Shown: positions 1 through 64,000 of the stretch, one piece after another
Position numbering within the stretch: the stretch's first letter is position 1
How the letters are laid out: each line of letters opens with the position of its first letter
From: Candidatus Roizmanbacteria bacterium CG_4_9_14_0_2_um_filter_38_17
GTDB taxonomy: Bacteria; Patescibacteriota; Microgenomatia; GCA-00278855
Direction of reading: 5' to 3'
Assembly (NCBI GenBank): GCA_002788855.1
Contig: PFSB01000006.1
Span: 99,292-163,291 of the forward strand
Length of the DNA: 64,000 nt
The notes under the pieces: generated by a model
Databases searched by the model: none
Seen by the model: the letters and a program-made list of their open reading frames with translations, nothing else
What the model was told of the DNA's origin: nothing
Made by a program: the position numbers and the translations under genes

Positions 1-384
1 AAGAATAATACCAGCTAGTGTATAGATAGACTCCATTCCTATGAATAGTTCAAAATTTTTCTTTGATCTTATAGCAAGCTCAAGAGTAGCAAAAATGTCA
101 CGAATCTTAAAAAACACTTGGGTAGATATTGTGTTTTGTAACATTAACAGTGGATACATGAGGATACTAATAACTGACACGCGATTTACCATTTTTTTGT
201 CTGAAGAGTAAGTTTCATATTTTGTAATTACTGTTGATGATCCGGGATGGGGTCCGTCAATTAGGTCTATGTGTTTAACTTGCGGTTTAAAAAAGCTTAA
301 CATTGGTTCAATCATTCCGTTGATTGCTGTGCGCTCGTTGTTTTCCCAGAGGGCAAAAGTTCCAATTAAAAGGCTCTTTAACAT
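1..384 (-). CDS. Hypothetical protein, N-terminal part (gene continues past left edge); hydrophobic segment suggests membrane protein
   Basis: Manual reverse-complement translation from ATG at 384..382 gives an open frame to position 1 (MLKSLLIGTFALWENNERTAINGMIEPMLSFFKPQVKHIDLIDGPHPGSS...ISILMYPLLML...). Not in ORF track because it runs off the window. Confidence 0.35.
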   Translation of the reverse strand, partial: MLKSLLIGTFALWENNERTAINGMIEPMLSFFKPQVKHIDLIDGPHPGSSTVITKYETYSSDKKMVNRVSVISILMYPLLMLQNTISTQVFFKIRDIFATLELAIRSKKNFELFIGMESIYTLAGIIL

Positions 385-428
385 ATAAGGTAGTTTACAA
401 TACTTTGAGATAAAGTTAAAATCATCCC

Positions 429-1067
429 ATGAGTATTAAGCAGGTACTAGTGAAGTTAGGTGATAAGCCTTATTATTTGGCGATAGAGCGGGAACTGGAG
501 GGAATAGAAACTGTACTTGATCTGGGCTGTGGCGCAGACTCACCGCTGTCAGAGGTTGCTGGAAATTATACATCTGTTGGAGTAGATTTATTTACGAAAA
601 GCATAGAAATAAGTAAGCTCAAGAAAATACATGATAAATATATCCAATGTGATGTGACCAAAATTAATGAGAAGGTTAAACCAAAGTCGTTTGATGTGGT
701 TATAGCGTTGGATTTGATTGAGCATCTTGATAAAAAAGAGGGAATAAAATTACTTGAGAAAGTAGAAAAAATTGCGACAAAAAAAGTTATTATAATGACA
801 CCTAATGGCTATTATGATCAAGAACCATACGGAGGAAACCCTTACCAAGTTCACAGATCTGGCTGGAGTGTTGATGATTTTCAAAAACGAGGTTACAATG
901 TTAAGGGAATCAGAGGGTTAAGATATTTACGTGGTGAATGTGCAACTTTAAAATACAGACCTTGGTTTTTTTGGGGAGTAGTTGCAAGTATTACACAGTT
1001 ATTTTTATATAACTTTCCTAAGTTTTCATATCAGCTTTTTGCAGTAAAAAGTATTAATAATTCATGA
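429..1067 (+). CDS. Class I SAM-dependent methyltransferase
   Basis: Motif [13 protein letters not shown] and acidic motif II ([11 protein letters not shown]) typical of Methyltransf_11/12 fold; ATGA overlap with next gene. Confidence 0.7.
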
Positions 1068-2113
1068 CAAAAAAAGCATTAATAACTGGTTCGGCGGGTC
1101 TTATTGGTTCTGAAGCAGTGCGATTTTTCAGTAGAAAGAATTATGAAATCTTTGGTATTGATAACGATATGAGGGCTTATTTTTTTGGTAAGGAAGCGAG
1201 TACCGATTGGAATAGAAAAAAGCTTGAAGAAAGCCATCTAAACTATAAGCATCTGAGTATAGACATCAGAGATGAAAAAAAGATAGAGAAGGTATTTAGA
1301 CAGAATAAGTTTGACGTTGTTATACATACTGCCGCTCAGCCATCACATGATTGGGCAGCTAAGGAGCCTCTGACAGATTTTACGATAAATGCTAATGGGA
1401 CATTGATTTTGCTTGAAAATTTTCGCAAATATGCTCCTGACGGTGTCTTTATTTTCACGTCAACGAATAAAGTATATGGTGACCGTCCAAATTCACTTCC
1501 TTTTGTAGAATTAGAAACTCGTTATGAGTTGCCTAAAGATCATAGGTTTTATCAAGGAATAGATGAATCAATGAGTATAGACAATTCTGTACATAGTATC
1601 TTTGGTGCATCCAAGATTGCCGCGGATATTTTGGTTCAGGAATATGGTAAATATTTTGGTCTCAATACGGCTATCTTTAGAGGTGGATGTTTAACTGGTC
1701 CTGCTCATAGTGGTACTCAGTTGCATGGGTTTTTAGCTTACTTAGTTAAATGTATTGCAATCGGGTTAGAATATAAAATATTTGGGTATAAAGGGAAACA
1801 GGTGCGAGACAATATCCATTCATATGACTTGGTAAATGCTTTTTATCATGTTGTTCAAAACCCTCGAAAAGGAGAAGTGTATAATATGGGCGGATCTAGG
1901 CACTCAAATGTTTCCATGTTAGAGGCTATAGAGAAAATAGAAAAACGGCTAGGTAAAAAGGCTAAAGTTGTTTATATCGATGAAAATAGGATAGGAGATC
2001 ATATTTGGTATGTTTCAGATGTATCAAAATTTCAAAAGCATTATCCTAAGTGGGAATATAAATATGGAATTGACAGAATAATTGAAGAGCTATGTAACGT
2101 TTATAAGAAATGA
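1064..2113 (+). CDS. NAD-dependent sugar epimerase/dehydratase (extended SDR; CDP-paratose/UDP-hexose epimerase-like)
   Basis: N-terminal Rossmann [13 protein letters not shown], catalytic YGASK (YxxxK) motif, about 350 aa. Confidence 0.75.
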
Positions 2114-3177
2114 AGTATAAGAAAGTATTGATCACTGGGGGTGCGGGATTTGTAGGCTCTAACATTTGTCTTGCTCTTAAGAAAGAGTATGCAGGTATTC
2201 ATATTCTAGCCTTGGATAATTTGAGGAGGAGAGGATCAGAATTAAATGTGGGGCGTCTAGCGGATGCTGGAGTTGATTTTATACGAGGGGATGTACGAAA
2301 CCAGGAAGACTTGTCAGGAATAGATCCAGATCTGATTATTGAGTGTTCAGCAGAACCTTCTGCACAGGCTGGAGTGACATCAAGTCCAAGCTATGTTTTG
2401 TCAACAAATTTGATTGGTGCAATTAATTGTTATGAAGTAGCAAGGAAATGCTCAAGTGATGTCATATTTATATCTACAAGTAGAGTATATCCATATAGTG
2501 TTCTTGAAAATATAAAATATGAAGAGACTGAGTCAAGATATAAAATCCCTGAGAATATAGAAATGGCAGGTGTGTCTGTAGACGGTATTAGTGAGAAATT
2601 TCCTCTTCCAGGAAAAAGGACTTTTTATGGTGCTAGTAAGTTATCTGCTGAGCTTATTCTTGAAGAATATAGGGAGGTATATGGTGTAAATGCATCCATT
2701 ATTCGCTATGGAATGATAGCTGGTCCATGGCAGTTTGGCAAGGTTGATCAGGGAATAGTTGCACATTGGTTAGCTAAGCACAGTTTTGGTGGAGAACTAT
2801 CTTATATCGGATATGGTGGACTAGGCAAACAGGTTAGAGATATTGTGCACGTTGATGATGTTGTTGTCTTATTAAGATATCAGCTGGAACATCCAGCTGT
2901 ACTTACAAGTAAAATATATAATGCTGGAGGCGGAGTTGAAAACAGTATTTCTTTGTTAGAGTTAACTGATTATTGTCAGGAAGTTACAGGTAATACAATT
3001 AAAATTGGAAAGAATGACAAAGCAAGACTTGGCGATATTCCGCTATATTACACAGATAATTCAGAAATAACTAAGACTACGGGTTGGAAGCCAAATAAAT
3101 CCATACAAAACATTATCGAGGATACATATAAGTGGCTTATTAGTTACAAACAGCAACTTGTTGGGTTGGTAGGATGA
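2110..3177 (+). CDS. NAD-dependent sugar epimerase/dehydratase (extended SDR), paralog of previous gene
   Basis: [13 protein letters not shown] Rossmann motif, YGASK catalytic motif; translationally coupled (ATGA) to neighbours. Confidence 0.75.
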
Positions 3178-6100
3178 AGTGGTTAAAGGGTCGTAAGCAA
3201 GATATTTTAGGGCTCGCTATTCTCATTGCTATAAGCATGATTCCTTTAATTTGGGTTAGTGGCGGTTATTTGCTAGATGGGCACGATAATGTATTTCCTC
3301 TTGTGCCTCAAGTATTTTTACACGGTAGGTTATTTACATGGATATCAAATGAAGGTTTTGGACTTGATCAAACGCGCTTCATGGGAACAATACCTATGCA
3401 TTTGCTGGAGGCATTACCAGCGATGCTTGGATTTTCGATTACCGTTGCACAAAGATTTACATATATTTTTTGGATGTTGGCAATGTCACTATCGATGTAC
3501 TTATTTGTTCGAAGAACAGGTCTTGGAAATTGGGTTGTAGCAACAATAGCAGCAGTATTATATGTGATTAATTTTTATATATTACAAGCTTGGTTTATTG
3601 CTGAGGTAGCTAAATTTTCAGCGTACACAGCTTTACCTTTGCTTCTGCTGGTATTTTATGAGGTCTATCGTAAGCGGTTATCTATATTGACCGGATCGTT
3701 ACTAAATGGCTTAATCTTGTTTATATTTAATGCTGGTGGCTTGTTTGGCATTCCATTGTATGGAGGTTTAATTACCACTATTGTCGTATTTGTGCTTTTC
3801 TTCTCGCTGCATGATTGCCTTAAAGGTTCACTATCTACAGCTTTTCGGTTTTTGCTATTAATTTTAGGAACTTTAATTTTGGCTGTTTTGGCAAATATGT
3901 ATATGTTGTTGCCTGTGTTTTTTGAGCTTTCAAAGGCTGTAATTGACGGTGTTGCTAGTGTGGGCGGTGTGGAAGGGTTAATTGAGTGGGCGGGTGTTAT
4001 AAGCAAGAATACAAGCTATAATAACTTATTTAGATTGCAGGGTGTTTCGGAGTGGTATGACAATGCTCAGCATTCTTATGCTTCTAACTATTTAATGACT
4101 CCAGTGCTAATATTGGCAAGTTTTGTTCCGCTCGTAATTTTGATTCTACCCTTATATACATGGAAAACATGGTCTATAGCAAAAAAACACAGACCTTTTG
4201 TATTGTACCTCTATTGGTTATTCATTATTGGTTTTGTTCTGTCGGCCGGTACACATGCGCCATTGGGTTTTGTGTACAAGGCTATGATGAGATATATACC
4301 AGGTTTTTTGATATTTCGTACCCCGTATTATAAATTTGCACCTACAATATTCTTTTCGTTTTCCATTATTGCTGGAATTACAATTGGTTTTTTTATAGAC
4401 AGATTTAAACCTAAAATGCATTTAATTATGACTGTGGCCGTTGTGAGTTTGGTAGTTCTTTATCATTTTCCGTTTGTACAAACGAAACAATTTAATTGGA
4501 GAGATGACTTGCGTACTAGGCTCAAGGTGCCTGAATATGTGTTTGATTTTGCTGATTATATAAATAGAGCTGACACTGGGGATAACAGAGTGTTGGCTAT
4601 TCCTAATTTAAGCAGCTCAACCCAAGCGGATGTTTATAACTGGGGATTTTTTAGTCTATATCCTTTAACAAGGTACTTTACTAATAAGCCGGTGATAATG
4701 AACGACCAGCTACTTGATCGGCAGTCTCGCACAATAATAAATGAAATATATCGTAGTTTACTTATTGGAGACAAGCAATATTTTGAGCAATTAGCTAGGT
4801 TAGCAAGCATTAAATACCTGCTTGTGCGTAATGATTTTAATTATAAATTGGAATGGTCGAGATCGATTAGTCCGGATGAATATGAAGCCCAGATAAAAAG
4901 TTTTTATCCTAATATAACCAGTCTAACATTTGGTGAATGGACACTGTATACCATGCCCGTCAATTATTCTAATGGTGTTGTTTCAGTTTATAAGCCAATT
5001 GAAGTGATTAGTTCGGATATTACTAATCTACATAATTTACTGGGTACTCCTTATAGATATTCGCTTAACTCGATAATAGCTGATAGTGTTACGCAGGACA
5101 TGTATAAAGAAGCTAGTTATAGCTCATTTCTTAATTGTCGACTGTGTGAGGTTGAGAGAAATATCATGCATGTAGATTTTACTGCTTCACGGATTTTACC
5201 GAACTCTCCTCTTTTTAAGATAATTCAGTATAGAGAAAATAAGCAAATTAGCTCTGTTGTTGGTGTAGATAAAATAACCACACTTTTGGGAATAAGTAAT
5301 AAAAGAGTAGCCAGATTAATAAAGATGTATGAGCTTGATGTCAAAGATGAACAGGTACTTACCAAGACAATGGATGATATTATTAGTCAGACCGATATTT
5401 TGATTGCTGAGATAGAAAAGATAGAAAATACTGAGGAAAAACTAACGTTAGCTATAAAAGCATCAATGTATATAGATAAAGAACTTCAATATTTAAGAAA
5501 TCAGTTTAAGAATGAAGCTATACAAAGGGCAAGTAGTAGCATGAAGAGTAGATACTTGATGTTACTTCAAGAGTTTCAACAAGATCTATTAAATATTGAA
5601 AGTTATAAATTTGGAGGAAACATTGAAAAGGACAAGTTATTTATATTTCAAGTACCGCGTTCAGGACTTTATGGTTTTAGCTTAAAATATGATTCTAATT
5701 TAGGTAAAGTAGGTACCACTGTCGAATTGGTTATAGATAAAAGTGAATCTTTATTGGTAGAGATAAATAATGATTCTTGGATAGATATGGGTGATCTACC
5801 CTTAGACAAGGGCGAACATAGGTTAGAGATTAGGATAAATAATGAAGATATTGATATTTTAAAATGGGCAGAGACAGATTCAAGCCTTTATCCAGACAAA
5901 AGTTGCTATGGGGCAAAATTAGTCAATGATGATCCAATTGGTTTTGGTTCATTTAAAATGAGGTTTAAGAATCCTATCGCACAAGGTGAGGAATATATTT
6001 TCTATGAAATAAACGATGCAATAGAAGGTGGCGTGACTAATCTTAGTACTTTTGAGTATCAAGAAGATGTATCTGACACAACTGAAGATCTTCGATTTTA

Positions 6101-6584
6101 TGACGTTGAAGCAATGGGAAAAAGAGAATTTGTTTTTTGTGGCAACACACAAGAAGATAGCCTATCTATTCTTCCTCACACAACGCAAATATATTTTCCA
6201 GTTGTATATATGCGAGAGTTGGACCAACAGGTTATAGTGCATAAACTAGTTGTTGATTACACAAAAATTAATCCAACTCATTACAATGTGAATGTTATAG
6301 GTGATAATGGAGATGTAACAGTAGTTACATTAAATGAAAGATTTGACCCAGATTGGGAGCTCTTAATAACGGATGGTAGTGGTGAGACTAGCAAGGTGCA
6401 GAACCACTTTGAATCTGATTATTATGCTAATAGTTGGTTGATTCAGAAAGATGGAGATTATAAACTAGAGGTAAGGCACGCTAGTCAGCGAAGATTTACT
6501 GTAAGTGCAGTTATCAGTTTATTTTTTGCGGTTAGCTCTGGTGCATATATTTGTTACAAAAAATTTGTTAAAAAGAATGATTAA
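3174..6584 (+). CDS. Giant polytopic membrane protein, YfhO-like GT-C glycosyltransferase candidate (1136 aa) with large extracytoplasmic C-terminal domain and C-terminal TM anchor
   Basis: About 13 hydrophobic helices in first 450 aa, LLDGHDNVFPL loop near N-terminus, long beta-rich soluble domain, final TM helix (VISLFFAVSSGAYICY) as in YfhO-family proteins. Confidence 0.45.
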   Translation: MKWLKGRKQDILGLAILIAISMIPLIWVSGGYLLDGHDNVFPLVPQVFLHGRLFTWISNEGFGLDQTRFMGTIPMHLLEALPAMLGFSITVAQRFTYIFWMLAMSLSMYLFVRRTGLGNWVVATIAAVLYVINFYILQAWFIAEVAKFSAYTALPLLLLVFYEVYRKRLSILTGSLLNGLILFIFNAGGLFGIPLYGGLITTIVVFVLFFSLHDCLKGSLSTAFRFLLLILGTLILAVLANMYMLLPVFFELSKAVIDGVASVGGVEGLIEWAGVISKNTSYNNLFRLQGVSEWYDNAQHSYASNYLMTPVLILASFVPLVILILPLYTWKTWSIAKKHRPFVLYLYWLFIIGFVLSAGTHAPLGFVYKAMMRYIPGFLIFRTPYYKFAPTIFFSFSIIAGITIGFFIDRFKPKMHLIMTVAVVSLVVLYHFPFVQTKQFNWRDDLRTRLKVPEYVFDFADYINRADTGDNRVLAIPNLSSSTQADVYNWGFFSLYPLTRYFTNKPVIMNDQLLDRQSRTIINEIYRSLLIGDKQYFEQLARLASIKYLLVRNDFNYKLEWSRSISPDEYEAQIKSFYPNITSLTFGEWTLYTMPVNYSNGVVSVYKPIEVISSDITNLHNLLGTPYRYSLNSIIADSVTQDMYKEASYSSFLNCRLCEVERNIMHVDFTASRILPNSPLFKIIQYRENKQISSVVGVDKITTLLGISNKRVARLIKMYELDVKDEQVLTKTMDDIISQTDILIAEIEKIENTEEKLTLAIKASMYIDKELQYLRNQFKNEAIQRASSSMKSRYLMLLQEFQQDLLNIESYKFGGNIEKDKLFIFQVPRSGLYGFSLKYDSNLGKVGTTVELVIDKSESLLVEINNDSWIDMGDLPLDKGEHRLEIRINNEDIDILKWAETDSSLYPDKSCYGAKLVNDDPIGFGSFKMRFKNPIAQGEEYIFYEINDAIEGGVTNLSTFEYQEDVSDTTEDLRFYDVEAMGKREFVFCGNTQEDSLSILPHTTQIYFPVVYMRELDQQVIVHKLVVDYTKINPTHYNVNVIGDNGDVTVVTLNERFDPDWELLITDGSGETSKVQNHFESDYYANSWLIQKDGDYKLEVRHASQRRFTVSAVISLFFAVSSGAYICYKKFVKKND

Positions 6585-7065
6585 AAACCTTATAAATCGG
6601 GTATCTGAAGCTAGTACAAAGATGGATCTTAAATTTGGTTATACATTGATGATTGTGCTAGTAGTCATAGCAGTTTTGAGCAAAGTTCCTTATGCAAATT
6701 TATTCATAAAAATAGATATTATGACTATGATTCCATTGGTTATATTGGGTGTGTTTTTTCGTTTATTAGTTGGAGCGAGTCTGTGGTTAATAATACCAGT
6801 GCTTTTTCTACTTATACTAATTAGCAGTATTTCTGAGGCAGTGATTACATATACTTCATTTATATATGGACTATATTTAATTATTATTTCTCTTCTAAGC
6901 GTTACATATATGCTGTATTTATTAATCTTTTTTTCTGCTCTATTGCTAATAGATACAGTATTTGGAGTTGGTTTTTCAGAAATATTAGGTGTTTTTTTAT
7001 ATATATCTTTGGTAGGAGTTATTGTGAAATATAGCTATCAAGAGATGATTCAATCTAATAAATAG
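6577..7065 (+). CDS. Small polytopic membrane protein (hypothetical)
   Basis: Highly hydrophobic 160-aa product; start placed at MIKNL to avoid 80-nt overlap of track ORF 6505 with upstream gene. Confidence 0.35.
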   Translation: MIKNLINRVSEASTKMDLKFGYTLMIVLVVIAVLSKVPYANLFIKIDIMTMIPLVILGVFFRLLVGASLWLIIPVLFLLILISSISEAVITYTSFIYGLYLIIISLLSVTYMLYLLIFFSALLLIDTVFGVGFSEILGVFLYISLVGVIVKYSYQEMIQSNK

Positions 7066-8513
7066 TGTTGCTTAATAAGTTGAAATTAGGTTTAGTTTTG
7101 GTTGTTGTTTTTGCTGTGTATAGAGTTTGGTTTCGATTGGGAACTTTATCTGCTGGGGATTGGCCTTATCTGTATTTAGAAAATATTGGAGAATTTTCAT
7201 GGTTTCCAGAAATTAGATTTTTGTGGCTTGGATTATATTATCAGATTCCAGCTAAACTTTTTGTGCAAGTACTGGGATTATCATGGGAAGTGGTTGAGAG
7301 GGTTATATGGTTTGTACCTTTTGTACTGCTTTGTGTCTATTCAAGTTATCGTTTAACTAAATCATGGTTGGGGGTATTGGTTTATACAACCAGCACATAT
7401 ATATTAATGGTGGTTGGAGGGGGACAGATGGGGGTAGCTTTTGGATATGCACTGGCGCCTTTGGTGTTGGATTGGTTTGTAAGAGGTAGGAAAGGGTTAT
7501 TAGGAGGGTTATTTGTTTCTTTACAGTTAATGTTTGATCCTCGAATGGCATATATAACTTTGTTTGGGGTGGTTTTGTATTATCTAGTAACAGACTGGAA
7601 AAAAGTGAGGCTCATTATTATTCCTTTGATTATTGCATTTATTTTGAATCTATTTTGGATAGTTCCTATAATTATGTCTGGTACGGGGGAATATGGAGAT
7701 ATATACACAGGTGGAGAAATGGTAGAGTTTTTTAGTTTTGCAAAGTTTGAAAATGCAATTTCACTTTTTCATCCAAATTGGCCTGACAATATATTTGGAA
7801 AAGTGGGATTCCAAAGGCCTGAGTTTATGTTGCTGCCAATTTTGGCATTTTCCAGTCTTTTGTTCTCAAAAAAGCCTAAAATATTATTTTTTGCTTTACT
7901 AGGGTTAGTTGGTTCATTTTTGGCTAAAGGTGCAAATGAACCCTTTGGTATGGTCTATTTGTGGCTATTTGAACATGTTCCTGGATTTGTGATGTTTAGA
8001 GATCCTACTAAATGGTATCTATTAATTGCTTTAAGCTACTCTGTCCTTATTCCATATGTGCTTAATAGTTTCAAGGTTAAATGGGTTGTGTGGTTATTTA
8101 TTGTTTATTGGGTAATTTTAATAAGACCAGTTTGGCTAGGTCAGCTTACGGGTACATTTGAGCCAAAGGCGGTGCCAGGTGAGTATATTGAATTAAAGGA
8201 TTTTATTTATGAGCAAGATGGTGATTTTAAAACACTATGGATTCCTGGTAGGCAGAGATTTGGATTTGTATCCAAGAATCATCCGGCAATTGAAGCTTCA
8301 TCGTCAGCTGAGCTTTCTAGAAGTGAACTTCTAAATAAAAAGGTTAAGTATATTATTGTTCCTTACGATAATCGCGAGGAACTGTTTATTGAGGATCATA
8401 AGTATGTTCCAGCTCTTAGAGCTGAACTCATAGAGGAGCTTGGGCAGTTATCGTGGCTTGAGCATAGCCAAATAGAGAATATAGATATATTTGAAATTAA
8501 AGCAGATAAATAA
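7065..8513 (+). CDS. Polytopic membrane protein, possible GT-C family glycosyltransferase
   Basis: 482 aa, at least 10 predicted TM helices, aromatic-rich loops; embedded between other GT-C genes. Confidence 0.4.
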   Translation: MLLNKLKLGLVLVVVFAVYRVWFRLGTLSAGDWPYLYLENIGEFSWFPEIRFLWLGLYYQIPAKLFVQVLGLSWEVVERVIWFVPFVLLCVYSSYRLTKSWLGVLVYTTSTYILMVVGGGQMGVAFGYALAPLVLDWFVRGRKGLLGGLFVSLQLMFDPRMAYITLFGVVLYYLVTDWKKVRLIIIPLIIAFILNLFWIVPIIMSGTGEYGDIYTGGEMVEFFSFAKFENAISLFHPNWPDNIFGKVGFQRPEFMLLPILAFSSLLFSKKPKILFFALLGLVGSFLAKGANEPFGMVYLWLFEHVPGFVMFRDPTKWYLLIALSYSVLIPYVLNSFKVKWVVWLFIVYWVILIRPVWLGQLTGTFEPKAVPGEYIELKDFIYEQDGDFKTLWIPGRQRFGFVSKNHPAIEASSSAELSRSELLNKKVKYIIVPYDNREELFIEDHKYVPALRAELIEELGQLSWLEHSQIENIDIFEIKADK

Positions 8514-9826
8514 TGTTTAAGATAAGGGCTAAAATATTAGTGGTAGCAGTTATCCTATCTTTAGGGTTAGGCTTTATCTTACATAACTATGCAAAGTATC
8601 CACAAAGAGGTGCTAGTGCTGATGAGTACACCTATTCATTTCTAGGTTTGAGTCTGATTAAAGACGGTGTTCCAACGTCATGGTCTCATTTTTCGGCATA
8701 CAAGAACAAGTACTCATTAACGATTAATAATGCCTACTTTCCAGTAGTATATCCATATTTTGATCATCCACCGCTTAATGGACTCTTAGTGGCATCAGTG
8801 GCACTTTTAAATGGTGAGCGGGAGTTTTATCAGATTAATCTTTCTACAATTCGTTTAGCACCCATATTTTTATTTATGGTTACTTCAACGCTAGTATTTT
8901 TAATAGGCAAAAAACTATATGGCTATAAGACTGGGTTATGGGCTCTCTTAATAAATATAACTACTACTATTATTGTAATGAATGCGCGTGTGGCATTTGC
9001 TGAGAATCTTTTAACTCCATTATTTCTACTAGCTTTGTACTTATATATACTATTTAAGGACAAACTTCGTGTACCAATCGTATTATTATTGGGTACTCTC
9101 TCGGGTCTTGCTATCTGGACTAAAGAGCTAGGGGTAATAGTCTTTATATCCTTGCTGTATCTTTTTATTGAAAGAAAGCAAAGCTTAAGATTGACGCTTC
9201 TACTAGTATCAACGACCCTCCTATTTGGATTTGGTTATGTATTATATGGTGCTTACTTTGACTGGGGATTGTTTAAGGAGATAATATTCATTCAATCTAC
9301 TAGAAATATAGGTCCTGATAATCTCCTGATACTTCTGTTTAAACCAATTATTGTCAATAAGGAGTATTATGATGGGTGGTACTTCTTGGGCTTACTAAGT
9401 ATATTTACAGCTTTAATTAAATATACAAAACATAAAATAATTATTGTTCCTGCTATGACATACTTTCTATTACTTATAGTTAGTGCTTCACAAGATATTA
9501 TATCTGGCTGGTATATGATACCCTTGTTTCCTTTAATGTCTATATTAACTGCGGCGCTATTGGTTGAGAGTCAGCGCAAGTTTAATTGGTATCCATTAGC
9601 GATGTTACTGTTTGTAGGGTTGTCACAGATGAAGTTAATATTTGAGCCTAATTTTGGATTGGCTCCTTCTCAATTTAGACTGTTCATGGTGATTATGTTT
9701 TTACCAGTTATTGGAGCGATGATGCTACAAAATAAGCGTGTTTATAGCTATTTAGTTAGTATCTGGTTTTATTTATTCATCCTGGGAAATGTTTATTTGA
9801 CATATAATTATGTACACCCAGCTTAA
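8513..9826 (+). CDS. ArnT/PMT-like (PMT_2, GT39/GT83-type) polyprenol-phosphate-sugar dependent glycosyltransferase
   Basis: N-terminal TM then loop with acidic ADEYTY motif and downstream HPPLNGLL motif resembling the DE...KPPL signature of ArnT/PMT_2 family; polytopic. Confidence 0.5.
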   Translation: MFKIRAKILVVAVILSLGLGFILHNYAKYPQRGASADEYTYSFLGLSLIKDGVPTSWSHFSAYKNKYSLTINNAYFPVVYPYFDHPPLNGLLVASVALLNGEREFYQINLSTIRLAPIFLFMVTSTLVFLIGKKLYGYKTGLWALLINITTTIIVMNARVAFAENLLTPLFLLALYLYILFKDKLRVPIVLLLGTLSGLAIWTKELGVIVFISLLYLFIERKQSLRLTLLLVSTTLLFGFGYVLYGAYFDWGLFKEIIFIQSTRNIGPDNLLILLFKPIIVNKEYYDGWYFLGLLSIFTALIKYTKHKIIIVPAMTYFLLLIVSASQDIISGWYMIPLFPLMSILTAALLVESQRKFNWYPLAMLLFVGLSQMKLIFEPNFGLAPSQFRLFMVIMFLPVIGAMMLQNKRVYSYLVSIWFYLFILGNVYLTYNYVHPA

Positions 9827-10048
9827 ATGAAAATACAGGATATTGGTTTTATTGCGGTTTTATTGGTAGTTTTGGTTATGAGGAAACCTCGCCTTTGTGT
9901 TGTTGTTGGATTAGCTTGTTTTGGATTATCTATTCCTTTGTTTGCTACTTGGACATTTTTTACAGCACAGAGGTTGACTTATTATGCCGGCGCATTTATT
10001 CTTCACGCTGTTTTGTTACAGCTATTTATTAGTACACCCCGCAAGTAG
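9827..10048 (+). CDS. Small membrane protein (hypothetical)
   Basis: 73-aa hydrophobic ORF; 3' end overlaps first copy of CCGCAAGTAGCCCTGA motif. Confidence 0.3.
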   Translation: MKIQDIGFIAVLLVVLVMRKPRLCVVVGLACFGLSIPLFATWTFFTAQRLTYYAGAFILHAVLLQLFISTPRK

Positions 10049-10054
10049 CCCTGA
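10039..10054. repeat. Recombination-site-like motif copy 1 (CACCCC-GCAAGTAGCCCTGA-ATTGC)
   Basis: Identical 16-mer CCGCAAGTAGCCCTGA recurs at 11449..11464 and a degenerate copy (CACCCCTTCAGTAGCCCCTTGA) at 11198..11219. Confidence 0.5.
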
Positions 10055-10177
10055 ATTGCTTTGGAGTCAGAAGGGTTACGCGTAGGCGGACAAGTTATTT
10101 GAACTTGGCAGGACTAATCTAAGCGAGGATAGCGTAAGTTAACTGGGGCATTGCAGAGCTCAATAGCATACCCCACG

Positions 10178-10186
10178 TGCTATAAT
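10178..10186 (+). promoter_or_regulatory. Extended -10 promoter element (TGcTATAAT) for MNT/HEPN operon
   Basis: TGCTATAAT 11 nt upstream of ATG 10197; implies short/leaderless transcript. Confidence 0.4.
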
Positions 10187-10196
10187 ATCTACAATA

Positions 10197-10484
10197 ATGC
10201 AGAGATCTGATTTATATAACAATACAAAAGATATTTTTTCTCATTATGGGGTTAAGAAAGCAGCAGTTTTTGGCTCGTATGCTCGTGGTGATAATAGAGA
10301 TGATAGTGATATTGACATTCTTGTTGAATTAGGTAGATCTATGGGTTTAATTGATTATTCTGGATTAAGGCTGGATTTACAGGATAGACTAGGGATGAAA
10401 GTAGATCTAGTTCAGTATAAAACAATAAAACCATCAATAAAGGAGTATATCTTAAAAGACGAAACTGTATTATTTCAAGCGTGA
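10197..10484 (+). CDS. Minimal nucleotidyltransferase (MNT) antitoxin of HEPN/MNT type II TA pair
   Basis: GSYARGD...DSDIDILV motif (GS-x9-Dx D Pol-beta NTase signature), 95 aa, 4-nt overlap with downstream HEPN gene. Confidence 0.75.
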   Translation: MQRSDLYNNTKDIFSHYGVKKAAVFGSYARGDNRDDSDIDILVELGRSMGLIDYSGLRLDLQDRLGMKVDLVQYKTIKPSIKEYILKDETVLFQA

Positions 10485-10807
10485 TGAAAATAGCTACTCC
10501 ATACATTGAGAATATTTTAGATTCAATTGTTCAGATTGAAAAATATTTAACTGAAATTAAATATGATAAAAAGTCTTTTCTAGAGAATATTGAAAAGCAA
10601 GATGCTGTTATTAGACGACTAGAAGTTATAGGTGAAGCTACAAAGAGACTAGAAGAAGATTATAAAAGCCAGTTTCCTAATGTTCCCTGGAAGAATATGG
10701 CAGGGATGAGAGATGTCCTAATTCACGACTATGACGAGGTGGATATTGACTTGGTTTGGGATACTGTAAGTAAAGATTTGGTTGTGCTCAAGGAAGCTAT
10801 TAAATAA
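10481..10807 (+). CDS. HEPN-domain toxin (HepT/DUF86 family)
   Basis: R-x4-H motif (RDVLIHDY) near C-terminus, 108 aa, coupled to MNT gene. Confidence 0.75.
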   Translation: MMKIATPYIENILDSIVQIEKYLTEIKYDKKSFLENIEKQDAVIRRLEVIGEATKRLEEDYKSQFPNVPWKNMAGMRDVLIHDYDEVDIDLVWDTVSKDLVVLKEAIK

Positions 10808-10894
10808 AATAGACTAGTGTAATATTTATGTTTACACTTATTTACAGCCCCTTTTAATGTGGGTGGGTTGAAACAGAATAGCAACCCATAGTGT

Positions 10895-10922
10895 TTGACA
10901 AATAGGCTTTGTTTTGTATACT
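10895..10922 (+). promoter_or_regulatory. Sigma70-like promoter (TTGACA-16nt-TATACT)
   Basis: TTGACA at 10895..10900 and TATACT at 10917..10922; track ORF 10895 starts on the TTG of the -35 box, real start probably ATG 10931. Confidence 0.45.
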
Positions 10923-10930
10923 CTTTGTAT

Positions 10931-11191
10931 ATGTCAGAAGCTAGACCAGGTATGGTTGTTTATGATGGAGCGTTAATGCAAGCACACGATGTTGCAGAGG
11001 AAATGTTTTGGTATGTCTACGGTGACGATTTATCTGAATCCAGGGAAATAGTTGCTGCGTACCGCAATAGGGCTGTTGGCTGTGGCTGTGGTAGGTGCCA
11101 AAAGGACGAGCATCGTGCATGGAAAGGGGAAATACAAAAGTTTATTGATCCCGAAAGTTTAAGTAATCTTTTTCCACATATAGACTGGTAG
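10931..11191 (+). CDS. Hypothetical small protein with CGCGRC motif
   Basis: 86-aa ORF (MSEARPGMVVYDGALMQAHD...VGCGCGRCQKDEHRAWKGE...), locally higher GC than surroundings. Confidence 0.3.
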   Translation: MSEARPGMVVYDGALMQAHDVAEEMFWYVYGDDLSESREIVAAYRNRAVGCGCGRCQKDEHRAWKGEIQKFIDPESLSNLFPHIDW

Positions 11192-11241
11192 TTTTTTCAC
11201 CCCTTCAGTAGCCCCTTGAGATTAGATCAGCTATATTTTTC

Positions 11242-11327
11242 CCATCTCTGACTGCTTGGTTGGTTCCTCGGTCTTCTGGATAAACTTGAGCCATATTTAC
11301 TAAATAGAGATTATCTATACCGGTTTT
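11242..11327 (-). pseudogene. Orphan 86-bp duplicate of the 3' end of the FAD-oxidoreductase gene (12159..12244)
   Basis: About 94 percent identity by eye to 12159..12244 (CCATCTCTGACTGCTTGGTTGG...TCTATACCGGTTTT); would encode the same C-terminal residues (...YLVNMAQVYPEDRGTNQAVRDGK) on the minus strand. Confidence 0.6.
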
Positions 11328-11344
11328 TTTGTTTTAAAACCGGG
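11321..11344. other. Hairpin CCGGTTTT-TTTGTTTT-AAAACCGG at duplication breakpoint
   Basis: 8-bp perfect stem, 8-nt loop, followed by palindromic GTTTTAAAAC. Confidence 0.3.
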
Positions 11345-11448
11345 TTTTAAAACAAATATGTTTCTGTCTTTAATCTTAGCAACTCTTTGGCGTCCACGCC
11401 TGAGTGCTATTGTGGGATTAGTATGTTTGTTATTGTCTATTTCTCTGT

Positions 11449-11464
11449 CCGCAAGTAGCCCTGA
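11449..11464. repeat. Recombination-site-like motif copy 3 (CCGCAAGTAGCCCTGA)
   Basis: Exact repeat of 10039..10054 with similar 3' extension (WTTGC). Confidence 0.5.
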
Positions 11465-11511
11465 TTTGCGCCAGAATTAACAAGGTTTGAATCTATCCGG
11501 GGGAGCGATTG

Positions 11512-11540
11512 TTGACAATCTGTACAGAATTATGTAAAAT
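11512..11540 (+). promoter_or_regulatory. Consensus sigma70 promoter TTGACA-17nt-TAAAAT driving leaderless Phd/RelE operon
   Basis: TTGACA 11512..11517, TAAAAT 11535..11540, ATG at 11547 (only 6 nt after -10). Confidence 0.6.
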
Positions 11541-11546
11541 GAAGAC

Positions 11547-11822
11547 ATGACAATAACAATACCCATAACACAAGCAAGGGAAGAATTGACGAGCCTTGTG
11601 GATAATGTCAAGAGGAAGCTAGATGAGTATGTAATTACAGTTAATGGAACCCCTGCGGCGGTTGTGATATCTTCGGCAGAGTACGAATCTTGGAAAGAAA
11701 CAAATGAAATTCTATCTGATTTGGAACTTACAAAAGCTATAAAGAAGGGTGAGAAAGATGTAGATAAAGGACGGATTTATTCTCTTGAACAGCTGAGAAA
11801 AGAATTGAAACTTGTTTTTTAA
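11547..11822 (+). CDS. Phd/YefM-family antitoxin
   Basis: 91 aa, N-terminal ITQAREELTSLVDNV...VNGTPAAVVISSAEYESWKET typical Phd/YefM fold; immediately upstream of RelE-like gene. Confidence 0.75.
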   Translation: MTITIPITQAREELTSLVDNVKRKLDEYVITVNGTPAAVVISSAEYESWKETNEILSDLELTKAIKKGEKDVDKGRIYSLEQLRKELKLVF

Positions 11823-11827
11823 GTAAG

Positions 11828-12079
11828 ATGTATAGAATACTTATTACTTCTCAAGCTAGAAAAGAACTCAAAAAGATTAAAAAGAAATACCAGCAAGCAA
11901 TAGTAGAAATACTTGTTGAGCTTCAAGAAAATCCCAGATCAGGCAAGCCCCTAACGCGAGAGTTGACTGGAAAATTTTCTTATAAGGTAGGAGTATATAG
12001 AATAATATATACAATTAATGACCTAGATAAGACAATCCATATTCTAACAGCGGGTCATCGTTCTAGTGTATATAAATAG
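11828..12079 (+). CDS. RelE/ParE-family toxin (type II)
   Basis: 83 aa, basic N-terminus, C-terminal ...YRIIYTINDLDKTIHILTAGHRS consistent with RelE/ParE. Confidence 0.75.
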   Translation: MYRILITSQARKELKKIKKKYQQAIVEILVELQENPRSGKPLTRELTGKFSYKVGVYRIIYTINDLDKTIHILTAGHRSSVYK

Positions 12080-12118
12080 CTTGTGTGAATTTTCTGCAAG
12101 GACAAAACTTGCAGAAAA

Positions 12119-13447
12119 TTAGTATTCACCAAAGATGATTTTGTCTGCAATTGATTTTCCATCTCTGACTGCTTGGTTGGTGCCTCTGTCTTCCGGATAA
12201 ACTTGAGCCATGTTTACTAAATAGAGATTATCTATACCGGTTTTAACAGGTGGGATATAGTTATGATAATTTGTGTCTACGATGGGTTGAGCAAACTTAT
12301 CTCTAAATATCCAATGTGCATCTACAAAGGACTTGTTAAATTTGGGATTAATTTTCTTTAGTTCTTTAACAATTAGCTCAAATAAGTCTGTTTTATTCAT
12401 GGTCATTAACTCGTCCGTCTGGGCTGGGTAGGCACCAGCATAAAGCAAGTGAGCTCCACTATATTTATTTGGTGATACAAAATTAGTATGTTCAACTACA
12501 GCCAGAATATGTGAATTTGGATCGTTAACGTTTAGCCAATAGATATCTTTCATAAATTGTTTTTTTAGTTGCAAGATGGCCACCATTGCCCCACGATACT
12601 TAACCTTAGCCAGTTTTTCTGTATATTCTGCTGGTAAAGATGGGCAAAGCTTGGCAAAGACTGGATTTGGGGTTGTGACAATAATTTTGTCATATTGCAA
12701 GGTTTGACCTTTTTGAACTTGCAGGGTCAAACCCTGTTTGCTTGAAGGTTTAATTTCAACAATGTCTGAATTGGTATAGAGATTTACCTGCTTATTCCTA
12801 AGCTTCTCTAATAGCTTATCAATTAATAATTTAAATCCTCCATCAAGATAGACCAGCTCCTCATTAGCGCCGTTTCTGGATTTGCTTCGAAGATATAGCC
12901 TTGACCAGAGCCAAGCCATGGATATGCTGTCTGCGTGTTCTCCAAACTTTCCCTTTAAAAGTGGTTCCCAGATTATCTTATATGCCCTTCGGCCCGCGTA
13001 TTTGAGAATCCAGTTGCCAGCTGACAACTGTGCTAGCTTTTTCCAATTTTTATCAGTAACAAATTTTTGTAGATATATTGCCACAAACCCCAGTCTAATT
13101 CGGTCAATAAGGGGTAGAGGAGAGAAATGAAGTAAGTCTTTTGGTGTGGAGAAAGAGTAGATTTTACTGTTGTAGTGGATACCTACTGAACTTGGTAAAT
13201 AAAGTAGCTTATGATCAATATTTAGTTCGTGAATAAGGCCAATAATATCTTTGTCAGATTTAAATAGGTGATGATAGTAGCCTTCAAAACCTACTCCATT
13301 TACTGTAAGCAATCCCAGTAGTCCACCAAAATTAGCATTTTTTTCGTATAGATCTATCTGGTATTCGGGGTTTTGTGAGAGATAATAGGTTGTGCTTAAT
13401 CCTGACATGCCTCCTCCGATTATTGCAATTTTTGTTTTCATGCTCAA
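12119..13447 (-). CDS. FAD-dependent oxidoreductase (amine oxidase / desaturase / UDP-galactopyranose-mutase-like fold)
   Basis: N-terminal dinucleotide motif KIAIIGGGMSGLSTTYYL, 442 aa. Confidence 0.6.
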   Translation of the reverse strand: MSMKTKIAIIGGGMSGLSTTYYLSQNPEYQIDLYEKNANFGGLLGLLTVNGVGFEGYYHHLFKSDKDIIGLIHELNIDHKLLYLPSSVGIHYNSKIYSFSTPKDLLHFSPLPLIDRIRLGFVAIYLQKFVTDKNWKKLAQLSAGNWILKYAGRRAYKIIWEPLLKGKFGEHADSISMAWLWSRLYLRSKSRNGANEELVYLDGGFKLLIDKLLEKLRNKQVNLYTNSDIVEIKPSSKQGLTLQVQKGQTLQYDKIIVTTPNPVFAKLCPSLPAEYTEKLAKVKYRGAMVAILQLKKQFMKDIYWLNVNDPNSHILAVVEHTNFVSPNKYSGAHLLYAGAYPAQTDELMTMNKTDLFELIVKELKKINPKFNKSFVDAHWIFRDKFAQPIVDTNYHNYIPPVKTGIDNLYLVNMAQVYPEDRGTNQAVRDGKSIADKIIFGEY

Positions 13448-13470
13448 TTTAAGGCTTAGCCTTATTTCGC

Positions 13471-15096
13471 TTAATACTTTACTTTATCTGTAACGTCTAT
13501 AAAATCATAAGGATGTTCAAGGTCAGATGTTATATAGTTGTTATCAGGTAATAATTCCAGATTAGTGTTGAAATATTGATTAAAAATTACTCTAAAAGAG
13601 TTAACTGGAGATATGCTGGGATACAGTATCTCTTGCATGTTCATATTGGGTAGATAATAGGCATTTAGGATACGCATTTTAACTCTAAGTGCGTTATCAC
13701 TGAGCGTTCTCCAATCCATATCTTCACCGCAGTGACCCCAGCCATCGTCTTCTGCTAATTCTGGAATAATGCCACAGGGGCCTTCGTCTGACTGAACAAT
13801 AATGATTGGTTCAGATTCTGAATTAAGCAGAATGTTATCTACAATATCTTGGATAACTTTGTTGGTATAGATTAATTGATCCAGATAACTGTCTGAATCA
13901 CTTTGGCTATTTACATCACTTTCAGTTATATGGTTACCTTCCCTGTCATAAATATATGGTCCATGGGGAAGTAGCATATGGACAAACACAAACTTAGGAC
14001 CAGACTTTGTTTTAGTGATCTGCTCTAACCTCTTAACTTTAGCTGGAATCCTTAACTTCTGCTCAACCCGAAGATAGTTTTCTTCACCGAATTCAACAGC
14101 CTGCATTTTGGCAAGCACTGGTAAGGCTAGTGTGGTCTGCAAGAACTCTCTGGAGAACTGATCAAGCCCTAGAAAGCTCCAACTATATACTTCGTCTGCT
14201 AGAGTATTGTCAGCTGTAGGAAACCACCACGACCCAAGGTGATAATAGGTATATCCTAGTTCCTTCAGTGCTAGTCCAACTTGATGTTTATTCAGCATAC
14301 TGTTAATGAGTGTTTGGTCCTCCGACTCTTTCCCATATTGATCGGTAAGATGGTTAAGATAGGTCATGTTTAATGAAGAAGCGAGTGACTGGAATGTTTT
14401 AGGGTAATTTGCAACACTTTTATCTGTGACATAAAAGCCTGCGTTATTTAGGTAGTTAGTAAACTCTGCGTTATCATAATCTAGTTCTGATAGTAGAGTA
14501 GAGTTGGCAGCGTAGCGGTCGAAGATGAGGTAGTATATGTCTGGTTTAACAGCGCTTCTTAAAATCCCAAAGCTAGCTTTGGGATTGGAAGCTTGATTGG
14601 CATTAGAGCTTGGTTTGTGGGAGATAATGGTGAAGGCAGATGAAAGTAGGAGAACAATGCTCATTATAAAAAATAGCTGATTAAATTTCTCGACAAAGGT
14701 CCCACCTTTCACTTTGTGAAAGGAACGACCAAGTCTCGCATTTTGTATACCTAAGCTTATGAGAAATAACTCTGATACAAAAAGAAGCTTATCTGGGCCA
14801 ACTTTTAATATTCCAAGATCTATATTAAATTCTGGTGGAAATAGCTGTACCAAATGTCCGTGGGTAAAAAAGATTAAAATAAATATACTTGCAATAAAGG
14901 CTGTTTTAGCCTTGTTTCGGATAACCATTATTAATATTAATGTAGTGGAAACGGTTGCTAAAACTGAATATGCTAGGGGTTTATATACCATATTAATTGG
15001 AGTCTCTGCTATATTGTGGGCATAGAGAAAAAGAACTGAATATATAGCGAAAATGACAGGGTTGAGTAGTACTAATTTTTTTGACATAGATATCAT
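13471..15096 (-). CDS. Membrane-anchored sulfatase/alkaline-phosphatase-superfamily transferase (LtaS/EptA-like)
   Basis: About 5 N-terminal TM helices then PDIYYLIFDRYAAN matching the PNIvlIvlDslRaD metal-binding motif of sulfatase-like domains. Confidence 0.45.
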   Translation of the reverse strand: MISMSKKLVLLNPVIFAIYSVLFLYAHNIAETPINMVYKPLAYSVLATVSTTLILIMVIRNKAKTAFIASIFILIFFTHGHLVQLFPPEFNIDLGILKVGPDKLLFVSELFLISLGIQNARLGRSFHKVKGGTFVEKFNQLFFIMSIVLLLSSAFTIISHKPSSNANQASNPKASFGILRSAVKPDIYYLIFDRYAANSTLLSELDYDNAEFTNYLNNAGFYVTDKSVANYPKTFQSLASSLNMTYLNHLTDQYGKESEDQTLINSMLNKHQVGLALKELGYTYYHLGSWWFPTADNTLADEVYSWSFLGLDQFSREFLQTTLALPVLAKMQAVEFGEENYLRVEQKLRIPAKVKRLEQITKTKSGPKFVFVHMLLPHGPYIYDREGNHITESDVNSQSDSDSYLDQLIYTNKVIQDIVDNILLNSESEPIIIVQSDEGPCGIIPELAEDDGWGHCGEDMDWRTLSDNALRVKMRILNAYYLPNMNMQEILYPSISPVNSFRVIFNQYFNTNLELLPDNNYITSDLEHPYDFIDVTDKVKY

Positions 15097-16475
15097 CTAG
15101 ATTTCAGCCAGTATAGCGTTCGTTTGGAACCAGTAATTTTGTGTTTGGATTTTGTGATGAAATATTCATCAAACTCTTGTTCAAACTGGACTTGAGTATA
15201 CTTGTCAAAAATATCTTTGCGACTTGCTAGCATTTTCTGAACTTGGGAATCTGTTTTGGGAACAAACTCAATAACCAAATTAGCTGTAATGCTATGCAGA
15301 TACTCTGCAATACTGCTCAAGGGTAAGTTGTTGGAAATAGCTAGGTGATGGATTAATGCCAATGCCAGAACCAGATCGACTGGTCCACGCTCAATAAGAG
15401 ACATACGCTCACAGTTTTGCCAACCGAGCGCAGGAGATGGATTTGTTAGGTCCTGGATCAAAGGAAGAATATTATTAATCTTTATATTATTAAGCTTAAG
15501 ATAATTGCGTTCAACTGCTAGAGGGTCAATGTCAAAGGCGATGACATTTTTTGTGTAAGGTGCAGTGGTTATGCTAAATTCTCCGGTATTTGCTCCTAAA
15601 TCCCAGATCTGTTTAGGCTTAATCTTTTTAGTAATGTCTTTAACTAGCTTTTGTTTATGTGTAAAAGCTTTACCAGAATAGTTGGTTTGGTTGTAGTAGT
15701 CTCCCCATTCTGTCTTGGCGATATTCCAATTTAAGCTTTCTATGGTTGATTTTAGATTGATTAATATATTTGTTAACTGAGTTTTTGAAATTCCTCTTGG
15801 GTTGGTTTTTACAGTTTCGTGTTTGTCAGCATAACGTTTCTGACTTTGTGCATGAAGATGGATGTGGGTTGCTATTCCAAAATTTAACCACGACTTTTTA
15901 GGTAATAGTTTAGAAGCTAAATCCAACGGAATTCCGTCTATATTTGTTCGTAGGAGCTCCCGGGTGCGAATATCTGCATATGACATGAGAGCTAGTGGAG
16001 CAAGAAAGTGTTGGCAGAACTGTTTGTAAGCCACCCAAGGCTCTTTATTCTCATATTCTTGGAAAGACAGAGTATCTATTAATATAGCTTTATTTTTAAT
16101 AAACTGTATATTAAATGCACTAGCATCTTTTAGGATCATGTTATGTTTTAAAGCTATTAGAGAGATATCTAGCGTGGCAAGCGCAGCAACTTTAAGTTGA
16201 GAAAAACTCCATTCGTATGCATATGAGATAAAAGGTATCATGTCTGGCTTAATTACCTTGTATGACAAAGCTGGCTCAGTTGATTTTTTAGTTGATTCTC
16301 TGTGTGGGATTAATAAACTCTTTTCTAAGAGGTCTTTATATAGACCACTTGATATGAGCTTGTCATAATTACTCTTATACGACTTATTTATTTGTCTGTA
16401 GATCGCGCGGCCTTCGAGAAAAATGAAGCCGGATGGATCACGAAATGAGCCTGGAAGCTTAGTTGTTTTTTTCAT
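15093..16475 (-). CDS. FkbM-family SAM methyltransferase with N-terminal domain of unknown function
   Basis: QIWDLGANTGEFS equals FkbM motif (D-x-G-A-N-x-G); start moved to MKKTTKL. Confidence 0.55.
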   Translation of the reverse strand: MKKTTKLPGSFRDPSGFIFLEGRAIYRQINKSYKSNYDKLISSGLYKDLLEKSLLIPHRESTKKSTEPALSYKVIKPDMIPFISYAYEWSFSQLKVAALATLDISLIALKHNMILKDASAFNIQFIKNKAILIDTLSFQEYENKEPWVAYKQFCQHFLAPLALMSYADIRTRELLRTNIDGIPLDLASKLLPKKSWLNFGIATHIHLHAQSQKRYADKHETVKTNPRGISKTQLTNILINLKSTIESLNWNIAKTEWGDYYNQTNYSGKAFTHKQKLVKDITKKIKPKQIWDLGANTGEFSITTAPYTKNVIAFDIDPLAVERNYLKLNNIKINNILPLIQDLTNPSPALGWQNCERMSLIERGPVDLVLALALIHHLAISNNLPLSSIAEYLHSITANLVIEFVPKTDSQVQKMLASRKDIFDKYTQVQFEQEFDEYFITKSKHKITGSKRTLYWLKSR

Positions 16476-16665
16476 CAGCACTGGATTTTGGTTTACGTTT
16501 AAAGAGCTCAACTATTTTGCTCCAGCCAGATTTAAAGACAACAGCCCCACCTATTATTGAAGCTATAAGGATCTGAAAGACATAGCTACCCGTACCAGGA
16601 TCGAGGTATGCGTGAGCATGCTCGGGGAACAATAATACACTTAGTGTTAAGAGCAAAAGCAACAT
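16459..16665 (-). CDS. Small secreted/membrane peptide (hypothetical)
   Basis: 68 aa, signal-like N-terminus and one TM helix; heads minus-strand operon. Confidence 0.25.
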   Translation of the reverse strand: MLLLLLTLSVLLFPEHAHAYLDPGTGSYVFQILIASIIGGAVVFKSGWSKIVELFKRKPKSSADEKNN

Positions 16666-16707
16666 AAAGTGTATTTTAGCACTGTTTAAGCTAAAATTGA
16701 ATTAGAT

Positions 16708-17244
16708 ATGCGAATAGGAGTAGATATTTCACAAGTTGTGTATTCTGGTACGGGAGTAGGTGAATACACTAAAAGATTAATAGTTAATCTTGTAAAGAAC
16801 GATACGAAGAATGAGTATGTGTTGTTTTTTTCAAGCTTAAGAAGAAAACTACCAGATTCTATAGCTAAGATCCAGAATGAAAACGTAAGCATCAAGAGGT
16901 TTTATCTTCCACCTACTTTATTAGATATACTCTGGAATCGTTTGGGCATATTTCCGATTGAATGGTTTATAGGAAAAGTAGACGTCTTTATTTCCAGTGA
17001 CTGGACGCAGCCGAGCTCTCGCTTGGCTAAACTAGTAACAGTAGTACATGATCTTTCTCCATTAAAGTTCCCCCAAGAGCACCACCCTTTAATAGTAAAT
17101 GTTCATAAACGAAGACTAGATAAAGTAAAAAAACTCTGTAGCATGATAATTTGCGATAGTAAGGCAACTAAACAAGACTTAGTTGAAATGTTAGGTATTA
17201 GTGAATCAGGTGTAAAAGTTGTTTATCCTGGAGGGAAACTATGA
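16708..17244 (+). CDS. GT4 N-terminal-domain-only protein, truncated tandem paralog of 17241..18347
   Basis: MRIGVDISQVVYSGTGVGEYTKRL... aligns to N-terminal half of next gene (MMLIGVDGNEANQDTRVGIGRYAMEL...), both reaching K-VV-YPG; lacks the C-terminal EX7E glycos_transf_1 domain. Confidence 0.5.
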   Translation: MRIGVDISQVVYSGTGVGEYTKRLIVNLVKNDTKNEYVLFFSSLRRKLPDSIAKIQNENVSIKRFYLPPTLLDILWNRLGIFPIEWFIGKVDVFISSDWTQPSSRLAKLVTVVHDLSPLKFPQEHHPLIVNVHKRRLDKVKKLCSMIICDSKATKQDLVEMLGISESGVKVVYPGGKL

Positions 17245-18347
17245 TGTTAATAGGTGTTGATGGTAATGAGGCTAATCAAGACACAAGGGTAGGAATTGGT
17301 AGGTATGCGATGGAACTGCTATGGCAGTTCTACAATTTTCAAATACCAAATATCAAACTCCAAATTTATTTAAAAGATAAACCGAGAGGCCATATGCCTA
17401 AAGAGAAAGATGGGTGGGAATATAAAATTGTTGGTCCTCGAGCGTTTTGGACACAAATAGGTCTACCAATTGATCTATTTTTAGACAAAAATAGACCAGA
17501 TATATTCTGGACACCAACACATTATGCTCCGCGTTTTTGCCCCGTCCCAAGTATTGTATCGATCATGGACACTTCGTATCTACACTATCCAGAAATGTTT
17601 AAGAAAAGAGATCTATATCAATTGACGAGTTGGAGCAAATATTCAATAAATAACGCAGCTATGGTTTTGACTATCAGTAAAGCAGCAAGAGCTGATATAA
17701 TTAAGTTCTATAATGTTGATCCGACAAAAGTAGTGGTTACTTATCCGGGGATTGTAATGAATAAAAATATACTAACGAATAAGATTTTAGCTAAATATGG
17801 AATTAAGCCCAACTTTATTCTGTATGTTGGCACGCTTCAGCCACGCAAGAATTTAGTTCGCTTAATAGAGGCATTTGGTCTGTTGGAAAATAAGACGTTG
17901 CAGTTAGTTATAGTTGGAAAAAAAGGTTGGTTGTTTGACGAGATATTTACAAAAGTAAATGAGCTAGGACTGGAAGATAGAGTTATTTTTACAGGATTTG
18001 TGCCGGACGAAGAACTTTCAAGCTTCTATCAAGAAGCCAAGCTAATTACTTTAGTAAGTCTGTATGAGGGATTTGGGTTACCACCTCTTGAGGCGATGAG
18101 TTATGGTACGCCAGCTGTAGTTTCAAATGTCTCTAGTTTGCCGGAGATTGTTGGTGAGGCGGGTATTTTAGTTAATCCAGAGGATTCATCAGATATAGCC
18201 TCCGGAATAACGAAGGCTCTTACTATGTCTGATTCGGCTTATAATAAGCAAAGGGAGCTGGCAAAAGCACAAGCAGCTAAGTTTAATTGGAGTGACACAG
18301 CTAGAGAGACGCTTCAAGTATTGCAAAGTGTAGTTGGGAATATATAA
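17241..18347 (+). CDS. GT4 family glycosyltransferase
   Basis: C-terminal EGFGLPPLEAMSYGTPAVVS (glycos_transf_1 EX7E region). Confidence 0.75.
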   Translation: MMLIGVDGNEANQDTRVGIGRYAMELLWQFYNFQIPNIKLQIYLKDKPRGHMPKEKDGWEYKIVGPRAFWTQIGLPIDLFLDKNRPDIFWTPTHYAPRFCPVPSIVSIMDTSYLHYPEMFKKRDLYQLTSWSKYSINNAAMVLTISKAARADIIKFYNVDPTKVVVTYPGIVMNKNILTNKILAKYGIKPNFILYVGTLQPRKNLVRLIEAFGLLENKTLQLVIVGKKGWLFDEIFTKVNELGLEDRVIFTGFVPDEELSSFYQEAKLITLVSLYEGFGLPPLEAMSYGTPAVVSNVSSLPEIVGEAGILVNPEDSSDIASGITKALTMSDSAYNKQRELAKAQAAKFNWSDTARETLQVLQSVVGNI

Positions 18348-18364
18348 AGATCGGATCTTTATTA
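18341..18364. repeat. REP-A palindrome (TATATAAAGATC-G-GATCTTTATTA)
   Basis: Near-perfect 11/12-bp-arm hairpin; same element flanks RAYT at 34619 and 35345. Confidence 0.7.
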
Positions 18365-18369
18365 ATTAT

Positions 18370-18963
18370 ATGAAAGATAAATATGGAGATAAATTAAGTT
18401 CAGGTGAGGTTCTACAAAAAGGAATGAATAGGATAGATGGTATTCTATTGGATCTAGAACTTATGATTCTACGCTGGATTGGGCACGTACCATTTCACAG
18501 TTTCCGTAAGCTCTTCTATAGACTTTCGGGTATGAAAATAGGCAAGGGCTCGAATATTCACATGTGGGCTTGTTTTTTTGAGCCAGCTGGAATATCAATA
18601 GGAGAAGACACAATTGTCGGAAATAATGTATTTTTAGATGGTAGGGCTCCGATCACTCTGGGCAATCATGTAGACGTTGCCGCGGAAGTAATGATTTATT
18701 CGTCCCAACATGATATTGATGATCCAAAATTCAAAGCAGTATTTAAACCAGTGAATATTGGAAATTATGTATTTATTGGACCCAGAGCTATTATTTTACC
18801 AGGTGTGACGATAGGAGAAGGAGCAATAGTTGCCGCGGGAGCAGTTGTGTCAAAAGACGTAGCTCCTTTTACTGTTGTAGGAGGTGTTCCGGCTATTAAT
18901 ATACGTGATAGGAAACTTGTGGACCCTCAATACATACTTGGACGTGCGCGTAATTTTCAATAA
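18370..18963 (+). CDS. Hexapeptide-repeat (left-handed beta-helix) acetyltransferase
   Basis: Multiple [LIV]-G-x4 hexapeptides (IGNYVFIGPRAIILPGVTIGEGAIVAAGAVV); start reassigned to ATG 18370 because track start 18334 lies inside REP-A palindrome. Confidence 0.7.
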   Translation: MKDKYGDKLSSGEVLQKGMNRIDGILLDLELMILRWIGHVPFHSFRKLFYRLSGMKIGKGSNIHMWACFFEPAGISIGEDTIVGNNVFLDGRAPITLGNHVDVAAEVMIYSSQHDIDDPKFKAVFKPVNIGNYVFIGPRAIILPGVTIGEGAIVAAGAVVSKDVAPFTVVGGVPAINIRDRKLVDPQYILGRARNFQ

Positions 18964-19835
18964 TGGACCTTTCGATAATAATCTTAAGCTACAATACAGT
19001 AAAGCTACTAGAAGAATGTCTCCAGTCTGTGTTTTTCGGTCTGCAAAACTCTAATCTAAGATTTGAGCTTATCGTGGTGGATAATGCGTCAACCGATGAC
19101 AGCGTAGCAATGGTAGATAAGCAGTTTAAAGCTGTAAAGCTCATAGAAAGCAAAAAAAATATGGGATATTCCAAAGCAAACAATTTAGCAGCTCGCAGGG
19201 CAAAGGGTAAATATTTACTTTTTCTTAATTCAGATATAGTTGTATTAGATAGTGCGATAGATAAACTTCATCGCTTTATTGATCAGAATGTTGATGCTAG
19301 TATTGCAGGAGGCAAACTGTTAAATACTGGTGGAAAATCAGCGCAACCTTCCTGTGGACCATTTTATTCATTACCTGTATCGTTTGGTGTATTATTCTTG
19401 CGTGGTGATCACTGGGGATTAACAAGATATTCACCAGACGTGGTTAAAAAAGTAGATTGGGTTTCTGGGGCTTGCTTAATGTTAGAAAAAGATATTTTTA
19501 ATAAGATCGGTGGATTTGATGAATCGATTTTCATGTATATGGATGAGATAGATATTCTTTATAGGGCTTCTAAAAAAGGATACCGGACATACTTTTATCC
19601 CGATGCAAAGTTTATTCATCATGGAGCTGCAAGCTCAAAAAGCAATCGTGCTCCGGTAATTAATATATTTAAGGGTCTGGTGTATTTTTATAGGAAGCAT
19701 CATAAGGGTGCAAACTTGTTGGTTCTTCAACTAATGTTATTGTTGAAAGGATTATTAGGTATAATAGTTGGTATGTTGGTGCGTAATAGGAATATGCGGA
19801 TAAGTTATAAGCAAGCAATGCGGGAAGCAATATGA
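18963..19835 (+). CDS. GT2 family glycosyltransferase (polyprenol-phosphate sugar synthase-like)
   Basis: LSIIILSYNTVKLLEECL...VVDNASTDDS, DxD-containing GT-A fold; C-terminal hydrophobic helix. Confidence 0.75.
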   Translation: MDLSIIILSYNTVKLLEECLQSVFFGLQNSNLRFELIVVDNASTDDSVAMVDKQFKAVKLIESKKNMGYSKANNLAARRAKGKYLLFLNSDIVVLDSAIDKLHRFIDQNVDASIAGGKLLNTGGKSAQPSCGPFYSLPVSFGVLFLRGDHWGLTRYSPDVVKKVDWVSGACLMLEKDIFNKIGGFDESIFMYMDEIDILYRASKKGYRTYFYPDAKFIHHGAASSKSNRAPVINIFKGLVYFYRKHHKGANLLVLQLMLLLKGLLGIIVGMLVRNRNMRISYKQAMREAI

Positions 19836-22800
19836 TGAAAAAATGGCTAAATTGGTTAGATGACAATATCTTAAAAGTGGTGGTGGTTTTCTTGATTGCA
19901 TTTATTCCACTGTATCCAAAATTTCCTTTATTAGATCTGAAGAATACCTGGGTATATATTCGTTGGGATGATATTGTAATTGCTCTTTCTAGTTTAATAT
20001 TTGGTATTCAGGTTTTGCGTTGGAAAGTAACGCTAAAAACTCCTCTCACAAAGCCAATCGCTCTGTACTGGATAGCTGGATTGTTAACAACCATATATGC
20101 TCTGTTTTTTATTTTGGGAAGCTTGCCTCATGTTTTCCCAAACTTGTCAGTTTTGCATTACCTGCGTCGAATTGAATATATGGTGGTATTTTTTATTGCA
20201 TTTAATAGCATAAAGTCAAAATCCGATGTTAAGTTGTATTTAATAACATTATGTTTGACGGTTTTTGCGATTATTATATATGCAGTAGGACAAAGATTCG
20301 CTGGATTTCCAGCAGTAATAACGATGAATGAAGAGTTTGCTAAAGGTAAGCTCCTTTATCTACCACCGACTGCGCGAATTACAGCAACATTTGCTGGGCA
20401 CTATGATTTGGCGGCTTATATGGTGCTTGTTATTCCTGTTATATTGGCGGCAATATTTTCTGTAAAACGAATTAGTTTAAAGATAGGACTGACGCTATTA
20501 TCTACATTTTCGTATATTGTGTTGCTGTTTACGGAGTCTAGAGTCTCAATCGCGGCATATTTTTTAGCGGTTAGTTCTACCATGATCTTTATGCGAAAGA
20601 AATTACTTCTTATACCGATATTAATTATAAGTTTTGTGCTAATGAATAATCTATCTGGCTCTTCTGAGAGATTATATAAAACATTTCGAATAAGAGATGT
20701 TGCTTTTAATATGGAAACAGGGCAACCTATAGCCGCAGTTGAGGATATAGACAAAGAAACAGGAATAGCTATTGCTGAATCACAGGAAGTTACCAAAGAA
20801 AGACTGCCGGTAGGATCAGGATTTATAGGATTACCTGGAGGAGGAGGAAGTGGAGGCGGAGGTAATAGTGCTGGTTCAGGTTTATTAAGTAGGTATGAGC
20901 CGAGCGAGAGAATTGAAGTTCGCCAATTAACATATAAAACATACGCTACTCAAGAGCTTGCGGCTACAGGTGGAGCAAAACTGGCGACGGTTTCTGGGAG
21001 GTTTTTGATACGCAAAGCTTTAGTTTATGACATTTCATTTACAACGCGATTTCAAGGTGAATGGCCACGAGCAATGGATGCTTTCCGTCGTAATCCCATC
21101 CTTGGTAGTGGTTTCTCTACCATAAGTCTAGCAACAGATAATGATTACTATCGAATGCTAGGGGAGACAGGAATCTTAGGAACCTTGACTTTTCTAGGGG
21201 TTTTCTTTGCCGCTGGAGTAGTGATTATGCGTAGCTATAAAAAAGTGGATCATAAGCTTTCTAGAAATTTTGCGTTAGGCATAGCTGGGGGGATTATTGG
21301 CTTAGCATTTAATGCACTTCTTATTGATGTATTTGAAGCTTCAAAGATTGCATACACACTCTGGATATTGATGGGGTTAGGATTGGGTGCTTTGGTGGTT
21401 AGTTATAAGGGTAAGTTTAATTATCTAAAGGAGCTAATAAGGTTAATCATCTCGAAACCTGTGTTAATTGTTGGACTTTTGACAATTGGTTTAGTTTCCT
21501 TTCTACCGTTTCTGAAAAATTATTTTACAGGTGATGATTTTACGTGGTTACGATGGGCAGCAGAAGATGGATTTGAGGATAGTTTGGCGTACTTTTTATA
21601 TGCAGATGGGTTCTTTTATCGACCATTGCAAAAATTGCTGTATCTAGTGATGTTTAATGTTTTTTGGCTGCAGCCTATGGGGTATCATTTCGTGAGTCTA
21701 GTGGTTCATCTTACTGCAACTGTAGGAGTGTATTTATTGAGCGATCAGCTTATAAAAAACAGGCGCTTAGCCCTTGTTCCAGCCTTTATTTTTCTTTTTC
21801 TAGCAAGTAATTCAGAGTCCATATTTTGGGCTTCTTCACTGGGTAATATGTTAGCTGTGATGACTATGGTGTGGTCTACCTATCTATATAGTCAGGCAAG
21901 ATTACATAATAAAATATTCCTGGGTGTTTTGGTGTTTGTCTTAAATATTATTGCAATGCTGGCCTATGAGGGAGGGATTACGGCTCCACTATTATTAGTT
22001 TTGTGGGAGTTAATATATGGAAGTCGTAAGATATGGCGTTTAATACCTAACTTGTTATTAATGCCAGCGTATGTAGTAGCGAGATATTTTGCTTCTGCGC
22101 ATGGGTTAGCTGGTGACTATAACTATAACTGGTTAAAATTACCAGTTAATGTTGTTGGTAATGCCTTGGCGTATCTAGTTATGTTTGTGACGGGACCACG
22201 CTGGGCAGGTGATTGGTTTAATAGCCTAAGATATCTTTTAAATAGCGAGGTTAAAACAATGATAGCTGTTACAGTCCTAGTTGCAATGTCTGGACTGATA
22301 TTTATTACTGTGATGATTAGACGCAGACAGTATGTTCCTAAGCTACTTTTGTTTGGAATTGGATATTCCATTATTGCTCTAATGCCATTTTTAGGATTGG
22401 GTAATGTTAGCATAAGGTATAGTTATTTGGCCGCACCTGGCTTTGCAATAGTATATATCTATGTTCTTAAGATGGCTTATGATCAGCTTAGAAAAGTTAA
22501 TTTTTTGCTTGCAATAATTGTCACAAGTTTTATATTTATTGCGACACTTAGCTTTAATTATCGACAGCTTGGAGAGTCTAATAGGGACTGGGTTCAGGCT
22601 GGTGAGATAGTCCAGAACACTCTGTTGAGTTTGAAGAATAAATATTTCCCTTTTGCTAGTAAAGGACGTTTTTACTTTGTAGATAGACCAATTCGATATG
22701 GTACAGCTTGGGTGTTTCCAGTTGGGTTAGCTGATGCTTTTTGGCATAGTTGGCAAGATCCACGTTTAGAAATCCACGAAGTTTCTTCAATTGGCGAGGG

Positions 22801-22918
22801 ATTTAGACTTGCTGATACTGCGGGTAATTCATATGTATTTATCTTTCGCGATGGAAAAATAGAATTGGTTAAGCATGAAATAGTGAAATTTGAAAAAGAG
22901 TTTGTTATTGTTGAATGA
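19832..22918 (+). CDS. Fusion membrane protein: Wzy_C (O-antigen ligase/polymerase)-like domain, Gly-rich linker, and C-terminal ArnT/PMT-like GT-C domain with soluble tail (1028 aa)
   Basis: GSGFSTISLATDNDYYRMLGETGILGT matches Wzy_C H-N-x-Y-L-x4-E-x-G-x-x-G motif; GLPGGGGSGGGGNSAGSG linker; second domain with TGDDFTWL and YRPLQKLLY (DE...KPPL-like) motifs and about 12 TM helices. Confidence 0.5.
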   Translation: MMKKWLNWLDDNILKVVVVFLIAFIPLYPKFPLLDLKNTWVYIRWDDIVIALSSLIFGIQVLRWKVTLKTPLTKPIALYWIAGLLTTIYALFFILGSLPHVFPNLSVLHYLRRIEYMVVFFIAFNSIKSKSDVKLYLITLCLTVFAIIIYAVGQRFAGFPAVITMNEEFAKGKLLYLPPTARITATFAGHYDLAAYMVLVIPVILAAIFSVKRISLKIGLTLLSTFSYIVLLFTESRVSIAAYFLAVSSTMIFMRKKLLLIPILIISFVLMNNLSGSSERLYKTFRIRDVAFNMETGQPIAAVEDIDKETGIAIAESQEVTKERLPVGSGFIGLPGGGGSGGGGNSAGSGLLSRYEPSERIEVRQLTYKTYATQELAATGGAKLATVSGRFLIRKALVYDISFTTRFQGEWPRAMDAFRRNPILGSGFSTISLATDNDYYRMLGETGILGTLTFLGVFFAAGVVIMRSYKKVDHKLSRNFALGIAGGIIGLAFNALLIDVFEASKIAYTLWILMGLGLGALVVSYKGKFNYLKELIRLIISKPVLIVGLLTIGLVSFLPFLKNYFTGDDFTWLRWAAEDGFEDSLAYFLYADGFFYRPLQKLLYLVMFNVFWLQPMGYHFVSLVVHLTATVGVYLLSDQLIKNRRLALVPAFIFLFLASNSESIFWASSLGNMLAVMTMVWSTYLYSQARLHNKIFLGVLVFVLNIIAMLAYEGGITAPLLLVLWELIYGSRKIWRLIPNLLLMPAYVVARYFASAHGLAGDYNYNWLKLPVNVVGNALAYLVMFVTGPRWAGDWFNSLRYLLNSEVKTMIAVTVLVAMSGLIFITVMIRRRQYVPKLLLFGIGYSIIALMPFLGLGNVSIRYSYLAAPGFAIVYIYVLKMAYDQLRKVNFLLAIIVTSFIFIATLSFNYRQLGESNRDWVQAGEIVQNTLLSLKNKYFPFASKGRFYFVDRPIRYGTAWVFPVGLADAFWHSWQDPRLEIHEVSSIGEGFRLADTAGNSYVFIFRDGKIELVKHEIVKFEKEFVIVE

Positions 22919-24327
22919 AATACAGGATAGCGCTGCTAATAATTCTAATTTTGGCGGTGGTATTGAGATTACGCGGAATAAATAGTCCGGTTGCAGACTG
23001 GCACTCTTGGCGTCAGGCAGATACCGCAGCTGTAGCGCGAAACTTTGAGAAGTTTGGAGTCGATGTTCTTCATCCTCGTTATGATGATTTGTCTAATATA
23101 TCCTCTGGTCTGGACAATCCGATGGGTTGGAGAATGGTGGAGTTTCCTATCTACCAGTTTGTAGCAGTTGGCTTAAAACAAGCGTTTGGTGTATGGTCAA
23201 TTGAGGTATGGCTCAGATTAATAAGTATATCTTTCTCAACTGGATCTGTACTGCTGATTTATCTTCTTGGGGTCCATGTGGTAAATAAACGAGTAGGACT
23301 GATGTCTGCATTAGGCTACGGAGTTTTTCCGTACTCTGTATATTATGGTAGAGTAATTTTACCTGAAGCAACAGCGGTCTTCTTAGCATTGCTATCTATT
23401 TACCTTTTAATTCGTGTGAAGAGTAACTTAGTAGCAGTGATTTCATCTGGGGTTGTTGGAGCACTTGTGCTACTGGTTAAGCCAACAGCTGCTTTTATCA
23501 TGTTGCCGATGATATATTTTGCTTGGGTTAGATTTAAAGGTATTAGGGGTATCTTTTCAATTTGGCCATATCTTTTGGCTATCTTAATGTTTGTTCCATT
23601 TATCTGGTGGAGAAACTGGATAGCTTCATATCCCGAAGGTATTCCCGCGAACATGTGGTTATTAAATGGTGATGGAATCCGATTAAAAGGTGCGTGGTTT
23701 TACTGGTTATTCGGAGAGCGAATAGCTAAATTAATACTTGGATACTGGGGAGTTGTTCCTCTAGCAATGGGAGTTTTGTGGATGCTAACTAATTCAAAAC
23801 TAAAGCCATTGCTCTGGTTTGTAGTGGGGGCTGGAATATATCTGGTTGTATTCGCAACAGGTAATGTTAAGCACGACTATTATCAAGTGATGATATTGCC
23901 TGCTCTTTTCTTTGCTGTGGCTGTAGGTATTGAGTATCTTATAAAAGATAAAAAAACCTATGTCGAGCGATTTGTTTCTTACGCTTTTGTAATAGTTATT
24001 ATGGGATTGTCAGTAGTTCTTTCTTGGCACGAAATTCGGACATATTACTGGATTAATAATATGAAAATGGTTGAGGTGGGTAAAGTGGTTGATAATTTAT
24101 TGCCCAGCGATGCAAAAGTCATAGCACCGTACGGTGGAGATACGGCTTTTTTGTATCAGACTAATCGCGCGGGTTGGCCAATAGGGTTTGAAATAGAAGA
24201 TAAAATAGAAAAAGGGGCAACTGCCTATGTTTCAATTGATCCATTAGATATAGAGCCTAGAACGCTTGCTGAAAAATATACAGTTGTTGAAGAAGGGGAA
24301 GGGTATATTATTATTTCGCTAAAATGA
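22915..24327 (+). CDS. ArnT/PMT-like GT-C glycosyltransferase
   Basis: N-terminal TM followed by loop ADWHSWRQADTAAVARNF (acidic/Arg loop as in PMT_2), about 11 TM helices, C-terminal soluble tail. Confidence 0.5.
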   Translation: MKYRIALLIILILAVVLRLRGINSPVADWHSWRQADTAAVARNFEKFGVDVLHPRYDDLSNISSGLDNPMGWRMVEFPIYQFVAVGLKQAFGVWSIEVWLRLISISFSTGSVLLIYLLGVHVVNKRVGLMSALGYGVFPYSVYYGRVILPEATAVFLALLSIYLLIRVKSNLVAVISSGVVGALVLLVKPTAAFIMLPMIYFAWVRFKGIRGIFSIWPYLLAILMFVPFIWWRNWIASYPEGIPANMWLLNGDGIRLKGAWFYWLFGERIAKLILGYWGVVPLAMGVLWMLTNSKLKPLLWFVVGAGIYLVVFATGNVKHDYYQVMILPALFFAVAVGIEYLIKDKKTYVERFVSYAFVIVIMGLSVVLSWHEIRTYYWINNMKMVEVGKVVDNLLPSDAKVIAPYGGDTAFLYQTNRAGWPIGFEIEDKIEKGATAYVSIDPLDIEPRTLAEKYTVVEEGEGYIIISLK

Positions 24328-25499
24328 AAATTCTATTTGTCACTTATGATCTACCGTATCCACTTGATGCGGGAGGAAAAGTTCGTGCATATAACTTAAT
24401 AAAGGAACTAGCTAAAGAGAATGAGGTGACATTGTTTTCTTACTACCGTGATAACTCTCAGCTAAGTTATGTGGATGAACTGCGTAAATACTGTGCTAAC
24501 GTTCATCTCTTCAAGCGAGTAGCTGTATTTTCACTAAAGCATATAGTTAATACGATTTTGCATCCAAATCTCACTGCGCATATCTCACATTACTACCACT
24601 CCGGTCTTAGCCAAGAGCTGGATAAAGAATTACAAACTGGCATCTACGACCTACTACATCTGGAATCATTCTATACAAGTCATCTCTTGGGAGATTACAA
24701 CGTTACCCAGGTTTTGGGCACAGAAAATATTGAATGGAAGATATATCAAGGGCATTTCGAGATGAAATCTTTTACTAGTAGATTTCCACTGCAACTGGAA
24801 GCTTTTCGAACAAGGATGTTTGAGCAGTCTAGTTGGAAAAAAGCCGACGCGTTACTTGCGGTTTGCCTGTCTGATAAGGCTACAATTAGCGAACATACTA
24901 CGAAATCAGTGTACGAGATTCCAAATGGAGTGGATATTGATTATTTTTGCTACGAAAGTCCAACCATAGATATAAATAAGTTAAAGTTATTGTATGTAGG
25001 AGATTATGCCTATCTTCAGAATAGTGATGCAATTAGCTGGTTGTTAAAAGATATATACCCAGCAATAAGAGCCAAGTATCCTAATTCAACATTGACTATA
25101 GTTGGCAAGAATATTCCAGAGAATCTTGAAAAAAGCTATGGTGTAACTATCCAAAGAGATGTTGAAGATATTCGTGAAGTATATTCCGATGCAGATATGC
25201 TGCTTGCACCGCTTCGTATAAGCTCGGGAACTCAGTTTAAGATACTTGAGGCAATGGCTACTGGTGTAATTGTGCTTACAACGCCTACGGGGATACAGGG
25301 ATTAAATGCTAAACCCGGAAAGGAACTTGTTGTATTTAAAGATAAGAGAGATGTAGCATTGGCAATAGAAAATATTCTAAAGTCTCAAAATACAGCTGAA
25401 GAGATGTCCAAAAGAGCAAGAGAACTTGTTGAGAAAGAGTATAGCTGGAATATGATAGGCTCAAAATTAAGATCAATTTATAAAAATTTAGTGAAATGA
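24324..25499 (+). CDS. GT4 family glycosyltransferase
   Basis: C-terminal FKILEAMATGVIVLTT (glycos_transf_1). Confidence 0.7.
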   Translation: MKILFVTYDLPYPLDAGGKVRAYNLIKELAKENEVTLFSYYRDNSQLSYVDELRKYCANVHLFKRVAVFSLKHIVNTILHPNLTAHISHYYHSGLSQELDKELQTGIYDLLHLESFYTSHLLGDYNVTQVLGTENIEWKIYQGHFEMKSFTSRFPLQLEAFRTRMFEQSSWKKADALLAVCLSDKATISEHTTKSVYEIPNGVDIDYFCYESPTIDINKLKLLYVGDYAYLQNSDAISWLLKDIYPAIRAKYPNSTLTIVGKNIPENLEKSYGVTIQRDVEDIREVYSDADMLLAPLRISSGTQFKILEAMATGVIVLTTPTGIQGLNAKPGKELVVFKDKRDVALAIENILKSQNTAEEMSKRARELVEKEYSWNMIGSKLRSIYKNLVK

Positions 25500-26386
25500 A
25501 ATTGGCAGTAATTATTGTTAGTTATAATACAAAACCGTATCTTCAGAAGTGTTTAAAGACGTTAAGCAAGAGTAATTATCCTACTAAAGACTTATCTATT
25601 GTTGTGGTAGATAATGCGTCAACAGATGGAACAGTAGCGGAGCTTAAAGTGTTATTTCAAGATGTTACATGGGTTAAGCTGGATGAAAATACCGGATTTT
25701 CCCGTGCCAATAATATAGGAATTAAGCGAGCCGGTGAGGCTGATTATTATCTGTTTCTAAATCCCGACACAGAAGTTTTACCCAGTGGGTTGTCTAAGAT
25801 GGTCAGTTATCTAGAAAGCAATCCAGATGTGGGTATTTTAACTCCGTATGTTAAATTAACAGATGGTTTAATTGACGATGCATGTCATCGGGGATTTCCA
25901 ACTCCCTGGAATGCTTTTTGTCATTTTTCTGGATTAGCTTCGATGTTCCCACGCTCGTTGCTGTTTAATGGTTATCACTTAGGCTATAGGAGTCTAGATA
26001 AGATACACGAAATTGATGCGTGCGTAGGCGCGGCGATGTTAGTAAGAAAAAAAGTAGGCGAAGATATAGGCTGGTGGGATGAAGATTTTTTTTGGTATGG
26101 TGAAGATCTGGATTTTTGTTATAAGGCCAAAGAGAGAGGAAATAAGATAGTATTTAATCCCGATGTTGTAGTACTGCATCATAAGGGAGTATCTGGAGGA
26201 ATTAAAAAGAAGTCTAGTAATTATTCAAACGTAGATAGATTGACTAAAAAAAGGGCACAGGAAGCAAGATTCGATGCAATGATTATTTTTTATAAGAAAC
26301 ACTATACTAACAAGTATCCCAAAATATTAACATTAATTGTTACTTCGTTTATTCGAATAATCAAAGTAATTAAAGTGGGTATATGA
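25496..26386 (+). CDS. GT2 family glycosyltransferase
   Basis: LAVIIVSYNTKPYLQKCL...VVVDNASTDGT. Confidence 0.75.
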   Translation: MKLAVIIVSYNTKPYLQKCLKTLSKSNYPTKDLSIVVVDNASTDGTVAELKVLFQDVTWVKLDENTGFSRANNIGIKRAGEADYYLFLNPDTEVLPSGLSKMVSYLESNPDVGILTPYVKLTDGLIDDACHRGFPTPWNAFCHFSGLASMFPRSLLFNGYHLGYRSLDKIHEIDACVGAAMLVRKKVGEDIGWWDEDFFWYGEDLDFCYKAKERGNKIVFNPDVVVLHHKGVSGGIKKKSSNYSNVDRLTKKRAQEARFDAMIIFYKKHYTNKYPKILTLIVTSFIRIIKVIKVGI

Positions 26387-27429
26387 GAATTGGAATTGAT
26401 ACTCGCTTACAAAATGAGAGCGGTGTAGGTAGATACATACGGAATTTATTGCTTAATCTTAGGAAGCTTAATAGCGGCCATGAATATGTTTCAATTAGCC
26501 CAGATATTAAATGGCACTCAATTAAAGAGCAGCTTATAATGCCATTTTTATTAGGAAATAAATATAACTTGGTTCATTTTCCTTACTTCAATGTCCCTAT
26601 TTTTTACTCTGGAAAATATGTGATGACTGTACACGATCTTATTATTAATACTTATGCTACAGGTAGAGCAAGTACGCTGAATCCAGTATTGTATTGGTTG
26701 AAGAGAATGGCATATTTATTGGTATTAAGTCTCGCGGTGAGACGCGCATGCAGAGTAATTGTGCCAAGTTTTGCTGTTAAAGAACAGTTGCTTCAAGCAT
26801 ATAATATAGGACCAGAGAAAATATCTGTAATATATGAAGGTGTTGATAAGAAACTAAGCGAAGCTACTGGAGGAGGAGATGTTTTAAATAGATATCAACT
26901 TAAAGGTCAGCAATATTTGTTATATGTGGGCAATGCATACCCACATAAAAATCTTGAAACTCTGCTTGTGACTTTTGATAAGATTAGAGAGGGTAATCTT
27001 AAGTTGATACTAGTTGGTAAGTATGACTATTTTTACAACCAGTTCATTGCTGCTAACATGAATAGAAATATTATTTTTACAGGATATGTTGAAGATAATG
27101 AGCTGGCAATTTTGTATAGAGAAGCTTTGTTACTTATCCAGCCTTCGCTAATGGAGGGGTTTAGTTTACCCACAGTCGAAGCAATGGCCAGAGGTTGCCC
27201 TGTTCTTTGCAGTGATATTCCTGTTCATCGTGAAATTTGTCTTGATGCTGCTTTATATTTTAAATCCCAAGATTCTCAAGATCTATATAGTAAGCTTATG
27301 GAGCTGATTGCAGATAGAGACAAACGTAATAATCTCATAGAAAAAGGTAAAGCTAGAGTAACAATATTCTCATGGGAGGATACGGCTGCTTTGACCCTTC
27401 AAACATATGAAAGTTGCTTTAGTTTATGA
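26383..27429 (+). CDS. GT4 family glycosyltransferase
   Basis: EGFSLPTVEAMARGCPVLCSDIPVHREI (EX7E). Confidence 0.75.
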   Translation: MRIGIDTRLQNESGVGRYIRNLLLNLRKLNSGHEYVSISPDIKWHSIKEQLIMPFLLGNKYNLVHFPYFNVPIFYSGKYVMTVHDLIINTYATGRASTLNPVLYWLKRMAYLLVLSLAVRRACRVIVPSFAVKEQLLQAYNIGPEKISVIYEGVDKKLSEATGGGDVLNRYQLKGQQYLLYVGNAYPHKNLETLLVTFDKIREGNLKLILVGKYDYFYNQFIAANMNRNIIFTGYVEDNELAILYREALLLIQPSLMEGFSLPTVEAMARGCPVLCSDIPVHREICLDAALYFKSQDSQDLYSKLMELIADRDKRNNLIEKGKARVTIFSWEDTAALTLQTYESCFSL

Positions 27430-28516
27430 TCGGGTAAACAAATGGGGAGGCGCTGAAAGAGTGTTGCTAGCTCTTCATGAGATTTGGCCAGATGCACCTT
27501 TGTTTACAGGTGTATACAATCCGCAGTCTGCGAAATGGGCTGATGTTTTTGAAGTTAAGCCCTCGCTGATAGATAAGTTAATATTTACTCGTACACGCCA
27601 TGAGCTGTTTGCTTGGCTGATGCCATTTGGTTTTGAAAACTTTTTATTTGATGATTATGATCTAGTTATATCAGTAACTTCAGCTGAGGCAAAAGGTATT
27701 ATAACTAAGCCCAAAACTCTCCATATTTGTTACTGTCTAACCCCAACTAGGTATTTATGGAGCAATGATAAGCAGTATCGAAATAGCATTCATCCAGCTA
27801 TTAGGTGGGTAGCCGATCCTGTGTTAACGTACCTTAGAAAATGGGATAAAGTGGCTGCCTCACGACCAGATGCTTATGTTGCTATTTCAGAGTATGTCAG
27901 TAACCGAATAAAGCGCTACTATAATCGAGACTCAGTAGTTATTTATCCCCCCGTATCACAGCTTGCAGACACCCATTCCAGGAGCGTGATACACACTCCT
28001 GAAATGGGTAAGGGTTATTATTTAGTTGTTAGTCGACTTGTTAAGTATAAAAAAGTGGATTTAGCGATAAAAGCGTGTGAGCAACTAAAACACTCGCTTG
28101 TGATTATTGGAACAGGATCAGAAAAGGACTACTTGCAGAAGTTAGCTGGTAATAATACAACTTTTATATCTGACGTGAATGATGGTGAGCTGGCTGGTTA
28201 TTATCAGAGTTGCAAAGCTCTCATAGCGCCGCAAGAGGAAGATTTTGGTTTGGTTGCCGCGGAAGCTCAGTCAATGGGTAAGCCGGTAATAACTTTTTAT
28301 AAAGGTGGAGTTAGTGAAATTGTGAAAGACGGAGTTACAGGTAAGTATTTTAATAAGCAGACGGTTGCCTCGCTTATAGAAGCCTTGGCAGACTTCGATG
28401 CATCTGTGTATAATAGCAAAGAAATAAGAAGCAAAAGTAAAAAATTTAGTAAACTTAACTTTATGCGTAAATTTGAAAAACATTCGTTGAGTATGTTAAA
28501 TACATACAATAGATAA
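27407..28516 (+). CDS. GT4 family glycosyltransferase
   Basis: FGLVAAEAQSMGKPVITFYKGGVSEIV (EX7E region). Confidence 0.7.
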   Translation: MKVALVYDRVNKWGGAERVLLALHEIWPDAPLFTGVYNPQSAKWADVFEVKPSLIDKLIFTRTRHELFAWLMPFGFENFLFDDYDLVISVTSAEAKGIITKPKTLHICYCLTPTRYLWSNDKQYRNSIHPAIRWVADPVLTYLRKWDKVAASRPDAYVAISEYVSNRIKRYYNRDSVVIYPPVSQLADTHSRSVIHTPEMGKGYYLVVSRLVKYKKVDLAIKACEQLKHSLVIIGTGSEKDYLQKLAGNNTTFISDVNDGELAGYYQSCKALIAPQEEDFGLVAAEAQSMGKPVITFYKGGVSEIVKDGVTGKYFNKQTVASLIEALADFDASVYNSKEIRSKSKKFSKLNFMRKFEKHSLSMLNTYNR

Positions 28517-28527
28517 ATACTAAACAT

Positions 28528-29610
28528 ATGAAAGCAGTAATTTTTGCAGGTGGTGTAGGAACAAGATTGTGGCCGCTGTCTAGAAAAAAATCCCCCAAAC
28601 AATTTGAGCAAATTGTAGGTAATAGCTCCACTCTTCAATTATCAGTTGAGCGTTTAACATCGAGTTTTACGCCTGAACAAATATATATATCTACAGGAAT
28701 GCCATATGTAGATATGGTCTCGGATCAGCTTCCAGATATACCTAAAGATAATATTATTGGTGAACCTGAAATGCGTGATGTGGGTCCAGCTGTTGGTTTA
28801 ATATCTGCGATCTTACGTAAAGATGCTCCTGGTGAGCCATTTGCAATATTATGGAGTGATCATTTGGTTAAAAATGTGAAGCTATTCAACCGTATCTTAG
28901 GAGTTGGTGGAAAATTAGTTGAAAAAGATAAAGACAGTATAGTCTTTATTGGTCAAACCCCACGCTTTGCTAGTGAAAACTTAGGATGGATAGAAAGAGA
29001 TAAAAAACAAAATGAGATAGAGGGGATAGATGTATATGGATTTAAAAGCTGGAAATATCGACCAGATAAAGTTACAGCAGATAAGTTTTTCAAGAGTGGT
29101 AAACATCTCTGGAATCTTGGTTATTTTGTTACGACACCAGAGTTTTTACTTAAGCAGTATAAAAAATATGTTCCAGAAATGTACGAAAAGCTCCAGAAAA
29201 TAGTCGAATTAAGAGGAAAAGCTGGGTATGAAAAAAGGCTTAAGGAGATATATCCAACTTTAGAAAAAATAAGCTTCGATAATGCAATCCTAGAAAAAAT
29301 AGAGACTGGAAATAGATATGTAATCGCGGAAGACATCGGGTGGAGCGATGTGGGTGCCTGGGAGGCTTTAAAAGAGGCATTAGAGGATGAGCCAGGGCAG
29401 AATATAACTAAGGGGAAGGTTATTATAAATAATTGCAGTGATAGCTTAATATATAGCTATACGGGTCAGACCGTTGCGGCCATAGATCTTGACCATATGA
29501 TGATTGTAAATACTGAAGATGTGCTCTTGATTTGTCCTAAAAAATCTACACCAAAAGTTAAAGAATTGGTGAATAGCTTAGTAGGCACGGATAATGATCA
29601 TCTTACATAA
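28528..29610 (+). CDS. manC: Mannose-1-phosphate guanylyltransferase (GDP-mannose pyrophosphorylase, no PMI domain)
   Basis: IFAGGVGTRLWPLSRKKSPKQF N-terminal NTP-transferase signature; 360 aa. Confidence 0.75.
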   Translation: MKAVIFAGGVGTRLWPLSRKKSPKQFEQIVGNSSTLQLSVERLTSSFTPEQIYISTGMPYVDMVSDQLPDIPKDNIIGEPEMRDVGPAVGLISAILRKDAPGEPFAILWSDHLVKNVKLFNRILGVGGKLVEKDKDSIVFIGQTPRFASENLGWIERDKKQNEIEGIDVYGFKSWKYRPDKVTADKFFKSGKHLWNLGYFVTTPEFLLKQYKKYVPEMYEKLQKIVELRGKAGYEKRLKEIYPTLEKISFDNAILEKIETGNRYVIAEDIGWSDVGAWEALKEALEDEPGQNITKGKVIINNCSDSLIYSYTGQTVAAIDLDHMMIVNTEDVLLICPKKSTPKVKELVNSLVGTDNDHLT

Positions 29611-29613
29611 ATA

Positions 29614-30249
29614 ATGTATCCCAAACTTAAACGCGTTTTTGATCTTGTTTGTACAACAATTTTAATGATTGTTTTTTTGCCCATTGCTTTGTTTACGGCA
29701 ATTGCTATTAAATTGGATACAAAGGGTCCAGTCTTTGCAGATACCCCAGAGCGAGTAGGAAAAAATGGTGTACCTTTTAAGATGTATAAATTTCGTTCAA
29801 TGATTATGGATGCTCATAATTTACTTAGAAAAGACCCCAAGTTGAGAGTATTATACGAGCAGTATAAAAAGAATAGTTACAAGTTGGTTGAAGATCCACG
29901 TGTAACAGTAGTGGGTAAGTTTATTCGTAAACATTCTGTTGACGAGCTTCCACAGCTAATCAATGTGATTCGTGGTGAGATGAGCTTAGTTGGTCCCAGA
30001 GCTTATTATCCTGACGAACTAAAGGATCAGCAAAAAAAATATCCACATACACAAAAATCTGTGCAGAAGGTACTTTCTATCAAACCAGGAATCACTGGTA
30101 TCTGGCAGGTATCAGGTAGGTCTGAGGTGAACTTTGATAAACGAATTGCTATGGATGCAAAGTATGCAAGTAAACGATCATTGTTGTATGATATTTCTAT
30201 TCTTCTTAAAACACCTTGGGCCATGATTGGTGGAAAAGGAGCGGTGTAA
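29614..30249 (+). CDS. Small initiating phosphoglycosyltransferase (bacterial sugar transferase, WbaP/WcaJ C-terminal-domain type)
   Basis: One N-terminal [10 protein letters not shown] and [21 protein letters not shown] motifs. Confidence 0.8.
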
Positions 30250-30251
30250 AT

Positions 30252-32219
30252 ATGGATTTTAAAAAAATAGAAATAAATAACCAACCAGAAGCTCAAGTTG
30301 AGACTAAAGGTTCAAGCAGAAGGAGACTTAAGGTGGGCTTTCCCAAGCTTAAATTCAGTAAAAAAACTGGAATAATCTTGACAGCTCTACTAGGAATTCC
30401 GCTTATATTACTAATTGTTTTGGGTGTAGTCGTGGGTATTCCAGCTCGCCAAATTTATGCAGATGCTAAAGTAGCTAAGGATCAACTTCAGGTAACCAAT
30501 GCAGCTATAAAAAAGCAAAATCTCAAAGATGCTAAAGAAAGCTTAAAAGACTCCAAAGACAAACTTACAGTTCTTAATGCTTCTGTTAGTAAGCTTAACT
30601 GGTTTGGATCCCTACCAGTTGTTGGTGCCTACCAAAAAGATTTGAAAAGTTTGGTGACAGCGGGGATAGCAGCTGTTGAGGGAGGTCAAATTGCGGTAGA
30701 TGCGATTGAGCCATATGCAGATTTATTAGGCTTAGAGGAAGGGACCTCATTTGTAAATAAATCTACCGAAGATCGCTTGCAAACAGCTGTGACGACAATA
30801 GGTAAACTGAGCCCAGCGTTAGATGAGATTGCAGGAAAATTGACTATTGTAAGAGATGAAATTGGGAGCATTGATCCAGCTAGATATCCAGAAAAGTACA
30901 AAGACCAGGAGGTAAGAGTTAAGATTGTAGACGCTAAGGCTCAAGTTAACGATCTAGCAGATCTGTTTATTGACGCGAAGCCATTTTTAACCGCGCTACC
31001 TGATCTAATGGGGGCAGACGAAGCAAAAACATATCTTTTCCTTTTTCAGAATGACAAAGAACTACGTCCAACGGGTGGCTTTATTACAGCCTATGCATAC
31101 TTCCGGATGCACAAGGGTAAAATTGAGGTAATTCGCTCAGATGATATCTACAATCTAGATAATGCTAGACGAAAGAAAGTTGCCGCTCCTGAAGAGCTAT
31201 TAAAATATCATAAAGAGGTCTATGAGCTAACCTTAAGAGACAGTAATTTATCTCCAGATTTTAGGGAATCAATGTTGTTATTTGAGGAGTTATATAGTGA
31301 TGTTTCGGGTAATTTGGAGATAGATGGAATCTTTGCTTTAGATACGCATATGTTGGCAGAGTCGATGAAAATTCTTGGTCCGATAAATGCATATGGTACA
31401 ACTTTTACAACTGAACCCGATGATCGTTGCGGTGGCTGTCCGCAAGTGGTGTATGAACTGGAGGAATATGCGGACAAACGAGTCGGCTATATACGAGAAA
31501 ATAGAAAAGATATTATTGGAGTATTAATGTCCCAAATTATGCAAAAAGCGTTAGGAGTATCTCCTGGTCAGTACTGGGGTCGATTGTTCCAGATGACACT
31601 TGACGAAGTTGGGCAGAAGCATTTTATTGCATATTTCCATGATAAAGACGCTCAAGCAGGAGCAGAGGCACTTAACTTTGCTGGCAGGATAAAGGATTTT
31701 GATGGAGATTACTTGCATGTTAATGATACTAACTTTGCTGGAGCAAAATCTAATATGTTTACAAATCATACGGTTGAACAAGAAATAGATATTGCTAAGG
31801 ATGGGACAGTTACAAAGACTTTAACCTTAAGTTATAAAAATACAGAACCAGGTTCTCCTGGTTGTAACTTAGAGCGCGGAGGCCTTTGTTTGAATGGATT
31901 GCTTAGAAACTGGGTACGTATTTACACACCAGAAGGATCCCAGCTTCTGGACTTTAAAGGTTCAGAGACCGATCCAGTGGAGAAGAATGAATTAGGAAAG
32001 ACGGTTTTTGAAGGATTCTTTACAGTGCGACCTGAGGGACAAGCGCAGCTAAAAGTTTCGTATAAGTTGCCGTTTAAGGTGAGCTCTACTGAGGACTATA
32101 ATATGTTAATTCAAAAACAAGCTGGTACAGAAGGTCATAAATATATTATTAAACTGAATGGTAAAATGGTTGAAGAGTTTGATCTTATTACAGATAAAGA
32201 ACTTCAACTCACCCTCTAG
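30252..32219 (+). CDS. Membrane-anchored extracytoplasmic protein, DUF4012-like
   Basis: Single N-terminal TM (GIILTALLGIPLILLIVLGVVVGI), coiled-coil region, conserved-looking RPTGGFITAYAYF segment; start set to ATG 30252. Confidence 0.4.
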   Translation: MDFKKIEINNQPEAQVETKGSSRRRLKVGFPKLKFSKKTGIILTALLGIPLILLIVLGVVVGIPARQIYADAKVAKDQLQVTNAAIKKQNLKDAKESLKDSKDKLTVLNASVSKLNWFGSLPVVGAYQKDLKSLVTAGIAAVEGGQIAVDAIEPYADLLGLEEGTSFVNKSTEDRLQTAVTTIGKLSPALDEIAGKLTIVRDEIGSIDPARYPEKYKDQEVRVKIVDAKAQVNDLADLFIDAKPFLTALPDLMGADEAKTYLFLFQNDKELRPTGGFITAYAYFRMHKGKIEVIRSDDIYNLDNARRKKVAAPEELLKYHKEVYELTLRDSNLSPDFRESMLLFEELYSDVSGNLEIDGIFALDTHMLAESMKILGPINAYGTTFTTEPDDRCGGCPQVVYELEEYADKRVGYIRENRKDIIGVLMSQIMQKALGVSPGQYWGRLFQMTLDEVGQKHFIAYFHDKDAQAGAEALNFAGRIKDFDGDYLHVNDTNFAGAKSNMFTNHTVEQEIDIAKDGTVTKTLTLSYKNTEPGSPGCNLERGGLCLNGLLRNWVRIYTPEGSQLLDFKGSETDPVEKNELGKTVFEGFFTVRPEGQAQLKVSYKLPFKVSSTEDYNMLIQKQAGTEGHKYIIKLNGKMVEEFDLITDKELQLTL

Positions 32220-32770
32220 TGGAATCCTTTAAAGCAGTAGCAGTTATTCTAAAGCGAACGAACTTTGGCGAAGCAGATAGATATGTTTCATTATTTACCC
32301 GGTCACGAGGTAAGCTTACAGGTATTGCAAAAGGAGTTAGGAAAATGACTAGCCGCAGAGCAGCTCATCTTGAGATATTTAATCAGTCGAAACTATATTT
32401 TTCGGTAAACAATGGAACATATTATATTAATGGAGTTGAGAGTATTAATAACTATCGAAACCTTAAAGAAAATGAAGCTAAAGTCCATTTGGCGTTTGCA
32501 TTTTGTGAGTTGATTGAAAAAATATCTCCCGAAGGTGTTCCAAACAGAAAAGTATACGATGTGTTATTGCTGGCGCTTGATCACATAGATAAGCTATCTG
32601 AAGAACTTACTTTGTCTTACTGCGATAAGGTGATAGAAAGATTCTTTTTAAGAGTATTAACTGAATACGGATATATATCAGATACTATGTCAGTTGATGT
32701 GATGGAATATGCTCAACAAATCATTGGACGCAAGTTTAACTCAATTGAGGTAGCTAAACGTACATTATGA
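32219..32770 (+). CDS. recO: DNA repair protein RecO (short form)
   Basis: N-terminal OB-fold pattern AVILKRTNFGEADRYVSLFTRSRGKLTGIAKGVRK. Confidence 0.55.
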   Translation: MESFKAVAVILKRTNFGEADRYVSLFTRSRGKLTGIAKGVRKMTSRRAAHLEIFNQSKLYFSVNNGTYYINGVESINNYRNLKENEAKVHLAFAFCELIEKISPEGVPNRKVYDVLLLALDHIDKLSEELTLSYCDKVIERFFLRVLTEYGYISDTMSVDVMEYAQQIIGRKFNSIEVAKRTL

Positions 32771-32783
32771 TAGAATTCTTATC

Positions 32784-34163
32784 ATGGATGATTTAATGAA
32801 AAAAATTGTTTCCCTGAGTAAGCGACGCGGATTTGTGTATCCTGGTAGTCAGATCTATGGTGGATTAGCTAATACCTGGGATTACGGACCGTTAGGAACT
32901 ATGTTAATGAAGAATATTCGTGATAGTTGGTGGACGCTGTTTATTACTCAAAGAAGAGATATGTTTCCGCTTGATTCGGGAATTCTTATGAGTCCTAGGG
33001 TGTGGGAGGCTTCGGGTCACACTTCAACTTTTAATGACATGCTTATAGATTGCCGTAACTGTAAATTGCGTACAAGAGCAGACCATCTAATAGAGGAACA
33101 CTTTGAAGAAAAAAAAGAAGAAATAAAGGTAGAAGGTTTATCTAGTCAGGACTTGGCAGATATTATTCAGAACCATGGAATTGTGTGCCCTAAATGTAAA
33201 AAAATAGATTGGACTGCTCCACGTGCTTTTAATCTATTATTTGAAACTAACATCGGTATTGTCCCAGAGAATCAGTCAAAAGCTTATTTACGAGGAGAGA
33301 CAGCGCAAGGAATATTTGTTAATTTTAAGCAGGTCGTAGAAAGTATGCGCCCTAAATTACCTTTTGGAATAGGTCAGATTGGTAAATCATTTAGAAATGA
33401 GATTACCAAAGGTAATTTCGTGTTTAGAACTTTGGAGTTTGAGCAGGCTGAGATCGAGTATTTTTTTGATCCAGAACAAGATGACTGGAGAAAATTGTTT
33501 AATAGCTGGAAAGATAAAATGCAGACATTTGTAGTTGATGAATTAGGGATAGATAAGGCGAAGCTACGTTGGAGAAAGCATACAGATGATGAACGCTCGC
33601 ACTATTCCAGACATACAGAAGATCTGGATTACAAGTTTCCGTTTGGATATAAGGAGTTATGGGGAATTGCCTATCGCACAGATTTTGATCTAAAGCAGCA
33701 CATGGAGGAAAGTGGACAGGATCTTAGATATCTTGACCCCCAGACTAATAAAAAATTAGTACCTCATGTAATTGAACCAGCTGTGGGAGTAAATAGATTG
33801 TTTTTGATGGTTCTGGTTGATGCGTATACAGAGGAAGAAAAACGGACAGTACTAAAACTTAAGCCAAGCCTAGCTCCTTATGTTGCAGCTATTTTCCCTC
33901 TCTTGGGTAATAAGCCAGAATTAAAAGAAAAAGCAAAGGCTATATATGATAAGTTGCAAAAATATTTTAGCGTCACTATAGATGAGAGGGGTAATATAGG
34001 TAAAAGATATTTTGCTCAAGACGAGATTGGAACACCACTGTGCATAACTGTAGATTTTGAAACCCTTACGGACGGCGCTGTGACAATCAGAGAACGAGAT
34101 ACAATGGCGCAGAGTAGAGTTGCAATTGATAAAATAGTAGATTATATTAATGATATACTATGA
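32784..34163 (+). CDS. glyQS: Glycine--tRNA ligase (dimeric GlyQS type)
   Basis: SLSKRRGFVYPGSQIYGGLANTWDYGPLG N-terminal signature, class II motifs, 459 aa. Confidence 0.9.
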   Translation: MDDLMKKIVSLSKRRGFVYPGSQIYGGLANTWDYGPLGTMLMKNIRDSWWTLFITQRRDMFPLDSGILMSPRVWEASGHTSTFNDMLIDCRNCKLRTRADHLIEEHFEEKKEEIKVEGLSSQDLADIIQNHGIVCPKCKKIDWTAPRAFNLLFETNIGIVPENQSKAYLRGETAQGIFVNFKQVVESMRPKLPFGIGQIGKSFRNEITKGNFVFRTLEFEQAEIEYFFDPEQDDWRKLFNSWKDKMQTFVVDELGIDKAKLRWRKHTDDERSHYSRHTEDLDYKFPFGYKELWGIAYRTDFDLKQHMEESGQDLRYLDPQTNKKLVPHVIEPAVGVNRLFLMVLVDAYTEEEKRTVLKLKPSLAPYVAAIFPLLGNKPELKEKAKAIYDKLQKYFSVTIDERGNIGKRYFAQDEIGTPLCITVDFETLTDGAVTIRERDTMAQSRVAIDKIVDYINDIL

Positions 34164-34612
34164 AAAATTTAGTTATTGGAGTTGTGGTTTTGATTTTCTT
34201 GGTAATAGGCGGTTGGTTTCTATTTGGTAAAAATACCAATTCAGATATAGAATTGCTGTCAGAGCCAACAGTGACTCCAGCACTTGCCCCTATAGGAGAT
34301 GAGGTTAGTGTTAATTTTGAACCAAATAAAGCCCGTACGAAGGCTACCCTTGTAATCAGTGGCTTAGATAAGGCGGGAGTTGAAAGTTTAGAATATGAAG
34401 TACTCTACGAAACATCTGGCTTAGTTAAAGGAATAAATTCTGGTAGTTCACCTGTTGAGGTGGATGTTAATGGTGAAGTTGAGCGAGAGCTGGACTTTGG
34501 AACGTGCTCTAGTGGAGTATGTAGATATGATAAAGAAATAGGCACTATTACGCTAATAATCCGCTTTAATACCAGCTCTGGCACCAAACTCTTCAAACAA
34601 GAATACAACTAA
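34160..34612 (+). CDS. Hypothetical membrane-anchored secreted protein
   Basis: N-terminal TM then beta-rich 130 aa. Confidence 0.4.
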   Translation: MKNLVIGVVVLIFLVIGGWFLFGKNTNSDIELLSEPTVTPALAPIGDEVSVNFEPNKARTKATLVISGLDKAGVESLEYEVLYETSGLVKGINSGSSPVEVDVNGEVERELDFGTCSSGVCRYDKEIGTITLIIRFNTSSGTKLFKQEYN

Positions 34613-34618
34613 CCCCAA

Positions 34619-34643
34619 CATATAAAGATCCGATCTTTATATA
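34619..34643. repeat. REP-A palindrome (CATATAAAGATC-C-GATCTTTATATG), inverted orientation
   Basis: Perfect 12-bp arms around single C. Confidence 0.75.
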
Positions 34644-35344
34644 TGATATTATTAGTTTGTATGAGACTAGTCAATTTTGTGAATGGTCAGGTTTATCACA
34701 TATATAACAGAGGTGTTCGCAAGGATTTACTTTTTTATAGAGATTCTGACTATGTGAGGTGGGAAAATCTTTTATCCTGGTGTTCTAACTATAGCTATCC
34801 ATTTAGTAGTTATGTTCAAGGGCTAAAATCGCTTAGTAAGGAGAAGGCTAGTCTTGATGCCTATCAAGAACGTATAGAAAAAGAATATCGTTACAGTCGG
34901 CCTCTTGTTAATATTCTTTGCTATATTGAGATGCCTAATCATTTTCACTTAGTTCTCGAGCAAAACGTTGAATCAGGCATTTCTTTGTTTATGCAAAAGC
35001 TGTCCATTGCGTATGCAATGTATCTTAATAGTAAATATGAGCTATCTGGGTCAGCTTTTCAAGGTAAATATAAGTTTGTACACGTAGAAACAGATGCTCA
35101 GCTAGTTCAGCTGTTAAAGTATATGTTACTTAATCCCGTAGTTGCACTCATAGTTTCAATTTTAAATCTAAAAAAATATAAATGGTCAGCACTTAAAGAG
35201 TATTTGGGAAATACTGACAAGATGATAGTCGACACAACCAAGTTGCCTAGTGTGTTTATAAACCCACAGGAGTTATTAAATTTTCTTAAAGAGGAGTCAG
35301 GCTCTGGATTTACAGCGGAACTTGGTTCACTAGTTATAGACTAA
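34643..35344 (+). mobile_element. REP-associated tyrosine transposase (RAYT; IS200-like Y1/HuH transposase) copy 1
   Basis: HuH motif MPNHFHLVL, C-terminal KYMLLNPV (variant of RAYT Y-x-H-x-N-P motif, His replaced by Leu); flanked by inverted REP-A hairpins; probable true start MRLVNF at 34661. Confidence 0.7.
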
Positions 35345-35369
35345 TATATAAAGATCGGATCTTTATATA
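35345..35369. repeat. REP-A palindrome (TATATAAAGATC-G-GATCTTTATATA)
   Basis: Perfect 12-bp arms immediately after RAYT stop. Confidence 0.75.
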
Positions 35370-35427
35370 TTGGTTGTGGTGAAGATGTCTTGACACGTAG
35401 CTTAAATGTGGTGTAGAGTGGATATAA

Positions 35428-35883
35428 GTGGTGAAAAGTGGTGAAATGTTACTAGGTAGATATACGAGCCGTGTTACAGACAAGGGCAGAGTTGCCTTGC
35501 CAGCTAAGCTCAGAGCTGAACTAGGAGAAAAAATAGTAGTGACTCAGGGATATGAAAAATCACTAATCTTAGTTGGCGAGAGTAGTTGGCGAGAGCTGAT
35601 CAAAGGAACAAGTCAAAAGCCTTTTACTATTGGCGCAGCACGCGACACCACGAGGTTTTTATTAGGTAGCGCTAGTTCGGCGATTTTAGATAAGCAAGGT
35701 AGGTTTGTGTTACCTGACTATCTTAAGCAGCACGGTGAGATAACAAAAGAGGTAATATTTCTTGGATTAGGCACGTATATTGAGCTTTGGGATAAAAAGC
35801 GCTGGGAAGAATATCAGGAATATTTAAATGTGAATATTGAAGATATATCAGAGAGATTAAGTAAATTAAACATTGAAAAATAG
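35428..35883 (+). CDS. mraZ: Transcriptional regulator MraZ
   Basis: Two DxxxR repeats (TDKGRVALPAKLR and LDKQGRFVLPDYL), 151 aa, heads dcw cluster. Confidence 0.9.
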   Translation: MVKSGEMLLGRYTSRVTDKGRVALPAKLRAELGEKIVVTQGYEKSLILVGESSWRELIKGTSQKPFTIGAARDTTRFLLGSASSAILDKQGRFVLPDYLKQHGEITKEVIFLGLGTYIELWDKKRWEEYQEYLNVNIEDISERLSKLNIEK

Positions 35884-36757
35884 TACACACTATGCATCTC
35901 ATATACCCGTTCTTCCACGGGAAGCTGTGGATAGCTTAAAGGTGAAGAAGGGTGAGAAATATATTGATGCAACGCTTGGTTTTGGTGGGCATACAAAAGA
36001 GATCCTTAAAAAAGGTGGAATACTTCTTGGAATAGATTGCGACGGTGAAAATCTGGCATCAGTAGGTAAGGATTTATCAGCATATGACAGCAATAGTTGG
36101 AAGTTGGTGCAAGGAAATTTTGAGAATATACAAAATATTGCAGAAGTAGAAGGGTTTAGCTCGGTCTCAGGTGTTCTTTTTGATCTAGGGATATCTAATT
36201 GGCAGTTGGATGAATCTAATCGGGGTTTAAGTATTCGTTTTGATCTTGATTCAGAAGAAAAACTAGATATGCGCTTGGATCAAACTCAAGAGATTACCGC
36301 TGAATATATAGTAAATAAATATTCTGAAAAAGAACTATATGAAGTGTTTAGTAAGTATGGTGAGCTAAGAGAAGCAAAAAGTATAGCAAGAATTATTGTA
36401 AAAAAACGGCCAATAGTTACAGGTAGTAAGCTTGTAACAATCATAAATTCAGTTGCCAGCTCAAAGAGCTTATTGGCAAGATCATTTCAAGCACTGCGTA
36501 TAGAGGTAAATCATGAACTTAGAGCACTAAAATCAGGGTTAGCTGGAGCAGAAGCCATCCTTAAGCCAGGTGGAGTATTAGCTGTTATTAGTTTTCATTC
36601 ACTAGAAGATCGACTGGTTAAACAGGCGTTTAATAATTGGTCAAATACAAAAAAGATGGAGGTAGTAACAAAACAGCCAATTACAGCTGGCACTCAAGAA
36701 GTAAAAGCAAATTCTCGAGCAAAAAGTGCAAAACTTAGAGTTGCTATAAAAAAATGA
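35873..36757 (+). CDS. rsmH: 16S rRNA (cytosine1402-N4)-methyltransferase RsmH (MraW)
   Basis: HIPVLPREAVDSL and DATLGFGGHT motifs. Confidence 0.9.
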   Translation: MKNSTHYASHIPVLPREAVDSLKVKKGEKYIDATLGFGGHTKEILKKGGILLGIDCDGENLASVGKDLSAYDSNSWKLVQGNFENIQNIAEVEGFSSVSGVLFDLGISNWQLDESNRGLSIRFDLDSEEKLDMRLDQTQEITAEYIVNKYSEKELYEVFSKYGELREAKSIARIIVKKRPIVTGSKLVTIINSVASSKSLLARSFQALRIEVNHELRALKSGLAGAEAILKPGGVLAVISFHSLEDRLVKQAFNNWSNTKKMEVVTKQPITAGTQEVKANSRAKSAKLRVAIKK

Positions 36758-37026
36758 AAAAAACAATAATTCTAACCCTGATTCCGTTGTTAATATTATT
36801 TGTTGTACAGATTACTGTATCTGCAAAAGTCTCTGGCATAGGTAAAGATGTGGCGCTTATTGAAGCCAATGCGATCAAACTTGACCGCGAAAATGATTTA
36901 TTACAGCATAAAGTAGCTAGTGAAACTGCCCTTCTTATAGTGCAGCAAAAAGCTGAAAAACTGGGAATAACTACCAAGGTTCCCGTTGAGTTTCTTGACG
37001 ATTCGGTGTATGTTGTACAGAGATGA
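36754..37026 (+). CDS. ftsL: Cell-division protein FtsL-like (single TM plus coiled coil)
   Basis: 90 aa, one TM, position between rsmH and ftsI. Confidence 0.55.
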   Translation: MKKTIILTLIPLLILFVVQITVSAKVSGIGKDVALIEANAIKLDRENDLLQHKVASETALLIVQQKAEKLGITTKVPVEFLDDSVYVVQR

Positions 37027-38693
37027 ACCGGTTACGCTTTATAGGGCTGTTGTTTATGTTAGTCTTCTTGCTAATCTGGGTTAGGCTTTTTTATTGGCAG
37101 GTAATTCAGCGGGATCGGCTCGCAACTCAAGCACAAGGACAATATGCTTCGGAGTATAGTGTATTTCCAACGCGCGGCAAAATTCTATCAGTTGATAATG
37201 CTGTTATTGTTACTAATCAACCTGCTTACATCCTATTTGCTGAGACTAAAAAATTACCTTCAGATAAGAACTATATATTTGAGATAGCCAAGGCGTTGGA
37301 AATTGAAGAAGCTTCGATTGCCGCAACTCTAGATACACAAAAAAACTGGGTGTCTGTAGTTCGTAAAGTAACCACGGAACAAAAACAACTTATTGAGGAG
37401 TTAGAGATTTCTGGTTTGGGTTTTGAACAGGAGAATGTGCGTTTTTATCCTGAAGGCTCGGCAAGTGCTGCTTTATTGGGTTTTGTAGGTGGAGATCTAA
37501 GCGGAGAGCCCAAGGGCTATTTTGGGCTTGAGGGTTATTATGATGAAATTTTGACGGGCAAGCCAGGTTTTGTACGTGCTGAAAAAGATGCACATGGGGT
37601 ACCAATACCCATAGGCTCACAAAAGCGCATAGAAGCTATTGAGGGCGCTGATTTAGTGTTAAATATCGACGTTGGAATTCAAAATGCTGTAGAGCAACAC
37701 TTAAAACGAGGAATAGAACGATATGAAGCAACGTCTGGCGCGGTTATTGTGATGCGCCCTACAACTGGTGCAATAGTCGCAATGGCGTCTTTTCCCTCTT
37801 ATGATCAGCGAGACTATGCAAATTATGATCCGAAGCTGTACAAAAATTCAATAGTGGCTGATACATTCGAACCTGGTTCAACTTTTAAGGTTATTACTAT
37901 GGCTGCTGCTATCAATGAAAAGGTAATTAAACCAACAACTACATATATGGAAACCGGACCTGTAGTTGTGCAGGGATACAAAATTAGAACATGGAATGAG
38001 CAATATGGTGGAAAGACAAATATGACCGAAGTGCTTGAAAGATCTTCTAATGTGGGAATGGTGTTTATTAGCCAGAAACTTGGCATAGAGCTTTTTTACA
38101 AGTATCTTCGTGAATTTGGCTTTGGCGCATATACTGGTATAGATCTTCAGGAGGAAGTAAGTTCTCCTTTGCGTAAAAGAGATTCCTGGAAAGAGATAGA
38201 TCTGGCAACCTCATCTTTTGGCCAGGGAATAGCTGTAACTCCAATTCAGTTAATACGCGGGGTTGCGGCAATTGCTAATCAGGGCGAGCTGGTGGTGCCT
38301 AAAATTGCAAATGCCATGCGCTTTGAGGATAATAGGGTGATTGACCTGATGACGGAACAAGGCAAGAGAGTGATATCTCCAGCTACCGCAAGTATAGTGA
38401 CGGAAATGATGGTTTCATCAGTAGATAATGGTGATGCGCGCTGGGCTAAGCCAAAGGGTTTTCGTATTGCCGGCAAAACTGGTACTGCCCAGATTCCAGT
38501 TGAGGGTCGTTATGATCCAGATCGTACTATAGCTTCTTTTATTGGTTTTGCTCCAGCTAATGATCCCGAGTTTATTATGCTTGTAATACTTAAAGAACCT
38601 CAGACTTCTCCTTGGGGGTCTGAAACAGCAGCGCCGCTTTTCTTTGATATCTCCCGCGACCTCTTTGCGTATCTGAATGTATCTCCAAGTTAA
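37023..38693 (+). CDS. ftsI: Peptidoglycan D,D-transpeptidase FtsI / class B PBP
   Basis: STFK (SxxK), SSN and KTGT active-site motifs, N-terminal TM. Confidence 0.9.
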   Translation: MNRLRFIGLLFMLVFLLIWVRLFYWQVIQRDRLATQAQGQYASEYSVFPTRGKILSVDNAVIVTNQPAYILFAETKKLPSDKNYIFEIAKALEIEEASIAATLDTQKNWVSVVRKVTTEQKQLIEELEISGLGFEQENVRFYPEGSASAALLGFVGGDLSGEPKGYFGLEGYYDEILTGKPGFVRAEKDAHGVPIPIGSQKRIEAIEGADLVLNIDVGIQNAVEQHLKRGIERYEATSGAVIVMRPTTGAIVAMASFPSYDQRDYANYDPKLYKNSIVADTFEPGSTFKVITMAAAINEKVIKPTTTYMETGPVVVQGYKIRTWNEQYGGKTNMTEVLERSSNVGMVFISQKLGIELFYKYLREFGFGAYTGIDLQEEVSSPLRKRDSWKEIDLATSSFGQGIAVTPIQLIRGVAAIANQGELVVPKIANAMRFEDNRVIDLMTEQGKRVISPATASIVTEMMVSSVDNGDARWAKPKGFRIAGKTGTAQIPVEGRYDPDRTIASFIGFAPANDPEFIMLVILKEPQTSPWGSETAAPLFFDISRDLFAYLNVSPS

Positions 38694-38722
38694 AGTTAAT
38701 TGTTTTAGCTCTTATTAGCGGT

Positions 38723-38747
38723 CTATTAAAAACTGGGTTTTTAATAG
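38723..38747. repeat. REP-B palindrome (CTATTAAAAAC-TGG-GTTTTTAATAG)
   Basis: Perfect 11-bp stem, 3-nt loop. Confidence 0.75.
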
Positions 38748-38771
38748 AATATTTGGTATTCTTGTATTGTT

Positions 38772-39482
38772 ATGAGAAAAGATGCGGTGTTTGTAGTCGG
38801 TGAGTTTTATCATGTATATAATAGAGGAACTCGTAAAAGCGAAATATTTTTGAATGAAAGTGATTATAGACGATGAGATGAGTGTTTGTATTGGAGTAAT
38901 AATTTTGGCTATCCCTATAGTCTTCTAAGACAGCAAATTAATCAGGCGAAAAAGAGTGGTAGAAATATTAAAGAAGTAGTTGAACAAATTGAAATGCAGT
39001 ACCGATTATTTGAGTCTTTGGTTAATGTAATTTCTTACGCACATATGCCAAATCACTTTCACCTAGTCTTGAGGCAAAATGTAGATAATGGAATATCAAA
39101 ATTTATGCATAAAATGTCGGCTTCTTATGCAAAGTACTTTAACAAGAAGTACAATCTAACCGGATCACTGTATGAAGGAAATTTTAGAGCGATTCAGATA
39201 ATATCTGAACCTCAACTATTAGAAGTTAGTAGATATGTTCATATTAATCCAACTGTAGCAGGAATTGTTGATATAAAGGGTTTGCTTACATATCCCTGGA
39301 CATCGTTGCGTTTATATGTAGGAGAAGTGAATAATAAGCTCGTTGATATCAGTTATTTACTCGGCTTAAGTAATAATAACGCAGAAGAGCTGGTAAGGTT
39401 TACTCTTTCCAGGATTAGCGATGATAATGAAGGACTATTGGAAGGGATAATGATTGATGGTAACAAATTAGCCCGTAAATAA
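38772..39482 (+). pseudogene. RAYT copy 2, disrupted by in-frame TGA (TGG to TGA at the Trp position conserved in copy 1)
   Basis: ATG 38772 gives MRKDAVFVVGEFYHVYNRGTRKSEIFLNESDYRR-stop-DECLYW...; downstream part intact with MPNHFHLVL and RYVHINPTVAGIV (Y-x-H-x-N-P) motifs; copy 1 has DSDYVRWENLLSW at the equivalent position. Confidence 0.65.
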
Positions 39483-39485
39483 GCT

Positions 39486-39510
39486 CTATTAAAAACCCAG
39501 TTTTTAATAG
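39486..39510. repeat. REP-B palindrome, inverted orientation (CTATTAAAAAC-CCA-GTTTTTAATAG)
   Basis: Exact reverse complement of copy at 38723. Confidence 0.75.
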
Positions 39511-39642
39511 AATTGCAGTGATTATGAAGAGGGTGTGAAGGATAAATCCGGTGATGTACCAGGAAGAGCTACTAGTACTAGCTCACATATAGGAAACTAG
39601 CAGTTTTTAGGTGGAAGATAAGACTTAAGATATAATACATCC

Positions 39643-40920
39643 ATGGCTTTAGTTACAAAGCTTCGTGGTCTGATTCCAAATAATTTAGTTAATACTTTTT
39701 GGCATTATCCTATTGCTTTGTTTGCGGCTTTGAGATATGGGTTTCCAGCTAAAAAACTTACTTTAATTGGGGTAACAGGTACAGATGGAAAGACTACTAC
39801 AACTTACATTATTAACCATTTGTTAAAAAAAGCTGGATATAAAACAGCTATGATCACGTCTGTATTGGCGGAGATAGCTGGCAAAACTAGTAATACAGGT
39901 TTTCATGTTACCAGTCCCCATCCTTGGCAAGTGCAGAAATATTTAGCTGAAGCAGTTAAATCTGGGGTAACTCATGCGATTCTAGAAGTTACTTCCCACG
40001 CATTGGATCAACACAGATTTGCCGGTTGTAGTTTTAGGTATGGAATTGTAACGAATATTAAACCTGACCACCTGGACTATCATAAAACTTATGATAACTA
40101 CTTTCATTCAAAGTCTAAGCTACTCTTAGGAGCTCAAAAAGCAGTTCTTAACAAAGACGATCAAAGCTTTAACAGGCTAAATACACTCTTAACAGGAAAA
40201 GATATTGTTACGTATAGCATTAAGGAGCAAGCAGACTTTACAGGTAAAAAAATAATACAAACAAGTATACCTGTCACTCTACCAGGAGATTACAATCTAT
40301 CCAATATTCTGGCCGCCACAGCCGTTGTAAATAATATTGGCCTCTCTATTGATGAAGTTAGTAAATATTTACCATCTTTTAAAGCAGTACCAGGCAGATT
40401 TAATGAAGTAGATATTAAAAAAGACTTTCGGGTAGTAATAGATTTTGCCCATACGCCCTATGGTTTACAGGCTTTACTTACTGCGCTGCGGAATCAAACT
40501 CAGGCAAGAATTATAGCTGTATTTGGTTGTGCGGCAGAACGTGGAGCAGATAGGCGAGAGATGGGCAGGGTAGGTGGTAAGTTGGCAGATATAACAATTA
40601 TTACAGCCGAGGATCCTCGTTTTGAAGGCGTGGAAAAGATAAGCGCTGTGATTGCAGGTTGGGCAGATAAAGCTGGAGCAGAAGAATTAAGCAGCAAACA
40701 GTTAGGAGATAGTAGCAAAAAAGATAAGCATGTATATACTAAAATAGCAGATCGGCAAGGGGCAATAAATGCTGCAATAGACATTGCAAAGCCTGGAGAT
40801 ATTATTGTTTTATGTGGAAAAGGACACGAGCAAAGTATGAATTTTAGAGGAGTTGAATATCCTTGGGATGAAAATAAGGCTGTTCAAAAAGCCCTAACTA
40901 AAAGATATGGATCTAAGTAA
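39643..40920 (+). CDS. murE: MurE-like Mur ligase (UDP-MurNAc-L-Ala-D-Glu:diamino acid ligase) lacking canonical N-terminal domain
   Basis: P-loop GVTGTDGKTTTTYII at residue 44, C-terminal AVFGCAAERGADRR...TAEDPRFE resembling MurE FGCGGDRD...DNPRxE region; in-frame stop 6 codons upstream of ATG. Confidence 0.7.
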   Translation: MALVTKLRGLIPNNLVNTFWHYPIALFAALRYGFPAKKLTLIGVTGTDGKTTTTYIINHLLKKAGYKTAMITSVLAEIAGKTSNTGFHVTSPHPWQVQKYLAEAVKSGVTHAILEVTSHALDQHRFAGCSFRYGIVTNIKPDHLDYHKTYDNYFHSKSKLLLGAQKAVLNKDDQSFNRLNTLLTGKDIVTYSIKEQADFTGKKIIQTSIPVTLPGDYNLSNILAATAVVNNIGLSIDEVSKYLPSFKAVPGRFNEVDIKKDFRVVIDFAHTPYGLQALLTALRNQTQARIIAVFGCAAERGADRREMGRVGGKLADITIITAEDPRFEGVEKISAVIAGWADKAGAEELSSKQLGDSSKKDKHVYTKIADRQGAINAAIDIAKPGDIIVLCGKGHEQSMNFRGVEYPWDENKAVQKALTKRYGSK

Positions 40921-42343
40921 AATTAAGCATATACATTTTGTTGGTATAAAAGGTGTAGGGATGACATCTCTAGCTGTATTAGCCCATGAGATGAAAAAAA
41001 AGGTGACTGGTTCTGATGTTTTGGAAGAATTTGTGACAGACAAAGTGCTTAAAGATCTGAAGATTGAAGTATTTGGGGAATTTAATGGAGAGAATTTTAA
41101 GAAGTTACTAACAAGATACAGCCCCCCAGAATTATTAGTAGTTACAACGGGTGCACACCAAGGATTTAATAATCTAGAGGTACAACATGCTAAAGAGCTA
41201 GGCTTTAAAGTAGTCTCCCACGCTCAAGCTTTGGGTATATTATCCATGCATAAGAATGTGATTGCTGTTGCTGGAACGCATGGTAAGTCAACAACAACTG
41301 CAATGATAGCGCATGTTTTAACTGAAGCTGGGACAGATCCATCATACTTAGTGGGAGTTGGAAGCATACCTTCATTACCAAATCCAGGTCATCACGGCAA
41401 GGGTAATTTGTTTGTAGTTGAAGCTGACGAATATGTAACTGATCCTCAAACAGATCCTACCCCACGGTTTCTGTGGCTTAAGCCTAAGATATTAGTAATA
41501 ACATCCGTCGAATATGATCACCCAGATGTTTATTCAGATGTTTACAAACTAGTTCAAGCATTTAGAGAGCTAGCGGAAAAAGTACCCATAGATGGTACCA
41601 TCATTGCCTGTATAGATAACCTAGGTGTGGAGAAAGCTCTAGAGGGCTCTAAGGCTAAGATTATTTGGTATGGATTCTCTCCTCGTGCAGATTATAGAAT
41701 CAAAAGTTATTATCCAACCTTATTATCTGGCGGGCAAGTGGTTTTAGAGTTTTGTGTTGAACACCAAAAACGTGAGTTATTTTGCACACAGCTGGCGGTA
41801 TCTGGTAGACATAATAGCTTAAATGCATTGGCATGCATTATTGCTTGTGTTGAGGTAGGAGTATCGTGGACTAAAGCACCCGAATACCTGAGAAGTTTTA
41901 CGGGTACGGGGCGCAGATTTGAGTTAAAAGGCCAACAAGGAGAGACCGTACTATACGATGATTACGCACATCATCCAACTGAGATTAAGGCTGTGCTGGC
42001 TATGGCTAAGGAGCTCTACGTGGGTTATCATATTATAGCTATATTTCAGCCCCATACATATTCACGCACTAAAGCTCTGTTTAAGGACTTTGCAAAATCT
42101 TTTACAGATGCGAATGAAACTTATTTATTAGATATTTTTTCCTCGGCCCGAGAAAAGAAAGATCCATCTATTTCATCACAAGAATTAGCCAAGGAAGCTA
42201 GTAAGCATGGGGCGCAGGTTAAATATGTACGAAGTGTTCTGGAGATGGTTAACAGGATAAAGTCGAAATTAGGGAGTAAACAGGTTATAATTACGATGGG
42301 AGCTGGAGATGTATACAAGATACACGATAAGCTAAAAGTCTAA
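40907..42343 (+). CDS. murC: UDP-N-acetylmuramate--L-alanine ligase MurC
   Basis: HFVGIKGVGMTSLAVLAHEMKKKVTGSD N-terminal signature, P-loop VAGTHGKSTTTAMI. Confidence 0.85.
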   Translation: MDLSKIKHIHFVGIKGVGMTSLAVLAHEMKKKVTGSDVLEEFVTDKVLKDLKIEVFGEFNGENFKKLLTRYSPPELLVVTTGAHQGFNNLEVQHAKELGFKVVSHAQALGILSMHKNVIAVAGTHGKSTTTAMIAHVLTEAGTDPSYLVGVGSIPSLPNPGHHGKGNLFVVEADEYVTDPQTDPTPRFLWLKPKILVITSVEYDHPDVYSDVYKLVQAFRELAEKVPIDGTIIACIDNLGVEKALEGSKAKIIWYGFSPRADYRIKSYYPTLLSGGQVVLEFCVEHQKRELFCTQLAVSGRHNSLNALACIIACVEVGVSWTKAPEYLRSFTGTGRRFELKGQQGETVLYDDYAHHPTEIKAVLAMAKELYVGYHIIAIFQPHTYSRTKALFKDFAKSFTDANETYLLDIFSSAREKKDPSISSQELAKEASKHGAQVKYVRSVLEMVNRIKSKLGSKQVIITMGAGDVYKIHDKLKV

Positions 42344-42344
42344 T

Positions 42345-43604
42345 ATGGCAAAATTTATAATAAATGGCAGAAATAGACTAGAAGGAAAAATTAAGGTTGC
42401 GGCTAATAAGAATGCGGTTTTGCCAGTAATGGCGGCAACGCTTCTTTGTGAAGGAACAAGCATTATTCATAACGTACCTGAAATAAAAGATGTTGAGGTA
42501 ATGGTGAATATTTTACGCAAGCTGGGAGCAAAAGTAACCTTAAGCGAGAGAACATTAACAGTAGACAGCTCAAATATAACCAATCTAGAAATACCACGTG
42601 ATCTAGCTCAACGCCTGAGAGCATCAGTATTATTGTTGGGACCATTACTTGCAAGAGCTGGAGAAGTTAAGCTTCCTCATCCTGGTGGTGATGTAATAGG
42701 TAGGCGTGGTATTTTCACACATATTTCTGCATTGACGAAGCTAGGGGTTCAAATTACTCAAGATGACCTCATGTACTATGGCAAGGTTATTCAGAAAAAT
42801 GCAGTGAAAGTATTTTTAGATGAACCCTCAGTGACAGGCACAGAAAATGTCATGATGTACGCGGCTTTAACAGATGGTGAAACAGTGATAGAGAATGCTG
42901 CAGCTGAACCTCATATTGTTGATCTATCTAGATTTTTAGCATCAGCTGGTGTAACTATCGAGGGAGCAGGAACTAGTAGAATTAGAATAATAGGAAAAAA
43001 GAGCTTAAAGGGCGGAGAGTATACAATTTCTCCTGACCCGATTGAAGCGGGCACATTTGCAATTGCTTCTGCAGTAACCAAAGGAGACCTGGAGATTGGA
43101 CCAATTGTACAAGATGACATGCAGATGATAAAGATAGTGCTGGAGAGATTTGGCGTTAATCTAAAGTTTGATAAAGATAAACTTCGTGTAAATTCCAAAG
43201 AAATAACAGCACCTCTTAGACCTGTGCAAGCAATGGTTTGGCCTGGCTTTCCAACTGACCTTATGAGTCCTTTAATCGTGCTTGCCACACAGGCAGAAAG
43301 GCAGACCCTGTGTCATGATCCTCTTTATGAGTCACGCATGTTCTTTGTTGATAAGCTAATTAGAATGGGGGCTCACATTACAATCTGTGATCCGCATCGT
43401 GTCATTGTGTATGGCAAGTCAAACTTGTATGGAAGAGAGCTGGCAAGTCCAGATATACGAGCAGGAATGGCCTTAGTTTTGGCGGCTTTAATAGCGGAGG
43501 GTAAGAGTGTTATTGATCAAGCAGAGATTGTTGAAAGGGGATACGAGAATATTGACAAAAGATTGCGTATAATAGGAGCAGATATTAAAAGATCTAATGA
43601 TTAA
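42345..43604 (+). CDS. murA: UDP-N-acetylglucosamine 1-carboxyvinyltransferase MurA
   Basis: FIINGRNRLEGKIKVAANKNAVLPVMAATLL, 419 aa EPSP-synthase fold. Confidence 0.9.
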   Translation: MAKFIINGRNRLEGKIKVAANKNAVLPVMAATLLCEGTSIIHNVPEIKDVEVMVNILRKLGAKVTLSERTLTVDSSNITNLEIPRDLAQRLRASVLLLGPLLARAGEVKLPHPGGDVIGRRGIFTHISALTKLGVQITQDDLMYYGKVIQKNAVKVFLDEPSVTGTENVMMYAALTDGETVIENAAAEPHIVDLSRFLASAGVTIEGAGTSRIRIIGKKSLKGGEYTISPDPIEAGTFAIASAVTKGDLEIGPIVQDDMQMIKIVLERFGVNLKFDKDKLRVNSKEITAPLRPVQAMVWPGFPTDLMSPLIVLATQAERQTLCHDPLYESRMFFVDKLIRMGAHITICDPHRVIVYGKSNLYGRELASPDIRAGMALVLAALIAEGKSVIDQAEIVERGYENIDKRLRIIGADIKRSND

Positions 43605-44841
43605 ACAAGCAGTTATATTGGCAGCAGGCGAGTCATCAAGGTTTCAGCCGTTGTCTGCATATAGGCATAAAGCAGAAATCCCATTGCTTGGTAAAAGTTT
43701 GCTCCAGCGCACGGTAGATAACTTACAGAGCATTGGTGTAGAAGAGGTTATTATAGTTCATTCGCCAGATCGAAGACCTCAGTTATTTGCTCATGAGTGT
43801 GAACTAAGATTTGTAGTTCTAGATAAACCTACAGGAATGGGAGATGCCCTGCTGGCAGCTTTAGATTTTTTGGATGATAAATATTTTGTGCTTCATCCCT
43901 ACCACTTTGCGGGAGTTAATTACATGAAAAAGATGGTTAAGGTTACAGCTGAAAATAATGGCTGTTTATTAGTAACTGATCCCGTAATAGGAAAAAGCGG
44001 TGGACTTGCCACGGTTGAAAAGGATGACATTGTCCAGGTTGAGGAGATGGAGTATAAGGGGGGAGATAATAAGAAATATGTTCTTGGAATATATTTACTA
44101 ACCAAAACATACACAGATATTTTGCAACAGACTAAAAAAGATCACTATAGTTTTGAACTTGCCCTTGATCAATATGCAAGAGCTAACAAATTATCCTGGT
44201 TTCAGGTTAGAGACTACTCAGTATCGCTAAAATACCCCTGGGACTTATTCAAGATCAAGGATACGCTTCTTCGCTCTAGTAAAGCAAGTATAGCGAAAAC
44301 AGCGAAAATTGACCCAACAGCCGTGATAGATGGGGTAGTTATTATCGATGAAAATGCGAAAATAGGAGCATATGCCGTTATTAGAGGTCCCGCATATATT
44401 GGTAGAAATGTACGAGTAGGAGATCATGCTTTGGTTCGTGATTTGACTACATTGGAAGAGGGCTCGATGGTGGGTGGTTCAGCAGAAGTAAAAAATAGTA
44501 TTGTTTTGGAAGAGTCTCATGTGCAGGGATATCTTGCAGACTCTATAGTGGGGCAAGAGGTGAGAATAGCTCATGGATTTGTTTCAGCTAATCGCCGCAT
44601 TGATAGGGAAACCATCTCTGTAGAGGTTAAAGGTAAAAAAATAGATACAAGGTTTTTTGCCCTGGGTTGTATAGTAGGTGATAATGTTTATACGGGTATA
44701 AATGTGGCAACTATGCCAGGGGTTAAAGTTGGTGAGAATTCAATAGTTGGCCCTCGTACCACTGTGTTTGCGAATGTCCCTCCAAATGTTCGGTATTATC
44801 AAAAAGCCGAATCCCACACAGAAAAGATTATAAAGAAGTAA
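43597..44841 (+). CDS. Bifunctional sugar-1-phosphate nucleotidyltransferase / hexapeptide acetyltransferase (GlmU-like)
   Basis: N-terminal AVILAAGESSRFQPL NTP-transferase motif and C-terminal LbH repeats; follows murA. Confidence 0.5.
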   Translation: MIKQAVILAAGESSRFQPLSAYRHKAEIPLLGKSLLQRTVDNLQSIGVEEVIIVHSPDRRPQLFAHECELRFVVLDKPTGMGDALLAALDFLDDKYFVLHPYHFAGVNYMKKMVKVTAENNGCLLVTDPVIGKSGGLATVEKDDIVQVEEMEYKGGDNKKYVLGIYLLTKTYTDILQQTKKDHYSFELALDQYARANKLSWFQVRDYSVSLKYPWDLFKIKDTLLRSSKASIAKTAKIDPTAVIDGVVIIDENAKIGAYAVIRGPAYIGRNVRVGDHALVRDLTTLEEGSMVGGSAEVKNSIVLEESHVQGYLADSIVGQEVRIAHGFVSANRRIDRETISVEVKGKKIDTRFFALGCIVGDNVYTGINVATMPGVKVGENSIVGPRTTVFANVPPNVRYYQKAESHTEKIIKK

Positions 44842-44847
44842 TCTGCT

Positions 44848-45555
44848 ATGAATAGTTATCATAGGCAACTATTGGTTAATATCCAGAAGAATTCAAGAAG
44901 AGAAGATTTGTCATTACACAATAGCCAGAAGTACTGTGGGACAAGTGACAAATTCTACAATCTTAAAACAGAAATCAAGCGTCAGGCTGCAAAAGAATTT
45001 TTTAGAAAGTATCTTGATTTATCTTTCGATGAGTATATTGAGCTTTTGGATTCTTTGAACACTGGAAAATCCTATGAAGAAAAAACTATTGCCTCAATGA
45101 TTTTATGTTTGTATAAAAACAACAAAGAACACATAGGTCCAGAACATTTAGATAAGTGGCTTGAAAATCTTGAAGGTTGGGCAGAAATTGATTCATTATG
45201 CCAGTCTTCTTTTGGTGCTGATGAAATATTACTAAAATGGAACAGTTGGGAAAAAGCCTTAATTACTTTCTCCAGATCAGATTTTATTAGCAAAAGAAGA
45301 GCGAGTCTTGTTTTGCTTGTAAAACCTGTAAGAGACGCTAAGAATGATAAGTTGTTTAGTCTTGCGCTGGAAAATATAGATAAATTAAAGAAAGAGAAAG
45401 ATATATTAATTACAAAAGCAATTTCGTGGTTGTTACGGGATATGATAAAAAACTATAGAAATGAAGTAAGGCATTACTTGAAGGAAAATAGAGAAACTCT
45501 CCCAAAAATTGCTATAAGGGAAGTAACAAGGAAACTAGAAACAGGAAAGAAGTAA
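44848..45555 (+). CDS. DNA alkylation repair protein (AlkC/AlkD-like HEAT-repeat glycosylase family)
   Basis: W/D-rich helical repeats (WLENLEGWAEIDSLC, KAISWLLRDM) typical of DNA_alkylation family. Confidence 0.55.
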   Translation: MNSYHRQLLVNIQKNSRREDLSLHNSQKYCGTSDKFYNLKTEIKRQAAKEFFRKYLDLSFDEYIELLDSLNTGKSYEEKTIASMILCLYKNNKEHIGPEHLDKWLENLEGWAEIDSLCQSSFGADEILLKWNSWEKALITFSRSDFISKRRASLVLLVKPVRDAKNDKLFSLALENIDKLKKEKDILITKAISWLLRDMIKNYRNEVRHYLKENRETLPKIAIREVTRKLETGKK

Positions 45556-45572
45556 GCAGTTAGATTATAAAT

Positions 45573-45797
45573 ATGGAAGCTAGAGAAGCAAGTATTATAA
45601 CAGGTGTAATTGCAGAGAAATATGGTCTGGATAACATAGAAGTGAGTGGTTGGCTACATAATGCATTAGATCCTGGACTAGGTCCAGAAAGCAATCAAAA
45701 AGCGAGAGGATCGCTAAATCATGCTCTTGACGAATCGGATGTAACCTATTTACTTGGTATTTGGGCTGATTGTATAGCCGACTCCAACTCTGCTTAA
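45573..45797 (+). CDS. Hypothetical small protein
   Basis: 74-aa ORF, no recognisable motif. Confidence 0.3.
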   Translation: MEAREASIITGVIAEKYGLDNIEVSGWLHNALDPGLGPESNQKARGSLNHALDESDVTYLLGIWADCIADSNSA

Positions 45798-45824
45798 ATA
45801 TCTGGATTGGATCTAGTTCTGGCT

Positions 45825-45890
45825 CTATTAAAAACTGGGTTTTTAATAGGTTGTTAAATCAAGCTATTAAGGGGGTCAACTATTTAAATT
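45825..45890. repeat. REP-B palindrome plus about 40-bp extension; left copy of direct repeat bounding 1.5-kb cassette
   Basis: CTATTAAAAACTGGGTTTTTAATAG then TTGTTAAATCAAGCTATTAAGGGGGTC...TTTAAATT; matches 47377..47443. Confidence 0.7.
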
Positions 45891-46013
45891 ACAGGAAGTG
45901 ATTTCCATTATTGGGACACAGAGCTCGTAATACTTTTTAAACTTCAAAAAAAGTTCCAAAATTTTTGTCATTCAAAAGTTAACCTCATTTTAAGTTCGAA
46001 TCCCACTCGGCCG

Positions 46014-46022
46014 TGGTATAAT
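46014..46022 (+). promoter_or_regulatory. Extended -10 (TGGTATAAT) for cassette operon
   Basis: 6 nt upstream of ATG 46029, leaderless configuration. Confidence 0.4.
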
Positions 46023-46028
46023 AATTGT

Positions 46029-46469
46029 ATGGAAACCTTTCTTAATTTTCTAACAGTATTCGGGCTTGGAAGCGTTATAACTGTATTTATCACACACAAA
46101 CTAAAACAATCCTCAGAATCAAAAATAAAAATGAGAGAATTAAAAGAAAATCAATATAAAAGTCTTCTTAATAATTTAATGGGTTTTTTTGAGGGATGGG
46201 AAGACTATGCAGTTGCAGATAAAAAAGCTCGCAAGAAACAATTCTTGTGGGAAGTTTATACAAGCGTTCCTGTATATGCATCAGATGTGGTTATAAGGCT
46301 TTGCTATGAGTTTATAGAAAGCCATAACAAAGAAGGGAAATTGAAAGGAGAGAGCAATAAAATTTATTCAAAAATCGTAATTGCTATGAGAATGGAATTA
46401 AATAAAATTTATGGTCAGCCAGATACTACACTTTCAGAGAAAGACATTAAAGTTCTTAAAGTTGATTAA
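46029..46469 (+). CDS. Hypothetical membrane-anchored protein (1 TM plus 120-aa soluble domain)
   Basis: N-terminal FLNFLTVFGLGSVITVFITH helix; no known motif. Confidence 0.45.
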   Translation: METFLNFLTVFGLGSVITVFITHKLKQSSESKIKMRELKENQYKSLLNNLMGFFEGWEDYAVADKKARKKQFLWEVYTSVPVYASDVVIRLCYEFIESHNKEGKLKGESNKIYSKIVIAMRMELNKIYGQPDTTLSEKDIKVLKVD

Positions 46470-46508
46470 TGATTCAAAGCAGAGCAGACAAAATTACAAA
46501 AACTGACA

Positions 46509-47330
46509 ATGAATATTTTTCAGAGTAAGTACTTCAACGTTGTTCTTCCAGTTTTATTTGTTTTGTTTCTTTTGCTGCTACTTGTCTATGGTTGTTTAAT
46601 TGGCATATATGATGTTATAACTTTAGCTGTAAATGCCGTCCTTATGCTCCTTGCTACGCTAATTGCAATTTCACTACCTTTGTATGCAAGCGCGAAAAAT
46701 GAACAAAAACGCAGGGATAAGGAACATGAAATGATTTATGTATCTGTATCCCGATACGTTGGCGGTGAAATCTTGGATAATGTTATAGAGATTCAAGATA
46801 TTCTAAAAAATAATGAAAAATCTCTAGGCCAACTGGATAAACAAAATCTTTCTATGTCAGAAAGAGATAAAAAAATAGTTACCGCTTCTATATGGAAAAC
46901 GGCTTCAGAAATCCTTGTTGGTTCGCTTCAGGATAAACATCACAACAATATGGTTATGTCTGGTTTAGTAGCCAAAATTCCCGATGACGCTGTTGGCAAC
47001 GGAATTCGTGATACTTATCAAAAAATGGATAATCTAAAAAAGCGACTCAAAAGCATAACGATGTTTTTTGGAATGCTTATATCTCCCCAAGTTGGGGTTT
47101 CTAAAACATTCTTGGATTATCAGTTTAATACGAAACTGCAAGAAGGTATTACTGCTGTTGAATTGGATATAAAGATATTTAGCGATTCTGCAGAAAAAAC
47201 TAGAAAAGACATTAACAAGCTACTGAAACAATATGGGAAAGAGATTAAAATTATAGCTTATGAAAAAGTACATAACTCTGAAAAAGGATCTAGAAAAACT
47301 GAAAAATCTTCCATTTCTTCAAAAAAATGA
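46509..47330 (+). CDS. Hypothetical membrane protein (2 N-terminal TM plus helical soluble domain, Lys/Ser-rich tail)
   Basis: VLPVLFVLFLLLLLVYGCLIGIYDVITLAVNAVLMLLATLIAISLPLY; no known motif. Confidence 0.45.
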   Translation: MNIFQSKYFNVVLPVLFVLFLLLLLVYGCLIGIYDVITLAVNAVLMLLATLIAISLPLYASAKNEQKRRDKEHEMIYVSVSRYVGGEILDNVIEIQDILKNNEKSLGQLDKQNLSMSERDKKIVTASIWKTASEILVGSLQDKHHNNMVMSGLVAKIPDDAVGNGIRDTYQKMDNLKKRLKSITMFFGMLISPQVGVSKTFLDYQFNTKLQEGITAVELDIKIFSDSAEKTRKDINKLLKQYGKEIKIIAYEKVHNSEKGSRKTEKSSISSKK

Positions 47331-47376
47331 GCAAGAGATTGTTGATAAATAGCTATAGCTATGGTTGAAAGATGTT

Positions 47377-47443
47377 TCTATTAAAAACTGGGTTTTAAAT
47401 AGATTGTTAAATCAAGCTTTTAAGGAGGTCTACCCTTTAAATT
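47377..47443. repeat. REP-B variant plus extension; right copy of direct repeat bounding cassette
   Basis: CTATTAAAAACTGGGTTTTAAATAG then ATTGTTAAATCAAGCTTTTAAGGAGGTC...TTTAAATT. Confidence 0.7.
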
Positions 47444-47579
47444 TCAGACCCTTTAAATCCAGATAATGGGGTCAGCCACCTATTTAGAAAAAATACAAGG
47501 ACAAATCTTGTAGAAAATATATATGCAAATTTTCTACTCAATTGGGAAACGGCACCTTTTTTCATTTAACGCTCAACTT

Positions 47580-47616
47580 AAGGCAAGGTCTTCCATTTCA
47601 TGTAAGGCCTTGCCTT
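47580..47616. terminator. Hairpin AAGGCAAGG-N19-CCTTGCCTT, possible bidirectional terminator
   Basis: 9-bp perfect stem immediately 3' of minus-strand TrmB stop (47625). Confidence 0.3.
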
Positions 47617-47624
47617 GTTTCGCG

Positions 47625-48383
47625 TTAGGGGAGGAGGGACCAGAGGGATTGGAAGATTATTTTCTGGGTTTGGACTAGTCCGGGTTCTTCAATGATAACT
47701 GCATATGGTAGTTCATCTTCGGTGATAGAGATGATGGCATATTTATCTGTATAGATGATGATATAGCTTGAGGAGTTGGAGCTGGAGTTTTGTATCCATT
47801 TTCGCTGTGCTAACTGCACTTCTTCTCCACCTTTTCCTAAGGCAATTACATTTACCTGGATACCTTTGGTAATTCTTTGTTTAGTAAAATTAGGAAATTG
47901 TTGATAGAGGTATTTTCTGATTGGCAAAGCTGAGTAAGCATAATATGTTTTATCTTTAGTATTCTCAACAGAGTGGAGAATATCTAGGAGTACTTTTTCG
48001 ATACCTTCTTCTCCCTCATAATATTTAACCGTGGGACTTGATCCAGTAATTTTAGATGCCTCAAGTTCTGGTATGACTTTTGTACTAAGGGATGAAATTA
48101 GCTGTTTAATCCTGGTTTCTTTTTCTTTAGCAAGATTTGTTAGTTTTTTAGGAGATTCAGCTAGATAACGTTTTCGCTGTCCACTCATCTGAAAGCATAC
48201 GAGGCCTTTTTTTACGAGTTCTCTTAGTATTTCGTGAGTAGTTCCCCTATTGATTTTAGTATCTGCAGCTAGCTCCCGGATGGAGACAGGGCCAAGCTTT
48301 AGGAGTGATTTGTAAACAATATATTCCTTACTAGATATACCCAGCAGACTAAATTGTGAATCCATTGGGTAATTATATAACAC
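47625..48383 (-). CDS. TrmB-family (sugar-responsive) transcriptional regulator
   Basis: N-terminal winged HTH ...YKSLLKLGPVSIRELAADTKINRGTTHEILRELVKKGLV..., 252 aa with C-terminal sensor-like domain. Confidence 0.65.
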   Translation of the reverse strand: MLYNYPMDSQFSLLGISSKEYIVYKSLLKLGPVSIRELAADTKINRGTTHEILRELVKKGLVCFQMSGQRKRYLAESPKKLTNLAKEKETRIKQLISSLSTKVIPELEASKITGSSPTVKYYEGEEGIEKVLLDILHSVENTKDKTYYAYSALPIRKYLYQQFPNFTKQRITKGIQVNVIALGKGGEEVQLAQRKWIQNSSSNSSSYIIIYTDKYAIISITEDELPYAVIIEEPGLVQTQKIIFQSLWSLLP

Positions 48384-48480
48384 TTGTCAATAAAATGTTG
48401 ACAAAAACTGTTGACATTGCATATGTGCCGAACTATGCTTGGTCTTTGTTATTAATTGTCAATATATTAACTGACTGACT
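48384..48480. promoter_or_regulatory. Divergent trmB-like/glmS control region with inverted repeat TTGTCAA-N7-TTGACAA and glmS promoter TTGACA-17-TATGCT
   Basis: TTGTCAA 48384..48390, TTGACAA 48398..48404, TTGACA 48411..48416, TATGCT 48434..48439, extra TTGTCAA 48456..48462. Confidence 0.45.
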
Positions 48481-50250
48481 ATGTGTGGGATATTTGGATA
48501 TACTGGAAAAAATAATAATGCAGCGGATATAGTCCTTGAGGGGCTTAAAAAACTTGAGTATCGTGGATATGATAGCTGGGGTGTGGCAGTCCCGGGTCCT
48601 AGCGATGTAATCTCTGTAAGAAAAAAAATAGGTAAGATTGGTAATGCTACGATTGGCAACTTACCAGATGCATCTACCGGAATTGGACATACACGCTGGG
48701 CGACTCATGGTGGGGTAACAGAAAAGAATGCTCATCCGCATTTATCCTGTGATAAAAAAATTGCAGTAATTCATAATGGCATCATTGAAAATTACGATAA
48801 GCTACGTAGTAAGCTACAGAGCCAAAATCATGTATTTGTATCTGATACAGACTCTGAGGTAGCAGTACATCTGATAGAAGAATACAGGATGACTAATGCA
48901 TTATTAGAAGCTGTACGGAAGGCTTTTTTGGATTTTAGTGGACTAAATGCTGTAATTGCTCTGGAGGTTGGTGAAGAAGGTTTTGTGGCTATTAAAAATG
49001 GTTCACCCGTAGTAGTTGGGTTCGGTCAGGACGGAAACTATTTAGCTAGCGATGCAGTGGCGCTTAGTGCTCATACTAGAACAGTTTATTACCTTAAGGA
49101 TAATGAACTTGTGCATGTAGGCAAAAAAGAGGTACTGCTGTTTAATGCAGAAACTGGCAAGCAAAAGGGTTTTAAGAAGATAAAATTAGATTGGAGTGTA
49201 GAAGCTGCTGATTTAGGAAAGTACAAATACTTTATGCTTAAAGAGATAAATGAGCAACCAGATATTATTTCTCGTATTCTTAAAGAAGATATTGAGCAGG
49301 CAATACAGTTAGCTAAAGTGATTAAAAAATCATATGGTACTTATTTAGTTGGGTGTGGTACTGCTGCATATGCCTGTCTAGCTGGTTCTTATCTGTTTTC
49401 AAAAATAGCTAAAAGACATGTGAACTGGGCAGTAGGGAGTGAATTTGGCTACCAATTAGATTTTCTAACAGATAAAAGCTTCGTATTGGCTTTATCCCAA
49501 TCCGGAGAGACGATGGATATCCTTGAAGCAGTAAAAAAAGCTAAAACAAGAAATGCAAAAATTGGTGCTCTGGTTAATGTAATGGGGTCTACTCTTTACA
49601 GAGAGGCTGACCATAAAATGTTAATAGGGGCTGGCCCTGAAAAAGGAGTAGCCTCAACGAAAGTATTTGTTTCCAAGCTTGCTCATCTTGTGTTGCTTTC
49701 ATATATACTGGAGGGTAAAAACTTGGAAGGAACAGCAGTTCTTAAAAAAGCAGAAGTATCTGCGAGGGATGTTTTGAATGAAAGCACTACAAGAAAAATT
49801 AAAAAGTTAGCAAACAAATTGTATAAAAAAGATCATATGTATATAGTTGGCAGGGGTTTATCATACCCAGCGAGTTTGGAAGCAGCACTAAAGATAAAGG
49901 AAATTTCATATATCCATGCGGAGGGATTTGCCGCCGGGGAGCTAAAACATGGGGTCATAGCATTAATCGAAAAAGGAACACCTTGTATGGTATATGCCCC
50001 GAATGATGAAACATATGGCGCAAATCTTGCAGGCGCAATGGAGATGAAAGCGCGTGGTGGTTATATTATTGGAGTGTCACATAAGGATCATGAAGTATTT
50101 GATTATTATATTGAGGTAAAAGACGCAGCTGAGGCAACCATTATTCCTAATGTGATGGTTGCGCAGTTGCTCTCGTATTATTTAGCAGTTAAGCTAGGAC
50201 TTGATCCAGATAAACCTCGTAACCTAGCTAAATCTGTTACGGTTAAATAA
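48481..50250 (+). CDS. glmS: Glutamine--fructose-6-phosphate aminotransferase GlmS
   Basis: MCGIFGY N-terminal Ntn-amidotransferase start, two SIS domains, C-terminal ...KSVTVK. Confidence 0.95.
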   Translation: MCGIFGYTGKNNNAADIVLEGLKKLEYRGYDSWGVAVPGPSDVISVRKKIGKIGNATIGNLPDASTGIGHTRWATHGGVTEKNAHPHLSCDKKIAVIHNGIIENYDKLRSKLQSQNHVFVSDTDSEVAVHLIEEYRMTNALLEAVRKAFLDFSGLNAVIALEVGEEGFVAIKNGSPVVVGFGQDGNYLASDAVALSAHTRTVYYLKDNELVHVGKKEVLLFNAETGKQKGFKKIKLDWSVEAADLGKYKYFMLKEINEQPDIISRILKEDIEQAIQLAKVIKKSYGTYLVGCGTAAYACLAGSYLFSKIAKRHVNWAVGSEFGYQLDFLTDKSFVLALSQSGETMDILEAVKKAKTRNAKIGALVNVMGSTLYREADHKMLIGAGPEKGVASTKVFVSKLAHLVLLSYILEGKNLEGTAVLKKAEVSARDVLNESTTRKIKKLANKLYKKDHMYIVGRGLSYPASLEAALKIKEISYIHAEGFAAGELKHGVIALIEKGTPCMVYAPNDETYGANLAGAMEMKARGGYIIGVSHKDHEVFDYYIEVKDAAEATIIPNVMVAQLLSYYLAVKLGLDPDKPRNLAKSVTVK

Positions 50251-50269
50251 TAAGGTATACTTAAATATT

Positions 50270-51244
50270 ATGGCGAAGAAGATCGTTGTTATTGGTGGAG
50301 GAACGGGCACTTATGTGGCCTTAACGGGGTTGCGTGAATATGATGTGTCACTAACTGCAGTGGTAACAATGATGGACTCTGGTGGGAGTACTGGGCGTCT
50401 CCGTGATCAACTTGGGGTACTACCTCCTGGGGATATTCGCCAAGCTCTCGTGGCTTTATCAGAATCCGATGAAGTTTGGCGAAAACTGTTTACTTACCGT
50501 TTTGATAATGGAGACCTAAGTGGTCATAACTTTGGCAACTTGTTTATTTCAGCTCTTGAGAAAATGACCGGTGACTTTTCTGAAGCATTAAAATTGGCTT
50601 CAGAGCTTTTGCAAATTAAAGGCCAAGTACTTCCTGTTACCTATTCAAAATCTGATCTCTGTGTGGAGTTAGAAGATGGGCAAGTGATTGAAGGAGAAAC
50701 ATATATTGATGAACTAGAGTCAAATAAAAAGAGATCTAAAATTAAAAGAGCGTATCTTAAACCAACTGCTCCAATTAATGAGGCTGTAGTGGCAGCGATT
50801 CAGGAAGCAGATCTAGTTCTAATTGGTCCGGGTGATCTTTACACAAGTTTATTAGTTAATTTATTAGTTGATGGCGTGGTTGATGCTTTATCATCAACTA
50901 AGGCAAAAGTTGTGTATGCCTTAAATCTAATGACAAAATATGGTCAGACAACAAGTTACACTGGGCAAGATCACGTGTCAGATCTTGAGCAATACCTTGG
51001 TAAAGGCGTATTGGACTATGTATTAGTTAATAATGCTAGGCCCGACGATGACACATTGAAGATATACGAAAAGGAGCAAGAAATTCTTAACGTTGATAAT
51101 CTAAAAGAGAATGGATATAGAATTGTGCATGCAGATATGTTGGCGGATGAGAAGATTCAGAAACCAGCAGCTGATAAACTAAAGAGAAGTTTAATTCGGC
51201 ACGATCCTGACAAACTTGCCAAGGTAATAATGTCTTTAGGCTAA
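50270..51244 (+). CDS. YvcK/CofD-like gluconeogenesis-factor family protein (UDP-sugar binding, cell-wall homeostasis)
   Basis: KIVVIGGGTGTYVALTGL...AVVTMMDSGGSTGRLRD signature of UPF0052/YvcK. Confidence 0.8.
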   Translation: MAKKIVVIGGGTGTYVALTGLREYDVSLTAVVTMMDSGGSTGRLRDQLGVLPPGDIRQALVALSESDEVWRKLFTYRFDNGDLSGHNFGNLFISALEKMTGDFSEALKLASELLQIKGQVLPVTYSKSDLCVELEDGQVIEGETYIDELESNKKRSKIKRAYLKPTAPINEAVVAAIQEADLVLIGPGDLYTSLLVNLLVDGVVDALSSTKAKVVYALNLMTKYGQTTSYTGQDHVSDLEQYLGKGVLDYVLVNNARPDDDTLKIYEKEQEILNVDNLKENGYRIVHADMLADEKIQKPAADKLKRSLIRHDPDKLAKVIMSLG

Positions 51245-51292
51245 TTAATGCTTAAATATAGCCATTTCTTGTTATAATCAGGCTATAAGATT

Positions 51293-52009
51293 ATGAACAA
51301 GGGCAAAACTATTGTAATACTACATGGCTGGAAACTTAGCTCCCAGAGATATAATCCACTAGTCAAAGAACTTAGGAAGCTTGGGTATAGAGTATATATT
51401 CCGGATATGCCAGGTAATGGGGTTGCGAAGTTACCTAAGAATCCATTTACACTTGATGACTATGTTGAGTACGTATTAGGGTATTTGTCTACGAATAAAC
51501 TACGAAGATTTACTTTAATTGGTCATTCTTTCGGAGGAAGAGTGGGGATCAAATTAGTTGCTAAAAACCCCGAGCTTATAAATAAGCTGGTCCTAACTGG
51601 TACTCCAGGTGTGATCCCTGTGTCATCAACTAAAATTAAGATGTTTTTGGTGTTAGCGAAAATTGGTAATATGATTTTTAACTTACCTGTCCTAGAGTTA
51701 TTCAAGGACAGTGCAAGAAGAGGCTTATATAGACTAGCGAAATCCAGTGATTACTACCATACAGATGGAGTTATGAGACAAACTTTTAAAAATATTATTA
51801 GAGCTGATCTAGTAAAATCTATGTCAAAATTAAAGCTTCCAGTTACTCTCGTCTGGGGTGAGCATGATGAGGCAGTTCCTGTAAATGTAGCTAAAGTGAT
51901 GCAAAAAATGATTAAGGGATCAAAACTTGTGGTGATACCCGGATCTAGTCACGATGTTATCTGGGCAAACCCGCTTAGGTTTATTGATGCGTTTAATACT
52001 GATAAATAA
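51293..52009 (+). CDS. Alpha/beta-hydrolase fold protein
   Basis: GHSFGG nucleophile elbow, 238 aa. Confidence 0.65.
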   Translation: MNKGKTIVILHGWKLSSQRYNPLVKELRKLGYRVYIPDMPGNGVAKLPKNPFTLDDYVEYVLGYLSTNKLRRFTLIGHSFGGRVGIKLVAKNPELINKLVLTGTPGVIPVSSTKIKMFLVLAKIGNMIFNLPVLELFKDSARRGLYRLAKSSDYYHTDGVMRQTFKNIIRADLVKSMSKLKLPVTLVWGEHDEAVPVNVAKVMQKMIKGSKLVVIPGSSHDVIWANPLRFIDAFNTDK

Positions 52010-53616
52010 TGATAAATATATTGTCATATATTGTTCTAGCAGCATTTGTAATTCGTACTATACGAAATACTCTTTACCACATATTTTTGTGGCAAAACAA
52101 TGAATATCGTCTAGACATGCTTAAGGTTTATCTAAAGACGAGTGTTGGCAAAAGAATTGTTTTTGGTCCCATGGCAAAGATTAAATTTGTTTTATTAGCT
52201 CTATTTATCTTTGCTTTAATAGGGGAGTTTAATATTATAGCTAGCTTGGCTATCTGGAGTTTTGGGGTTTTATTTATTGTGGAAGCATGGCGAAATCTAG
52301 GCGAGTTTATGTCAGGTTCTTTGCCTCTTCCTAAGTTTACAGTCAAAGTTGTGCTGATCATATTAATAACATTACTTTTTCAGTTTATTCTGATATTGTC
52401 CTCATCTCCACGTTTTGCTTTAGATCTTATGCCATTTATGGATAAGCTGCTTGCTGTATCCGTTGCTGCGCAGATTGGGTTACTAAGCATCCCAACTCGA
52501 ATTAGGGATGCATTGTTGGAGTATTTTGCCATGGAGAAAATGGTTAGATTTAAAAGAATTCGCGTAGTGGGAATTACCGGAAGTTATGGAAAATCTACAA
52601 CTAAGGAGTTTTTGTACCAGTTGGTTAAAGATGAGTTCAATGTAGTTAAAACTTCTAAGAATATAAACAAGCCAGTGGGTATTGCAAAGCTTATTTTGCA
52701 AGAAGTCAGTGACAAAACTGAGCTACTTATAGTTGAAGCAGCGGCTGACAAACACCATGGTCGGAACCAGGTGGTGCGTATTACAAATATGTTAGCAGAT
52801 AAGCTGAGTGTGGCTGTGATAACAGGAGTAAATCAGCAACATCTAGCGCTGTTTAAATCTAGACAGGAAATAATTCAAACAAAATATAGTTTGGTGACAG
52901 GTCTTAATGATGAGGGCGTTGCGGTTCTTAAGGTAGATAGTCGTTCTATGCGGAGGCTTGCAAAAAAAGCCAAAAAAGACAGTTTAAAAACGGTGTTATG
53001 CGGAACGGATAAACGCCTCTATGCCTATGGGGACAAAATTGTGCTATCTAGTTCTGGGTCTAAATTTGAATTAGTTATCGGAAAGAATAGAGCTAAATTA
53101 AATACAGATCTTCTAGGGTTAGCAAACGTGGAAGGCATTGTTGTAGCGGCAACAGTGGCTATGCAGCTAGGTGTTTCGTGGAATAGGATAAAGACTAAGA
53201 TAAAAAAACTTACTCCGCCACTTAATTCTCTTAATGTAGTTAAAAAACGTGGCTTAGTATTGATTGACGATACCTACAGCGCAAATCCTGATGGTGTAAT
53301 TGCAGCTTTAGACTTTTTATCACTCTATTCTGATACCAAAATATTAGTGCTTAATCCATTAGCTGAACTTGGAGAGGATTCCGTTTTAGTACATAAGAAC
53401 ATAGTCAAGTATGCGGCAAAAATTTGTGATGCCATCATCTTAACAAATGGTAATAACTACGAAGCTGTTATGAAAGCTGTAAAAGAAGATGTTGTTGTAG
53501 TGGTAAAGAATAAGAATCAAGTGAAAGATTACATAAAGAACAACTTTAAAGGTAAAAAGGTTATATTATTTGAAGGAAGGGAGACCGCGGGTGCTTTGAG
53601 CACTTACAAAAGTTAA
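52009..53616 (+). CDS. murF: MurF-like UDP-MurNAc-tripeptide--D-Ala-D-Ala ligase with polytopic N-terminal membrane domain replacing canonical domain 1
   Basis: About 5 TM helices in first 170 aa, then VVGITGSYGKSTTKEF P-loop, NINKPVGIAKLIL and VNQQHLALFKSRQEIIQTKYSL matching MurF central-domain motifs. Confidence 0.65.
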   Translation: MINILSYIVLAAFVIRTIRNTLYHIFLWQNNEYRLDMLKVYLKTSVGKRIVFGPMAKIKFVLLALFIFALIGEFNIIASLAIWSFGVLFIVEAWRNLGEFMSGSLPLPKFTVKVVLIILITLLFQFILILSSSPRFALDLMPFMDKLLAVSVAAQIGLLSIPTRIRDALLEYFAMEKMVRFKRIRVVGITGSYGKSTTKEFLYQLVKDEFNVVKTSKNINKPVGIAKLILQEVSDKTELLIVEAAADKHHGRNQVVRITNMLADKLSVAVITGVNQQHLALFKSRQEIIQTKYSLVTGLNDEGVAVLKVDSRSMRRLAKKAKKDSLKTVLCGTDKRLYAYGDKIVLSSSGSKFELVIGKNRAKLNTDLLGLANVEGIVVAATVAMQLGVSWNRIKTKIKKLTPPLNSLNVVKKRGLVLIDDTYSANPDGVIAALDFLSLYSDTKILVLNPLAELGEDSVLVHKNIVKYAAKICDAIILTNGNNYEAVMKAVKEDVVVVVKNKNQVKDYIKNNFKGKKVILFEGRETAGALSTYKS

Positions 53617-53618
53617 GT

Positions 53619-54815
53619 ATGTTAAAAGTAATATCTTCAGGACTTTCTCCAAATACGAAAGCGACAGATGTCATAATTGCTCTGGAGGCATTAATATTAA
53701 AACGGCACTGGAAAGATCCTTTGCAGTTGCATATTCTAAAAAAATGGTTTGCAAGTCGGTATAACTCTGATCAAGTCTATTTATTTAATTCTGGGCGGTC
53801 TGCGTTGTATTTTCTGCTTAAAGCGGCGGGTGTAACAAAACAAGACGAGGTTATAGTGCAGGCTTTTACATGTATTGGAGCTATTAACCCAATTATCTGG
53901 ATTGGAGCAAAACCTGTTTATATAGATATAGATCCACAAACATATAATCTTGACCCTGACTTACTGGAGTCATCAATTACTTCTAAAACTAAAGTTGTAA
54001 TTGTTCAACATACCTTTGGAATACCTGCTGCTATTTCTAAAATTAAGAAAATATGTCAAGAGCATAAAATTATTCTAATTGAAGACTGTGCGGTAAGTAT
54101 TGGCGCATTTGTGGGTAAAAAAGAAGTAGGTACATATGGTGATGCGGCTTTTTTTAGTTTTGGAAGAGATAAGATAGTTTCTAGTGTTAGTGGTGGTGCC
54201 GCAATAATTAATAATCTTAAACATTTTGCCAATCTAGATGAGTTATATAGAGAGATACTAGAGCCTTCCTCTAACTGGGTATATCAGCAGTTATTGCACC
54301 CTGTTGCTATGGCTGTAATTCTTCCTCTGTATTTGATTCAAGTAGGAAAGATATTATTAGTTTTATTGCAGAAAATTAAACTTATTTCTAAACCATATGA
54401 AGAATTGGAATATTCTGGAGGTAAACCAGAAAGTTATCCTCGAAGGTATTCTCCAGCTTTAGTTCCGCTAATTATGCATCAGCTTAGACAGCTAGATGCG
54501 ATGGATGCAAGACGGGTCTTTAATGCCAGTTACTATGGAGAAAATTTAATAAAAGGAGCTGTATATTTGCGCTATCCAGTATTGGTAAAAAATAGAGAAC
54601 AGATATTAAATAAAGCTCAAAGGGCAGGAATTTATCTTGGTACATGGTATGATAGTGTGATTAATCCAGCTGGTGTAACTTTGAGTAATTTTAAATACAA
54701 AAAAGGTAGTTGCCCAGTGGCAGAAGATATTGCAGGACGAATACTAAATTTACCAACATACGCGCGTTTGACTGTTAGGGAAATAAAGAAAGTTAGAGAT
54801 ATTGTGAATGACTAA
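53619..54815 (+). CDS. DegT/DnrJ/EryC1/StrS-family PLP-dependent sugar aminotransferase
   Basis: EDCAVSIGAFVGKKEVGTYGDAAFFSFGRDKIVS (D-x-A-x-A-x-G ... SF-x-x-x-K Lys motif). Confidence 0.65.
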   Translation: MLKVISSGLSPNTKATDVIIALEALILKRHWKDPLQLHILKKWFASRYNSDQVYLFNSGRSALYFLLKAAGVTKQDEVIVQAFTCIGAINPIIWIGAKPVYIDIDPQTYNLDPDLLESSITSKTKVVIVQHTFGIPAAISKIKKICQEHKIILIEDCAVSIGAFVGKKEVGTYGDAAFFSFGRDKIVSSVSGGAAIINNLKHFANLDELYREILEPSSNWVYQQLLHPVAMAVILPLYLIQVGKILLVLLQKIKLISKPYEELEYSGGKPESYPRRYSPALVPLIMHQLRQLDAMDARRVFNASYYGENLIKGAVYLRYPVLVKNREQILNKAQRAGIYLGTWYDSVINPAGVTLSNFKYKKGSCPVAEDIAGRILNLPTYARLTVREIKKVRDIVND

Positions 54816-55881
54816 TCTCCACATAAAACCAGTTACTAGTAACAAAACCTGGAACAACTTCATAAGCTCAGTTGCTGCTCGCTCTTTTTTTCAGTCCTGG
54901 GAGTGGGGAGAAGTGAGTAAGCTCAATGGTCAGACAATAGATAGACTCGGCATCTATGAAAAAGACAGGTTGGTTGGTGTTTTTCAGATAACACTTGTTC
55001 AAGCTAAGCGTGGTAACTATATTATGTTAAGACATGGTCCAGTGCTTAGTAGTTGGAACAGTAGATATCTAGTAGTATTGATAGATTTTTTAAAAAAAAT
55101 CTACAAAGATAATTATTCTTTTATAAGAATAAGTCCATTAATAGACCGTGTATATAGTACTTTGTTGAAGAAAGTTGGATTCAGACTAGCGCCTGTGCAC
55201 GACAATATTGATGCGCAGATATGCTACGAGGTGAATCTCAAACCTGAGCTGGAAGTAATCTTGGCGGGCATGCGCAAAAATACTAGAGGATCGATTAAAA
55301 AAACAGCTTCAAACGAAAACCTTACGATAGGGTATGAAATTTCAGCTAAATCTATTAAGGAATTTAGTCAACTATACCGTCAAACGGCTCGTAAAAAAGG
55401 TTTTGTGGAATGGAGTGGGATAAAAACAGAAGTTAGTGAGTTTGATAAGAACAAAGCTGTGGATCTTATCATTGTCTACTTGAATAAAGAGCCGGTTGCG
55501 GGAGCAGTGATTAATTACTGGGGTAATCAGGGTATTTATCATTATGCTGCTGCAAATTATGATGGCTTAAAAACTCAAGCGCAATATTTAGTGATTTACG
55601 AGGCAATAAAACGTTGCAAAATGCGTGGGTTGGAATATTTTAATTTCTGGGGTGGAATTGAAGACATCAGTGATGTTGGGCACCCATGGTTTGGGTTAAC
55701 AGTTTTTAAACGTGGATTCGGGTCAAAGCAGAAAGTTTATCTACAGACATATGATTATATGCTTTCTCATGGGTACTGGAAAACATATCTATATGAGCAA
55801 GTTGTTGAGCATTTACGAGGATACAAAACAATTGGTACTTGGCGTAGTCCAACTTTCTTACGACGACTATTTGGTGTATGA
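54808..55881 (+). CDS. FemAB-family peptidyltransferase (peptidoglycan branch/interpeptide formation)
   Basis: FFQSWEWGEVSKLNGQ N-terminal FemAB signature, 357 aa, two GNAT-like halves. Confidence 0.55.
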   Translation: MTNLHIKPVTSNKTWNNFISSVAARSFFQSWEWGEVSKLNGQTIDRLGIYEKDRLVGVFQITLVQAKRGNYIMLRHGPVLSSWNSRYLVVLIDFLKKIYKDNYSFIRISPLIDRVYSTLLKKVGFRLAPVHDNIDAQICYEVNLKPELEVILAGMRKNTRGSIKKTASNENLTIGYEISAKSIKEFSQLYRQTARKKGFVEWSGIKTEVSEFDKNKAVDLIIVYLNKEPVAGAVINYWGNQGIYHYAAANYDGLKTQAQYLVIYEAIKRCKMRGLEYFNFWGGIEDISDVGHPWFGLTVFKRGFGSKQKVYLQTYDYMLSHGYWKTYLYEQVVEHLRGYKTIGTWRSPTFLRRLFGV

Positions 55882-55894
55882 TGAAATTATAGAG

Positions 55895-56239
55895 ATGAAA
55901 TTTGTAAAATCAGTAACCCATGCAATTGAAGGCTTAGGGTACGTGCTTAGAGAGCATGCAAACTTTCGTATTCATATAGCATTAGCTTTTGTCGCGATAG
56001 TTTTAGGAATAAGCTTAAAATTGTCTAATCTCGAACTGTCCATACTTGTAATAACTATTACGCTAGTATTAATGGCAGAGATTCTGAATACTGCGGTTGA
56101 AGAGCTGTCGGACTTAATTACCCTGCGCTGGAGTAAACATGCTAAAGTTGCAAAGGATGTCTCTGCTGGCATGGTATTTTTAACTTCAATTTGCGCGGCA
56201 ATTGTGGGGTGGTTGCTTTTTATTCCTAAACTTAATTAA
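55895..56239 (+). CDS. dgkA: Diacylglycerol/undecaprenol kinase DgkA family
   Basis: MKFVKSVTHAIEGLGYVLREHANFRIHIA...EILNTAVEELSD (E-x-x-N-T-A-V/I-E motif), 3 TM; track ORF 55712 is an upstream over-extension overlapping femAB gene. Confidence 0.7.
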   Translation: MKFVKSVTHAIEGLGYVLREHANFRIHIALAFVAIVLGISLKLSNLELSILVITITLVLMAEILNTAVEELSDLITLRWSKHAKVAKDVSAGMVFLTSICAAIVGWLLFIPKLN

Positions 56240-56242
56240 TAT

Positions 56243-57277
56243 ATGGCATTATTCTTAGGTATATTTCTAGTTTCTTTTTGCATTAATGCATTATTGTTTG
56301 TCCCATTCATTAATCTTCTATATAAAATTCAGATGCAGCGGCAAAAACAAGATACGCTGGATACTTTTGGTAAATTAACGCCAATATTTAATCGTTTACA
56401 CAAAATGAAAGTGGGTACTCCAGTTGGCGGTGGGCTTTTACTCATAATAACAACCTGCATTTTAACTCTGGTGATTTTGTCTAGCTTGAAACTATTCTGG
56501 GTACCTATAGTTTCTGACTATCCACTCATATCTGAGCTTAAAGTAATTTTTTTTACATTTGTCATGTTTGGGCTCTTAGGTCTTTATGATGACATAAAAA
56601 AGATGTTTAAGTTCTTAGCGGATACTTTTTTTGGTCTTAGGTTTAGGCACAAGATTCTATTGCAAATTATTCTTGCTGCAATTATTTCATATTGGCTTTA
56701 CCAGAATCTTTCAATATCTATTATTAATATTCCCTTAATTGGGGTAATAGACCTAGGCTGGATATATATTCCGTTTGCAACACTAGTTATTGTGGCTTTC
56801 ACCAATGCATATAATATTACCGATGGTCTAGACGGGCTTGCAGGAGGGCTGTTATTTATTGCACTTATTATTTTCTGGGTTATATCTGCTTCAGTTTTAG
56901 ATACTCCTTTGGAAATTTTTATTGCCGTCTGGGTAGGGGGATTGGTAGCTTTCTTGTATTTTAATGTATTTCCAGCTAGGATCTGGATGGGTGATGTGGG
57001 TTCAATGGCTTTTGGAGCAACATTAGCTGTAATTGGCTTATTATTAGGTAAGTTAGTAGCCCTGGTAATAATTGGTTTAATATTTGTTCTAGAAGTAAGC
57101 TCCAGCTTAGCTCAGATGTTATCTAAATATTTTCGTGGAAAGAAATTATTCGAAGTAGCTCCATTTCATTTATTGCTTCAAAATAAAGGATGGGCAGAGC
57201 CTAAAATTGTTATGCGTGCTTGGTTGGTCCAAATTATGCTGGGAGTGTTCGGCCTCTGGCTCTCCTTCTTTACTTAA
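56243..57277 (+). CDS. mraY: Phospho-N-acetylmuramoyl-pentapeptide transferase MraY
   Basis: NAYNITDGLDGLAGG motif, polytopic 344 aa. Confidence 0.9.
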   Translation: MALFLGIFLVSFCINALLFVPFINLLYKIQMQRQKQDTLDTFGKLTPIFNRLHKMKVGTPVGGGLLLIITTCILTLVILSSLKLFWVPIVSDYPLISELKVIFFTFVMFGLLGLYDDIKKMFKFLADTFFGLRFRHKILLQIILAAIISYWLYQNLSISIINIPLIGVIDLGWIYIPFATLVIVAFTNAYNITDGLDGLAGGLLFIALIIFWVISASVLDTPLEIFIAVWVGGLVAFLYFNVFPARIWMGDVGSMAFGATLAVIGLLLGKLVALVIIGLIFVLEVSSSLAQMLSKYFRGKKLFEVAPFHLLLQNKGWAEPKIVMRAWLVQIMLGVFGLWLSFFT

Positions 57278-57326
57278 GTTTTAATATTTTATTGATTCAC
57301 CCTATTTTGATATATACTCTAAGCTC

Positions 57327-58793
57327 ATGATTCGCGCAAAGGATATAACATTTTCGTATGGTAGTGAGCTCGTTTTTGATAAAACTAGTTTTATCATTAC
57401 TGAAGGTCAAAAAGTTGGCATGGTTGGTCCAAATGGGGCTGGTAAATCAACATTATTTTCCATTATTACAAATAAACTAGAGCTGGATGCTGGAAGTATC
57501 GAGACGACTGGAACTGTCGGATATGTTCCACAGGAAGTTAAGCAAGATCCTAGTTTAGAAGAGTCTTTATCAGTAAGAGACTATATTGATCCAGAAAAGC
57601 AGAAGAGCGATTTCGAGCTAAAAAAACTATTAGCAGGACTAGAATTAGATCATGTAGCGCTACTATCAAAGCCCAAGATCTTGAGTGGAGGCCAAAAAAC
57701 AAAACTAGCTCTTGCACGAGCTTTAATTCAAGAGCCTGACCTACTGCTGTTGGATGAACCTGTTAATTTTATGGATTCTGCTGGTAAGAGATTCGTGATG
57801 AACTTCTTGAGTCAATATCCTAAATCTCTGATGATCGTGTCCCATGACCTTGATTTACTGGACGAGCACATTGATAAGGTCTTGATATTAAATATACAAA
57901 GCAAAAAAATAGAGACGTATGCTGGAACATATAAAAAAGCAATGAAACTCAAAGAAGAACAGGAAGAGCATTTTAAAAGACAGGTTAGAGTAAAGGAGAA
58001 GCATATAGAACAAATGGAAAAATCATTGCTTAAGCTCTACAGGAACAAGTCAAAAAAAGGGGTACGTGCTCGCATGCAACACATAAAACGTATTGGGCAA
58101 GAAAAATCTGCGCTTCCTGCAATGCCAACTGCGATTAAAAAATTTAAGCTAGATTTACCTGAACCTAGTAGAATTGCTGAGTTACCAATAATGGTTAAGG
58201 GTATCAATAAATCATATGGTGATAATAAGGTTCTTAAAGACCTATCTTTTTATGTAAATAGAGGAGAGAAAATATTAATAACTGGAGACAACGGGGCAGG
58301 TAAGTCGACACTTATTAAAATTATTATGAATAAAATTAAAGCAGATACAGGTACAGTTTTGATCAAGGAAAACGTGCAAATTGGCTACTATTCTCAAGAG
58401 TTTGAAACTTTTGATTTTAGCAAAAGAGTGTTGGATACGGTAATGGAGGAGTGTGGTATCTATGAGCAGAAAGCTCGGAGTTTTTTGGGGAGGTTTATGT
58501 TTGATGCAGATAATGTAAAACAGCGCGTCGGGACGCTCTCAGGAGGTGAAAAAACTAGATTGTCTGTGGCTATGATAATGCTGAATAATAATAATCTCTT
58601 AGTTCTTGATGAACCTACTACCTATCTTGATCCTCTGAGCCAAAGAATCGTTCTCGAAGCTCTCAAGGAATATAAAGGAACTCTTGTATTAGTTAGCCAT
58701 GTGGATGAATTTGTAAAAGAATTAAAACCAGATAGAGCATTCCTCATGCCAGAAGGTGAACTAATCACCTGGTTCTCCACCCAGGATTATTAG
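57327..58793 (+). CDS. ABC-F family ATPase (two ABC domains, basic inter-domain linker; no TM domain)
   Basis: Two Walker A (GMVGPNGAGKST, ITGDNGAGKST), two LSGG signature motifs, K/R-rich linker. Confidence 0.8.
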   Translation: MIRAKDITFSYGSELVFDKTSFIITEGQKVGMVGPNGAGKSTLFSIITNKLELDAGSIETTGTVGYVPQEVKQDPSLEESLSVRDYIDPEKQKSDFELKKLLAGLELDHVALLSKPKILSGGQKTKLALARALIQEPDLLLLDEPVNFMDSAGKRFVMNFLSQYPKSLMIVSHDLDLLDEHIDKVLILNIQSKKIETYAGTYKKAMKLKEEQEEHFKRQVRVKEKHIEQMEKSLLKLYRNKSKKGVRARMQHIKRIGQEKSALPAMPTAIKKFKLDLPEPSRIAELPIMVKGINKSYGDNKVLKDLSFYVNRGEKILITGDNGAGKSTLIKIIMNKIKADTGTVLIKENVQIGYYSQEFETFDFSKRVLDTVMEECGIYEQKARSFLGRFMFDADNVKQRVGTLSGGEKTRLSVAMIMLNNNNLLVLDEPTTYLDPLSQRIVLEALKEYKGTLVLVSHVDEFVKELKPDRAFLMPEGELITWFSTQDY

Positions 58794-58834
58794 AATTATA
58801 TAGAGCGTCGCTCTATTAAGGCCTTGTTTACAAC

Positions 58835-58859
58835 CTATTAAAAACTGGGTTTTTAATAG
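58835..58859. repeat. REP-B palindrome (fifth copy)
   Basis: CTATTAAAAACTGGGTTTTTAATAG. Confidence 0.75.
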
Positions 58860-58988
58860 GAAAGAGCGGAAGCTTCAAAGCCGAGCTTTATGCTCTAGTA
58901 TATAGTTTGGTTTTAGAATCGCTTAACTTAAAGCAATGCTATTTATTACATAAAAAGCCTCGCTTTGTTTCACTTGCTTACTGAAAAG

Positions 58989-59011
58989 TGTCAAACGTCC
59001 AGCGTTTGACA
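58989..59011. promoter_or_regulatory. Perfect inverted repeat TGTCAAACG-N5-CGTTTGACA upstream of murD, overlapping putative promoter (TTGCTT-17-TAAAAT at 59015..59043)
   Basis: 9-bp arms exact reverse complements; shares TGTCAA/TTGACA half-site with trmB-like/glmS region. Confidence 0.45.
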
Positions 59012-59056
59012 ACTTTGCTTAGGATGGGGGTTTGGATTAAAATAGTAGTACAGAAG

Positions 59057-60406
59057 ATGCAAAACCTTAATCCAGTTGAAACCTTGCGTGAGAAATATTC
59101 AGGTAAGAATGTGTTAGTTTTAGGGATAGGGGTATTGGGTGGAGGAGTTGGCTCCGCGCGTTTTTTTGCAGATATTGGTGCAAAAGTTGTAGCAACTGAT
59201 CTTAAGTCAGCTGAACAACTCGACCCCTCTTTACTTAGGCAGCTACAAGATTTGGGAGTAGAGCTCAAGCTAGGTGGACATAGTAAAGAAATGATAGATG
59301 CTGCGGATCTGGTGATTCGTAACCCAGCGGTTCCTTTAGATTCTGAATATGTACAATACGCAAAAGAGCAAAATATTCCGGTTGTAATGGACGCAGCCTT
59401 ATTTGTAACTTTAAGCCCTGCTCCTATTATTGGTGTAACAGGTACCAGAGGTAAAACAACTACCTGTAATATGATTGCTTCTATTTTACAAGCTGTGGGT
59501 AAGCATGTGCTGCTGGGAGGAAATATTCATGGCACATCTACGCTTGATCTACTCTACGAAGTGAATGAAAAATCTATTGTGGTATTAGAATTATCTAGCT
59601 GGGCGCTACAGGGATTTTGCGATTTTGCGGTTAGCCCTCATATTGCTGTCATAACTAATATTTATCCAGACCATCTTAATAGATATACTGATATGCAGAG
59701 CTATGTGGATGATAAACAAACAATCTTTGCTTACCAGAAGCCTAACGATATATTGTTCTTAAATAGTGAAGATGGTTTTACAAGTAAATTTTCAAAAAAA
59801 GTAGTGGGCAAGGTGGGATTGTTTAACAAAAAAGATTTACTGCAAAAAATTGAATTACAGTTACCTGGTGAGCACAATATGGCAAACGCGGCTTGTGCTT
59901 TTGGAGTTGCTAGATATCTAGGTGTAAGTGAGAAGGATATTTTATCGAGCCTATCTCAGTTTTCTGGAGTCCCATATAGGCTGGAAATTATTGCTGAAAT
60001 AAATGGAGTGACATATGTAAATGACACAACCAGCACGACCCCTACATCTGTTATTGCGGCACTAAATGCCTTTATGAATAAGTCGATTGTATTAATTATT
60101 GGAGGTGCGGATAAAAATTTACCTCTTGATGAGCTCGTAAAATTATTCCAGAGTGAAAAACAGATTAAAGACGTGGTGTTTCTTAAAGGTGGAGGGACCA
60201 GTAAGTTGCTTGAAGCCTTAGGCAGGCAGGACGCTGTTGTCTATGATAACCTTGAGAAAGCAGTTTTTGCAGCATCTAACAAAGCTAACAAAGGAGATTA
60301 TGTAATATTTAGTCCAGGATTTACTTCTTTTGAGATGTTTAAAAATGAATTTGATCGAGGAGATAGATTCAACCAAATTGTGAACTCACTTAATGCAAAA
60401 AATTAA
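59057..60406 (+). CDS. murD: UDP-N-acetylmuramoylalanine--D-glutamate ligase MurD
   Basis: N-terminal VLVLGIGVLGGGVGSARFFADIGAKVVATD Rossmann-like domain, P-loop GVTGTRGKTTT; start placed at ATG 59057. Confidence 0.85.
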   Translation: MQNLNPVETLREKYSGKNVLVLGIGVLGGGVGSARFFADIGAKVVATDLKSAEQLDPSLLRQLQDLGVELKLGGHSKEMIDAADLVIRNPAVPLDSEYVQYAKEQNIPVVMDAALFVTLSPAPIIGVTGTRGKTTTCNMIASILQAVGKHVLLGGNIHGTSTLDLLYEVNEKSIVVLELSSWALQGFCDFAVSPHIAVITNIYPDHLNRYTDMQSYVDDKQTIFAYQKPNDILFLNSEDGFTSKFSKKVVGKVGLFNKKDLLQKIELQLPGEHNMANAACAFGVARYLGVSEKDILSSLSQFSGVPYRLEIIAEINGVTYVNDTTSTTPTSVIAALNAFMNKSIVLIIGGADKNLPLDELVKLFQSEKQIKDVVFLKGGGTSKLLEALGRQDAVVYDNLEKAVFAASNKANKGDYVIFSPGFTSFEMFKNEFDRGDRFNQIVNSLNAKN

Positions 60407-61529
60407 AAAGAGAGCCAGACACAAACTTCGCAAGGTAGGACCTCGTCTATCTGGTAAGCGTCCCAATTCCACGTCTTTTCTTATCATTATAGTTACGATA
60501 GTGTTGGCTGCATTTGGACTGCTGATGATATTTGAAGCTTCGGCCGTCTCGGCTTTGCGAACATTTGACGATAAATTTCATTTTTTGCGAAACCAAGGAA
60601 CCTGGGCGAGTATAGGTTTAGTGAGCATGTTTATAGTTTCACGTATAGATTATCGTAGATATTACAGCATGTCAGTATTTTTATTGAGCGGTGTAATATT
60701 TAGTTTAATTATGGTTTTTTTACCAGGTATCGGCCTTAAAGCGTCAGGAGCTCATCGCTGGATTAATCTGGGCTTTTTTAATTTTCAACCTACAGAGTTG
60801 GCAAAGCTCGTATTAGTTATTTATCTTGCTGCTTGGTTTACACATAAGGAAAAAAATCGATTATTGTCGTTTGGTTTGTTGCTTTTTGTTGTATTGGGTT
60901 TGATAGTGCTGGAGCCAGATTTGGGTACGGCAATTATTATTGGTGCTATTGCGATGGTTTTATACTTTTTATCTGGCGCACCACTTGCCCAGTTTGTTTT
61001 ACTAATACCAGTAGGTGTGGTTTTGGTGCTGCTTTTGGCATTGACGTCACCCTATCGTTACCAACGTATAATGACATTCTTAAAGCCAGATTCTGATCCA
61101 CTTGGGGCGTCTTATCATGTTCAACAGCTGTTGTTGGGTTTTGGTAGTGGGGGCTGGTTTGGAGTAGGGTTAGGTAGATCGTTGCAGAAATTTTCGTATC
61201 TGCCCGAAGCGACTACGGACTCTATCTTTTCAATTGTGGGAGAAGAAACCGGTTTTATCGGCGCCAGTTTAGTTTTGTTACTATATTTGATACTAATTGT
61301 AGTTGCATTTAAAGTTGCTGTGAACTCACCAACTCGCTTTGGACAGCTACTTGCTGCTGGGATAGGCAGCTGGATTGCTATACAGACTATAATCAACCTT
61401 GGAGCTACTGTTGCTCTCTTACCACTAACCGGAGTACCGTTGATGCTATTATCATATGGTGGTTCAAGTTTATTGGTTACATTTTTAGGAATTGGAATTT
61501 TGTTAAACATTAGTAAACAAAGCAAATGA
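60393..61529 (+). CDS. ftsW: SEDS-family peptidoglycan glycosyltransferase FtsW
   Basis: 10-TM pattern, conserved SEDS segments (PTELAKLVLVIYLAAWF, ATTDSIFSIVGEETGFIG). Confidence 0.85.
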   Translation: MQKIKKRARHKLRKVGPRLSGKRPNSTSFLIIIVTIVLAAFGLLMIFEASAVSALRTFDDKFHFLRNQGTWASIGLVSMFIVSRIDYRRYYSMSVFLLSGVIFSLIMVFLPGIGLKASGAHRWINLGFFNFQPTELAKLVLVIYLAAWFTHKEKNRLLSFGLLLFVVLGLIVLEPDLGTAIIIGAIAMVLYFLSGAPLAQFVLLIPVGVVLVLLLALTSPYRYQRIMTFLKPDSDPLGASYHVQQLLLGFGSGGWFGVGLGRSLQKFSYLPEATTDSIFSIVGEETGFIGASLVLLLYLILIVVAFKVAVNSPTRFGQLLAAGIGSWIAIQTIINLGATVALLPLTGVPLMLLSYGGSSLLVTFLGIGILLNISKQSK

Positions 61530-62626
61530 GAATAGTTATTACCGGAGGACATCCAGGACCAGCGCTGGCTGTAATTGATCATATTAGAACAAGCTATCCC
61601 GACTGGAAGATATATTTTGTAGGAACTAAAAACCCCTTAACAGATGATAAAGCTTTGTCATTTGAGTATAAAGAGATAGCTACAAGAGGTCTTTCTTTTA
61701 TTAATTTAGATACGGGAAAATTTGATAGAGCAAATAAATTAAAGTTAATACTAAATTCATATAAAATTGCCCGTGGGTATTTTAAAAGCTTAGCTATTCT
61801 TAAGAGAATAAAACCAGATGTTGTATTATCTTTTGGTGGATACTTGGCGGTTCCTGTAGCATTTGGTGCGAAAACTCTGGGAATTAAGATCCTCACCCAT
61901 GAGCAGACTTTTGGAGTGGGATTTGCAAATAGGTTAATTGCCAGAATTGCAGATAGAGTGCTGTTGTCGTGGGAAGAAACAAAGCTAGTGGATCCTCGCT
62001 GGAAAAGCTTGGTAACTGGTTTACCTATTCGCAAATCCGTAATTAATGCCAAAACTCAGATGGATAAGTCTAAGTTGCCATTAATACTAGTGATGGGTGG
62101 AAGCCAGGGGGCACATTTTATTAATCAGCTTATTGGAAACATGCTAGATGATTTGTTGAGCGTATTTAGAGTTGTGCACCAAGTGGGAGATTCTAGTGCT
62201 TATGATGATTACGTTACGCTTAATCACAAACGCAAAGAAATGAAACAAGAGATAGGTGATAAGTATGAGTTATATAAGCATATATCTACAGAAAAAATTG
62301 GCACATATCTTGAGCTTGCTGATATTGTAATTTCACGCGCTGGAATAAATACTATGGCTGAGCTTTTGTATTTGCAAAAAAAAGCCGTATTAATTCCATT
62401 GCTCGAGAGTATTAATCCTGAGCAGTTAGTAAATGCTAGATATTATAAAGAGACACAGCTGGGTACATATCTAAAGCAAGATGAAGTTACACCAGAGAAA
62501 TTACATAACGAAATCAACAATATAGCAAAGAATAATGCGGCTAAAAGTGATATTCCAGTATTTAAGATGCTGGAGTTTGCGGCAGATAACGTCGTTAAGG
62601 AGTTAATAGCTGTAACCAATGGGTAG
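61526..62626 (+). CDS. murG: Undecaprenyldiphospho-muramoylpentapeptide beta-N-acetylglucosaminyltransferase MurG
   Basis: MRIVITGGHPGPALAV N-terminal G-loop, GT28 architecture, GGSQGAHFIN. Confidence 0.85.
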   Translation: MRIVITGGHPGPALAVIDHIRTSYPDWKIYFVGTKNPLTDDKALSFEYKEIATRGLSFINLDTGKFDRANKLKLILNSYKIARGYFKSLAILKRIKPDVVLSFGGYLAVPVAFGAKTLGIKILTHEQTFGVGFANRLIARIADRVLLSWEETKLVDPRWKSLVTGLPIRKSVINAKTQMDKSKLPLILVMGGSQGAHFINQLIGNMLDDLLSVFRVVHQVGDSSAYDDYVTLNHKRKEMKQEIGDKYELYKHISTEKIGTYLELADIVISRAGINTMAELLYLQKKAVLIPLLESINPEQLVNARYYKETQLGTYLKQDEVTPEKLHNEINNIAKNNAAKSDIPVFKMLEFAADNVVKELIAVTNG

Positions 62627-63302
62627 GACTAAATTACTTTCTTTTGTTATATTATTGTTTGTTATTGCTGGTGAATTATATATTGTCTCCTTGTTGTGGG
62701 GGTTCGAGAGAGTGGGTAGGGTTTTTACCAATAACTATTTGAATCCAGCATTTTTTAAGTTTGGAAAGTTTAATGTCCTAGGTGTTTCCAAGCAACAGCT
62801 AATGGATCAGATGAAAGAGTATGATCCTGAGCTGACCAATGTAAAGATCACGAAAAAACTAAATGGTGACATATATATTGATGTAGCCGGTATTGAGGAA
62901 AAATACATGCTGGCAGATAAAGATGAAACACAGTTTTTTTCCGCTGATGAGAGAGGTGTTGTAATTAAAGAGGCCACTGGGCAAGATAAATTGCTGATTG
63001 TGACTGGTAAAGCGAGCTTAAAAAAAGGCTCCAAAATGGATTCAGAGTCTGAGAGAGCAGCGCTAATTTTAGTAGATAAAGTAGCCAAATACCCAGCTTT
63101 GGAAGAGTTGAAAAAGGTGATTATTCAAGACGACAAGCTACTAATGGTCTTTGAGCGGAATTTTGTGGTAATATTGCCTATTGTAGAGGATCTTGATTCT
63201 TACTTACAATCTTTACAAATCCTGCTAGATCGGTTTACAATAGAAGGTAAGCTGCCACAAGAGATAGATATGAGATATATCAGGGCAGTGGTAAAAATGT
63301 AA
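62619..63302 (+). CDS. ftsQ: Cell-division protein FtsQ/DivIB-like (TM plus POTRA)
   Basis: N-terminal TM, position between murG and ftsA. Confidence 0.5.
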   Translation: MGRTKLLSFVILLFVIAGELYIVSLLWGFERVGRVFTNNYLNPAFFKFGKFNVLGVSKQQLMDQMKEYDPELTNVKITKKLNGDIYIDVAGIEEKYMLADKDETQFFSADERGVVIKEATGQDKLLIVTGKASLKKGSKMDSESERAALILVDKVAKYPALEELKKVIIQDDKLLMVFERNFVVILPIVEDLDSYLQSLQILLDRFTIEGKLPQEIDMRYIRAVVKM

Positions 63303-63304
63303 TA

Positions 63305-64000
63305 TGGCTAAAGACAGAGTTATTGTTGGAATAGATATTGGTAGTGAAAAAATTGCGACCCTCATTGCTTCGGTTTCTGAGGATGAGCAGCCACGCATAA
63401 TTGGTGTTTCCACAGTTTTAAGCAAAGGTATCAAGAGAAGCCAGGTAGTAGACATTGAGCAGGCTACAAAAAGTGTGTTATCTAGTTTAGAGAGCGCAGA
63501 ACGCATGGCTGGGTACCAAGTGACAAATGCATTTATCTCAGTCGGTGGATCTCATATTGGATCGGTCAATTCGCAAGGAGTAGTAGCTGTTGCTAATCCA
63601 GATAAAGAGATTATCAACGATGATATTGAGCGGGCTATTGAGGCAGCAAAAGCACTATCCATACCTTCTACTCAGGCAATTTTACATGTACTGCCACGGC
63701 AGTTTACCGTCGATTCTCAGGAAGGTATAAAAGATCCAGTAGGAATGACAGGTGTACGTTTGGAGGTAGACACACATCTAGTTACTGGTGGAGCAACATC
63801 TATCAGAAACTTAACTAAATGTGTTGAAGAGGTGGGCATAGATGTTGAGGGGTTAGTCTTTAATGGGTTGGCTTCTTCCAGCAGTACATTAACAGATACT
63901 GAAAAAGAACTTGGTGTAGTAATGCTGGATATTGGTGCGGGAACAACTGATCTTTGTATCTGGATTGAAGGATCATTAGCTTATTCAGCTGTTGTACCAG
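63305..64000 (+). CDS. ftsA: Cell-division protein FtsA, N-terminal part (continues past right edge)
   Basis: MAKDRVIVGIDIGSEKIATLIA actin-fold phosphate-1 motif; open to end of window. Confidence 0.85.

Follow-up and report, generated by a model that had tools for sequence, protein, structure and literature searches.

In an uncultured, ultra-small CPR (Microgenomates) bacterium, the flagged region of the window (the whole 64,000-nucleotide stretch analyzed) is a real gene region for envelope glycans and is organized in three layers: a core operon (block B, 16708–32219), a variable block (block A, 429–9826), and a sublineage accessory block on the minus strand (12119–16511). Block B is a core operon conserved across the class and belongs to the genes that the Microgenomates (GTDB Microgenomatia) inherit vertically. 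The evidence leans slightly toward a pathway in which this operon directs the synthesis, on undecaprenyl diphosphate (Und-PP), of a single conserved envelope glycan that contains mannose and is O-acetylated, with the steps of a fusion glycosyltransferase and other GT-C enzymes taking place outside.

The features are summarized in Table 1. A gene check recovered every ORF listed in the original prediction at matching coordinates, and the family labels are mostly Pfam or NCBIfam matches exceeding curated cut-offs. Such matches confirmed the methyltransferase, two SDRs, hexapeptide acetyltransferase, ManC-like, DUF4012, and sulfatase-like proteins named there, and the small protein proved to be a monotopic polyprenyl-phosphate glycosyl-1-phosphate transferase (PGT). 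The region indeed joins a lipid-linked oligosaccharide route (PGT, GT4s, GT2s, and ManC) to many GT-C enzymes, as had been proposed. The supposed single contiguous plus-strand array is split, with two toxin-antitoxin (TA) modules and three minus-strand genes lying between blocks A and B. The GC content is even (0.33–0.39). Y1-transposase-like genes and TA modules occur near the glycosylation region.

Table 1. Features of the envelope glycan gene region (window positions).
Feature	Position	Strand	Evidence
GT4 glycosyltransferase, 416 aa; 5' part only, off window start	1..384	-	Glycos_transf_1; L085 8706-9956, same contig
Class I SAM-dependent methyltransferase, 212 aa	429..1067	+	Methyltransf_11, E 9e-10, above cut-off
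SDR1, extended SDR, NDP-sugar epimerase/dehydratase-like	1064..2113	+	Epimerase, E 8e-42
SDR2, extended SDR, NDP-sugar epimerase/dehydratase-like	2110..3177	+	Epimerase, E 7e-36
AftD-like GT-C giant, 1136 aa	3174..6584	+	PF11847 in homologues, family profile, hhalign
Small polytopic membrane protein, ~162-186 aa, start uncertain	6505..7065	+	4-5 hydrophobic segments
Compact GT-C_A glycosyltransferase, 482 aa, AftD/AftA-like 'mini' paralogue of giant	7065..8513	+	Predicted GT-C fold
PMT_2-family GT-C (ArnT/PMT-like), 437 aa	8513..9826	+	PF13231, 40.7 bits, cut-off 26.1
73-aa membrane ORF after GT-C gene	9827..10048	+	72-aa ORF in same position in a relative
MNT/HepT module	10197..10807	+	Pfam-level family matches
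Phd/ParE module	11547..12079	+	Pfam-level family matches
FAD amine-oxidase-like oxidoreductase, PRK07233 family	12119..13447	-	NF005560, 459 bits, cut-off 252
Membrane-anchored sulfatase-superfamily protein, LtaS/EptA/GacH-like architecture	13471..15096	-	PF00884, 29.4 bits, cut-off 25
472-aa protein, weak C-terminal class-I methyltransferase-like region	15093..16511	-	Sub-threshold matches only
Half-GT4, stand-alone N-terminal GT-B half, 178 aa, first gene of operon	16708..17244	+	Glyco_transf_4 only
GT4a	17241..18347	+	Glycos_transf_1, E 3e-38; 59/59 loci
WcaF-like hexapeptide O-acetyltransferase (AcT)	18334..18963	+	Hexapep; NF007797, E 2.5e-28; 59/59 loci
GT2a, K4CP/ppGalNAcT/GlfT2-like	18963..19835	+	Profile comparison
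Fusion N-terminal domain, ~aa 1-530, WaaL/Wzy-like GT-C_B module	19832..21430	+	Structure/profile comparison
Fusion C-terminal domain, ~aa 540-1028, PMT/ArnT-like GT-C_A module	21449..22918	+	Structure/profile comparison
PMT_2-family GT-C, 470 aa	22915..24327	+	PF13231, 35.8 bits, cut-off 26.1; 49/49 loci
GT4b	24324..25499	+	TIGR03087-like, E 5.5e-60
GT2b, GT2a paralogue	25496..26386	+	Profile comparison
GT4c	26383..27429	+	GT4 family match
GT4d	27407..28516	+	GT4 family match
Mannose-1-phosphate guanylyltransferase-like, ManC type without PMI domain	28528..29610	+	NTP_transferase + ManC_GMP_beta-helix
Small monotopic PGT, PglC/WbaP C-terminal type	29614..30249	+	Bac_transf, 203 bits
DUF4012 protein, 667 aa	30216..32219	+	PF13196, E 7e-24; 44/49 loci

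The 13 genes of the core operon, ordered as in Table 1 and followed by RecO, overlap or lie no more than 11 nt apart and are translationally coupled. The gene order on the downstream side of the fusion was kept in all 49 evaluable Microgenomates loci, across which the identity of the fusion itself was only 33–41%, and 573 or more species-level genomes carry a gene for the fusion. The downstream genes were present in 49 (PMT_2 and GT4b), 48 (GT4c, GT4d, and ManC), 47 (PGT), 44 (DUF4012), and 42 (GT2b) of these loci. Upstream, GT4a and the acetyltransferase were found in each of 59 evaluable loci, GT2a in 55, and the half-GT4 in 48; a separate ORF of ~180 aa corresponding to the half-GT4 is present in 59 related loci. 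As here, many other genomes have RecO after the operon, and GlyRS as well if the locus is long enough; the dcw/peptidoglycan cluster comes after GlyRS in this window. Gene content upstream of the operon differs between genomes. The order kept at such low fusion identity in so many genomes marks block B as a core operon rather than an O-antigen island of variable content. The original prediction had missed both this class-wide conservation and the fusion.

The central 1028-aa protein of the operon is, according to structure prediction, a WaaL-like domain fused to a PMT/ArnT-like domain. The fusion, the giant, and the protein at 7065–8513 have no Pfam match above threshold and had to be placed among the GT-C proteins by structure prediction and profile-profile comparison; the fusion scored 18.2 for Pfam Wzy_C (threshold 31.7), and profile searches with it failed to detect WaaL by sequence. 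The candidate catalytic residues (T234-x-S236-R237, R280, and D436 in the N-terminal domain and D568-D569 in the C-terminal domain) are invariant in 37 homologues of 38–84% identity. Most members of the C-terminal domain family also lack a Pfam match, and a stand-alone version of 562 aa occurs. The N-terminal domain was compared with WaaL (PDB 7TPG/7TPJ; CAZy GT121) and with inverting Wzy/SEDS proteins (clan GT-C1). Unlike WaaL, it carries a β-rich extracytoplasmic insert of ~115 residues (aa 285–400), and the invariant D436 appears to sit at the position of the ligase His, judging from similar motifs and a single, non-significant local alignment to the FtsW of the window (E 0.015). The acceptor-activating residue is His in O-antigen ligases but Asp or Glu in SEDS proteins and in inverting Wzy polymerases (PMC10920833). 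Polymerization would be more likely than ligation, because Asp seems to replace the ligase His. No LPS genes were found in the window, and therefore lipid A-core cannot be the acceptor of the fusion.

All five polytopic proteins (starting at 3174, 7065, 8513, 19832, and 22915) were assigned to GT-C by Pfam, structure, or profile. Of the three or four ArnT/PMT-like proteins originally proposed, two (8513–9826 and 22915–24327) are PMT_2 proteins by Pfam. The giant had been called YfhO-like, but no protein of the window matches Pfam YfhO. It is AftD-like: PF11847 (GT-C_AftD) was found in 25 of its 77 homologues, and its family profile matches the structures of mycobacterial AftD (PDB 6W98/6WBX), a similarity that is marginal in sequence (E 5.5e-5, ~100 residues). 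Hydropathy gave an N-terminal polytopic catalytic module (~aa 1–600), followed by a large part outside the cytoplasm and a TM helix at the C terminus. The giant and the 7065 family were related with an hhalign probability of 99.8%; ORF 7065 is a minimal form that, unlike AftD, lacks the large soluble domain, and shows weak NCBIfam similarity to MmpA of Corynebacterineae. Since no decaprenyl-phosphate-arabinose pathway is evident, the sugar of the AftD-like enzymes is probably not arabinofuranose.

The two GT2s had been regarded as candidate polyprenol-phosphate-sugar synthases. The GT2 family assignment holds, but the profile of GT2a, GT2b, and their orthologues aligned over its full length with K4CP chondroitin synthase (E 2e-33) and ppGalNAc-T, covered GlfT2 residues 59–218 (E 4e-5), and resembled DPMS, ArnC, and GtrB only in the generic N-terminal 115–135 residues (E 4e-15 to 2.5e-9). 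One GT2 shows weak similarity to PglI and GT4a to PglJ/PglH. Four of the five predicted GT4s are complete, and the fifth (16708–17244) is only an N-terminal GT-B half. The ManC-like protein matches TIGR01479 over residues 2–353 (E 6.5e-64), the PGT has a DELPQL motif at aa 110 and a single N-terminal hydrophobic helix, and the DUF4012 protein, which always adjoins the PGT, has a TM segment at its N terminus followed by an extracytoplasmic body. The operon and the genes beside it, and likewise ten polytopic neighbors sampled from other genomes, yielded no flippase of the Wzx, ABC, or GtrA type, no Wzz/PCP, and no LCP ligase, which leaves the pathway without export and anchoring steps. A GtrB/ArnC/Ppm1-like synthase for the GT-C_A modules was likewise not found, only a 281-aa GT2 upstream of the window being weakly similar to AglJ/Dol-P-hexose-transferase.

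Upstream, the glycosylation region continues for 10 kb or more before the window start; three further PMT_2 proteins, a GT-C-like protein of 562 aa (h562), an Fcl-like SDR, this GT2, and a GT4 are encoded there. Within block A, SDR1 has Phe180 in place of the expected catalytic Tyr (FGASK; YGASK in SDR2), and the 6505–7065 protein has no Pfam or NCBIfam match. The TA modules (10197–12079) are an interruption outside the pathway, both being absent at the matching position in the relative L088. The minus-strand block is retained only in close relatives, among them L087 and L088. Its sulfatase-like protein, with four N-terminal TM segments, is by analogy with GacH/LtaS-type enzymes a candidate phospho-substituent transferase. 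The neighboring protein at 15093–16511 had been taken for an FkbM methyltransferase, a family to which it shows no match. The FAD amine-oxidase-like gene was absent from the original prediction.

In the proposed pathway, ManC would supply GDP-mannose, the PGT would prime polyprenyl phosphate, and the four GT4s, two GT2s, half-GT4, and acetyltransferase would extend the lipid-linked oligosaccharide at the cytoplasmic face. A flippase, for which no candidate gene was found, would carry it outward. The N-terminal domain of the fusion would take the Und-PP-glycan as donor and polymerize rather than ligate it, the fused C-terminal domain and the adjacent PMT_2 protein would add single sugars outside the membrane, and the DUF4012 protein may assist from outside the cytoplasm, perhaps as a co-polymerase or scaffold. 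The variable block with its upstream extension would supply and attach lineage-specific decorations (through the SDRs, methyltransferase, both AftD-like proteins, and PMT_2 proteins), and the accessory block would probably add a non-sugar, phospho-type substituent.

This composition resembles Gram-positive Wzx/Wzy heteropolysaccharide loci such as the EPS locus of Bifidobacterium longum 105-A, where the PGT directly adjoins a DUF4012 gene (PMC5412050), in having several GT4s and GT2s, an acetyltransferase, and a Wzy_C-family membrane enzyme acting on an Und-PP-linked unit. Unlike those strain-variable loci, it is conserved, has neither a Wzx flippase nor a Wzz/tyrosine-kinase module, and contains five further GT-C_A modules (four in the window and h562 just upstream); nor is it a standard Wzx/Wzy/Wzz locus devoid of GT-C enzymes, its Wzy/WaaL-like module itself being fused to a GT-C_A module. 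As in three-component systems (GtrA/GtrB/GtrV, CsbB/YfhO, and GacI/GacL), several GT-Cs presumably act extracellularly on a pre-formed polymer. The GtrB/CsbB-with-YfhO logic originally suggested is nevertheless not upheld, with K4CP-like GT2s, an AftD-like giant, and neither the defining GT2 synthase nor a small flippase (GtrA or Wzx) found on searching. PMT/ArnT (GT39/GT83) enzymes likewise differ in having a cognate donor synthase.

A conserved, non-variable glycan fits a general protein O-glycosylation system equally well. As a whole we regard this reading as possible, if doubtful: a fixed Und-PP-linked glycan of heptasaccharide size would be transferred, as in Campylobacter/Neisseria pgl, to pilins, S-layer, or other surface proteins by the N-terminal domain acting as a PglL-type O-oligosaccharyltransferase, and the PMT-like modules would O-mannosylate proteins like actinobacterial Pmt. 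The pgl-like set of a PglC-type PGT, GT4s, GT2s, and hexapeptide acetyltransferase, the three modules with PMT-family similarity, the lack of Wzz and LCP genes, and a pathway that does not vary within the class, as is common for general glycosylation systems, are consistent with it, and PglL O-OTases and WaaL ligases are described as one family in PMC3643930. However, the putative Asp at the ligase/OTase His position weakly points to polymerases/SEDS, the PglL-specific Pfam domain is not matched, no candidate target protein adjoins the operon, and the acetyltransferase resembles WcaF (O-acetyl), not PglD. PglB, PglK/PglF flippase, and bacillosamine genes are also absent from the operon.

It is unlikely that the product is a lipoglycan or glycolipid of the mycobacterial PIM/LM/LAM type, in which cytoplasmic GT4 mannosyltransferases would use the GDP-mannose from ManC and extracytoplasmic AftD-like and PMT_2-like GT-Cs would extend a membrane-anchored, mannan-like polymer from polyprenyl-phosphate sugars. 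ManC, the GT4s, the many GT-C_A enzymes with AftD/AftA-like folds, and the MmpA similarity agree with such a product, but the conserved PGT and WaaL/Wzy-like module favor Und-PP-linked block transfer over stepwise phosphatidylinositol-anchored growth, a Ppm1-like mannose synthase was not found, and the genes for the AftD-like enzymes are outside the conserved core, in the variable part. An ordinary, merely large, mobile O-antigen/capsule island (a standard LPS/CPS locus) is very improbable: TA modules, Y1-transposase-like genes, and variable upstream content make it plausible only for block A and its extension, but for block B it is contradicted by the synteny, including RecO (GlyRS), and goes against the uniform GC content and the lack of Wzx, Wzz, and LPS genes.

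We found no published description of this operon in the literature. Its conservation suggests that the Microgenomates make a core surface polymer or protein glycan that has yet to be described.

The region 429–32219 contains 24 long ORFs and several small ones. The window has a G+C content of approximately 36%, its GC skew is strongly positive, and it lacks tRNA genes. Most of the family labels in the original prediction were borne out by the Pfam and NCBIfam searches, with scores above the curated thresholds. In regards to the five GT4 glycosyltransferases that had been counted, four were complete, whereas the fifth comprised only the Glyco_transf_4 N-terminal half of the GT-B fold (half-GT4). 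The ORF labeled as an FkbM methyltransferase gave no FkbM (Methyltransf_21) match; its matches were limited to sub-threshold Methyltransf_12, FtsJ, and Methyltransf_23 in Pfam and weak methyltransferase families in NCBIfam. Furthermore, the genes do not form the one contiguous array that had been described, because a first block (block A) stops at 9826 and a second (block B) begins at 16708, with other genes between them.

Positions of the features in the window and in two related loci (GT, glycosyltransferase; nt, window positions unless a locus is named)
Feature	Position (nt)	Strand	Evidence or remark
Class-I methyltransferase	429–1067	+	Pfam/NCBIfam above curated thresholds
Extended SDRs (SDR1, SDR2)	1064–2113, 2110–3177	+	Pfam/NCBIfam above curated thresholds
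Giant, 1136 aa	3174–6584	+	
ORF 7065, 482 aa	7065–8513	+	
PMT_2 GT-Cs (GT39/GT83-like)	8513–9826, 22915–24327	+	PF13231, 40.7 and 35.8 bits (cut-off 26.1)
Membrane ORF, 73 aa	directly after 9826		directly after block A
Type II TA module, MNT/HepT	10197–10807		between blocks A and B
Type II TA module, Phd/ParE	11547–12079		between blocks A and B
Three-gene group (trio)	12119–16511	-	PRK07233-family FAD amine-oxidase-like, sulfatase-like, and 472-aa protein with weak methyltransferase-like C-terminus
Sulfatase-superfamily protein, membrane-anchored	13471–15096	-	Pfam/NCBIfam above curated thresholds
ORF labeled FkbM methyltransferase	15093–16511	-	
Trio in relatives	L087 190–4586; L088 1382–5942		
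Half-GT4, 178 aa	16708–17244	+	
Complete GT4s (GT4a–d)	17241–18347, 24324–25499, 26383–27429, 27407–28516	+	Pfam/NCBIfam above curated thresholds
Hexapeptide acetyltransferase (AcT), WcaF-like	18334–18963	+	Pfam/NCBIfam above curated thresholds
GT2s (GT2a, GT2b)	18963–19835, 25496–26386	+	Pfam/NCBIfam above curated thresholds
Fusion, 1028 aa	19832–22918	+	
ManC-type guanylyltransferase without PMI domain	28528–29610	+	PF00483, 95 bits; PF22640, 33 bits (both above cut-off)
Monotopic PGT, 211 aa	29614–30249	+	Bac_transf PF02397, 203 bits (cut-off 27)
DUF4012 protein	30216–32219	+	PF13196, 85.4 bits (cut-off 28)
IS200/Y1-transposase-like genes	34643–35344, 38886–39482		RayT-like, HUH motif
CofD-like gene	50270–51244		
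Part of the peptidoglycan cluster	53619–57277		DegT-type aminotransferase, FemAB-family peptidyltransferase, DgkA-type kinase

The ManC-type protein contained both the NTP_transferase domain and the GMP β-helix domain. It matched TIGR01479 across the GMP part (E 6.5e-64), and the lack of a PMI domain kept the score under the equivalog cut-off. The PGT aligned with the C-terminal catalytic part of WbaP, possessing a DELPQL motif at aa 110 (Asp-Glu dyad) and a single hydrophobic segment at aa 16–34. SDR1 had Phe at aa 180, the expected position of the catalytic Tyr of extended SDRs (FGASK, compared with YGASK in the adjoining paralogue SDR2), and its catalysis may be unusual or absent. SDR pairs recurred 5′ of the operon in many genomes.

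We determined the distribution of the fusion by scanning one genome per species, and at least 573 species-level genomes encoded it. Among the matches listed, the named genomes belonged to Gottesman-, Levy-, Roizman-, Woese-, and Shapirobacteria or to the "Patescibacteria group." The ORFs of 80 fetched loci were then assigned to the window proteins by best blastp match. The gene order half-GT4, GT4a, AcT, GT2a, fusion, PMT_2, GT4b, GT2b, GT4c, GT4d, ManC, PGT, DUF4012, and RecO recurred almost without exception. On the 3′ side of the fusion, the order was kept in all 49 evaluable loci, with PMT_2 and GT4b present in 49 each, GT4c, GT4d, and ManC in 48 each, PGT in 47, DUF4012 in 44, and GT2b in 42. 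On the 5′ side, GT4a and AcT were each found in all 59 evaluable loci, GT2a in 55, and half-GT4 in 48. The fusion identity in the syntenic loci was only 33–41%. In the window, the 13 genes of block B overlap or lie within 11 nt of each other. This gene-for-gene conservation in at least 573 species-level genomes indicates that the operon has a core role in the envelope and is not a serotype-like accessory. Many operon-bearing TPA MAGs (L006, L008–L011, and others) carried the titles "uncultured Gammaproteobacteria," Lysobacterales, Acidiferrales, or Limnocylindrales, which are probably wrong for MAGs with a Microgenomates-type operon.

The half-GT4 gene lies directly 5′ of GT4a, with a 4-nt overlap at the start of the latter. 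A pseudogene or split gene was ruled out, since 59 related loci carry half-GT4 as a separate ORF of approximately 180 aa and the next GT4 is complete alone. On the basis of this recurrence, the sequence comparison identifies half-GT4 as a conserved subunit-like gene.

The sequences 5′ of half-GT4 varied by genome and included pairs of AftD-like and mini-GT-C proteins, SDR pairs, extra GT2s, and other polytopic proteins. The minus-strand trio was kept directly 5′ of the operon, in divergent orientation, in relatives with 84% and 57% identical fusions. In the latter (L088), the same flanking genes were present and both TA modules were missing. A recent insertion of the entire 9.8–16.7 kb interruption was thus partly ruled out, with the TA modules alone being missing from L088. 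The trio may make or attach a non-sugar substituent. Beyond the window start, the glycosylation region extends at least a further 10 kb (L085, the contig stretch upstream, 1–9956), where we found three PMT/PMT_2 proteins of 748, 700, and 575 aa, a GDP-fucose-synthase-like SDR, a 562-aa homologue of the fusion C-domain, and a 281-aa GT2. The conserved block B, the varying 5′ content, and the distribution of the trio and the TA modules indicate that the predicted megacluster is composite. Block B is a class-wide core operon, block A and at least 10 kb upstream form a variable block for decoration, the trio is an accessory of the sublineage, and the TA modules are a local insertion. Scans for sigma-70 promoters and intrinsic terminators at the block borders remained at chance level and were uninformative.

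The operon is followed 3′ by RecO, GlyRS, and the dcw/peptidoglycan cluster (MraZ, RsmH, PBP, Mur ligases, MurA, GlmU, GlmS, FemAB, DgkA-like, MraY, MurD, FtsW, and MurG). The two IS200/Y1-transposase-like genes flank the MraZ-RsmH-PBP start of this cluster, and the DgkA-type (undecaprenol/diacylglycerol) kinase lies beside MraY. A CofD-like gene was also observed in the window.

Single-sequence searches of Pfam (to E≤10), NCBIfam, and PDB sequences gave nothing usable for the three large polytopic ORFs (giant, ORF 7065, and fusion), and structure prediction and profiles were then employed. The fusion matches included Pmt4 (20.1), ArnT (17.4), AglB (17.0), Pmt2 (16.3), and PglB (15.2), together with the SEDS polymerases FtsW (14.0) and RodA (12.8). 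These two sets of matches indicate that the N-terminal ~530 residues form a class-B GT-C domain (GT-C_B; WaaL/Wzy/SEDS-like) and the C-terminal ~490 residues a class-A domain (GT-C_A; PMT/ArnT-like). The N-domain exhibited the WaaL/SEDS-type fold. The score of the window protein against PF04932 (O-antigen ligase/Wzy_C) was 18.2 bits (cut-off 31.7), and this domain was present in 53 of 120 listed homologues, for which the NCBI name is "O-antigen ligase family protein." The C-domain has a stand-alone homologue in the 562-aa upstream protein (hhalign 98.3%).

Across fusion homologues of 38–84% identity, TxSR237, R280, and D436 in the N-domain and D568-D569 in the C-domain were invariant, the last pair sitting just past the first helix of the C-domain. 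R237 of the TxSR motif and R280 are candidate counterparts of WaaL R191 and R265, the two conserved arginines binding the diphosphate of Und-PP. In the motif ATDNDYYRMLGETGILG, the invariant D436 occupies the position inferred to match the acceptor-activating His of ligases. This position is His in O-antigen ligases and Asp/Glu in SEDS proteins and inverting Wzy polymerases (PMC10920833). Moreover, the fusion motif A-T-D436-N-D-Y...L-G-E-T-G-I-L-G is similar to that of SEDS proteins (A-T-T-D-S-I-F...G-E-E-T-G-F-I-G in the FtsW of the same window). The hhalign comparison of the N-domain with this FtsW paired the two motifs as expected, but at E 0.015 and a probability of 3%. Profiles of the whole fusion (A2) and of the N-domain (A5) did not reach WaaL among the PDB sequences. 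Because the motif is SEDS-like and carries an invariant Asp instead of the ligase His, we lean toward polymerization over ligation for the N-domain. The N-domain also contains a β-rich extracytoplasmic insert of approximately 115 residues (aa 285–400), the center of which (aa 336–350; window 20837–20881) is a low-confidence Gly-rich low-complexity loop, GGGGSGGGGNSAGSG. The loop varied in length and composition, with Pro/Thr-rich stretches in some homologues.

ORF 7065 had more than 1,200 homologues; the few with organism names were CPR Microgenomates, and almost none of the homologues had a Pfam domain. An AlphaFold model built from 38 homologues was confident (pLDDT 86.6, pTM 0.86), and this predicted structure of a polytopic protein superimposed on solved GT-C_A enzymes. 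Immediately past TM1, G31-D32 was invariant and W33-P34 nearly invariant among the 38 homologues; the first extracytoplasmic loop of ORF 7065 thus has a conserved acidic residue, as is expected of GT-C_A. The model gives ORF 7065 a GT-C class A fold, and a polyprenyl-phosphate-linked sugar would be its putative donor.

In regards to the giant, the first ~600 residues were homologous to the entire ORF 7065 (hhalign 99.8%, E 5e-29). It had been labeled YfhO-like; no Pfam match, including PF09586 (YfhO), was obtained even at E≤10, and PF09586 was carried only by one distant ORF 7065 homologue (P0083) and by one neighbor in another genome. The Pfam search of the giant itself likewise gave no PF11847 (GT-C_AftD/DUF3367) match. 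This domain was found in 25 of 77 detected homologues, and the family profile reached the AftD structures 6W98 and 6WBX (E 5.5e-5). Hydropathy placed the TM segments inside aa 11–435 and at 1108–1126 with ~650 non-hydrophobic residues between, which matches the AftD architecture of an N-terminal GT-C module, a large extracytoplasmic domain, and a C-terminal TM helix. The window showed no genes of a decaprenyl-phosphate-arabinose (DPA) pathway, and the activity of the giant probably differs from the arabinofuranosyl transfer of AftD. The 77 matches all showed ≤33% identity and did not include the giant itself; its neighbors had relatives of 72–92% identity in the same database. Either the gene is evolving or turning over much faster, or closer relatives were missed by the word-index search. 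Altogether, five proteins of the window contain six GT-C modules, and four further GT-C modules lie within 10 kb upstream.

The three-component extracytoplasmic glycosylation logic requires a polyprenyl-phosphate sugar synthase of the GtrB/CsbB/Ppm1 type, a role that the original prediction gave to the GT2s. We compared a profile of GT2a, GT2b, and 26 positional orthologues with known enzymes. It aligned over most of its length with the K4CP chondroitin synthase (E 1.9e-33) and ppGalNAc-transferases, and with GlfT2 across residues 59–218. The alignments with DPMS (4e-15), ArnC (7e-11), and GtrB (2.5e-9) covered only the generic nucleotide-binding N-terminal 115–135 residues. In NCBIfam, neither GT2 matched a GtrB/ArnC-type family at E≤1e-3, and a rhamnosyltransferase subfamily aligned over about two-thirds of the length. 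The GT2s therefore look like ordinary enzymes extending lipid-linked or polymer acceptors rather than polyprenol-P-sugar synthases. The profile comparison identified no polyprenyl-phosphate sugar donor synthase in the window. Pfam GtrA and Polysacc_synt were absent from all window ORFs, which also speaks against the three-component logic. The upstream 281-aa GT2 showed weak similarity to AglJ and Dol-P-hexose transferases and is the best, still weak, synthase candidate.

Wzx, an ABC exporter, Wzz/PCP, and LCP were absent from the window, as were Wzx and Wzz from the conserved block. Ten polytopic neighbors sampled from related loci included neither a GtrA-type flippase nor Wzx, and no ABC exporter, Wzz, or LCP either; the polytopic neighbors in other genomes include PMT_2, MBOAT, YfhO-like, and EamA proteins. 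Genes for Wzx and Wzz may lie in another part of the genome.

The folds and families of the proteins, the architecture of the fusion, the conservation of the operon, and its chromosomal setting beside cell-wall genes are established, and the following pathway is proposed on them. ManC would supply GDP-mannose, and the PGT would prime polyprenyl phosphate. The four GT4s, the two GT2s, and the acetyltransferase would build a chain of up to approximately seven sugars on the cytoplasmic face, and a putative flippase would turn the glycan unit outward. The WaaL/Wzy-like domain of the fusion would consume the Und-PP-glycan, and sugars would be added outside the membrane by the PMT/ArnT-like domain of the fusion, by PMT_2, and by the variable GT-Cs. 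The DUF4012 gene adjoins the priming transferase, likewise in the Bifidobacterium longum EPS locus.

A serious alternative is general protein O-glycosylation with a PglL-like OTase, in which the invariant glycan would be transferred to proteins. The pgl-like gene composition, the PMT-type modules, and the invariance of the glycan fit this alternative, and PglL and WaaL belong to one family (PMC3643930). The conserved PGT and the WaaL-like module make a lipoglycan route resembling PIM/LM/LAM less likely. For block B, synteny contradicts an ordinary mobile O-antigen/capsule island, which is still a fair description of block A.

Assembly of a lipid-linked glycan followed by GT-C decoration is an already known kind of system. 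The class-wide 13-gene operon, the GT-C_B/GT-C_A fusion, the dedicated half-GT4, and a locus without Wzx, Wzz, and LCP appear to be undescribed; our literature search found no description of any of them. The only related statement found concerned an enrichment of the DUF4012 family in CPR and Gram-positive bacteria (Méheust et al., PMC6744442).

A merely large, ordinary polysaccharide locus would be of routine interest, and block A with its upstream extension is probably exactly that. Block B offers a concrete handle on the CPR envelope, with its function inferred. The Microgenomates are uncultured, the CPR/Patescibacteria surface presumably mediates episymbiotic attachment to hosts, and to our knowledge there is almost no experimental knowledge of this envelope. 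The 13 genes constitute a concrete, reconstitutable set for identifying the surface glycan, and the operon serves as a phylogenetic marker; lectins, phages, or host recognition are likely to target it. The fusion of WaaL-like and PMT-like modules is a natural experiment in coupling both classes of GT-C chemistry. We tentatively propose, as a possibility with the odds against it, that the class Microgenomatia makes a hitherto undescribed core glycopolymer in its envelope, functionally equivalent to teichoic acids or arabinogalactan. The assembly of this polymer would center on a bifunctional membrane enzyme coupling an Und-PP-glycan polymerase/ligase (GT-C_B) to a polyprenyl-phosphate-sugar transferase (GT-C_A). 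The pathway would use half-GT4 as its own subunit and DUF4012 as a partner, without canonical Wzx, Wzz, or LCP.

Follow-up and report, generated by a model that had tools for sequence, protein, structure and literature searches.

A large AftD-like GT-C membrane protein with a short MmpA-resembling partner in a Microgenomates-type Patescibacteria bacterium

Patescibacteria account for a big part of the bacterial diversity that has not been cultured, and hardly anything is known about their envelope chemistry. Among membrane-bound glycosyltransferases, YfhO is a member of the GT-C superfamily. To our knowledge, arabinogalactan and LAM are made only in Mycobacteriales, and we know of no arabinogalactan in Patescibacteria. 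AftD of M. abscessus (PDB 6W98/6WBX/6WBY; Pfam PF11847 GT-C_AftD, formerly DUF3367) belongs to a family whose ectodomain has three carbohydrate-binding modules. Its essential residues include K39 and D41 (K39-L-D41), E251, K361 and D474 (bioRxiv 10.1101/2019.12.22.885152). MmpA (NCgl2761 / Rv0226c; NF053599) has a length of about 470-570 aa, and its gene is found close to that of the long AftD-type protein (PMC8698533). The mycobacterial aftD-mmpA locus is under active study in 2026, both as a node of envelope coordination and as a drug target.

Here, we describe a gene of an ultra-small, uncultured bacterium, located in a window of 64,000 nucleotides (Candidatus Roizmanbacteria bacterium, contig PFSB01000006.1, positions 99,292 to 163,291). 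Its product is distantly related to AftD, a cell-wall enzyme of mycobacteria, and not, as the original prediction had it, to YfhO (Table 1). With 1136 codons in DNA of 35% GC and relatives at E=1e-176, a chance ORF is ruled out, and the ATG start is credible because the alignment of relatives begins at about residue 1 (and runs to about 1126). An exact-sequence look-up returned NCBI PIP61931.1 / NCN58624.1, labelled "hypothetical protein" of Candidatus Roizmanbacteria / Microgenomates. We found 77 full-length relatives with identities of 25-33%, while the family as a whole comprises thousands of cluster representatives, the named ones all from Patescibacteria. The best 150 of the 13,323 representatives matching the protein are nearly all 1000-1200 aa long; about 1100 aa is the usual size in this family, within which the protein is not, as had been claimed, much longer than typical. 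The second giant ORF of the window (19832-22918, 1028 aa) was considered as a paralogue and rejected (BLASTP E>0.4, hhalign probability 1%).

Table 1. Coordinates of the long GT-C gene, its parts and its neighbours in the window.
Feature	Position	Strand	Evidence or remark
SAM methyltransferase	429-1067	+	Pfam/NCBIfam; same gene string as the 1136-aa gene
SDR enzyme, first of tandem pair	1064-2113	+	closest to CDP-tyvelose 2-epimerase
SDR enzyme, second of tandem pair	2110-3177	+	closest to CDP-tyvelose 2-epimerase
AftD-type GT-C membrane protein, 1136 aa, whole gene	3174..6584	+	ORF list and translation, full-length relatives
11-TM GT-C membrane core, residues 1-440	3174..4493	+	hydropathy, AlphaFold helices, charge bias, conservation
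G36-H37-D38 motif, first outside loop	3279..3287	+	conservation, n=41; alignment to AftD K39-L-D41 loop
Alpha/beta soluble GT-C domain, residues 441-660	4494..5153	+	model, HMM match, Cys conservation
Helical bundle insert, residues 681-809	5214..5600	+	partly Pfam DUF5667 in 8/41 relatives
Beta-sandwich modules, residues 812-1102	5607..6479	+	AlphaFold model; conservation
Single C-terminal TM helix and K-rich cytoplasmic tail, residues 1103-1135	6480..6578	+	corresponds to AftD TM12 (alignment)
Small polytopic membrane protein, 162 aa	6577..7065	+	ATG at 6577 overlaps stop of the 1136-aa gene as ATGATTAA
Short paralogue of GT-C core, MmpA-like, 482 aa	7065..8513	+	hhalign, NCBIfam, conservation
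PMT_2-family GT-C protein, 437 aa	8513..9826	+	Pfam PF13231 3.6e-10; TAATG junction

Searched directly against Pfam and NCBIfam, the protein gave only noise (Taxilin, MreC, PRK06423), with no family threshold reached, and a single-sequence search of the PDB found no match. AftD was reached only by the family profile, which, together with both fold searches, picked it out as the closest solved structure; the resemblance is colinear past the TM core, through the soluble GT-C domain to the last beta-sandwich and TM12, at an identity of about 10-14%. The GT-C_AftD profile matched 22 of 41 relatives at E<=0.01, spanning residues ~36-600, but not the protein itself at E<=1. Measured against the Pfam gathering score of 26 bits, five of seven relatives scanned singly were above it (P0001 31.4, P0057 31.1, P0059 45.1, P0064 27.0 and P0077 28.8 bits), and P0002 lay below with 24.6 bits. 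One relative bears the NCBI (PGAP) name "alpha-(1->3)-arabinofuranosyltransferase family protein". A YfhO-family GT-C enzyme that transfers undecaprenyl-phosphate sugars to teichoic acids and has acquired a C-terminal module would show the same general topology, from the polytopic N-terminus and acidic first loop to the outside domain and C-terminal TM, and Patescibacteria may plausibly have a monoderm-type envelope; however, Pfam YfhO (PF09586) gave no hit with the protein at E<=1 or with the 41 members at E<=0.01, and with PDB profile, fold searches and the PGAP name all directed to AftD, we regard such an identity as extremely improbable. The original assignment to GT-C therefore holds, that to YfhO does not; "YfhO-like" would be a mis-annotation, and a defensible name is "AftD-like GT-C family protein, sugar specificity unknown". 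The protein is an uncharacterised variant of a kind already known. None of the 12 top-ranked papers of a literature search for DUF3367/AftD and Patescibacteria joined both subjects, which is not proof of absence.

The N-terminal region is polytopic, as had been proposed, and hydropathy plus AlphaFold helices place 11 TM helices within residues 8-435; its fold matches solved GT-C enzymes, and residues 1-440 are the most conserved part of the protein, with a mean column majority of 0.55. It is followed by a hydrophilic domain of 669 aa (residues 436-1104) and by the expected lone C-terminal TM anchor, with a hydrophobic core at 1108-1126, the helix at 1103-1135 and then a tail of about nine residues. 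Lysine and arginine make up 18 of the 54 residues in the putative cytoplasmic loops (33%) and 8 of the 147 in the short outside loops (5%), and conserved Cys pairs are confined to the 669-aa domain. Loop charge bias and Cys pairs together suggest that this domain is extracytoplasmic and not cytoplasmic, in line with the original prediction.

The LLDGHDNV loop singled out there occupies residues 33-40, right behind TM1, on the outer side according to the positive-inside bias. D38, the acidic residue of this loop, is invariant in 41 sequences and G36/H37 are at least 90% conserved; D38 is the putative catalytic or metal-binding Asp. D38 and the K39-L-D41 of AftD share the same loop, one or two positions apart in an ungapped, low-scoring HMM alignment which pairs D38 with K39, and the spacing from Asp to Pro differs by one residue. 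The match of the N-terminal sub-profile to AftD is weak (E=0.02) and the D38/D41 register ambiguous; the first-loop Lys of AftD has no equivalent, G36/H37 standing in its place. D474 of AftD is not conserved either ("WGLTRD(474)EPL" versus "WGFFSL(495)YPL"), the family consensus being hydrophobic there. The sub-profile of residues 236-445, the most conserved core of the family, did not match AftD at E<=10 and found only chance matches in the PDB (leukotriene C4 synthase and GPCRs); since this core is without a sequence-detectable AftD match, E251 and K361 are unplaced on our protein. R287, R382 and K387 are candidate equivalents of these two residues.

As to the large outside domain, proposed to be beta-rich and about 650 aa long, its location and approximate size were borne out, but beta-sandwiches occur only at residues 820-1102, the remainder being alpha/beta (441-660) or all-helical (681-809). 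Within the alpha/beta domain, P453, P477, W490 and D554 are invariant and C655-x-x-C658 is conserved, and the HMM match to AftD 439-570 is colinear, including D554 of the "VRND" motif. No AftD counterpart was identified for the helical bundle. The beta-sandwich region 812-1020 is variable and its model of lower confidence (low at 918-996); the beta-sandwich at 1021-1102 is conserved (W1061, N1086, W1088), its AftD homologue being the last beta-sandwich there. These modules resemble the carbohydrate-binding modules CBM6/CBM35, at the level of the fold only and with 5-20% identity. It is unlikely that the protein is instead an oligosaccharyltransferase- or PMT-like protein glycosyltransferase, acting on S-layer, pilin or other surface proteins and not on polysaccharide: such enzymes are outscored by the glycan-acting AftD and AftA, colinear sequence matches past the TM core lead to AftD alone, and CBM6/35-like modules favour a glycan acceptor.

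The conserved partners of the long protein are a small protein with about four TM helices and a short MmpA-resembling paralogue of about 480-650 aa. The short paralogue is adjacent in at least 42 of 71 loci, and an ORF of at least 60 aa lies between the two genes in 35 of 42 loci, with at least three predicted TM segments in 33 of those. Our small TM protein matched no family in Pfam or NCBIfam, GtrA included, and carries "VPYANL", which fits the "PY(x)N" motif common to the gap ORFs of related loci. The short paralogue aligned with the family of the long protein at an hhalign probability of 99.1% (E=1.5e-18, residues 139-588) and has an invariant first-loop Asp of its own (D32) plus an "FRD..K" motif; its profile did not match AftD by sequence in the PDB. 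The NCBIfam model of MmpA matched the 482-aa protein in part (residues 255-398; 44.1 bits, E=1.1e-11), short of its equivalog cutoff of 210 bits, and 11 of the 12 members of the short-paralogue family, all weakly, which indicates homology and not equivalence. The 437-aa PMT_2-family gene closes the string of overlapping genes. The conserved three-gene module resembles the aftD/mmpA pairing of mycobacteria.

A conserved trio suggests a complex, and a long protein that chiefly scaffolds or regulates envelope assembly without being a catalyst would agree with the missing D474, with AftD partly acting within a functional TmaT-AftD complex and with the proposal that MmpA anchors a complex in the membrane (PMC8698533). 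Nevertheless, the first-loop Asp and many outside-loop residues are invariant in long and short proteins alike, and scans of the first 35 kb of the window turned up no TmaT-type acyltransferase, so that we judge a scaffold quite unlikely.

The gene overlaps behind the proposed coupling to two epimerase genes were confirmed. Both SDR proteins match PDB 9rl0/1orr (phmmer, E=1e-35 to 1e-45), and upstream genes are joined by 4-nt overlaps, SDR to SDR at 2110-2113 and SDR to the long gene at 3174-3177 (ATGA). Epimerase linkage is confined to close relatives (8 of 67). Counts from promoter and terminator scans were not above shuffled controls, and the operon boundaries therefore rest on the gene overlaps. 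The locus of about 32 kb also encodes cytoplasmic GT1/GT2/GT4 enzymes and a Bac_transf priming transferase; no flippase was identified, nor a dedicated polyprenyl-phosphate sugar synthase near the long gene, where the GT2 genes are generic. A true functional orthologue of AftD, i.e. an arabinofuranosyltransferase using decaprenyl-phospho-arabinose, would fit the closest family and structure as well as the PGAP name of one relative, but we hold it to be very unlikely in view of the low identity, the absent TM13-16/ACP-binding bundle, the exchange at D474 and the restriction of arabinogalactan and LAM to Mycobacteriales; scanning of genes in the window's first 35 kb brought up no UbiA-type, DprE1/2-type or other DPA-pathway genes.

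We put a probability of roughly 0.7 on the reading that this gene of a Microgenomates-type member of the Patescibacteria encodes a GT-C glycosyltransferase of the AftD superfamily with the following mechanism. The most likely task of the enzyme is to add sugars to a surface polysaccharide on the outer side of the membrane. The donor, judging from other GT-C enzymes, would be a polyprenyl-phosphate-linked sugar in the outer leaflet of the cytoplasmic membrane, and the growing surface glycan would receive it at a site lined by the alpha/beta soluble domain and three outside loops, namely the first one (D38) and the conserved loops 247-302 and 361-385. The CBM6/35-like beta-sandwiches, possibly also the helical bundle, may keep the polymeric acceptor in place above the membrane. 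Synthesis of this acceptor would fall to the cytoplasmic glycosyltransferases and the priming transferase of the locus, and the two CDP-tyvelose-2-epimerase-like SDRs probably provide a sugar in this lineage. The protein probably cooperates with the small TM protein and the short paralogue, long and short GT-C acting sequentially or as a hetero-complex, as in other paired GT-Cs.

The presence of a large conserved AftD-like trio in big glycan loci suggests that an abundant surface polymer is partly built outside the membrane, which would bear on the attachment of these epibionts to their hosts. It is possible, though doubtful, that the trio is an ancient extracytoplasmic glycan-elaborating machine that Patescibacteria have in common with Mycobacteriales, where it would be represented by the aftD/mmpA locus. 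In that case, the pairing of AftD with MmpA would be older than mycolic-acid envelopes, MmpA would at heart be a glycosyltransferase partner of AftD and not a lipid-transport factor, and long and short proteins may form a hetero-complex that could build a major undescribed surface glycopolymer in Microgenomates-type CPR bacteria. The parallel predicts that MmpA-type proteins retain a catalytic first-loop Asp, and the patescibacterial trio, with neither mycolates nor arabinogalactan around it, is a simpler system in which to ask for the core job of a long/short GT-C pair.

Compared with described systems, the YfhO family shares superfamily and overall topology with our protein, but is not its closest family by any measure used. 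AftA (8IF8), AftB (9DLH) and ArnT (5F15), GT-C enzymes with glycans or lipids as targets, are without its long multi-module ectodomain and C-terminal TM anchor and show no sequence-level match. MmpA and the 482-aa protein are both short homologues of the N-terminal GT-C part of AftD; yet the short paralogues score about 44 bits, far under the MmpA cutoff, the host makes no trehalose mycolates, and, unlike mmpA, the short gene follows directly downstream with one small TM gene between. AftD is the best match by both profile and structure. It differs in its TM13-16 bundle and hence its ACP-binding site, where our protein ends with a lone TM helix, in D474, which is Leu in our protein, and in its gene neighbours, no TmaT lying beside our gene; our protein has an inserted DUF5667-like helical bundle of about 130 aa, and its beta modules are fewer, different and variable. 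Its length is near that of corynebacterial AftD (~1070 aa), and common to both proteins are the 11-TM GT-C core, whose first outside loop has an acidic residue, the alpha/beta soluble GT-C domain with its "VRND" motif, and beta-sandwich/CBM-type ectodomain modules, the final one followed by TM12.

The giant is encoded by an ORF of 1136 codons (3174..6584, + strand, start ATG), as revealed by the ORF list and its translation. The start codon overlaps the TGA stop of the preceding gene (ATGA, 3174-3177), and 4-nt overlaps also connect the two upstream SDR genes (2110-2113) and join the SAM methyltransferase gene (429-1067) to the first of them (1064-1067). The gene following the giant most plausibly starts at ATG 6577, overlapping the giant's stop (ATGATTAA), and is followed by the junctions TAGTG (7063-7067) and TAATG (8511-8515). 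Seven genes between 429 and 9826 thus form a single tightly packed string, and their overlaps suggest translational coupling. Promoter and terminator scans gave signals no higher than shuffled controls. An exact-sequence look-up showed that the giant is already public, assigned to Candidatus Roizmanbacteria/Microgenomates and labelled 'hypothetical protein'.

Hydropathy and the helices of an AlphaFold2 model, built from a 41-sequence alignment (mean pLDDT 84, pTM 0.81), place 11 TM helices in residues 8-435, a 669-residue hydrophilic domain in residues 436-1104, and a single TM helix at the C-terminus. With the N-terminus taken as inside, the cytoplasmic loops carry 18 K+R in 54 residues versus 8 in 147 residues of the short outside loops. 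Conserved cysteines comprise two pairs only in the 41 sequences, both within the large domain, where they may form disulfides or a metal site. Due to this charge bias and the confinement of the cysteine pairs, the large domain is predicted to be extracellular; the topology check set beforehand, namely an outside and not a cytoplasmic domain, was therefore borne out at the prediction level.

Features of the giant and neighbouring genes (residues are those of the giant)
Feature	Residues	Window position	Strand	Remarks
First SDR gene		1064-2113	+	tandem, overlapping; closest to CDP-tyvelose 2-epimerase (PDB 9rl0, 1orr)
Second SDR gene		2110-3177	+	as first SDR gene
TM core	1-440			AlphaFold2 model
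Alpha/beta domain	441-660			AlphaFold2 model
CxxC pair	C655/C658	5136-5147		kept in 39/41 sequences
Helical bundle	681-809			AlphaFold2 model
Beta-sandwich modules	820-1102			AlphaFold2 model; 918-996 low confidence
Distant cysteine pair	C911/C989	5904-5906 / 6138-6140		kept in 36/41 sequences
C-terminal helix	1103-1135			AlphaFold2 model
Small polytopic membrane protein		6577-7065	+	no known family; between giant and short paralogue

The giant sequence alone reached no Pfam or NCBIfam threshold, that of YfhO included. A search of 5.8 billion proteins revealed 77 relatives, mostly full length (~1100 aa, 25-33% identity), some of which carry the names Levybacteria, Gottesmanbacteria, or Patescibacteria; for one, the NCBI name is 'alpha-(1->3)-arabinofuranosyltransferase family protein'. 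Pfam GT-C_AftD (PF11847) was matched by 22 of the 41 aligned sequences, with the match covering the GT-C region in full (residues ~36-600) and with several relatives scoring above the gathering score, whereas none of the 41 matched the YfhO profile. In the same alignment, the 'LLDGHDNV' loop has an invariant D38 and an almost invariant G36/H37. Against the PDB, the family profile matched M. abscessus AftD only (E=3e-10). Three colinear segments aligned, one in the TM1-5 region, one in the soluble GT-C domain, and one across the last beta-sandwich and the TM helix. The original prediction of a YfhO-like GT-C protein was largely correct in its ORF, TM core, large domain placed outside by prediction, and C-terminal TM; its superfamily stands (GT-C with a CBM-like module), but its family does not, the giant being AftD-type and not YfhO. 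When 1.84 billion cluster representatives were searched exhaustively with the profile, 13,323 matched at E<=0.001, of which 2,878 reached E<=1e-30, and the best 150 of the 13,323 are nearly always 1000-1200 aa long. This means that ~1100 aa is standard for this family and no anomaly, so the giant is not, as had been proposed, unusually long. It represents a known kind of protein in an uncharacterised architectural variant, which Pfam and PGAP already recognise in part.

AftD is built from TM1-11, a soluble GT-C domain, three CBMs with one beta-sandwich, TM12, and a separate ACP-binding TM13-16 bundle, and its essential residues are K39, D41, E251, K361, and D474 (bioRxiv 10.1101/2019.12.22.885152). 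The giant lacks the TM13-16 bundle. Its D38 lies in the same loop as K39/D41, with a register uncertain by 1-2 residues in a low-scoring ungapped alignment. D474 corresponds to L495 and is not conserved in the giant's family, while 'VRND' is common to both proteins and D554 of the giant is invariant. Because sequence comparison detected no AftD match for the core 236-445, the best conserved in the family, no equivalents of E251 and K361 could be mapped. Based on this residue-by-residue comparison, the giant belongs to the AftD superfamily, related to AftD and predicted to work like it, but is not an AftD orthologue.

Two positions downstream, the short paralogue (7065-8513, +), a 482-aa membrane protein, is homologous to the giant's GT-C core (residues 139-588; hhalign probability 99.1%, E=1.5e-18). 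It matched NCBIfam MmpA weakly (1e-11, below cutoff), as did 11 of 12 relatives. Short paralogues have a 100% conserved first-loop Asp (D32, 'G-D-W/F') and keep an 'FRD..K' motif that parallels 'FRTPYYKF' of the giant. We compared 80 genome loci with giant relatives, in which every taxon-specific name was Patescibacteria; 77 carry a full-length giant and 71 enough downstream sequence. Neighbours were detected by a single-sequence phmmer query, so that counts are lower bounds: a short paralogue lies downstream in at least 48 of the 71 loci and within 1 kb in at least 42. The gap, typically 255-430 bp, holds an ORF of at least 60 aa in 35 of these 42 loci, 33 of them with at least three predicted TM segments. 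These positional counterparts of the small membrane protein, which could be a subunit or flippase-like partner, are mostly ~105-135 aa long with 3-4 TM and a common 'PY(x)N' motif. A gap ORF is absent from seven loci, where a giant of ~890-990 aa abuts or nearly abuts the short gene. Two loci (L027, 1383-8794; L042, 8956-16326) display a tandemly duplicated giant, two ~1170-aa copies preceding one short paralogue. Many third-party-assembled MAGs with a Patescibacteria-type giant (among them L006, L009, and L014) carry the title 'uncultured Gammaproteobacteria bacterium', which is probably a placeholder or an erroneous taxon label.

The SDR pair suggests an unusual C2-epimerised nucleotide sugar. 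A TyvE-like SDR lies directly upstream of the giant in just 8 of 67 loci and a methyltransferase upstream in 9 of 67; the SDR-giant pairing is confined to the closest relatives, of which Levybacteria GCA_016182235.1, for example, keeps the whole gene order at 29% identity.

The first ~32 kb of the window are one glycan-assembly locus, with GT1, GT2, and GT4 enzymes, a hexapeptide acyltransferase, further PMT_2 GT-Cs, a ManC-like nucleotidyltransferase, a Bac_transf priming transferase, and DUF4012. A second giant membrane protein (1028 aa, 19832-22918, +), followed by a PMT_2 gene (22915-24327), showed no Pfam match and is not detectably related to the first; in a Levybacteria genome, a counterpart of 1044 aa (L004, 20257-23351) occupies the equivalent relative position. 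Further uncharacterised envelope genes encode a sulfatase-fold membrane protein (13471-15096, -), possibly LtaS/EptA-like by a weak Pfam match, and a 667-aa DUF4012 protein (30216-32219, +) adjoining the priming transferase. Between blocks of the locus lie two toxin-antitoxin-like pairs (10197-10807 and 11547-12079, +), NTP_transf_2/HepT-like and PhdYeFM/ParE-like in the gene table of an identical contig. Just past its end, RecO and a class II aminoacyl-tRNA synthetase precede a gene for an IS200-like Y1 transposase domain protein (34643-35344, +).

Fold, family relation, predicted topology, conserved loop residues, CBM-like modules, and the conserved trio emerge from this analysis; by analogy with established GT-C enzymology, the sugar donor would be polyprenyl-phosphate-linked, catalysis would take place at the outer membrane face with D38 involved, the ectodomain would hold the glycan acceptor, and the short paralogue and small membrane protein would act together with the giant.

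The giant is of moderate interest, mainly through the conserved AftD-like/MmpA-like module in CPR bacteria. In Mycobacteriales, MmpA (~474 aa) is homologous to the N-terminal ~668 residues of AftD, and mmpA lies nine genes away from aftD (PMC8698533). Two 2026 preprints report that aftD, tmaT, mmpA, mtrP, and further genes form a conserved locus, that TmaT and AftD assemble into a complex, and that AftD catalysis is required; they also present Foldseek results that hint at MmpA being a glycosyltransferase. The methyltransferase of our window matched NCBIfam methyltransferase families other than MtrP. Homology and synteny suggest a link between the aftD/mmpA locus and the Patescibacteria module, the most interesting aspect of which is the same pairing of a long and a short protein, here without TmaT and without mycolates.

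Follow-up and report, generated by a model that had tools for sequence, protein, structure and literature searches.

Two independently exchangeable toxin-antitoxin cassettes at a hypervariable gene junction in a Roizmanbacteria clade, one of them carrying a spare end of its target gene

Some integrative elements enter the 3' ends of genes, typically those for tRNA or tmRNA, bring a replacement end with them and leave attL/attR direct repeats. Insertion-duplication (Campbell-type) integration and homology-facilitated illegitimate recombination have been defined in the laboratory in Acinetobacter, Streptococcus and Bacillus, with natural transformation. Additionally, toxin-antitoxin (TA) cassettes are known in chromosomal integrons and as TA 'dif modules' in Acinetobacter plasmids. 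The locus described here resembles what in Neisseria are called minimal mobile elements (MMEs; Saunders & Snyder 2002; Snyder et al. 2007; definition in PMC3787668), in that gene content varies between two fixed flanking genes in close relatives, identical cassettes are found in distant backgrounds with no dedicated recombinase, and exchange is attributed to homologous recombination in the flanks. However, the host here is an uncultivated CPR bacterium in which transformation is presumed, the variable segment takes in the last codons of both flanking genes, and one cassette carries a copy of the target end, with both homology arms mapping to the same flanking gene (gene B). The locus is of known kinds, a minimal mobile element or hotspot and a replacement-end insertion, and its M2 unit is a variant that carries a spare target-gene end.

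The data consist of a 64-kb stretch of a Roizmanbacteria (CPR, uncultivated) genome, referred to here as the window. Two TA modules are present where two conserved envelope-glycan genes, A and B, meet tail to tail. Gene A (9827..10048, plus strand) is an ORF for a small membrane protein of 73 aa and forms the conserved left flank; its homologues (n=87, mostly 70-75 aa) are found in Microgenomates, and its final ~7 codons (from 10029) vary between alleles. Gene B (12119..13441, minus strand), the conserved right flank, encodes an oxidoreductase of the FAD/NAD(P) amine-oxidase family. A first-pass annotation of the window had proposed that an islet was inserted here and that related genomes should reveal the empty site. 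In one relative (L016), whose B is 86% identical, A and B overlap by 20 nt and converge with no sequence between them, so the islet is indeed an insertion. Other relatives have other occupants. An AAA_14 ATPase gene stands in place of the MNT/HepT module in L021-24 and L026, an AAA_14/DUF4143 gene occupies the junction in L021-24, L026 and L028-30, and the AAA_14 protein is 99.5-100% identical between lineages. L020 has a CopG-type antitoxin with the same palindrome core (21 nt) as the M2 unit, adjoining B, and L036 has an IS481-like transposase. Gene content differs between the same flanks in the window, L016, L020, L021-24/L026, L030-33 and L037, the same cassette is found in distant backgrounds whose flanks are far more diverged (unit ~99% against flanks 77-86%), and element-encoded mobility genes are absent from cassette M1, the M2 unit and the whole window. 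In this clade the point where A and B converge is a hypervariable hotspot at which cassettes are gained, lost and swapped, and the islet is two independently exchangeable cassettes instead of the single integrative element first proposed.

Cassette M1 (10060..11197, plus strand) comprises an MNT/HepT pair and ORF86. The MntA-like nucleotidyltransferase (MNT; 10197-10484, plus strand) matches Pfam PF18765/PF01909 above threshold (PF18765, 63.8 bits; cutoff 26.9), as does the HepT/HEPN RNase (10484-10807, plus strand) PF01934 (89.3 bits; cutoff 23.5), and the NCBIfam models score 57.3 bits for MntA and 55.9 bits for HepT, both slightly under the equivalog cutoffs of 60. The ATG of HepT at 10484 overlaps the MNT stop TGA (10482-10484), and the MNT gene comes first, as type VII HepT/MntA requires. 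The catalytic motifs predicted from the translations are RDVLIH (Rx4H) in HEPN and GSYARG...DSDID (GSx(n)DxD) in MNT. By gene organization and motifs the pair is a predicted type VII HepT/MntA toxin-antitoxin. ORF86 (10931-11191, plus strand) returned no family in profile searches; its own near-consensus promoter (10895-10922, 11/12 matches) ends 8 nt before the ATG. In sibling strains M1 is replaced by the AAA_14 gene.

Next to M1 lies the B' stub (11198..11327, minus strand), which alignment to B identifies as the stranded 3' end of an oxidoreductase allele (40 codons plus a stop at 11205-11207). Similarity of about 94% between 11242..11327 and 12159..12244 had been noted previously, and formal alignment both confirmed and extended it: the left direct repeat in the stub (11238-11327, minus strand) and the right direct repeat in gene B (12155-12244, minus strand) are identical at 85/90 positions without gaps (94.4%, 5 mismatches), with a BLAST E of 7e-34 in a search limited to the few loci retrieved for comparison. 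On the minus strand the stub runs left to its own stop and encodes a protein end of RDGKNIADLISRGY, whereas the C-terminal end of B is RDGKSIADKIIFGEY, so the stub is a complete ~123-nt 3' end with a different tail. The last part of B (12119-12154, minus strand) is recognized as an element-type tail from the comparison of B ends, and the type of tail tracks the adjoining cassette rather than the lineage of B. Within each genome the direct repeats are 87-94% identical.

The first-pass annotation had also described three copies of a short motif as att-like sites separating three modules. Two copies hold up: the 21-mer CCGCAAGTAGCCCTGAWTTGC is present at 10039-10059 and 11449-11469 (20/21 identical), and the exact 16-mer CCGCAAGTAGCCCTGA occurs in the 64 kb at 10039 and 11449 only, where 0.18 occurrences with up to 3 mismatches are expected. 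The proposed third copy (11198-11219) is only 14/17 identical, does not appear in the 16-mer search at ≤3 mismatches and is not significant alone. The role as att sites does not hold. The first copy (CACCCCGCAAGTAGCCCTGAATTGC; 10035..10059, plus strand) covers the 3' terminus of A with its stop codon and then extends as far as the left edge of M1, and the weak third one is the stop region of the B' stub. Around the second copy, 11394-11448 is a 75% copy of 9887-9941, and the frame 11304-11477 matches the gene-A family profile (E = 3e-4, family positions 11-40 only; E = 1e-5 for the corresponding frame in L030, L037 and L029). The motif at 11449 is therefore the 3' end of a truncated gene-A pseudogene, A' (11358..11469, plus strand; from self-alignment and the profile match), and not a free-standing site. 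A' is without its first ~10 codons, has lost 97 nt internally, with a shift of the reading frame, and terminates in motif copy 2. Additionally, the sibling L026 shares 99.0% identity with the window over 9216-10028 but diverges from it at 10028/10029, which is within A and upstream of the motif. A' itself had been missed in the first pass; the ends of both genes, A and B, are therefore duplicated. Identity to the corresponding gene is 75% for A' (to A) but 94% for B' (to B), and L030-type genomes carry A' too, although the end of their own A differs, which indicates that A' travels with the M2 unit.

The M2 unit (11328..12244, plus strand, 917 bp) contains, in this order, a palindrome, A', the Phd/RelE genes and 126 nt that serve as a replacement 3' end for B. 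Its left end is a perfect palindrome with 14-nt arms (TTTGTTTTAAAACC-G-GGTTTTAAAACAAA; 11328..11356) that occurs once in the window, and folding gives the hairpin reported at the breakpoint (11321-11344) as the structure of minimum energy (-10 kcal/mol, z = -3.6). Within the unit, cassette M2 (11470..12118, plus strand) starts with a near-consensus promoter (-35 11512-11517, -10 11535-11540; 11/12 matches over 11512-11540) ending 6 nt before the ATG of a Phd/YefM antitoxin (11547-11822, plus strand; PF02604 51.0 bits, cutoff 29.8; TIGR01552 51.8, cutoff 20.8). A RelE/ParE toxin (11828-12079, plus strand; PF05016 51.5 bits, cutoff 23; TIGR02385 33.2, cutoff 27.9) follows after a 5-nt gap, and this antitoxin-first order is that of type II Phd/YefM-RelE/ParE systems. 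The cassette closes with a predicted hairpin of 13-bp stem (12088-12120, plus strand) whose sequence is unrelated to that of the palindrome. The profile matches and the two promoters agree with the earlier reading of MNT/HEPN and Phd/RelE modules behind strong promoters.

The M2 unit is an insertion relative to L022-type alleles. The unoccupied L022 has the order AAA_14 - B, and the occupied L030/L033 have AAA_14 - B stub with an L022-type tail - palindrome - A' - Phd/RelE - B. This comparison places an element within the 3' end of B that carries a replacement end and has direct repeats of that end on both sides; for the right-hand module, this is the anatomy that the first-pass annotation had envisaged. 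Over its ~827 nt, the M2 core (11328-12154) differs from the copies in L030-L033 and L037 at no more than 8 positions, with flanks 77-86% identical, and it is partially covered in L029, L034-L036, L038 and L039; coding and non-coding parts alike, the core is ~99% identical in at least 4 backgrounds. The mismatches are 0/29 in the palindrome, 2/113 in A', 0/77 in the promoter, 2/281 in phd, 0/252 in relE, 1/39 in the hairpin and 0/36 in the B tail, and the B sequence adjoining the unit has 10-20% mismatches. In L017, which is assumed to be one half of a locus whose other half is L029, relE is 98% and B about 75% identical. The left junction, ACCGGTTTT followed by TTTG, is invariant in all backgrounds with a full-length stub, and the joint of ACCGGTTTT to TTTGTTTTAAAACC is common to the window, L030-33, L034 and L037; this shared sequence fits a single origin. 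The positions at which host-type and element-type sequence meet are variable. The stub becomes element-type at position ~36 (window), ~49 (L030-33) or ~109 (L037) of 126, and the new B end becomes host-type at ~81 (L030, L032, L037) or ~99 (L031, L033). In L037, donor-type sequence extends ~50 nt past the repeat, which neither a 126-nt circle nor a fixed att core can explain.

We consider it reasonably probable, from these comparisons, that a single founding junction has spread by homologous recombination without an integrase, and that M1 and the M2 unit are two independent occupants of the hotspot. M1 (10029/10060-11197) would sit between A and the former native end of B, which is now the B' stub. 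M2 would go back to another lineage, in which a Phd/RelE cassette of the ordinary kind lay between A and B, and a single illegitimate event (a tandem-duplication or circularization joint) would have fused B position 126 to the palindrome before a truncated A. After this event the segment palindrome-A'-Phd/RelE would have B homology on either side. Donor DNA with the unit, presumably taken up by natural transformation, could then enter a naive B gene through two homologous crossovers, the left one inside the 126-nt stub and the right one in B, rightward of the B position of the left crossover. The recipient would retain its own B tail as the stub and gain a working replacement tail, and no dedicated recombinase would be needed. 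RecO (32219-32770) is the only recombination gene of that route seen in the window. The TA pair probably counteracts loss by direct-repeat recombination, through post-segregational killing. As in insertion-duplication and homology-facilitated recombination, foreign DNA would be anchored through homology to one gene and the anchor duplicated, with a short-homology joint on one side (17 nt in L037). However, what is seen here is a naturally circulating cassette, with a joint that would have been made once and then inherited.

Two observations do not sit well with homologous spread of one junction. In L037, host-type sequence continues through the stub until only 17 nt remain before the junction; this leaves very little length for a RecA-type crossover, and a fixed integration point would give just this pattern. 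Also, the left boundaries of M1 and M2 coincide exactly, after ...TGAWTTGC (20/21), even though A and A' are only 75% identical over their bodies, and homologous spread does not predict this. The founding allele, an intact A - Phd/RelE - B without a stub, was not found among the relatives examined. Site-specific insertion followed by gene conversion between the repeat copies could also produce the mosaics.

The strongest competitor, though an unlikely one, follows the first-pass model: the 917 bp would form a non-autonomous integrative element, with an att core at or near ACCGGTTTT in the B'/B repeats, and would be moved by Xer or another tyrosine recombinase, or by a serine recombinase, from elsewhere in the genome. 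Such elements classically leave direct repeats of the 3' end of their target gene together with a replacement end, and as in these the target 3' end is duplicated, the element's copy keeps the gene intact and the native end is displaced as a stub. The joint lies at the same nucleotide in five backgrounds, but a single founding event predicts an identical joint equally. The model would also accommodate the L037 stub, host-type up to 17 nt from the joint, the contig order in L034 (Phd/RelE - B tail - palindrome - A'), which matches a circular form, and the palindrome at the joint, with 11-nt arms and a 7-nt centre. However, the palindrome is at one end only and the right end is plain B, so the ends are not reciprocal site hybrids. 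Unlike known 3'-end elements, the unit is only 917 bp long and neither it nor the window has an integrase: no tyrosine or serine recombinase is present among the 52 ORFs of ≥100 aa in the 64 kb, as the first-pass annotation had itself noted. An integrase-dependent element would also have an identical fixed core, whereas the repeats are 87-94% identical per genome and the switches fall at ~36, 49 and 109 on the left and at ~81, 99 or beyond 126 on the right, outside the repeat in the last case. The earlier view of the repeats as attL/attR is not upheld: their behaviour is not that of att sites with a fixed core.

A local tandem duplication of A-cassette-B in the window's own ancestry, followed by replacement or decay of one copy and no horizontal movement, would account for the series A-end, cassette, B-end being present twice in a row and for the unit-to-unit joint in L034, but is very unlikely. 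The two end copies differ in divergence (A' 75%, B' 94%), the M1 and M2 cassettes are unrelated, and the idea is already contradicted by the ~99% identical unit, which has different neighbours on its left in lineages whose flanks are 77-86% identical; one of these lineages has an unoccupied allele. Slightly less probable again is movement by insertion sequences, for instance if the IS481-like element beside M2 in L036 and L039 transposed in composite or one-ended fashion. In these two samples the N-terminus of the transposase adjoins the M2 promoter, but the breakpoint (11506/11507) is inside the unit and looks like a secondary insertion, the IS is absent from all other backgrounds, and neither an IS481-like transposase homologue in the window nor terminal inverted repeats around M1 or the M2 unit were found. 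An assembly artefact of the 90-nt repeat is the least credible explanation, since although contigs L005, L017, L029, L034 and L035 end at or near the palindrome or within M2, the arrangement seen in the window is recovered identically in >20 independent assemblies (99.9-100% identity in many from JGI and ENA, contigs up to 110 kb) and the repeat copies differ at 5/90 positions, their length being well below k = 141.

Two further classes were considered and rejected. Integron TA cassettes and dif modules are likewise small TA operons that form discrete exchangeable cassettes and probably stabilize their neighbourhood. However, there is no IntI here and no repeated attC-like or pdif-like site at both ends, the cassettes have their own near-consensus promoters, the palindrome occurs once in the window and the boundaries are remnants of target genes. 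An IS200/IS605-type or MITE-like element was rejected on the unrelated end hairpins and the lack of inverted repeats bracketing either cassette. A Y1-transposase homologue is present in the window at 38886-39482, 27 kb from the cassettes.

The interval lies in a cell-envelope glycan cluster of PMT_2 mannosyltransferase-like genes, glycosyltransferases and a sulfatase-like gene, and it separates two convergent genes, A (9827-10048, + strand), encoding a 73-aa membrane protein, and B (12119-13441, - strand, recorded start the ATG at 13441), encoding an FAD/NAD(P) oxidoreductase of the amine-oxidase family. From left to right it holds cassette M1, made up of MNT (10197-10484), HEPN/HepT (10484-10807) and ORF86 (10931-11191); the stub, which is the 3' end of a B allele left stranded there (11198-11327, - strand); a perfect palindrome (11328-11356); A', part of a gene resembling A (11358-11469); cassette M2, made up of Phd (11547-11822) and RelE/ParE (11828-12079); and a hairpin with a 13-bp stem (12088-12120) that abuts the stop codon of B. 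The B-end repeat and the profile match of A' to gene A indicate that each flanking gene end is present twice, the sequence being A-end, M1, B-end, palindrome, A-end, M2, B-end. The first-pass annotation had reported the B-end duplication, and this was borne out, as 11238-11327 and 12155-12244 agree at 85 of 90 bases without gaps (BLAST E = 7e-34 against the small set of fetched loci). On the minus strand the stub reads through to its own stop codon, with the ending RDGKNIADLISRGY versus RDGKSIADKIIFGEY in B. Overlooked at that stage was the A-like copy, in which 11394-11448 repeats 9887-9941 at 75% identity; the A' frame matches a profile made from 87 gene-A homologues at E = 3e-4, and at about 1e-5 in three further loci, though only over family positions 11-40. 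An assembly artefact is rejected, given that many JGI and ENA assemblies, independent of one another and with contigs as long as 110 kb, show the same arrangement at 99.9-100% identity, and the locus structure is real and well resolved.

Both cassettes are ordinary in themselves. Phd/RelE is a type II system that scores over all family thresholds, and the MntA/HepT-like pair, with its Rx4H and GSx(n)DxD motifs intact, scores over the Pfam thresholds and slightly under the NCBIfam equivalog thresholds. ORF86, which accompanies the MNT/HepT pair on the + strand, is Cys-rich (…CGCGRCQKDEH…), matched no Pfam or NCBIfam family, and has a near-consensus promoter of its own (10895-10922) that ends 8 nt before the ATG.

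Contigs of A- and B-family relatives were fetched and gave a series of alleles. Close relatives of the B family are few and the A family is widespread in Microgenomates; a scan of genome contigs with B recovered relatives at 36-38% only, none with gene A nearby. The search for relatives without the insertion did find an empty site, in L016, where the order is PMT_2, A and B, A and B overlap by 20 nt with no cassette between them, and the B protein is 86% identical. An alternative occupant is a 385-aa AAA_14/DUF4143 ATPase, which fills the hotspot in the sibling strains L021-L024, L026 and L028-L030 (e.g. L022 443-1600, minus strand). Its gene overlaps the last codons of A by 9 nt, and its protein is 99.5-100% identical across lineages whose flanks are 85-99% identical. 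L021-L024 carry A, AAA_14 and B without a toxin-antitoxin pair, with flanks about 85% identical. L026 matches the window at 99.0% over 9216-10028; at that point, within codon ~67 of A, the two part and L026 runs into the 3' end of the convergent ATPase gene. The M2 unit follows AAA_14 in L030 and L033, which belong to the lineage of L022 and read AAA_14, B stub with an L022-type tail, palindrome, A', Phd/RelE and B; it stands behind a different left neighbor in L031 and L032, behind a much more divergent stub in L037, and behind a stub cut down to about 28 nt in L029 and L038. In L036 and L039 an IS481-like transposase gene adjoins the M2 promoter and similarity to the window begins at 11507. 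In L017 (B 77%) relE and the hairpin share 98% identity with the window, falling to about 75% just inside B. In L020 (B 78%) B has next to it a gene for a CopG-type antitoxin, together with the 21-nt palindrome core seen in the window. An A remnant after the L020 palindrome was considered and rejected, as the gene-A profile detects none and the shared part is the 21-nt core only. Among cluster members, none had an intact B ending in the tail of the stub (...ADLISRGY).

The pair formed by L022 (unoccupied) and L030 (occupied) defines the insertion as 11328-12244, 917 bp. In L030 the recipient's own B tail was left as the stub and a new tail was supplied by the unit. The earlier proposal of an element with a replacement end in the 3' end of B therefore holds for the right-hand module; the proposal that the islet is a single element does not, since M1 and M2 are separate cassettes. 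In mismatches counted by bin against the window, the stretch from the palindrome to the first 36 nt of B is nearly invariant in every background, with typical values of 0/29 for the palindrome, 2/113 for A', 0/77 for the promoter, 2/281 for phd, 0/252 for relE, 1/39 for the hairpin and 0/36 for the first 36 nt of B; to the right, starting at 12155, differences in B amount to 10-20%. Conservation in the non-coding stretches and the pseudogene equals that in the genes, so this is recent horizontal spread and not the effect of purifying selection. The type of B tail follows the neighboring cassette and not the B lineage; the tail SIADKIIFGEY accompanies M2 whether B belongs to the 100% or to the 86% cluster.

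Homologous recombination at the hotspot is the best explanation of how the unit moves. The joint between ACCGGTTTT and TTTGTTTTAAAACC is identical wherever the stub is full-length, which points to one founding illegitimate event. When switch points were read against the element reference L034, as positions within the 126-nt shared segment, the stub changed from host-type to element-type at about 36 in the window, 49 in L030-33 and 109 in L037, and the new B end returned to host-type at about 81 (L030, L032, L037) or 99 (L031, L033). Donor-type sequence in L037 extends about 50 nt past the repeat, and stub types and right-end types occur in varied combinations. Such variable switch points and mixed combinations are the pattern expected from two homologous crossovers, by which chromosomal donor DNA (stub, unit and B) would enter a naive B gene, the left crossover falling within the stub. 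The pattern is not expected of a recombinase cutting a fixed core, or of a circle using the 126-nt homology alone. The unit leaves the same footprint as a replacement-end integrative element, but differs from one in having neither a recombinase nor a fixed core. The first-pass annotation had stated that the window has no integrase, and no tyrosine or serine recombinase is encoded in it; RecO is. The hotspot also fits the definition of a Neisseria minimal mobile element (PMC3787668).

In L034 the order is A'-end, Phd/RelE, M2-type B tail, repeat, palindrome and A'. Here the unit stands in tandem or as a circle, the outcome to be expected when the repeats recombine unequally or within one molecule, and the founding duplication, too, would have looked like this. 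L034 (859 nt) and L035 (592 nt) both begin at window-equivalent 11445, the internal-deletion joint of A', a hint that in these samples Phd/RelE also occurs with another left-hand neighbor, possibly an undeleted A. Toxin-antitoxin pairs are addictive to the cells that carry them, and on this basis the pair would plausibly select against repeat-mediated loss. We tentatively consider, at somewhat less than even confidence, that the unit is a selfish 'homing' toxin-antitoxin cassette in which a fossilized duplication joint made a copy of the target's 3' end a portable homology arm, so that it enters B genes down to about 77% identity across Roizmanbacteria species without a recombinase while the toxin-antitoxin pair punishes the repeat-mediated deletion to which such a structure lends itself.

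An alternative is a site-specific system acting at ...TGAWTTGC. M1 and M2 begin at the identical nucleotide after this sequence, though the rest of A and A' agrees at only 75%, and this left boundary, common to both cassettes to the nucleotide, gives a site-specific process, or a shared donor lineage, a small probability. The alternative is less likely than the homing cassette. The related claim that short repeats mark the exchange boundaries did not hold up, as the strain-level left breakpoint is 10028/10029. The 16-mer within these repeats has two exact copies in 64 kb, with the match extending to 20/21 over 21 nt; the supposed third copy, at 11198, is 14/17 identical only and was not recovered at <=3 mismatches. 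The first copy is the 3' end of gene A itself, the second ends the A' pseudogene that the unit carries, and is unchanged in genomes whose resident A has a different end, and the third overlaps the stop codon of the stub and is probably a remnant of a former A/B overlap zone. A dif/Xer-like or IS200-like role for the palindrome was rejected, as only one of the two ends has it and the second hairpin shows no relation to it. Since the palindrome had no match in viral contigs and blastn of 10029-12244 had none among plasmids and phages, the cassettes are not linked to a known plasmid or phage in the collections searched. Simple in-situ tandem duplication is dismissed because the ~99% identical unit recurs in lineages with flanks 77-86% identical.

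CPR bacteria have tiny genomes and, to our knowledge, few recognizable mobile elements, and genetics cannot be done on them. For their exchange of accessory and defense genes the locus offers a natural experiment at nucleotide resolution, in which the site exists in four states: empty, singly or doubly occupied, and occupied by something else. It suggests that small toxin-antitoxin cassettes pass between Roizmanbacteria species by homologous recombination at a gene-end hotspot in an envelope-glycan cluster. One illegitimate joint can make an ordinary cassette a unit with its own homology arm, a useful point when 'orphan' gene-end duplications are to be interpreted in other places. Neither the components nor the general principle is new, so the system does not form a new class.

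Several further observations concern the relatives. The IS481-like gene (NF033577, E = 7e-18, partial; L036 3-680, - strand, and L039) lies upstream of the Phd/RelE promoter in place of the palindrome and A', with its boundary at window-equivalent 11506/11507 in two samples; the window has no homologue of it. The short-stub allele L038 has an 11-nt tandem duplication (TTTTTCCCATTTTTCCCATCTC) at about 80-105, immediately left of the palindrome. L028 and L029 share their samples with L017/L018, of whose locus they are probably the other half. In them gene A (L029 7416-7640) is 95.6% identical to that of the window, yet the gene before it encodes a methyltransferase, not PMT_2, and the DNA upstream shows no relation, which makes the start of A another recombination breakpoint.

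Elsewhere in the window, which has no tRNA genes in its 64 kb, 38886-39482 (+) encodes a 198-aa IS200/RAYT-like Y1 (HUH) transposase homologue (PF01797, E = 1e-8; NCBIfam REP-associated tyrosine transposase, E = 1.5e-9, under the equivalog cutoff). It sits in a division and cell-wall cluster, flanked by the genes for a penicillin-binding protein (37023-38693) and for a Mur ligase (39643-40920). Across 1-64000 GC skew is positive in all 1-kb bins (0.01-0.38) and nearly all genes are on the + strand, consistent with the leading strand of one replichore.
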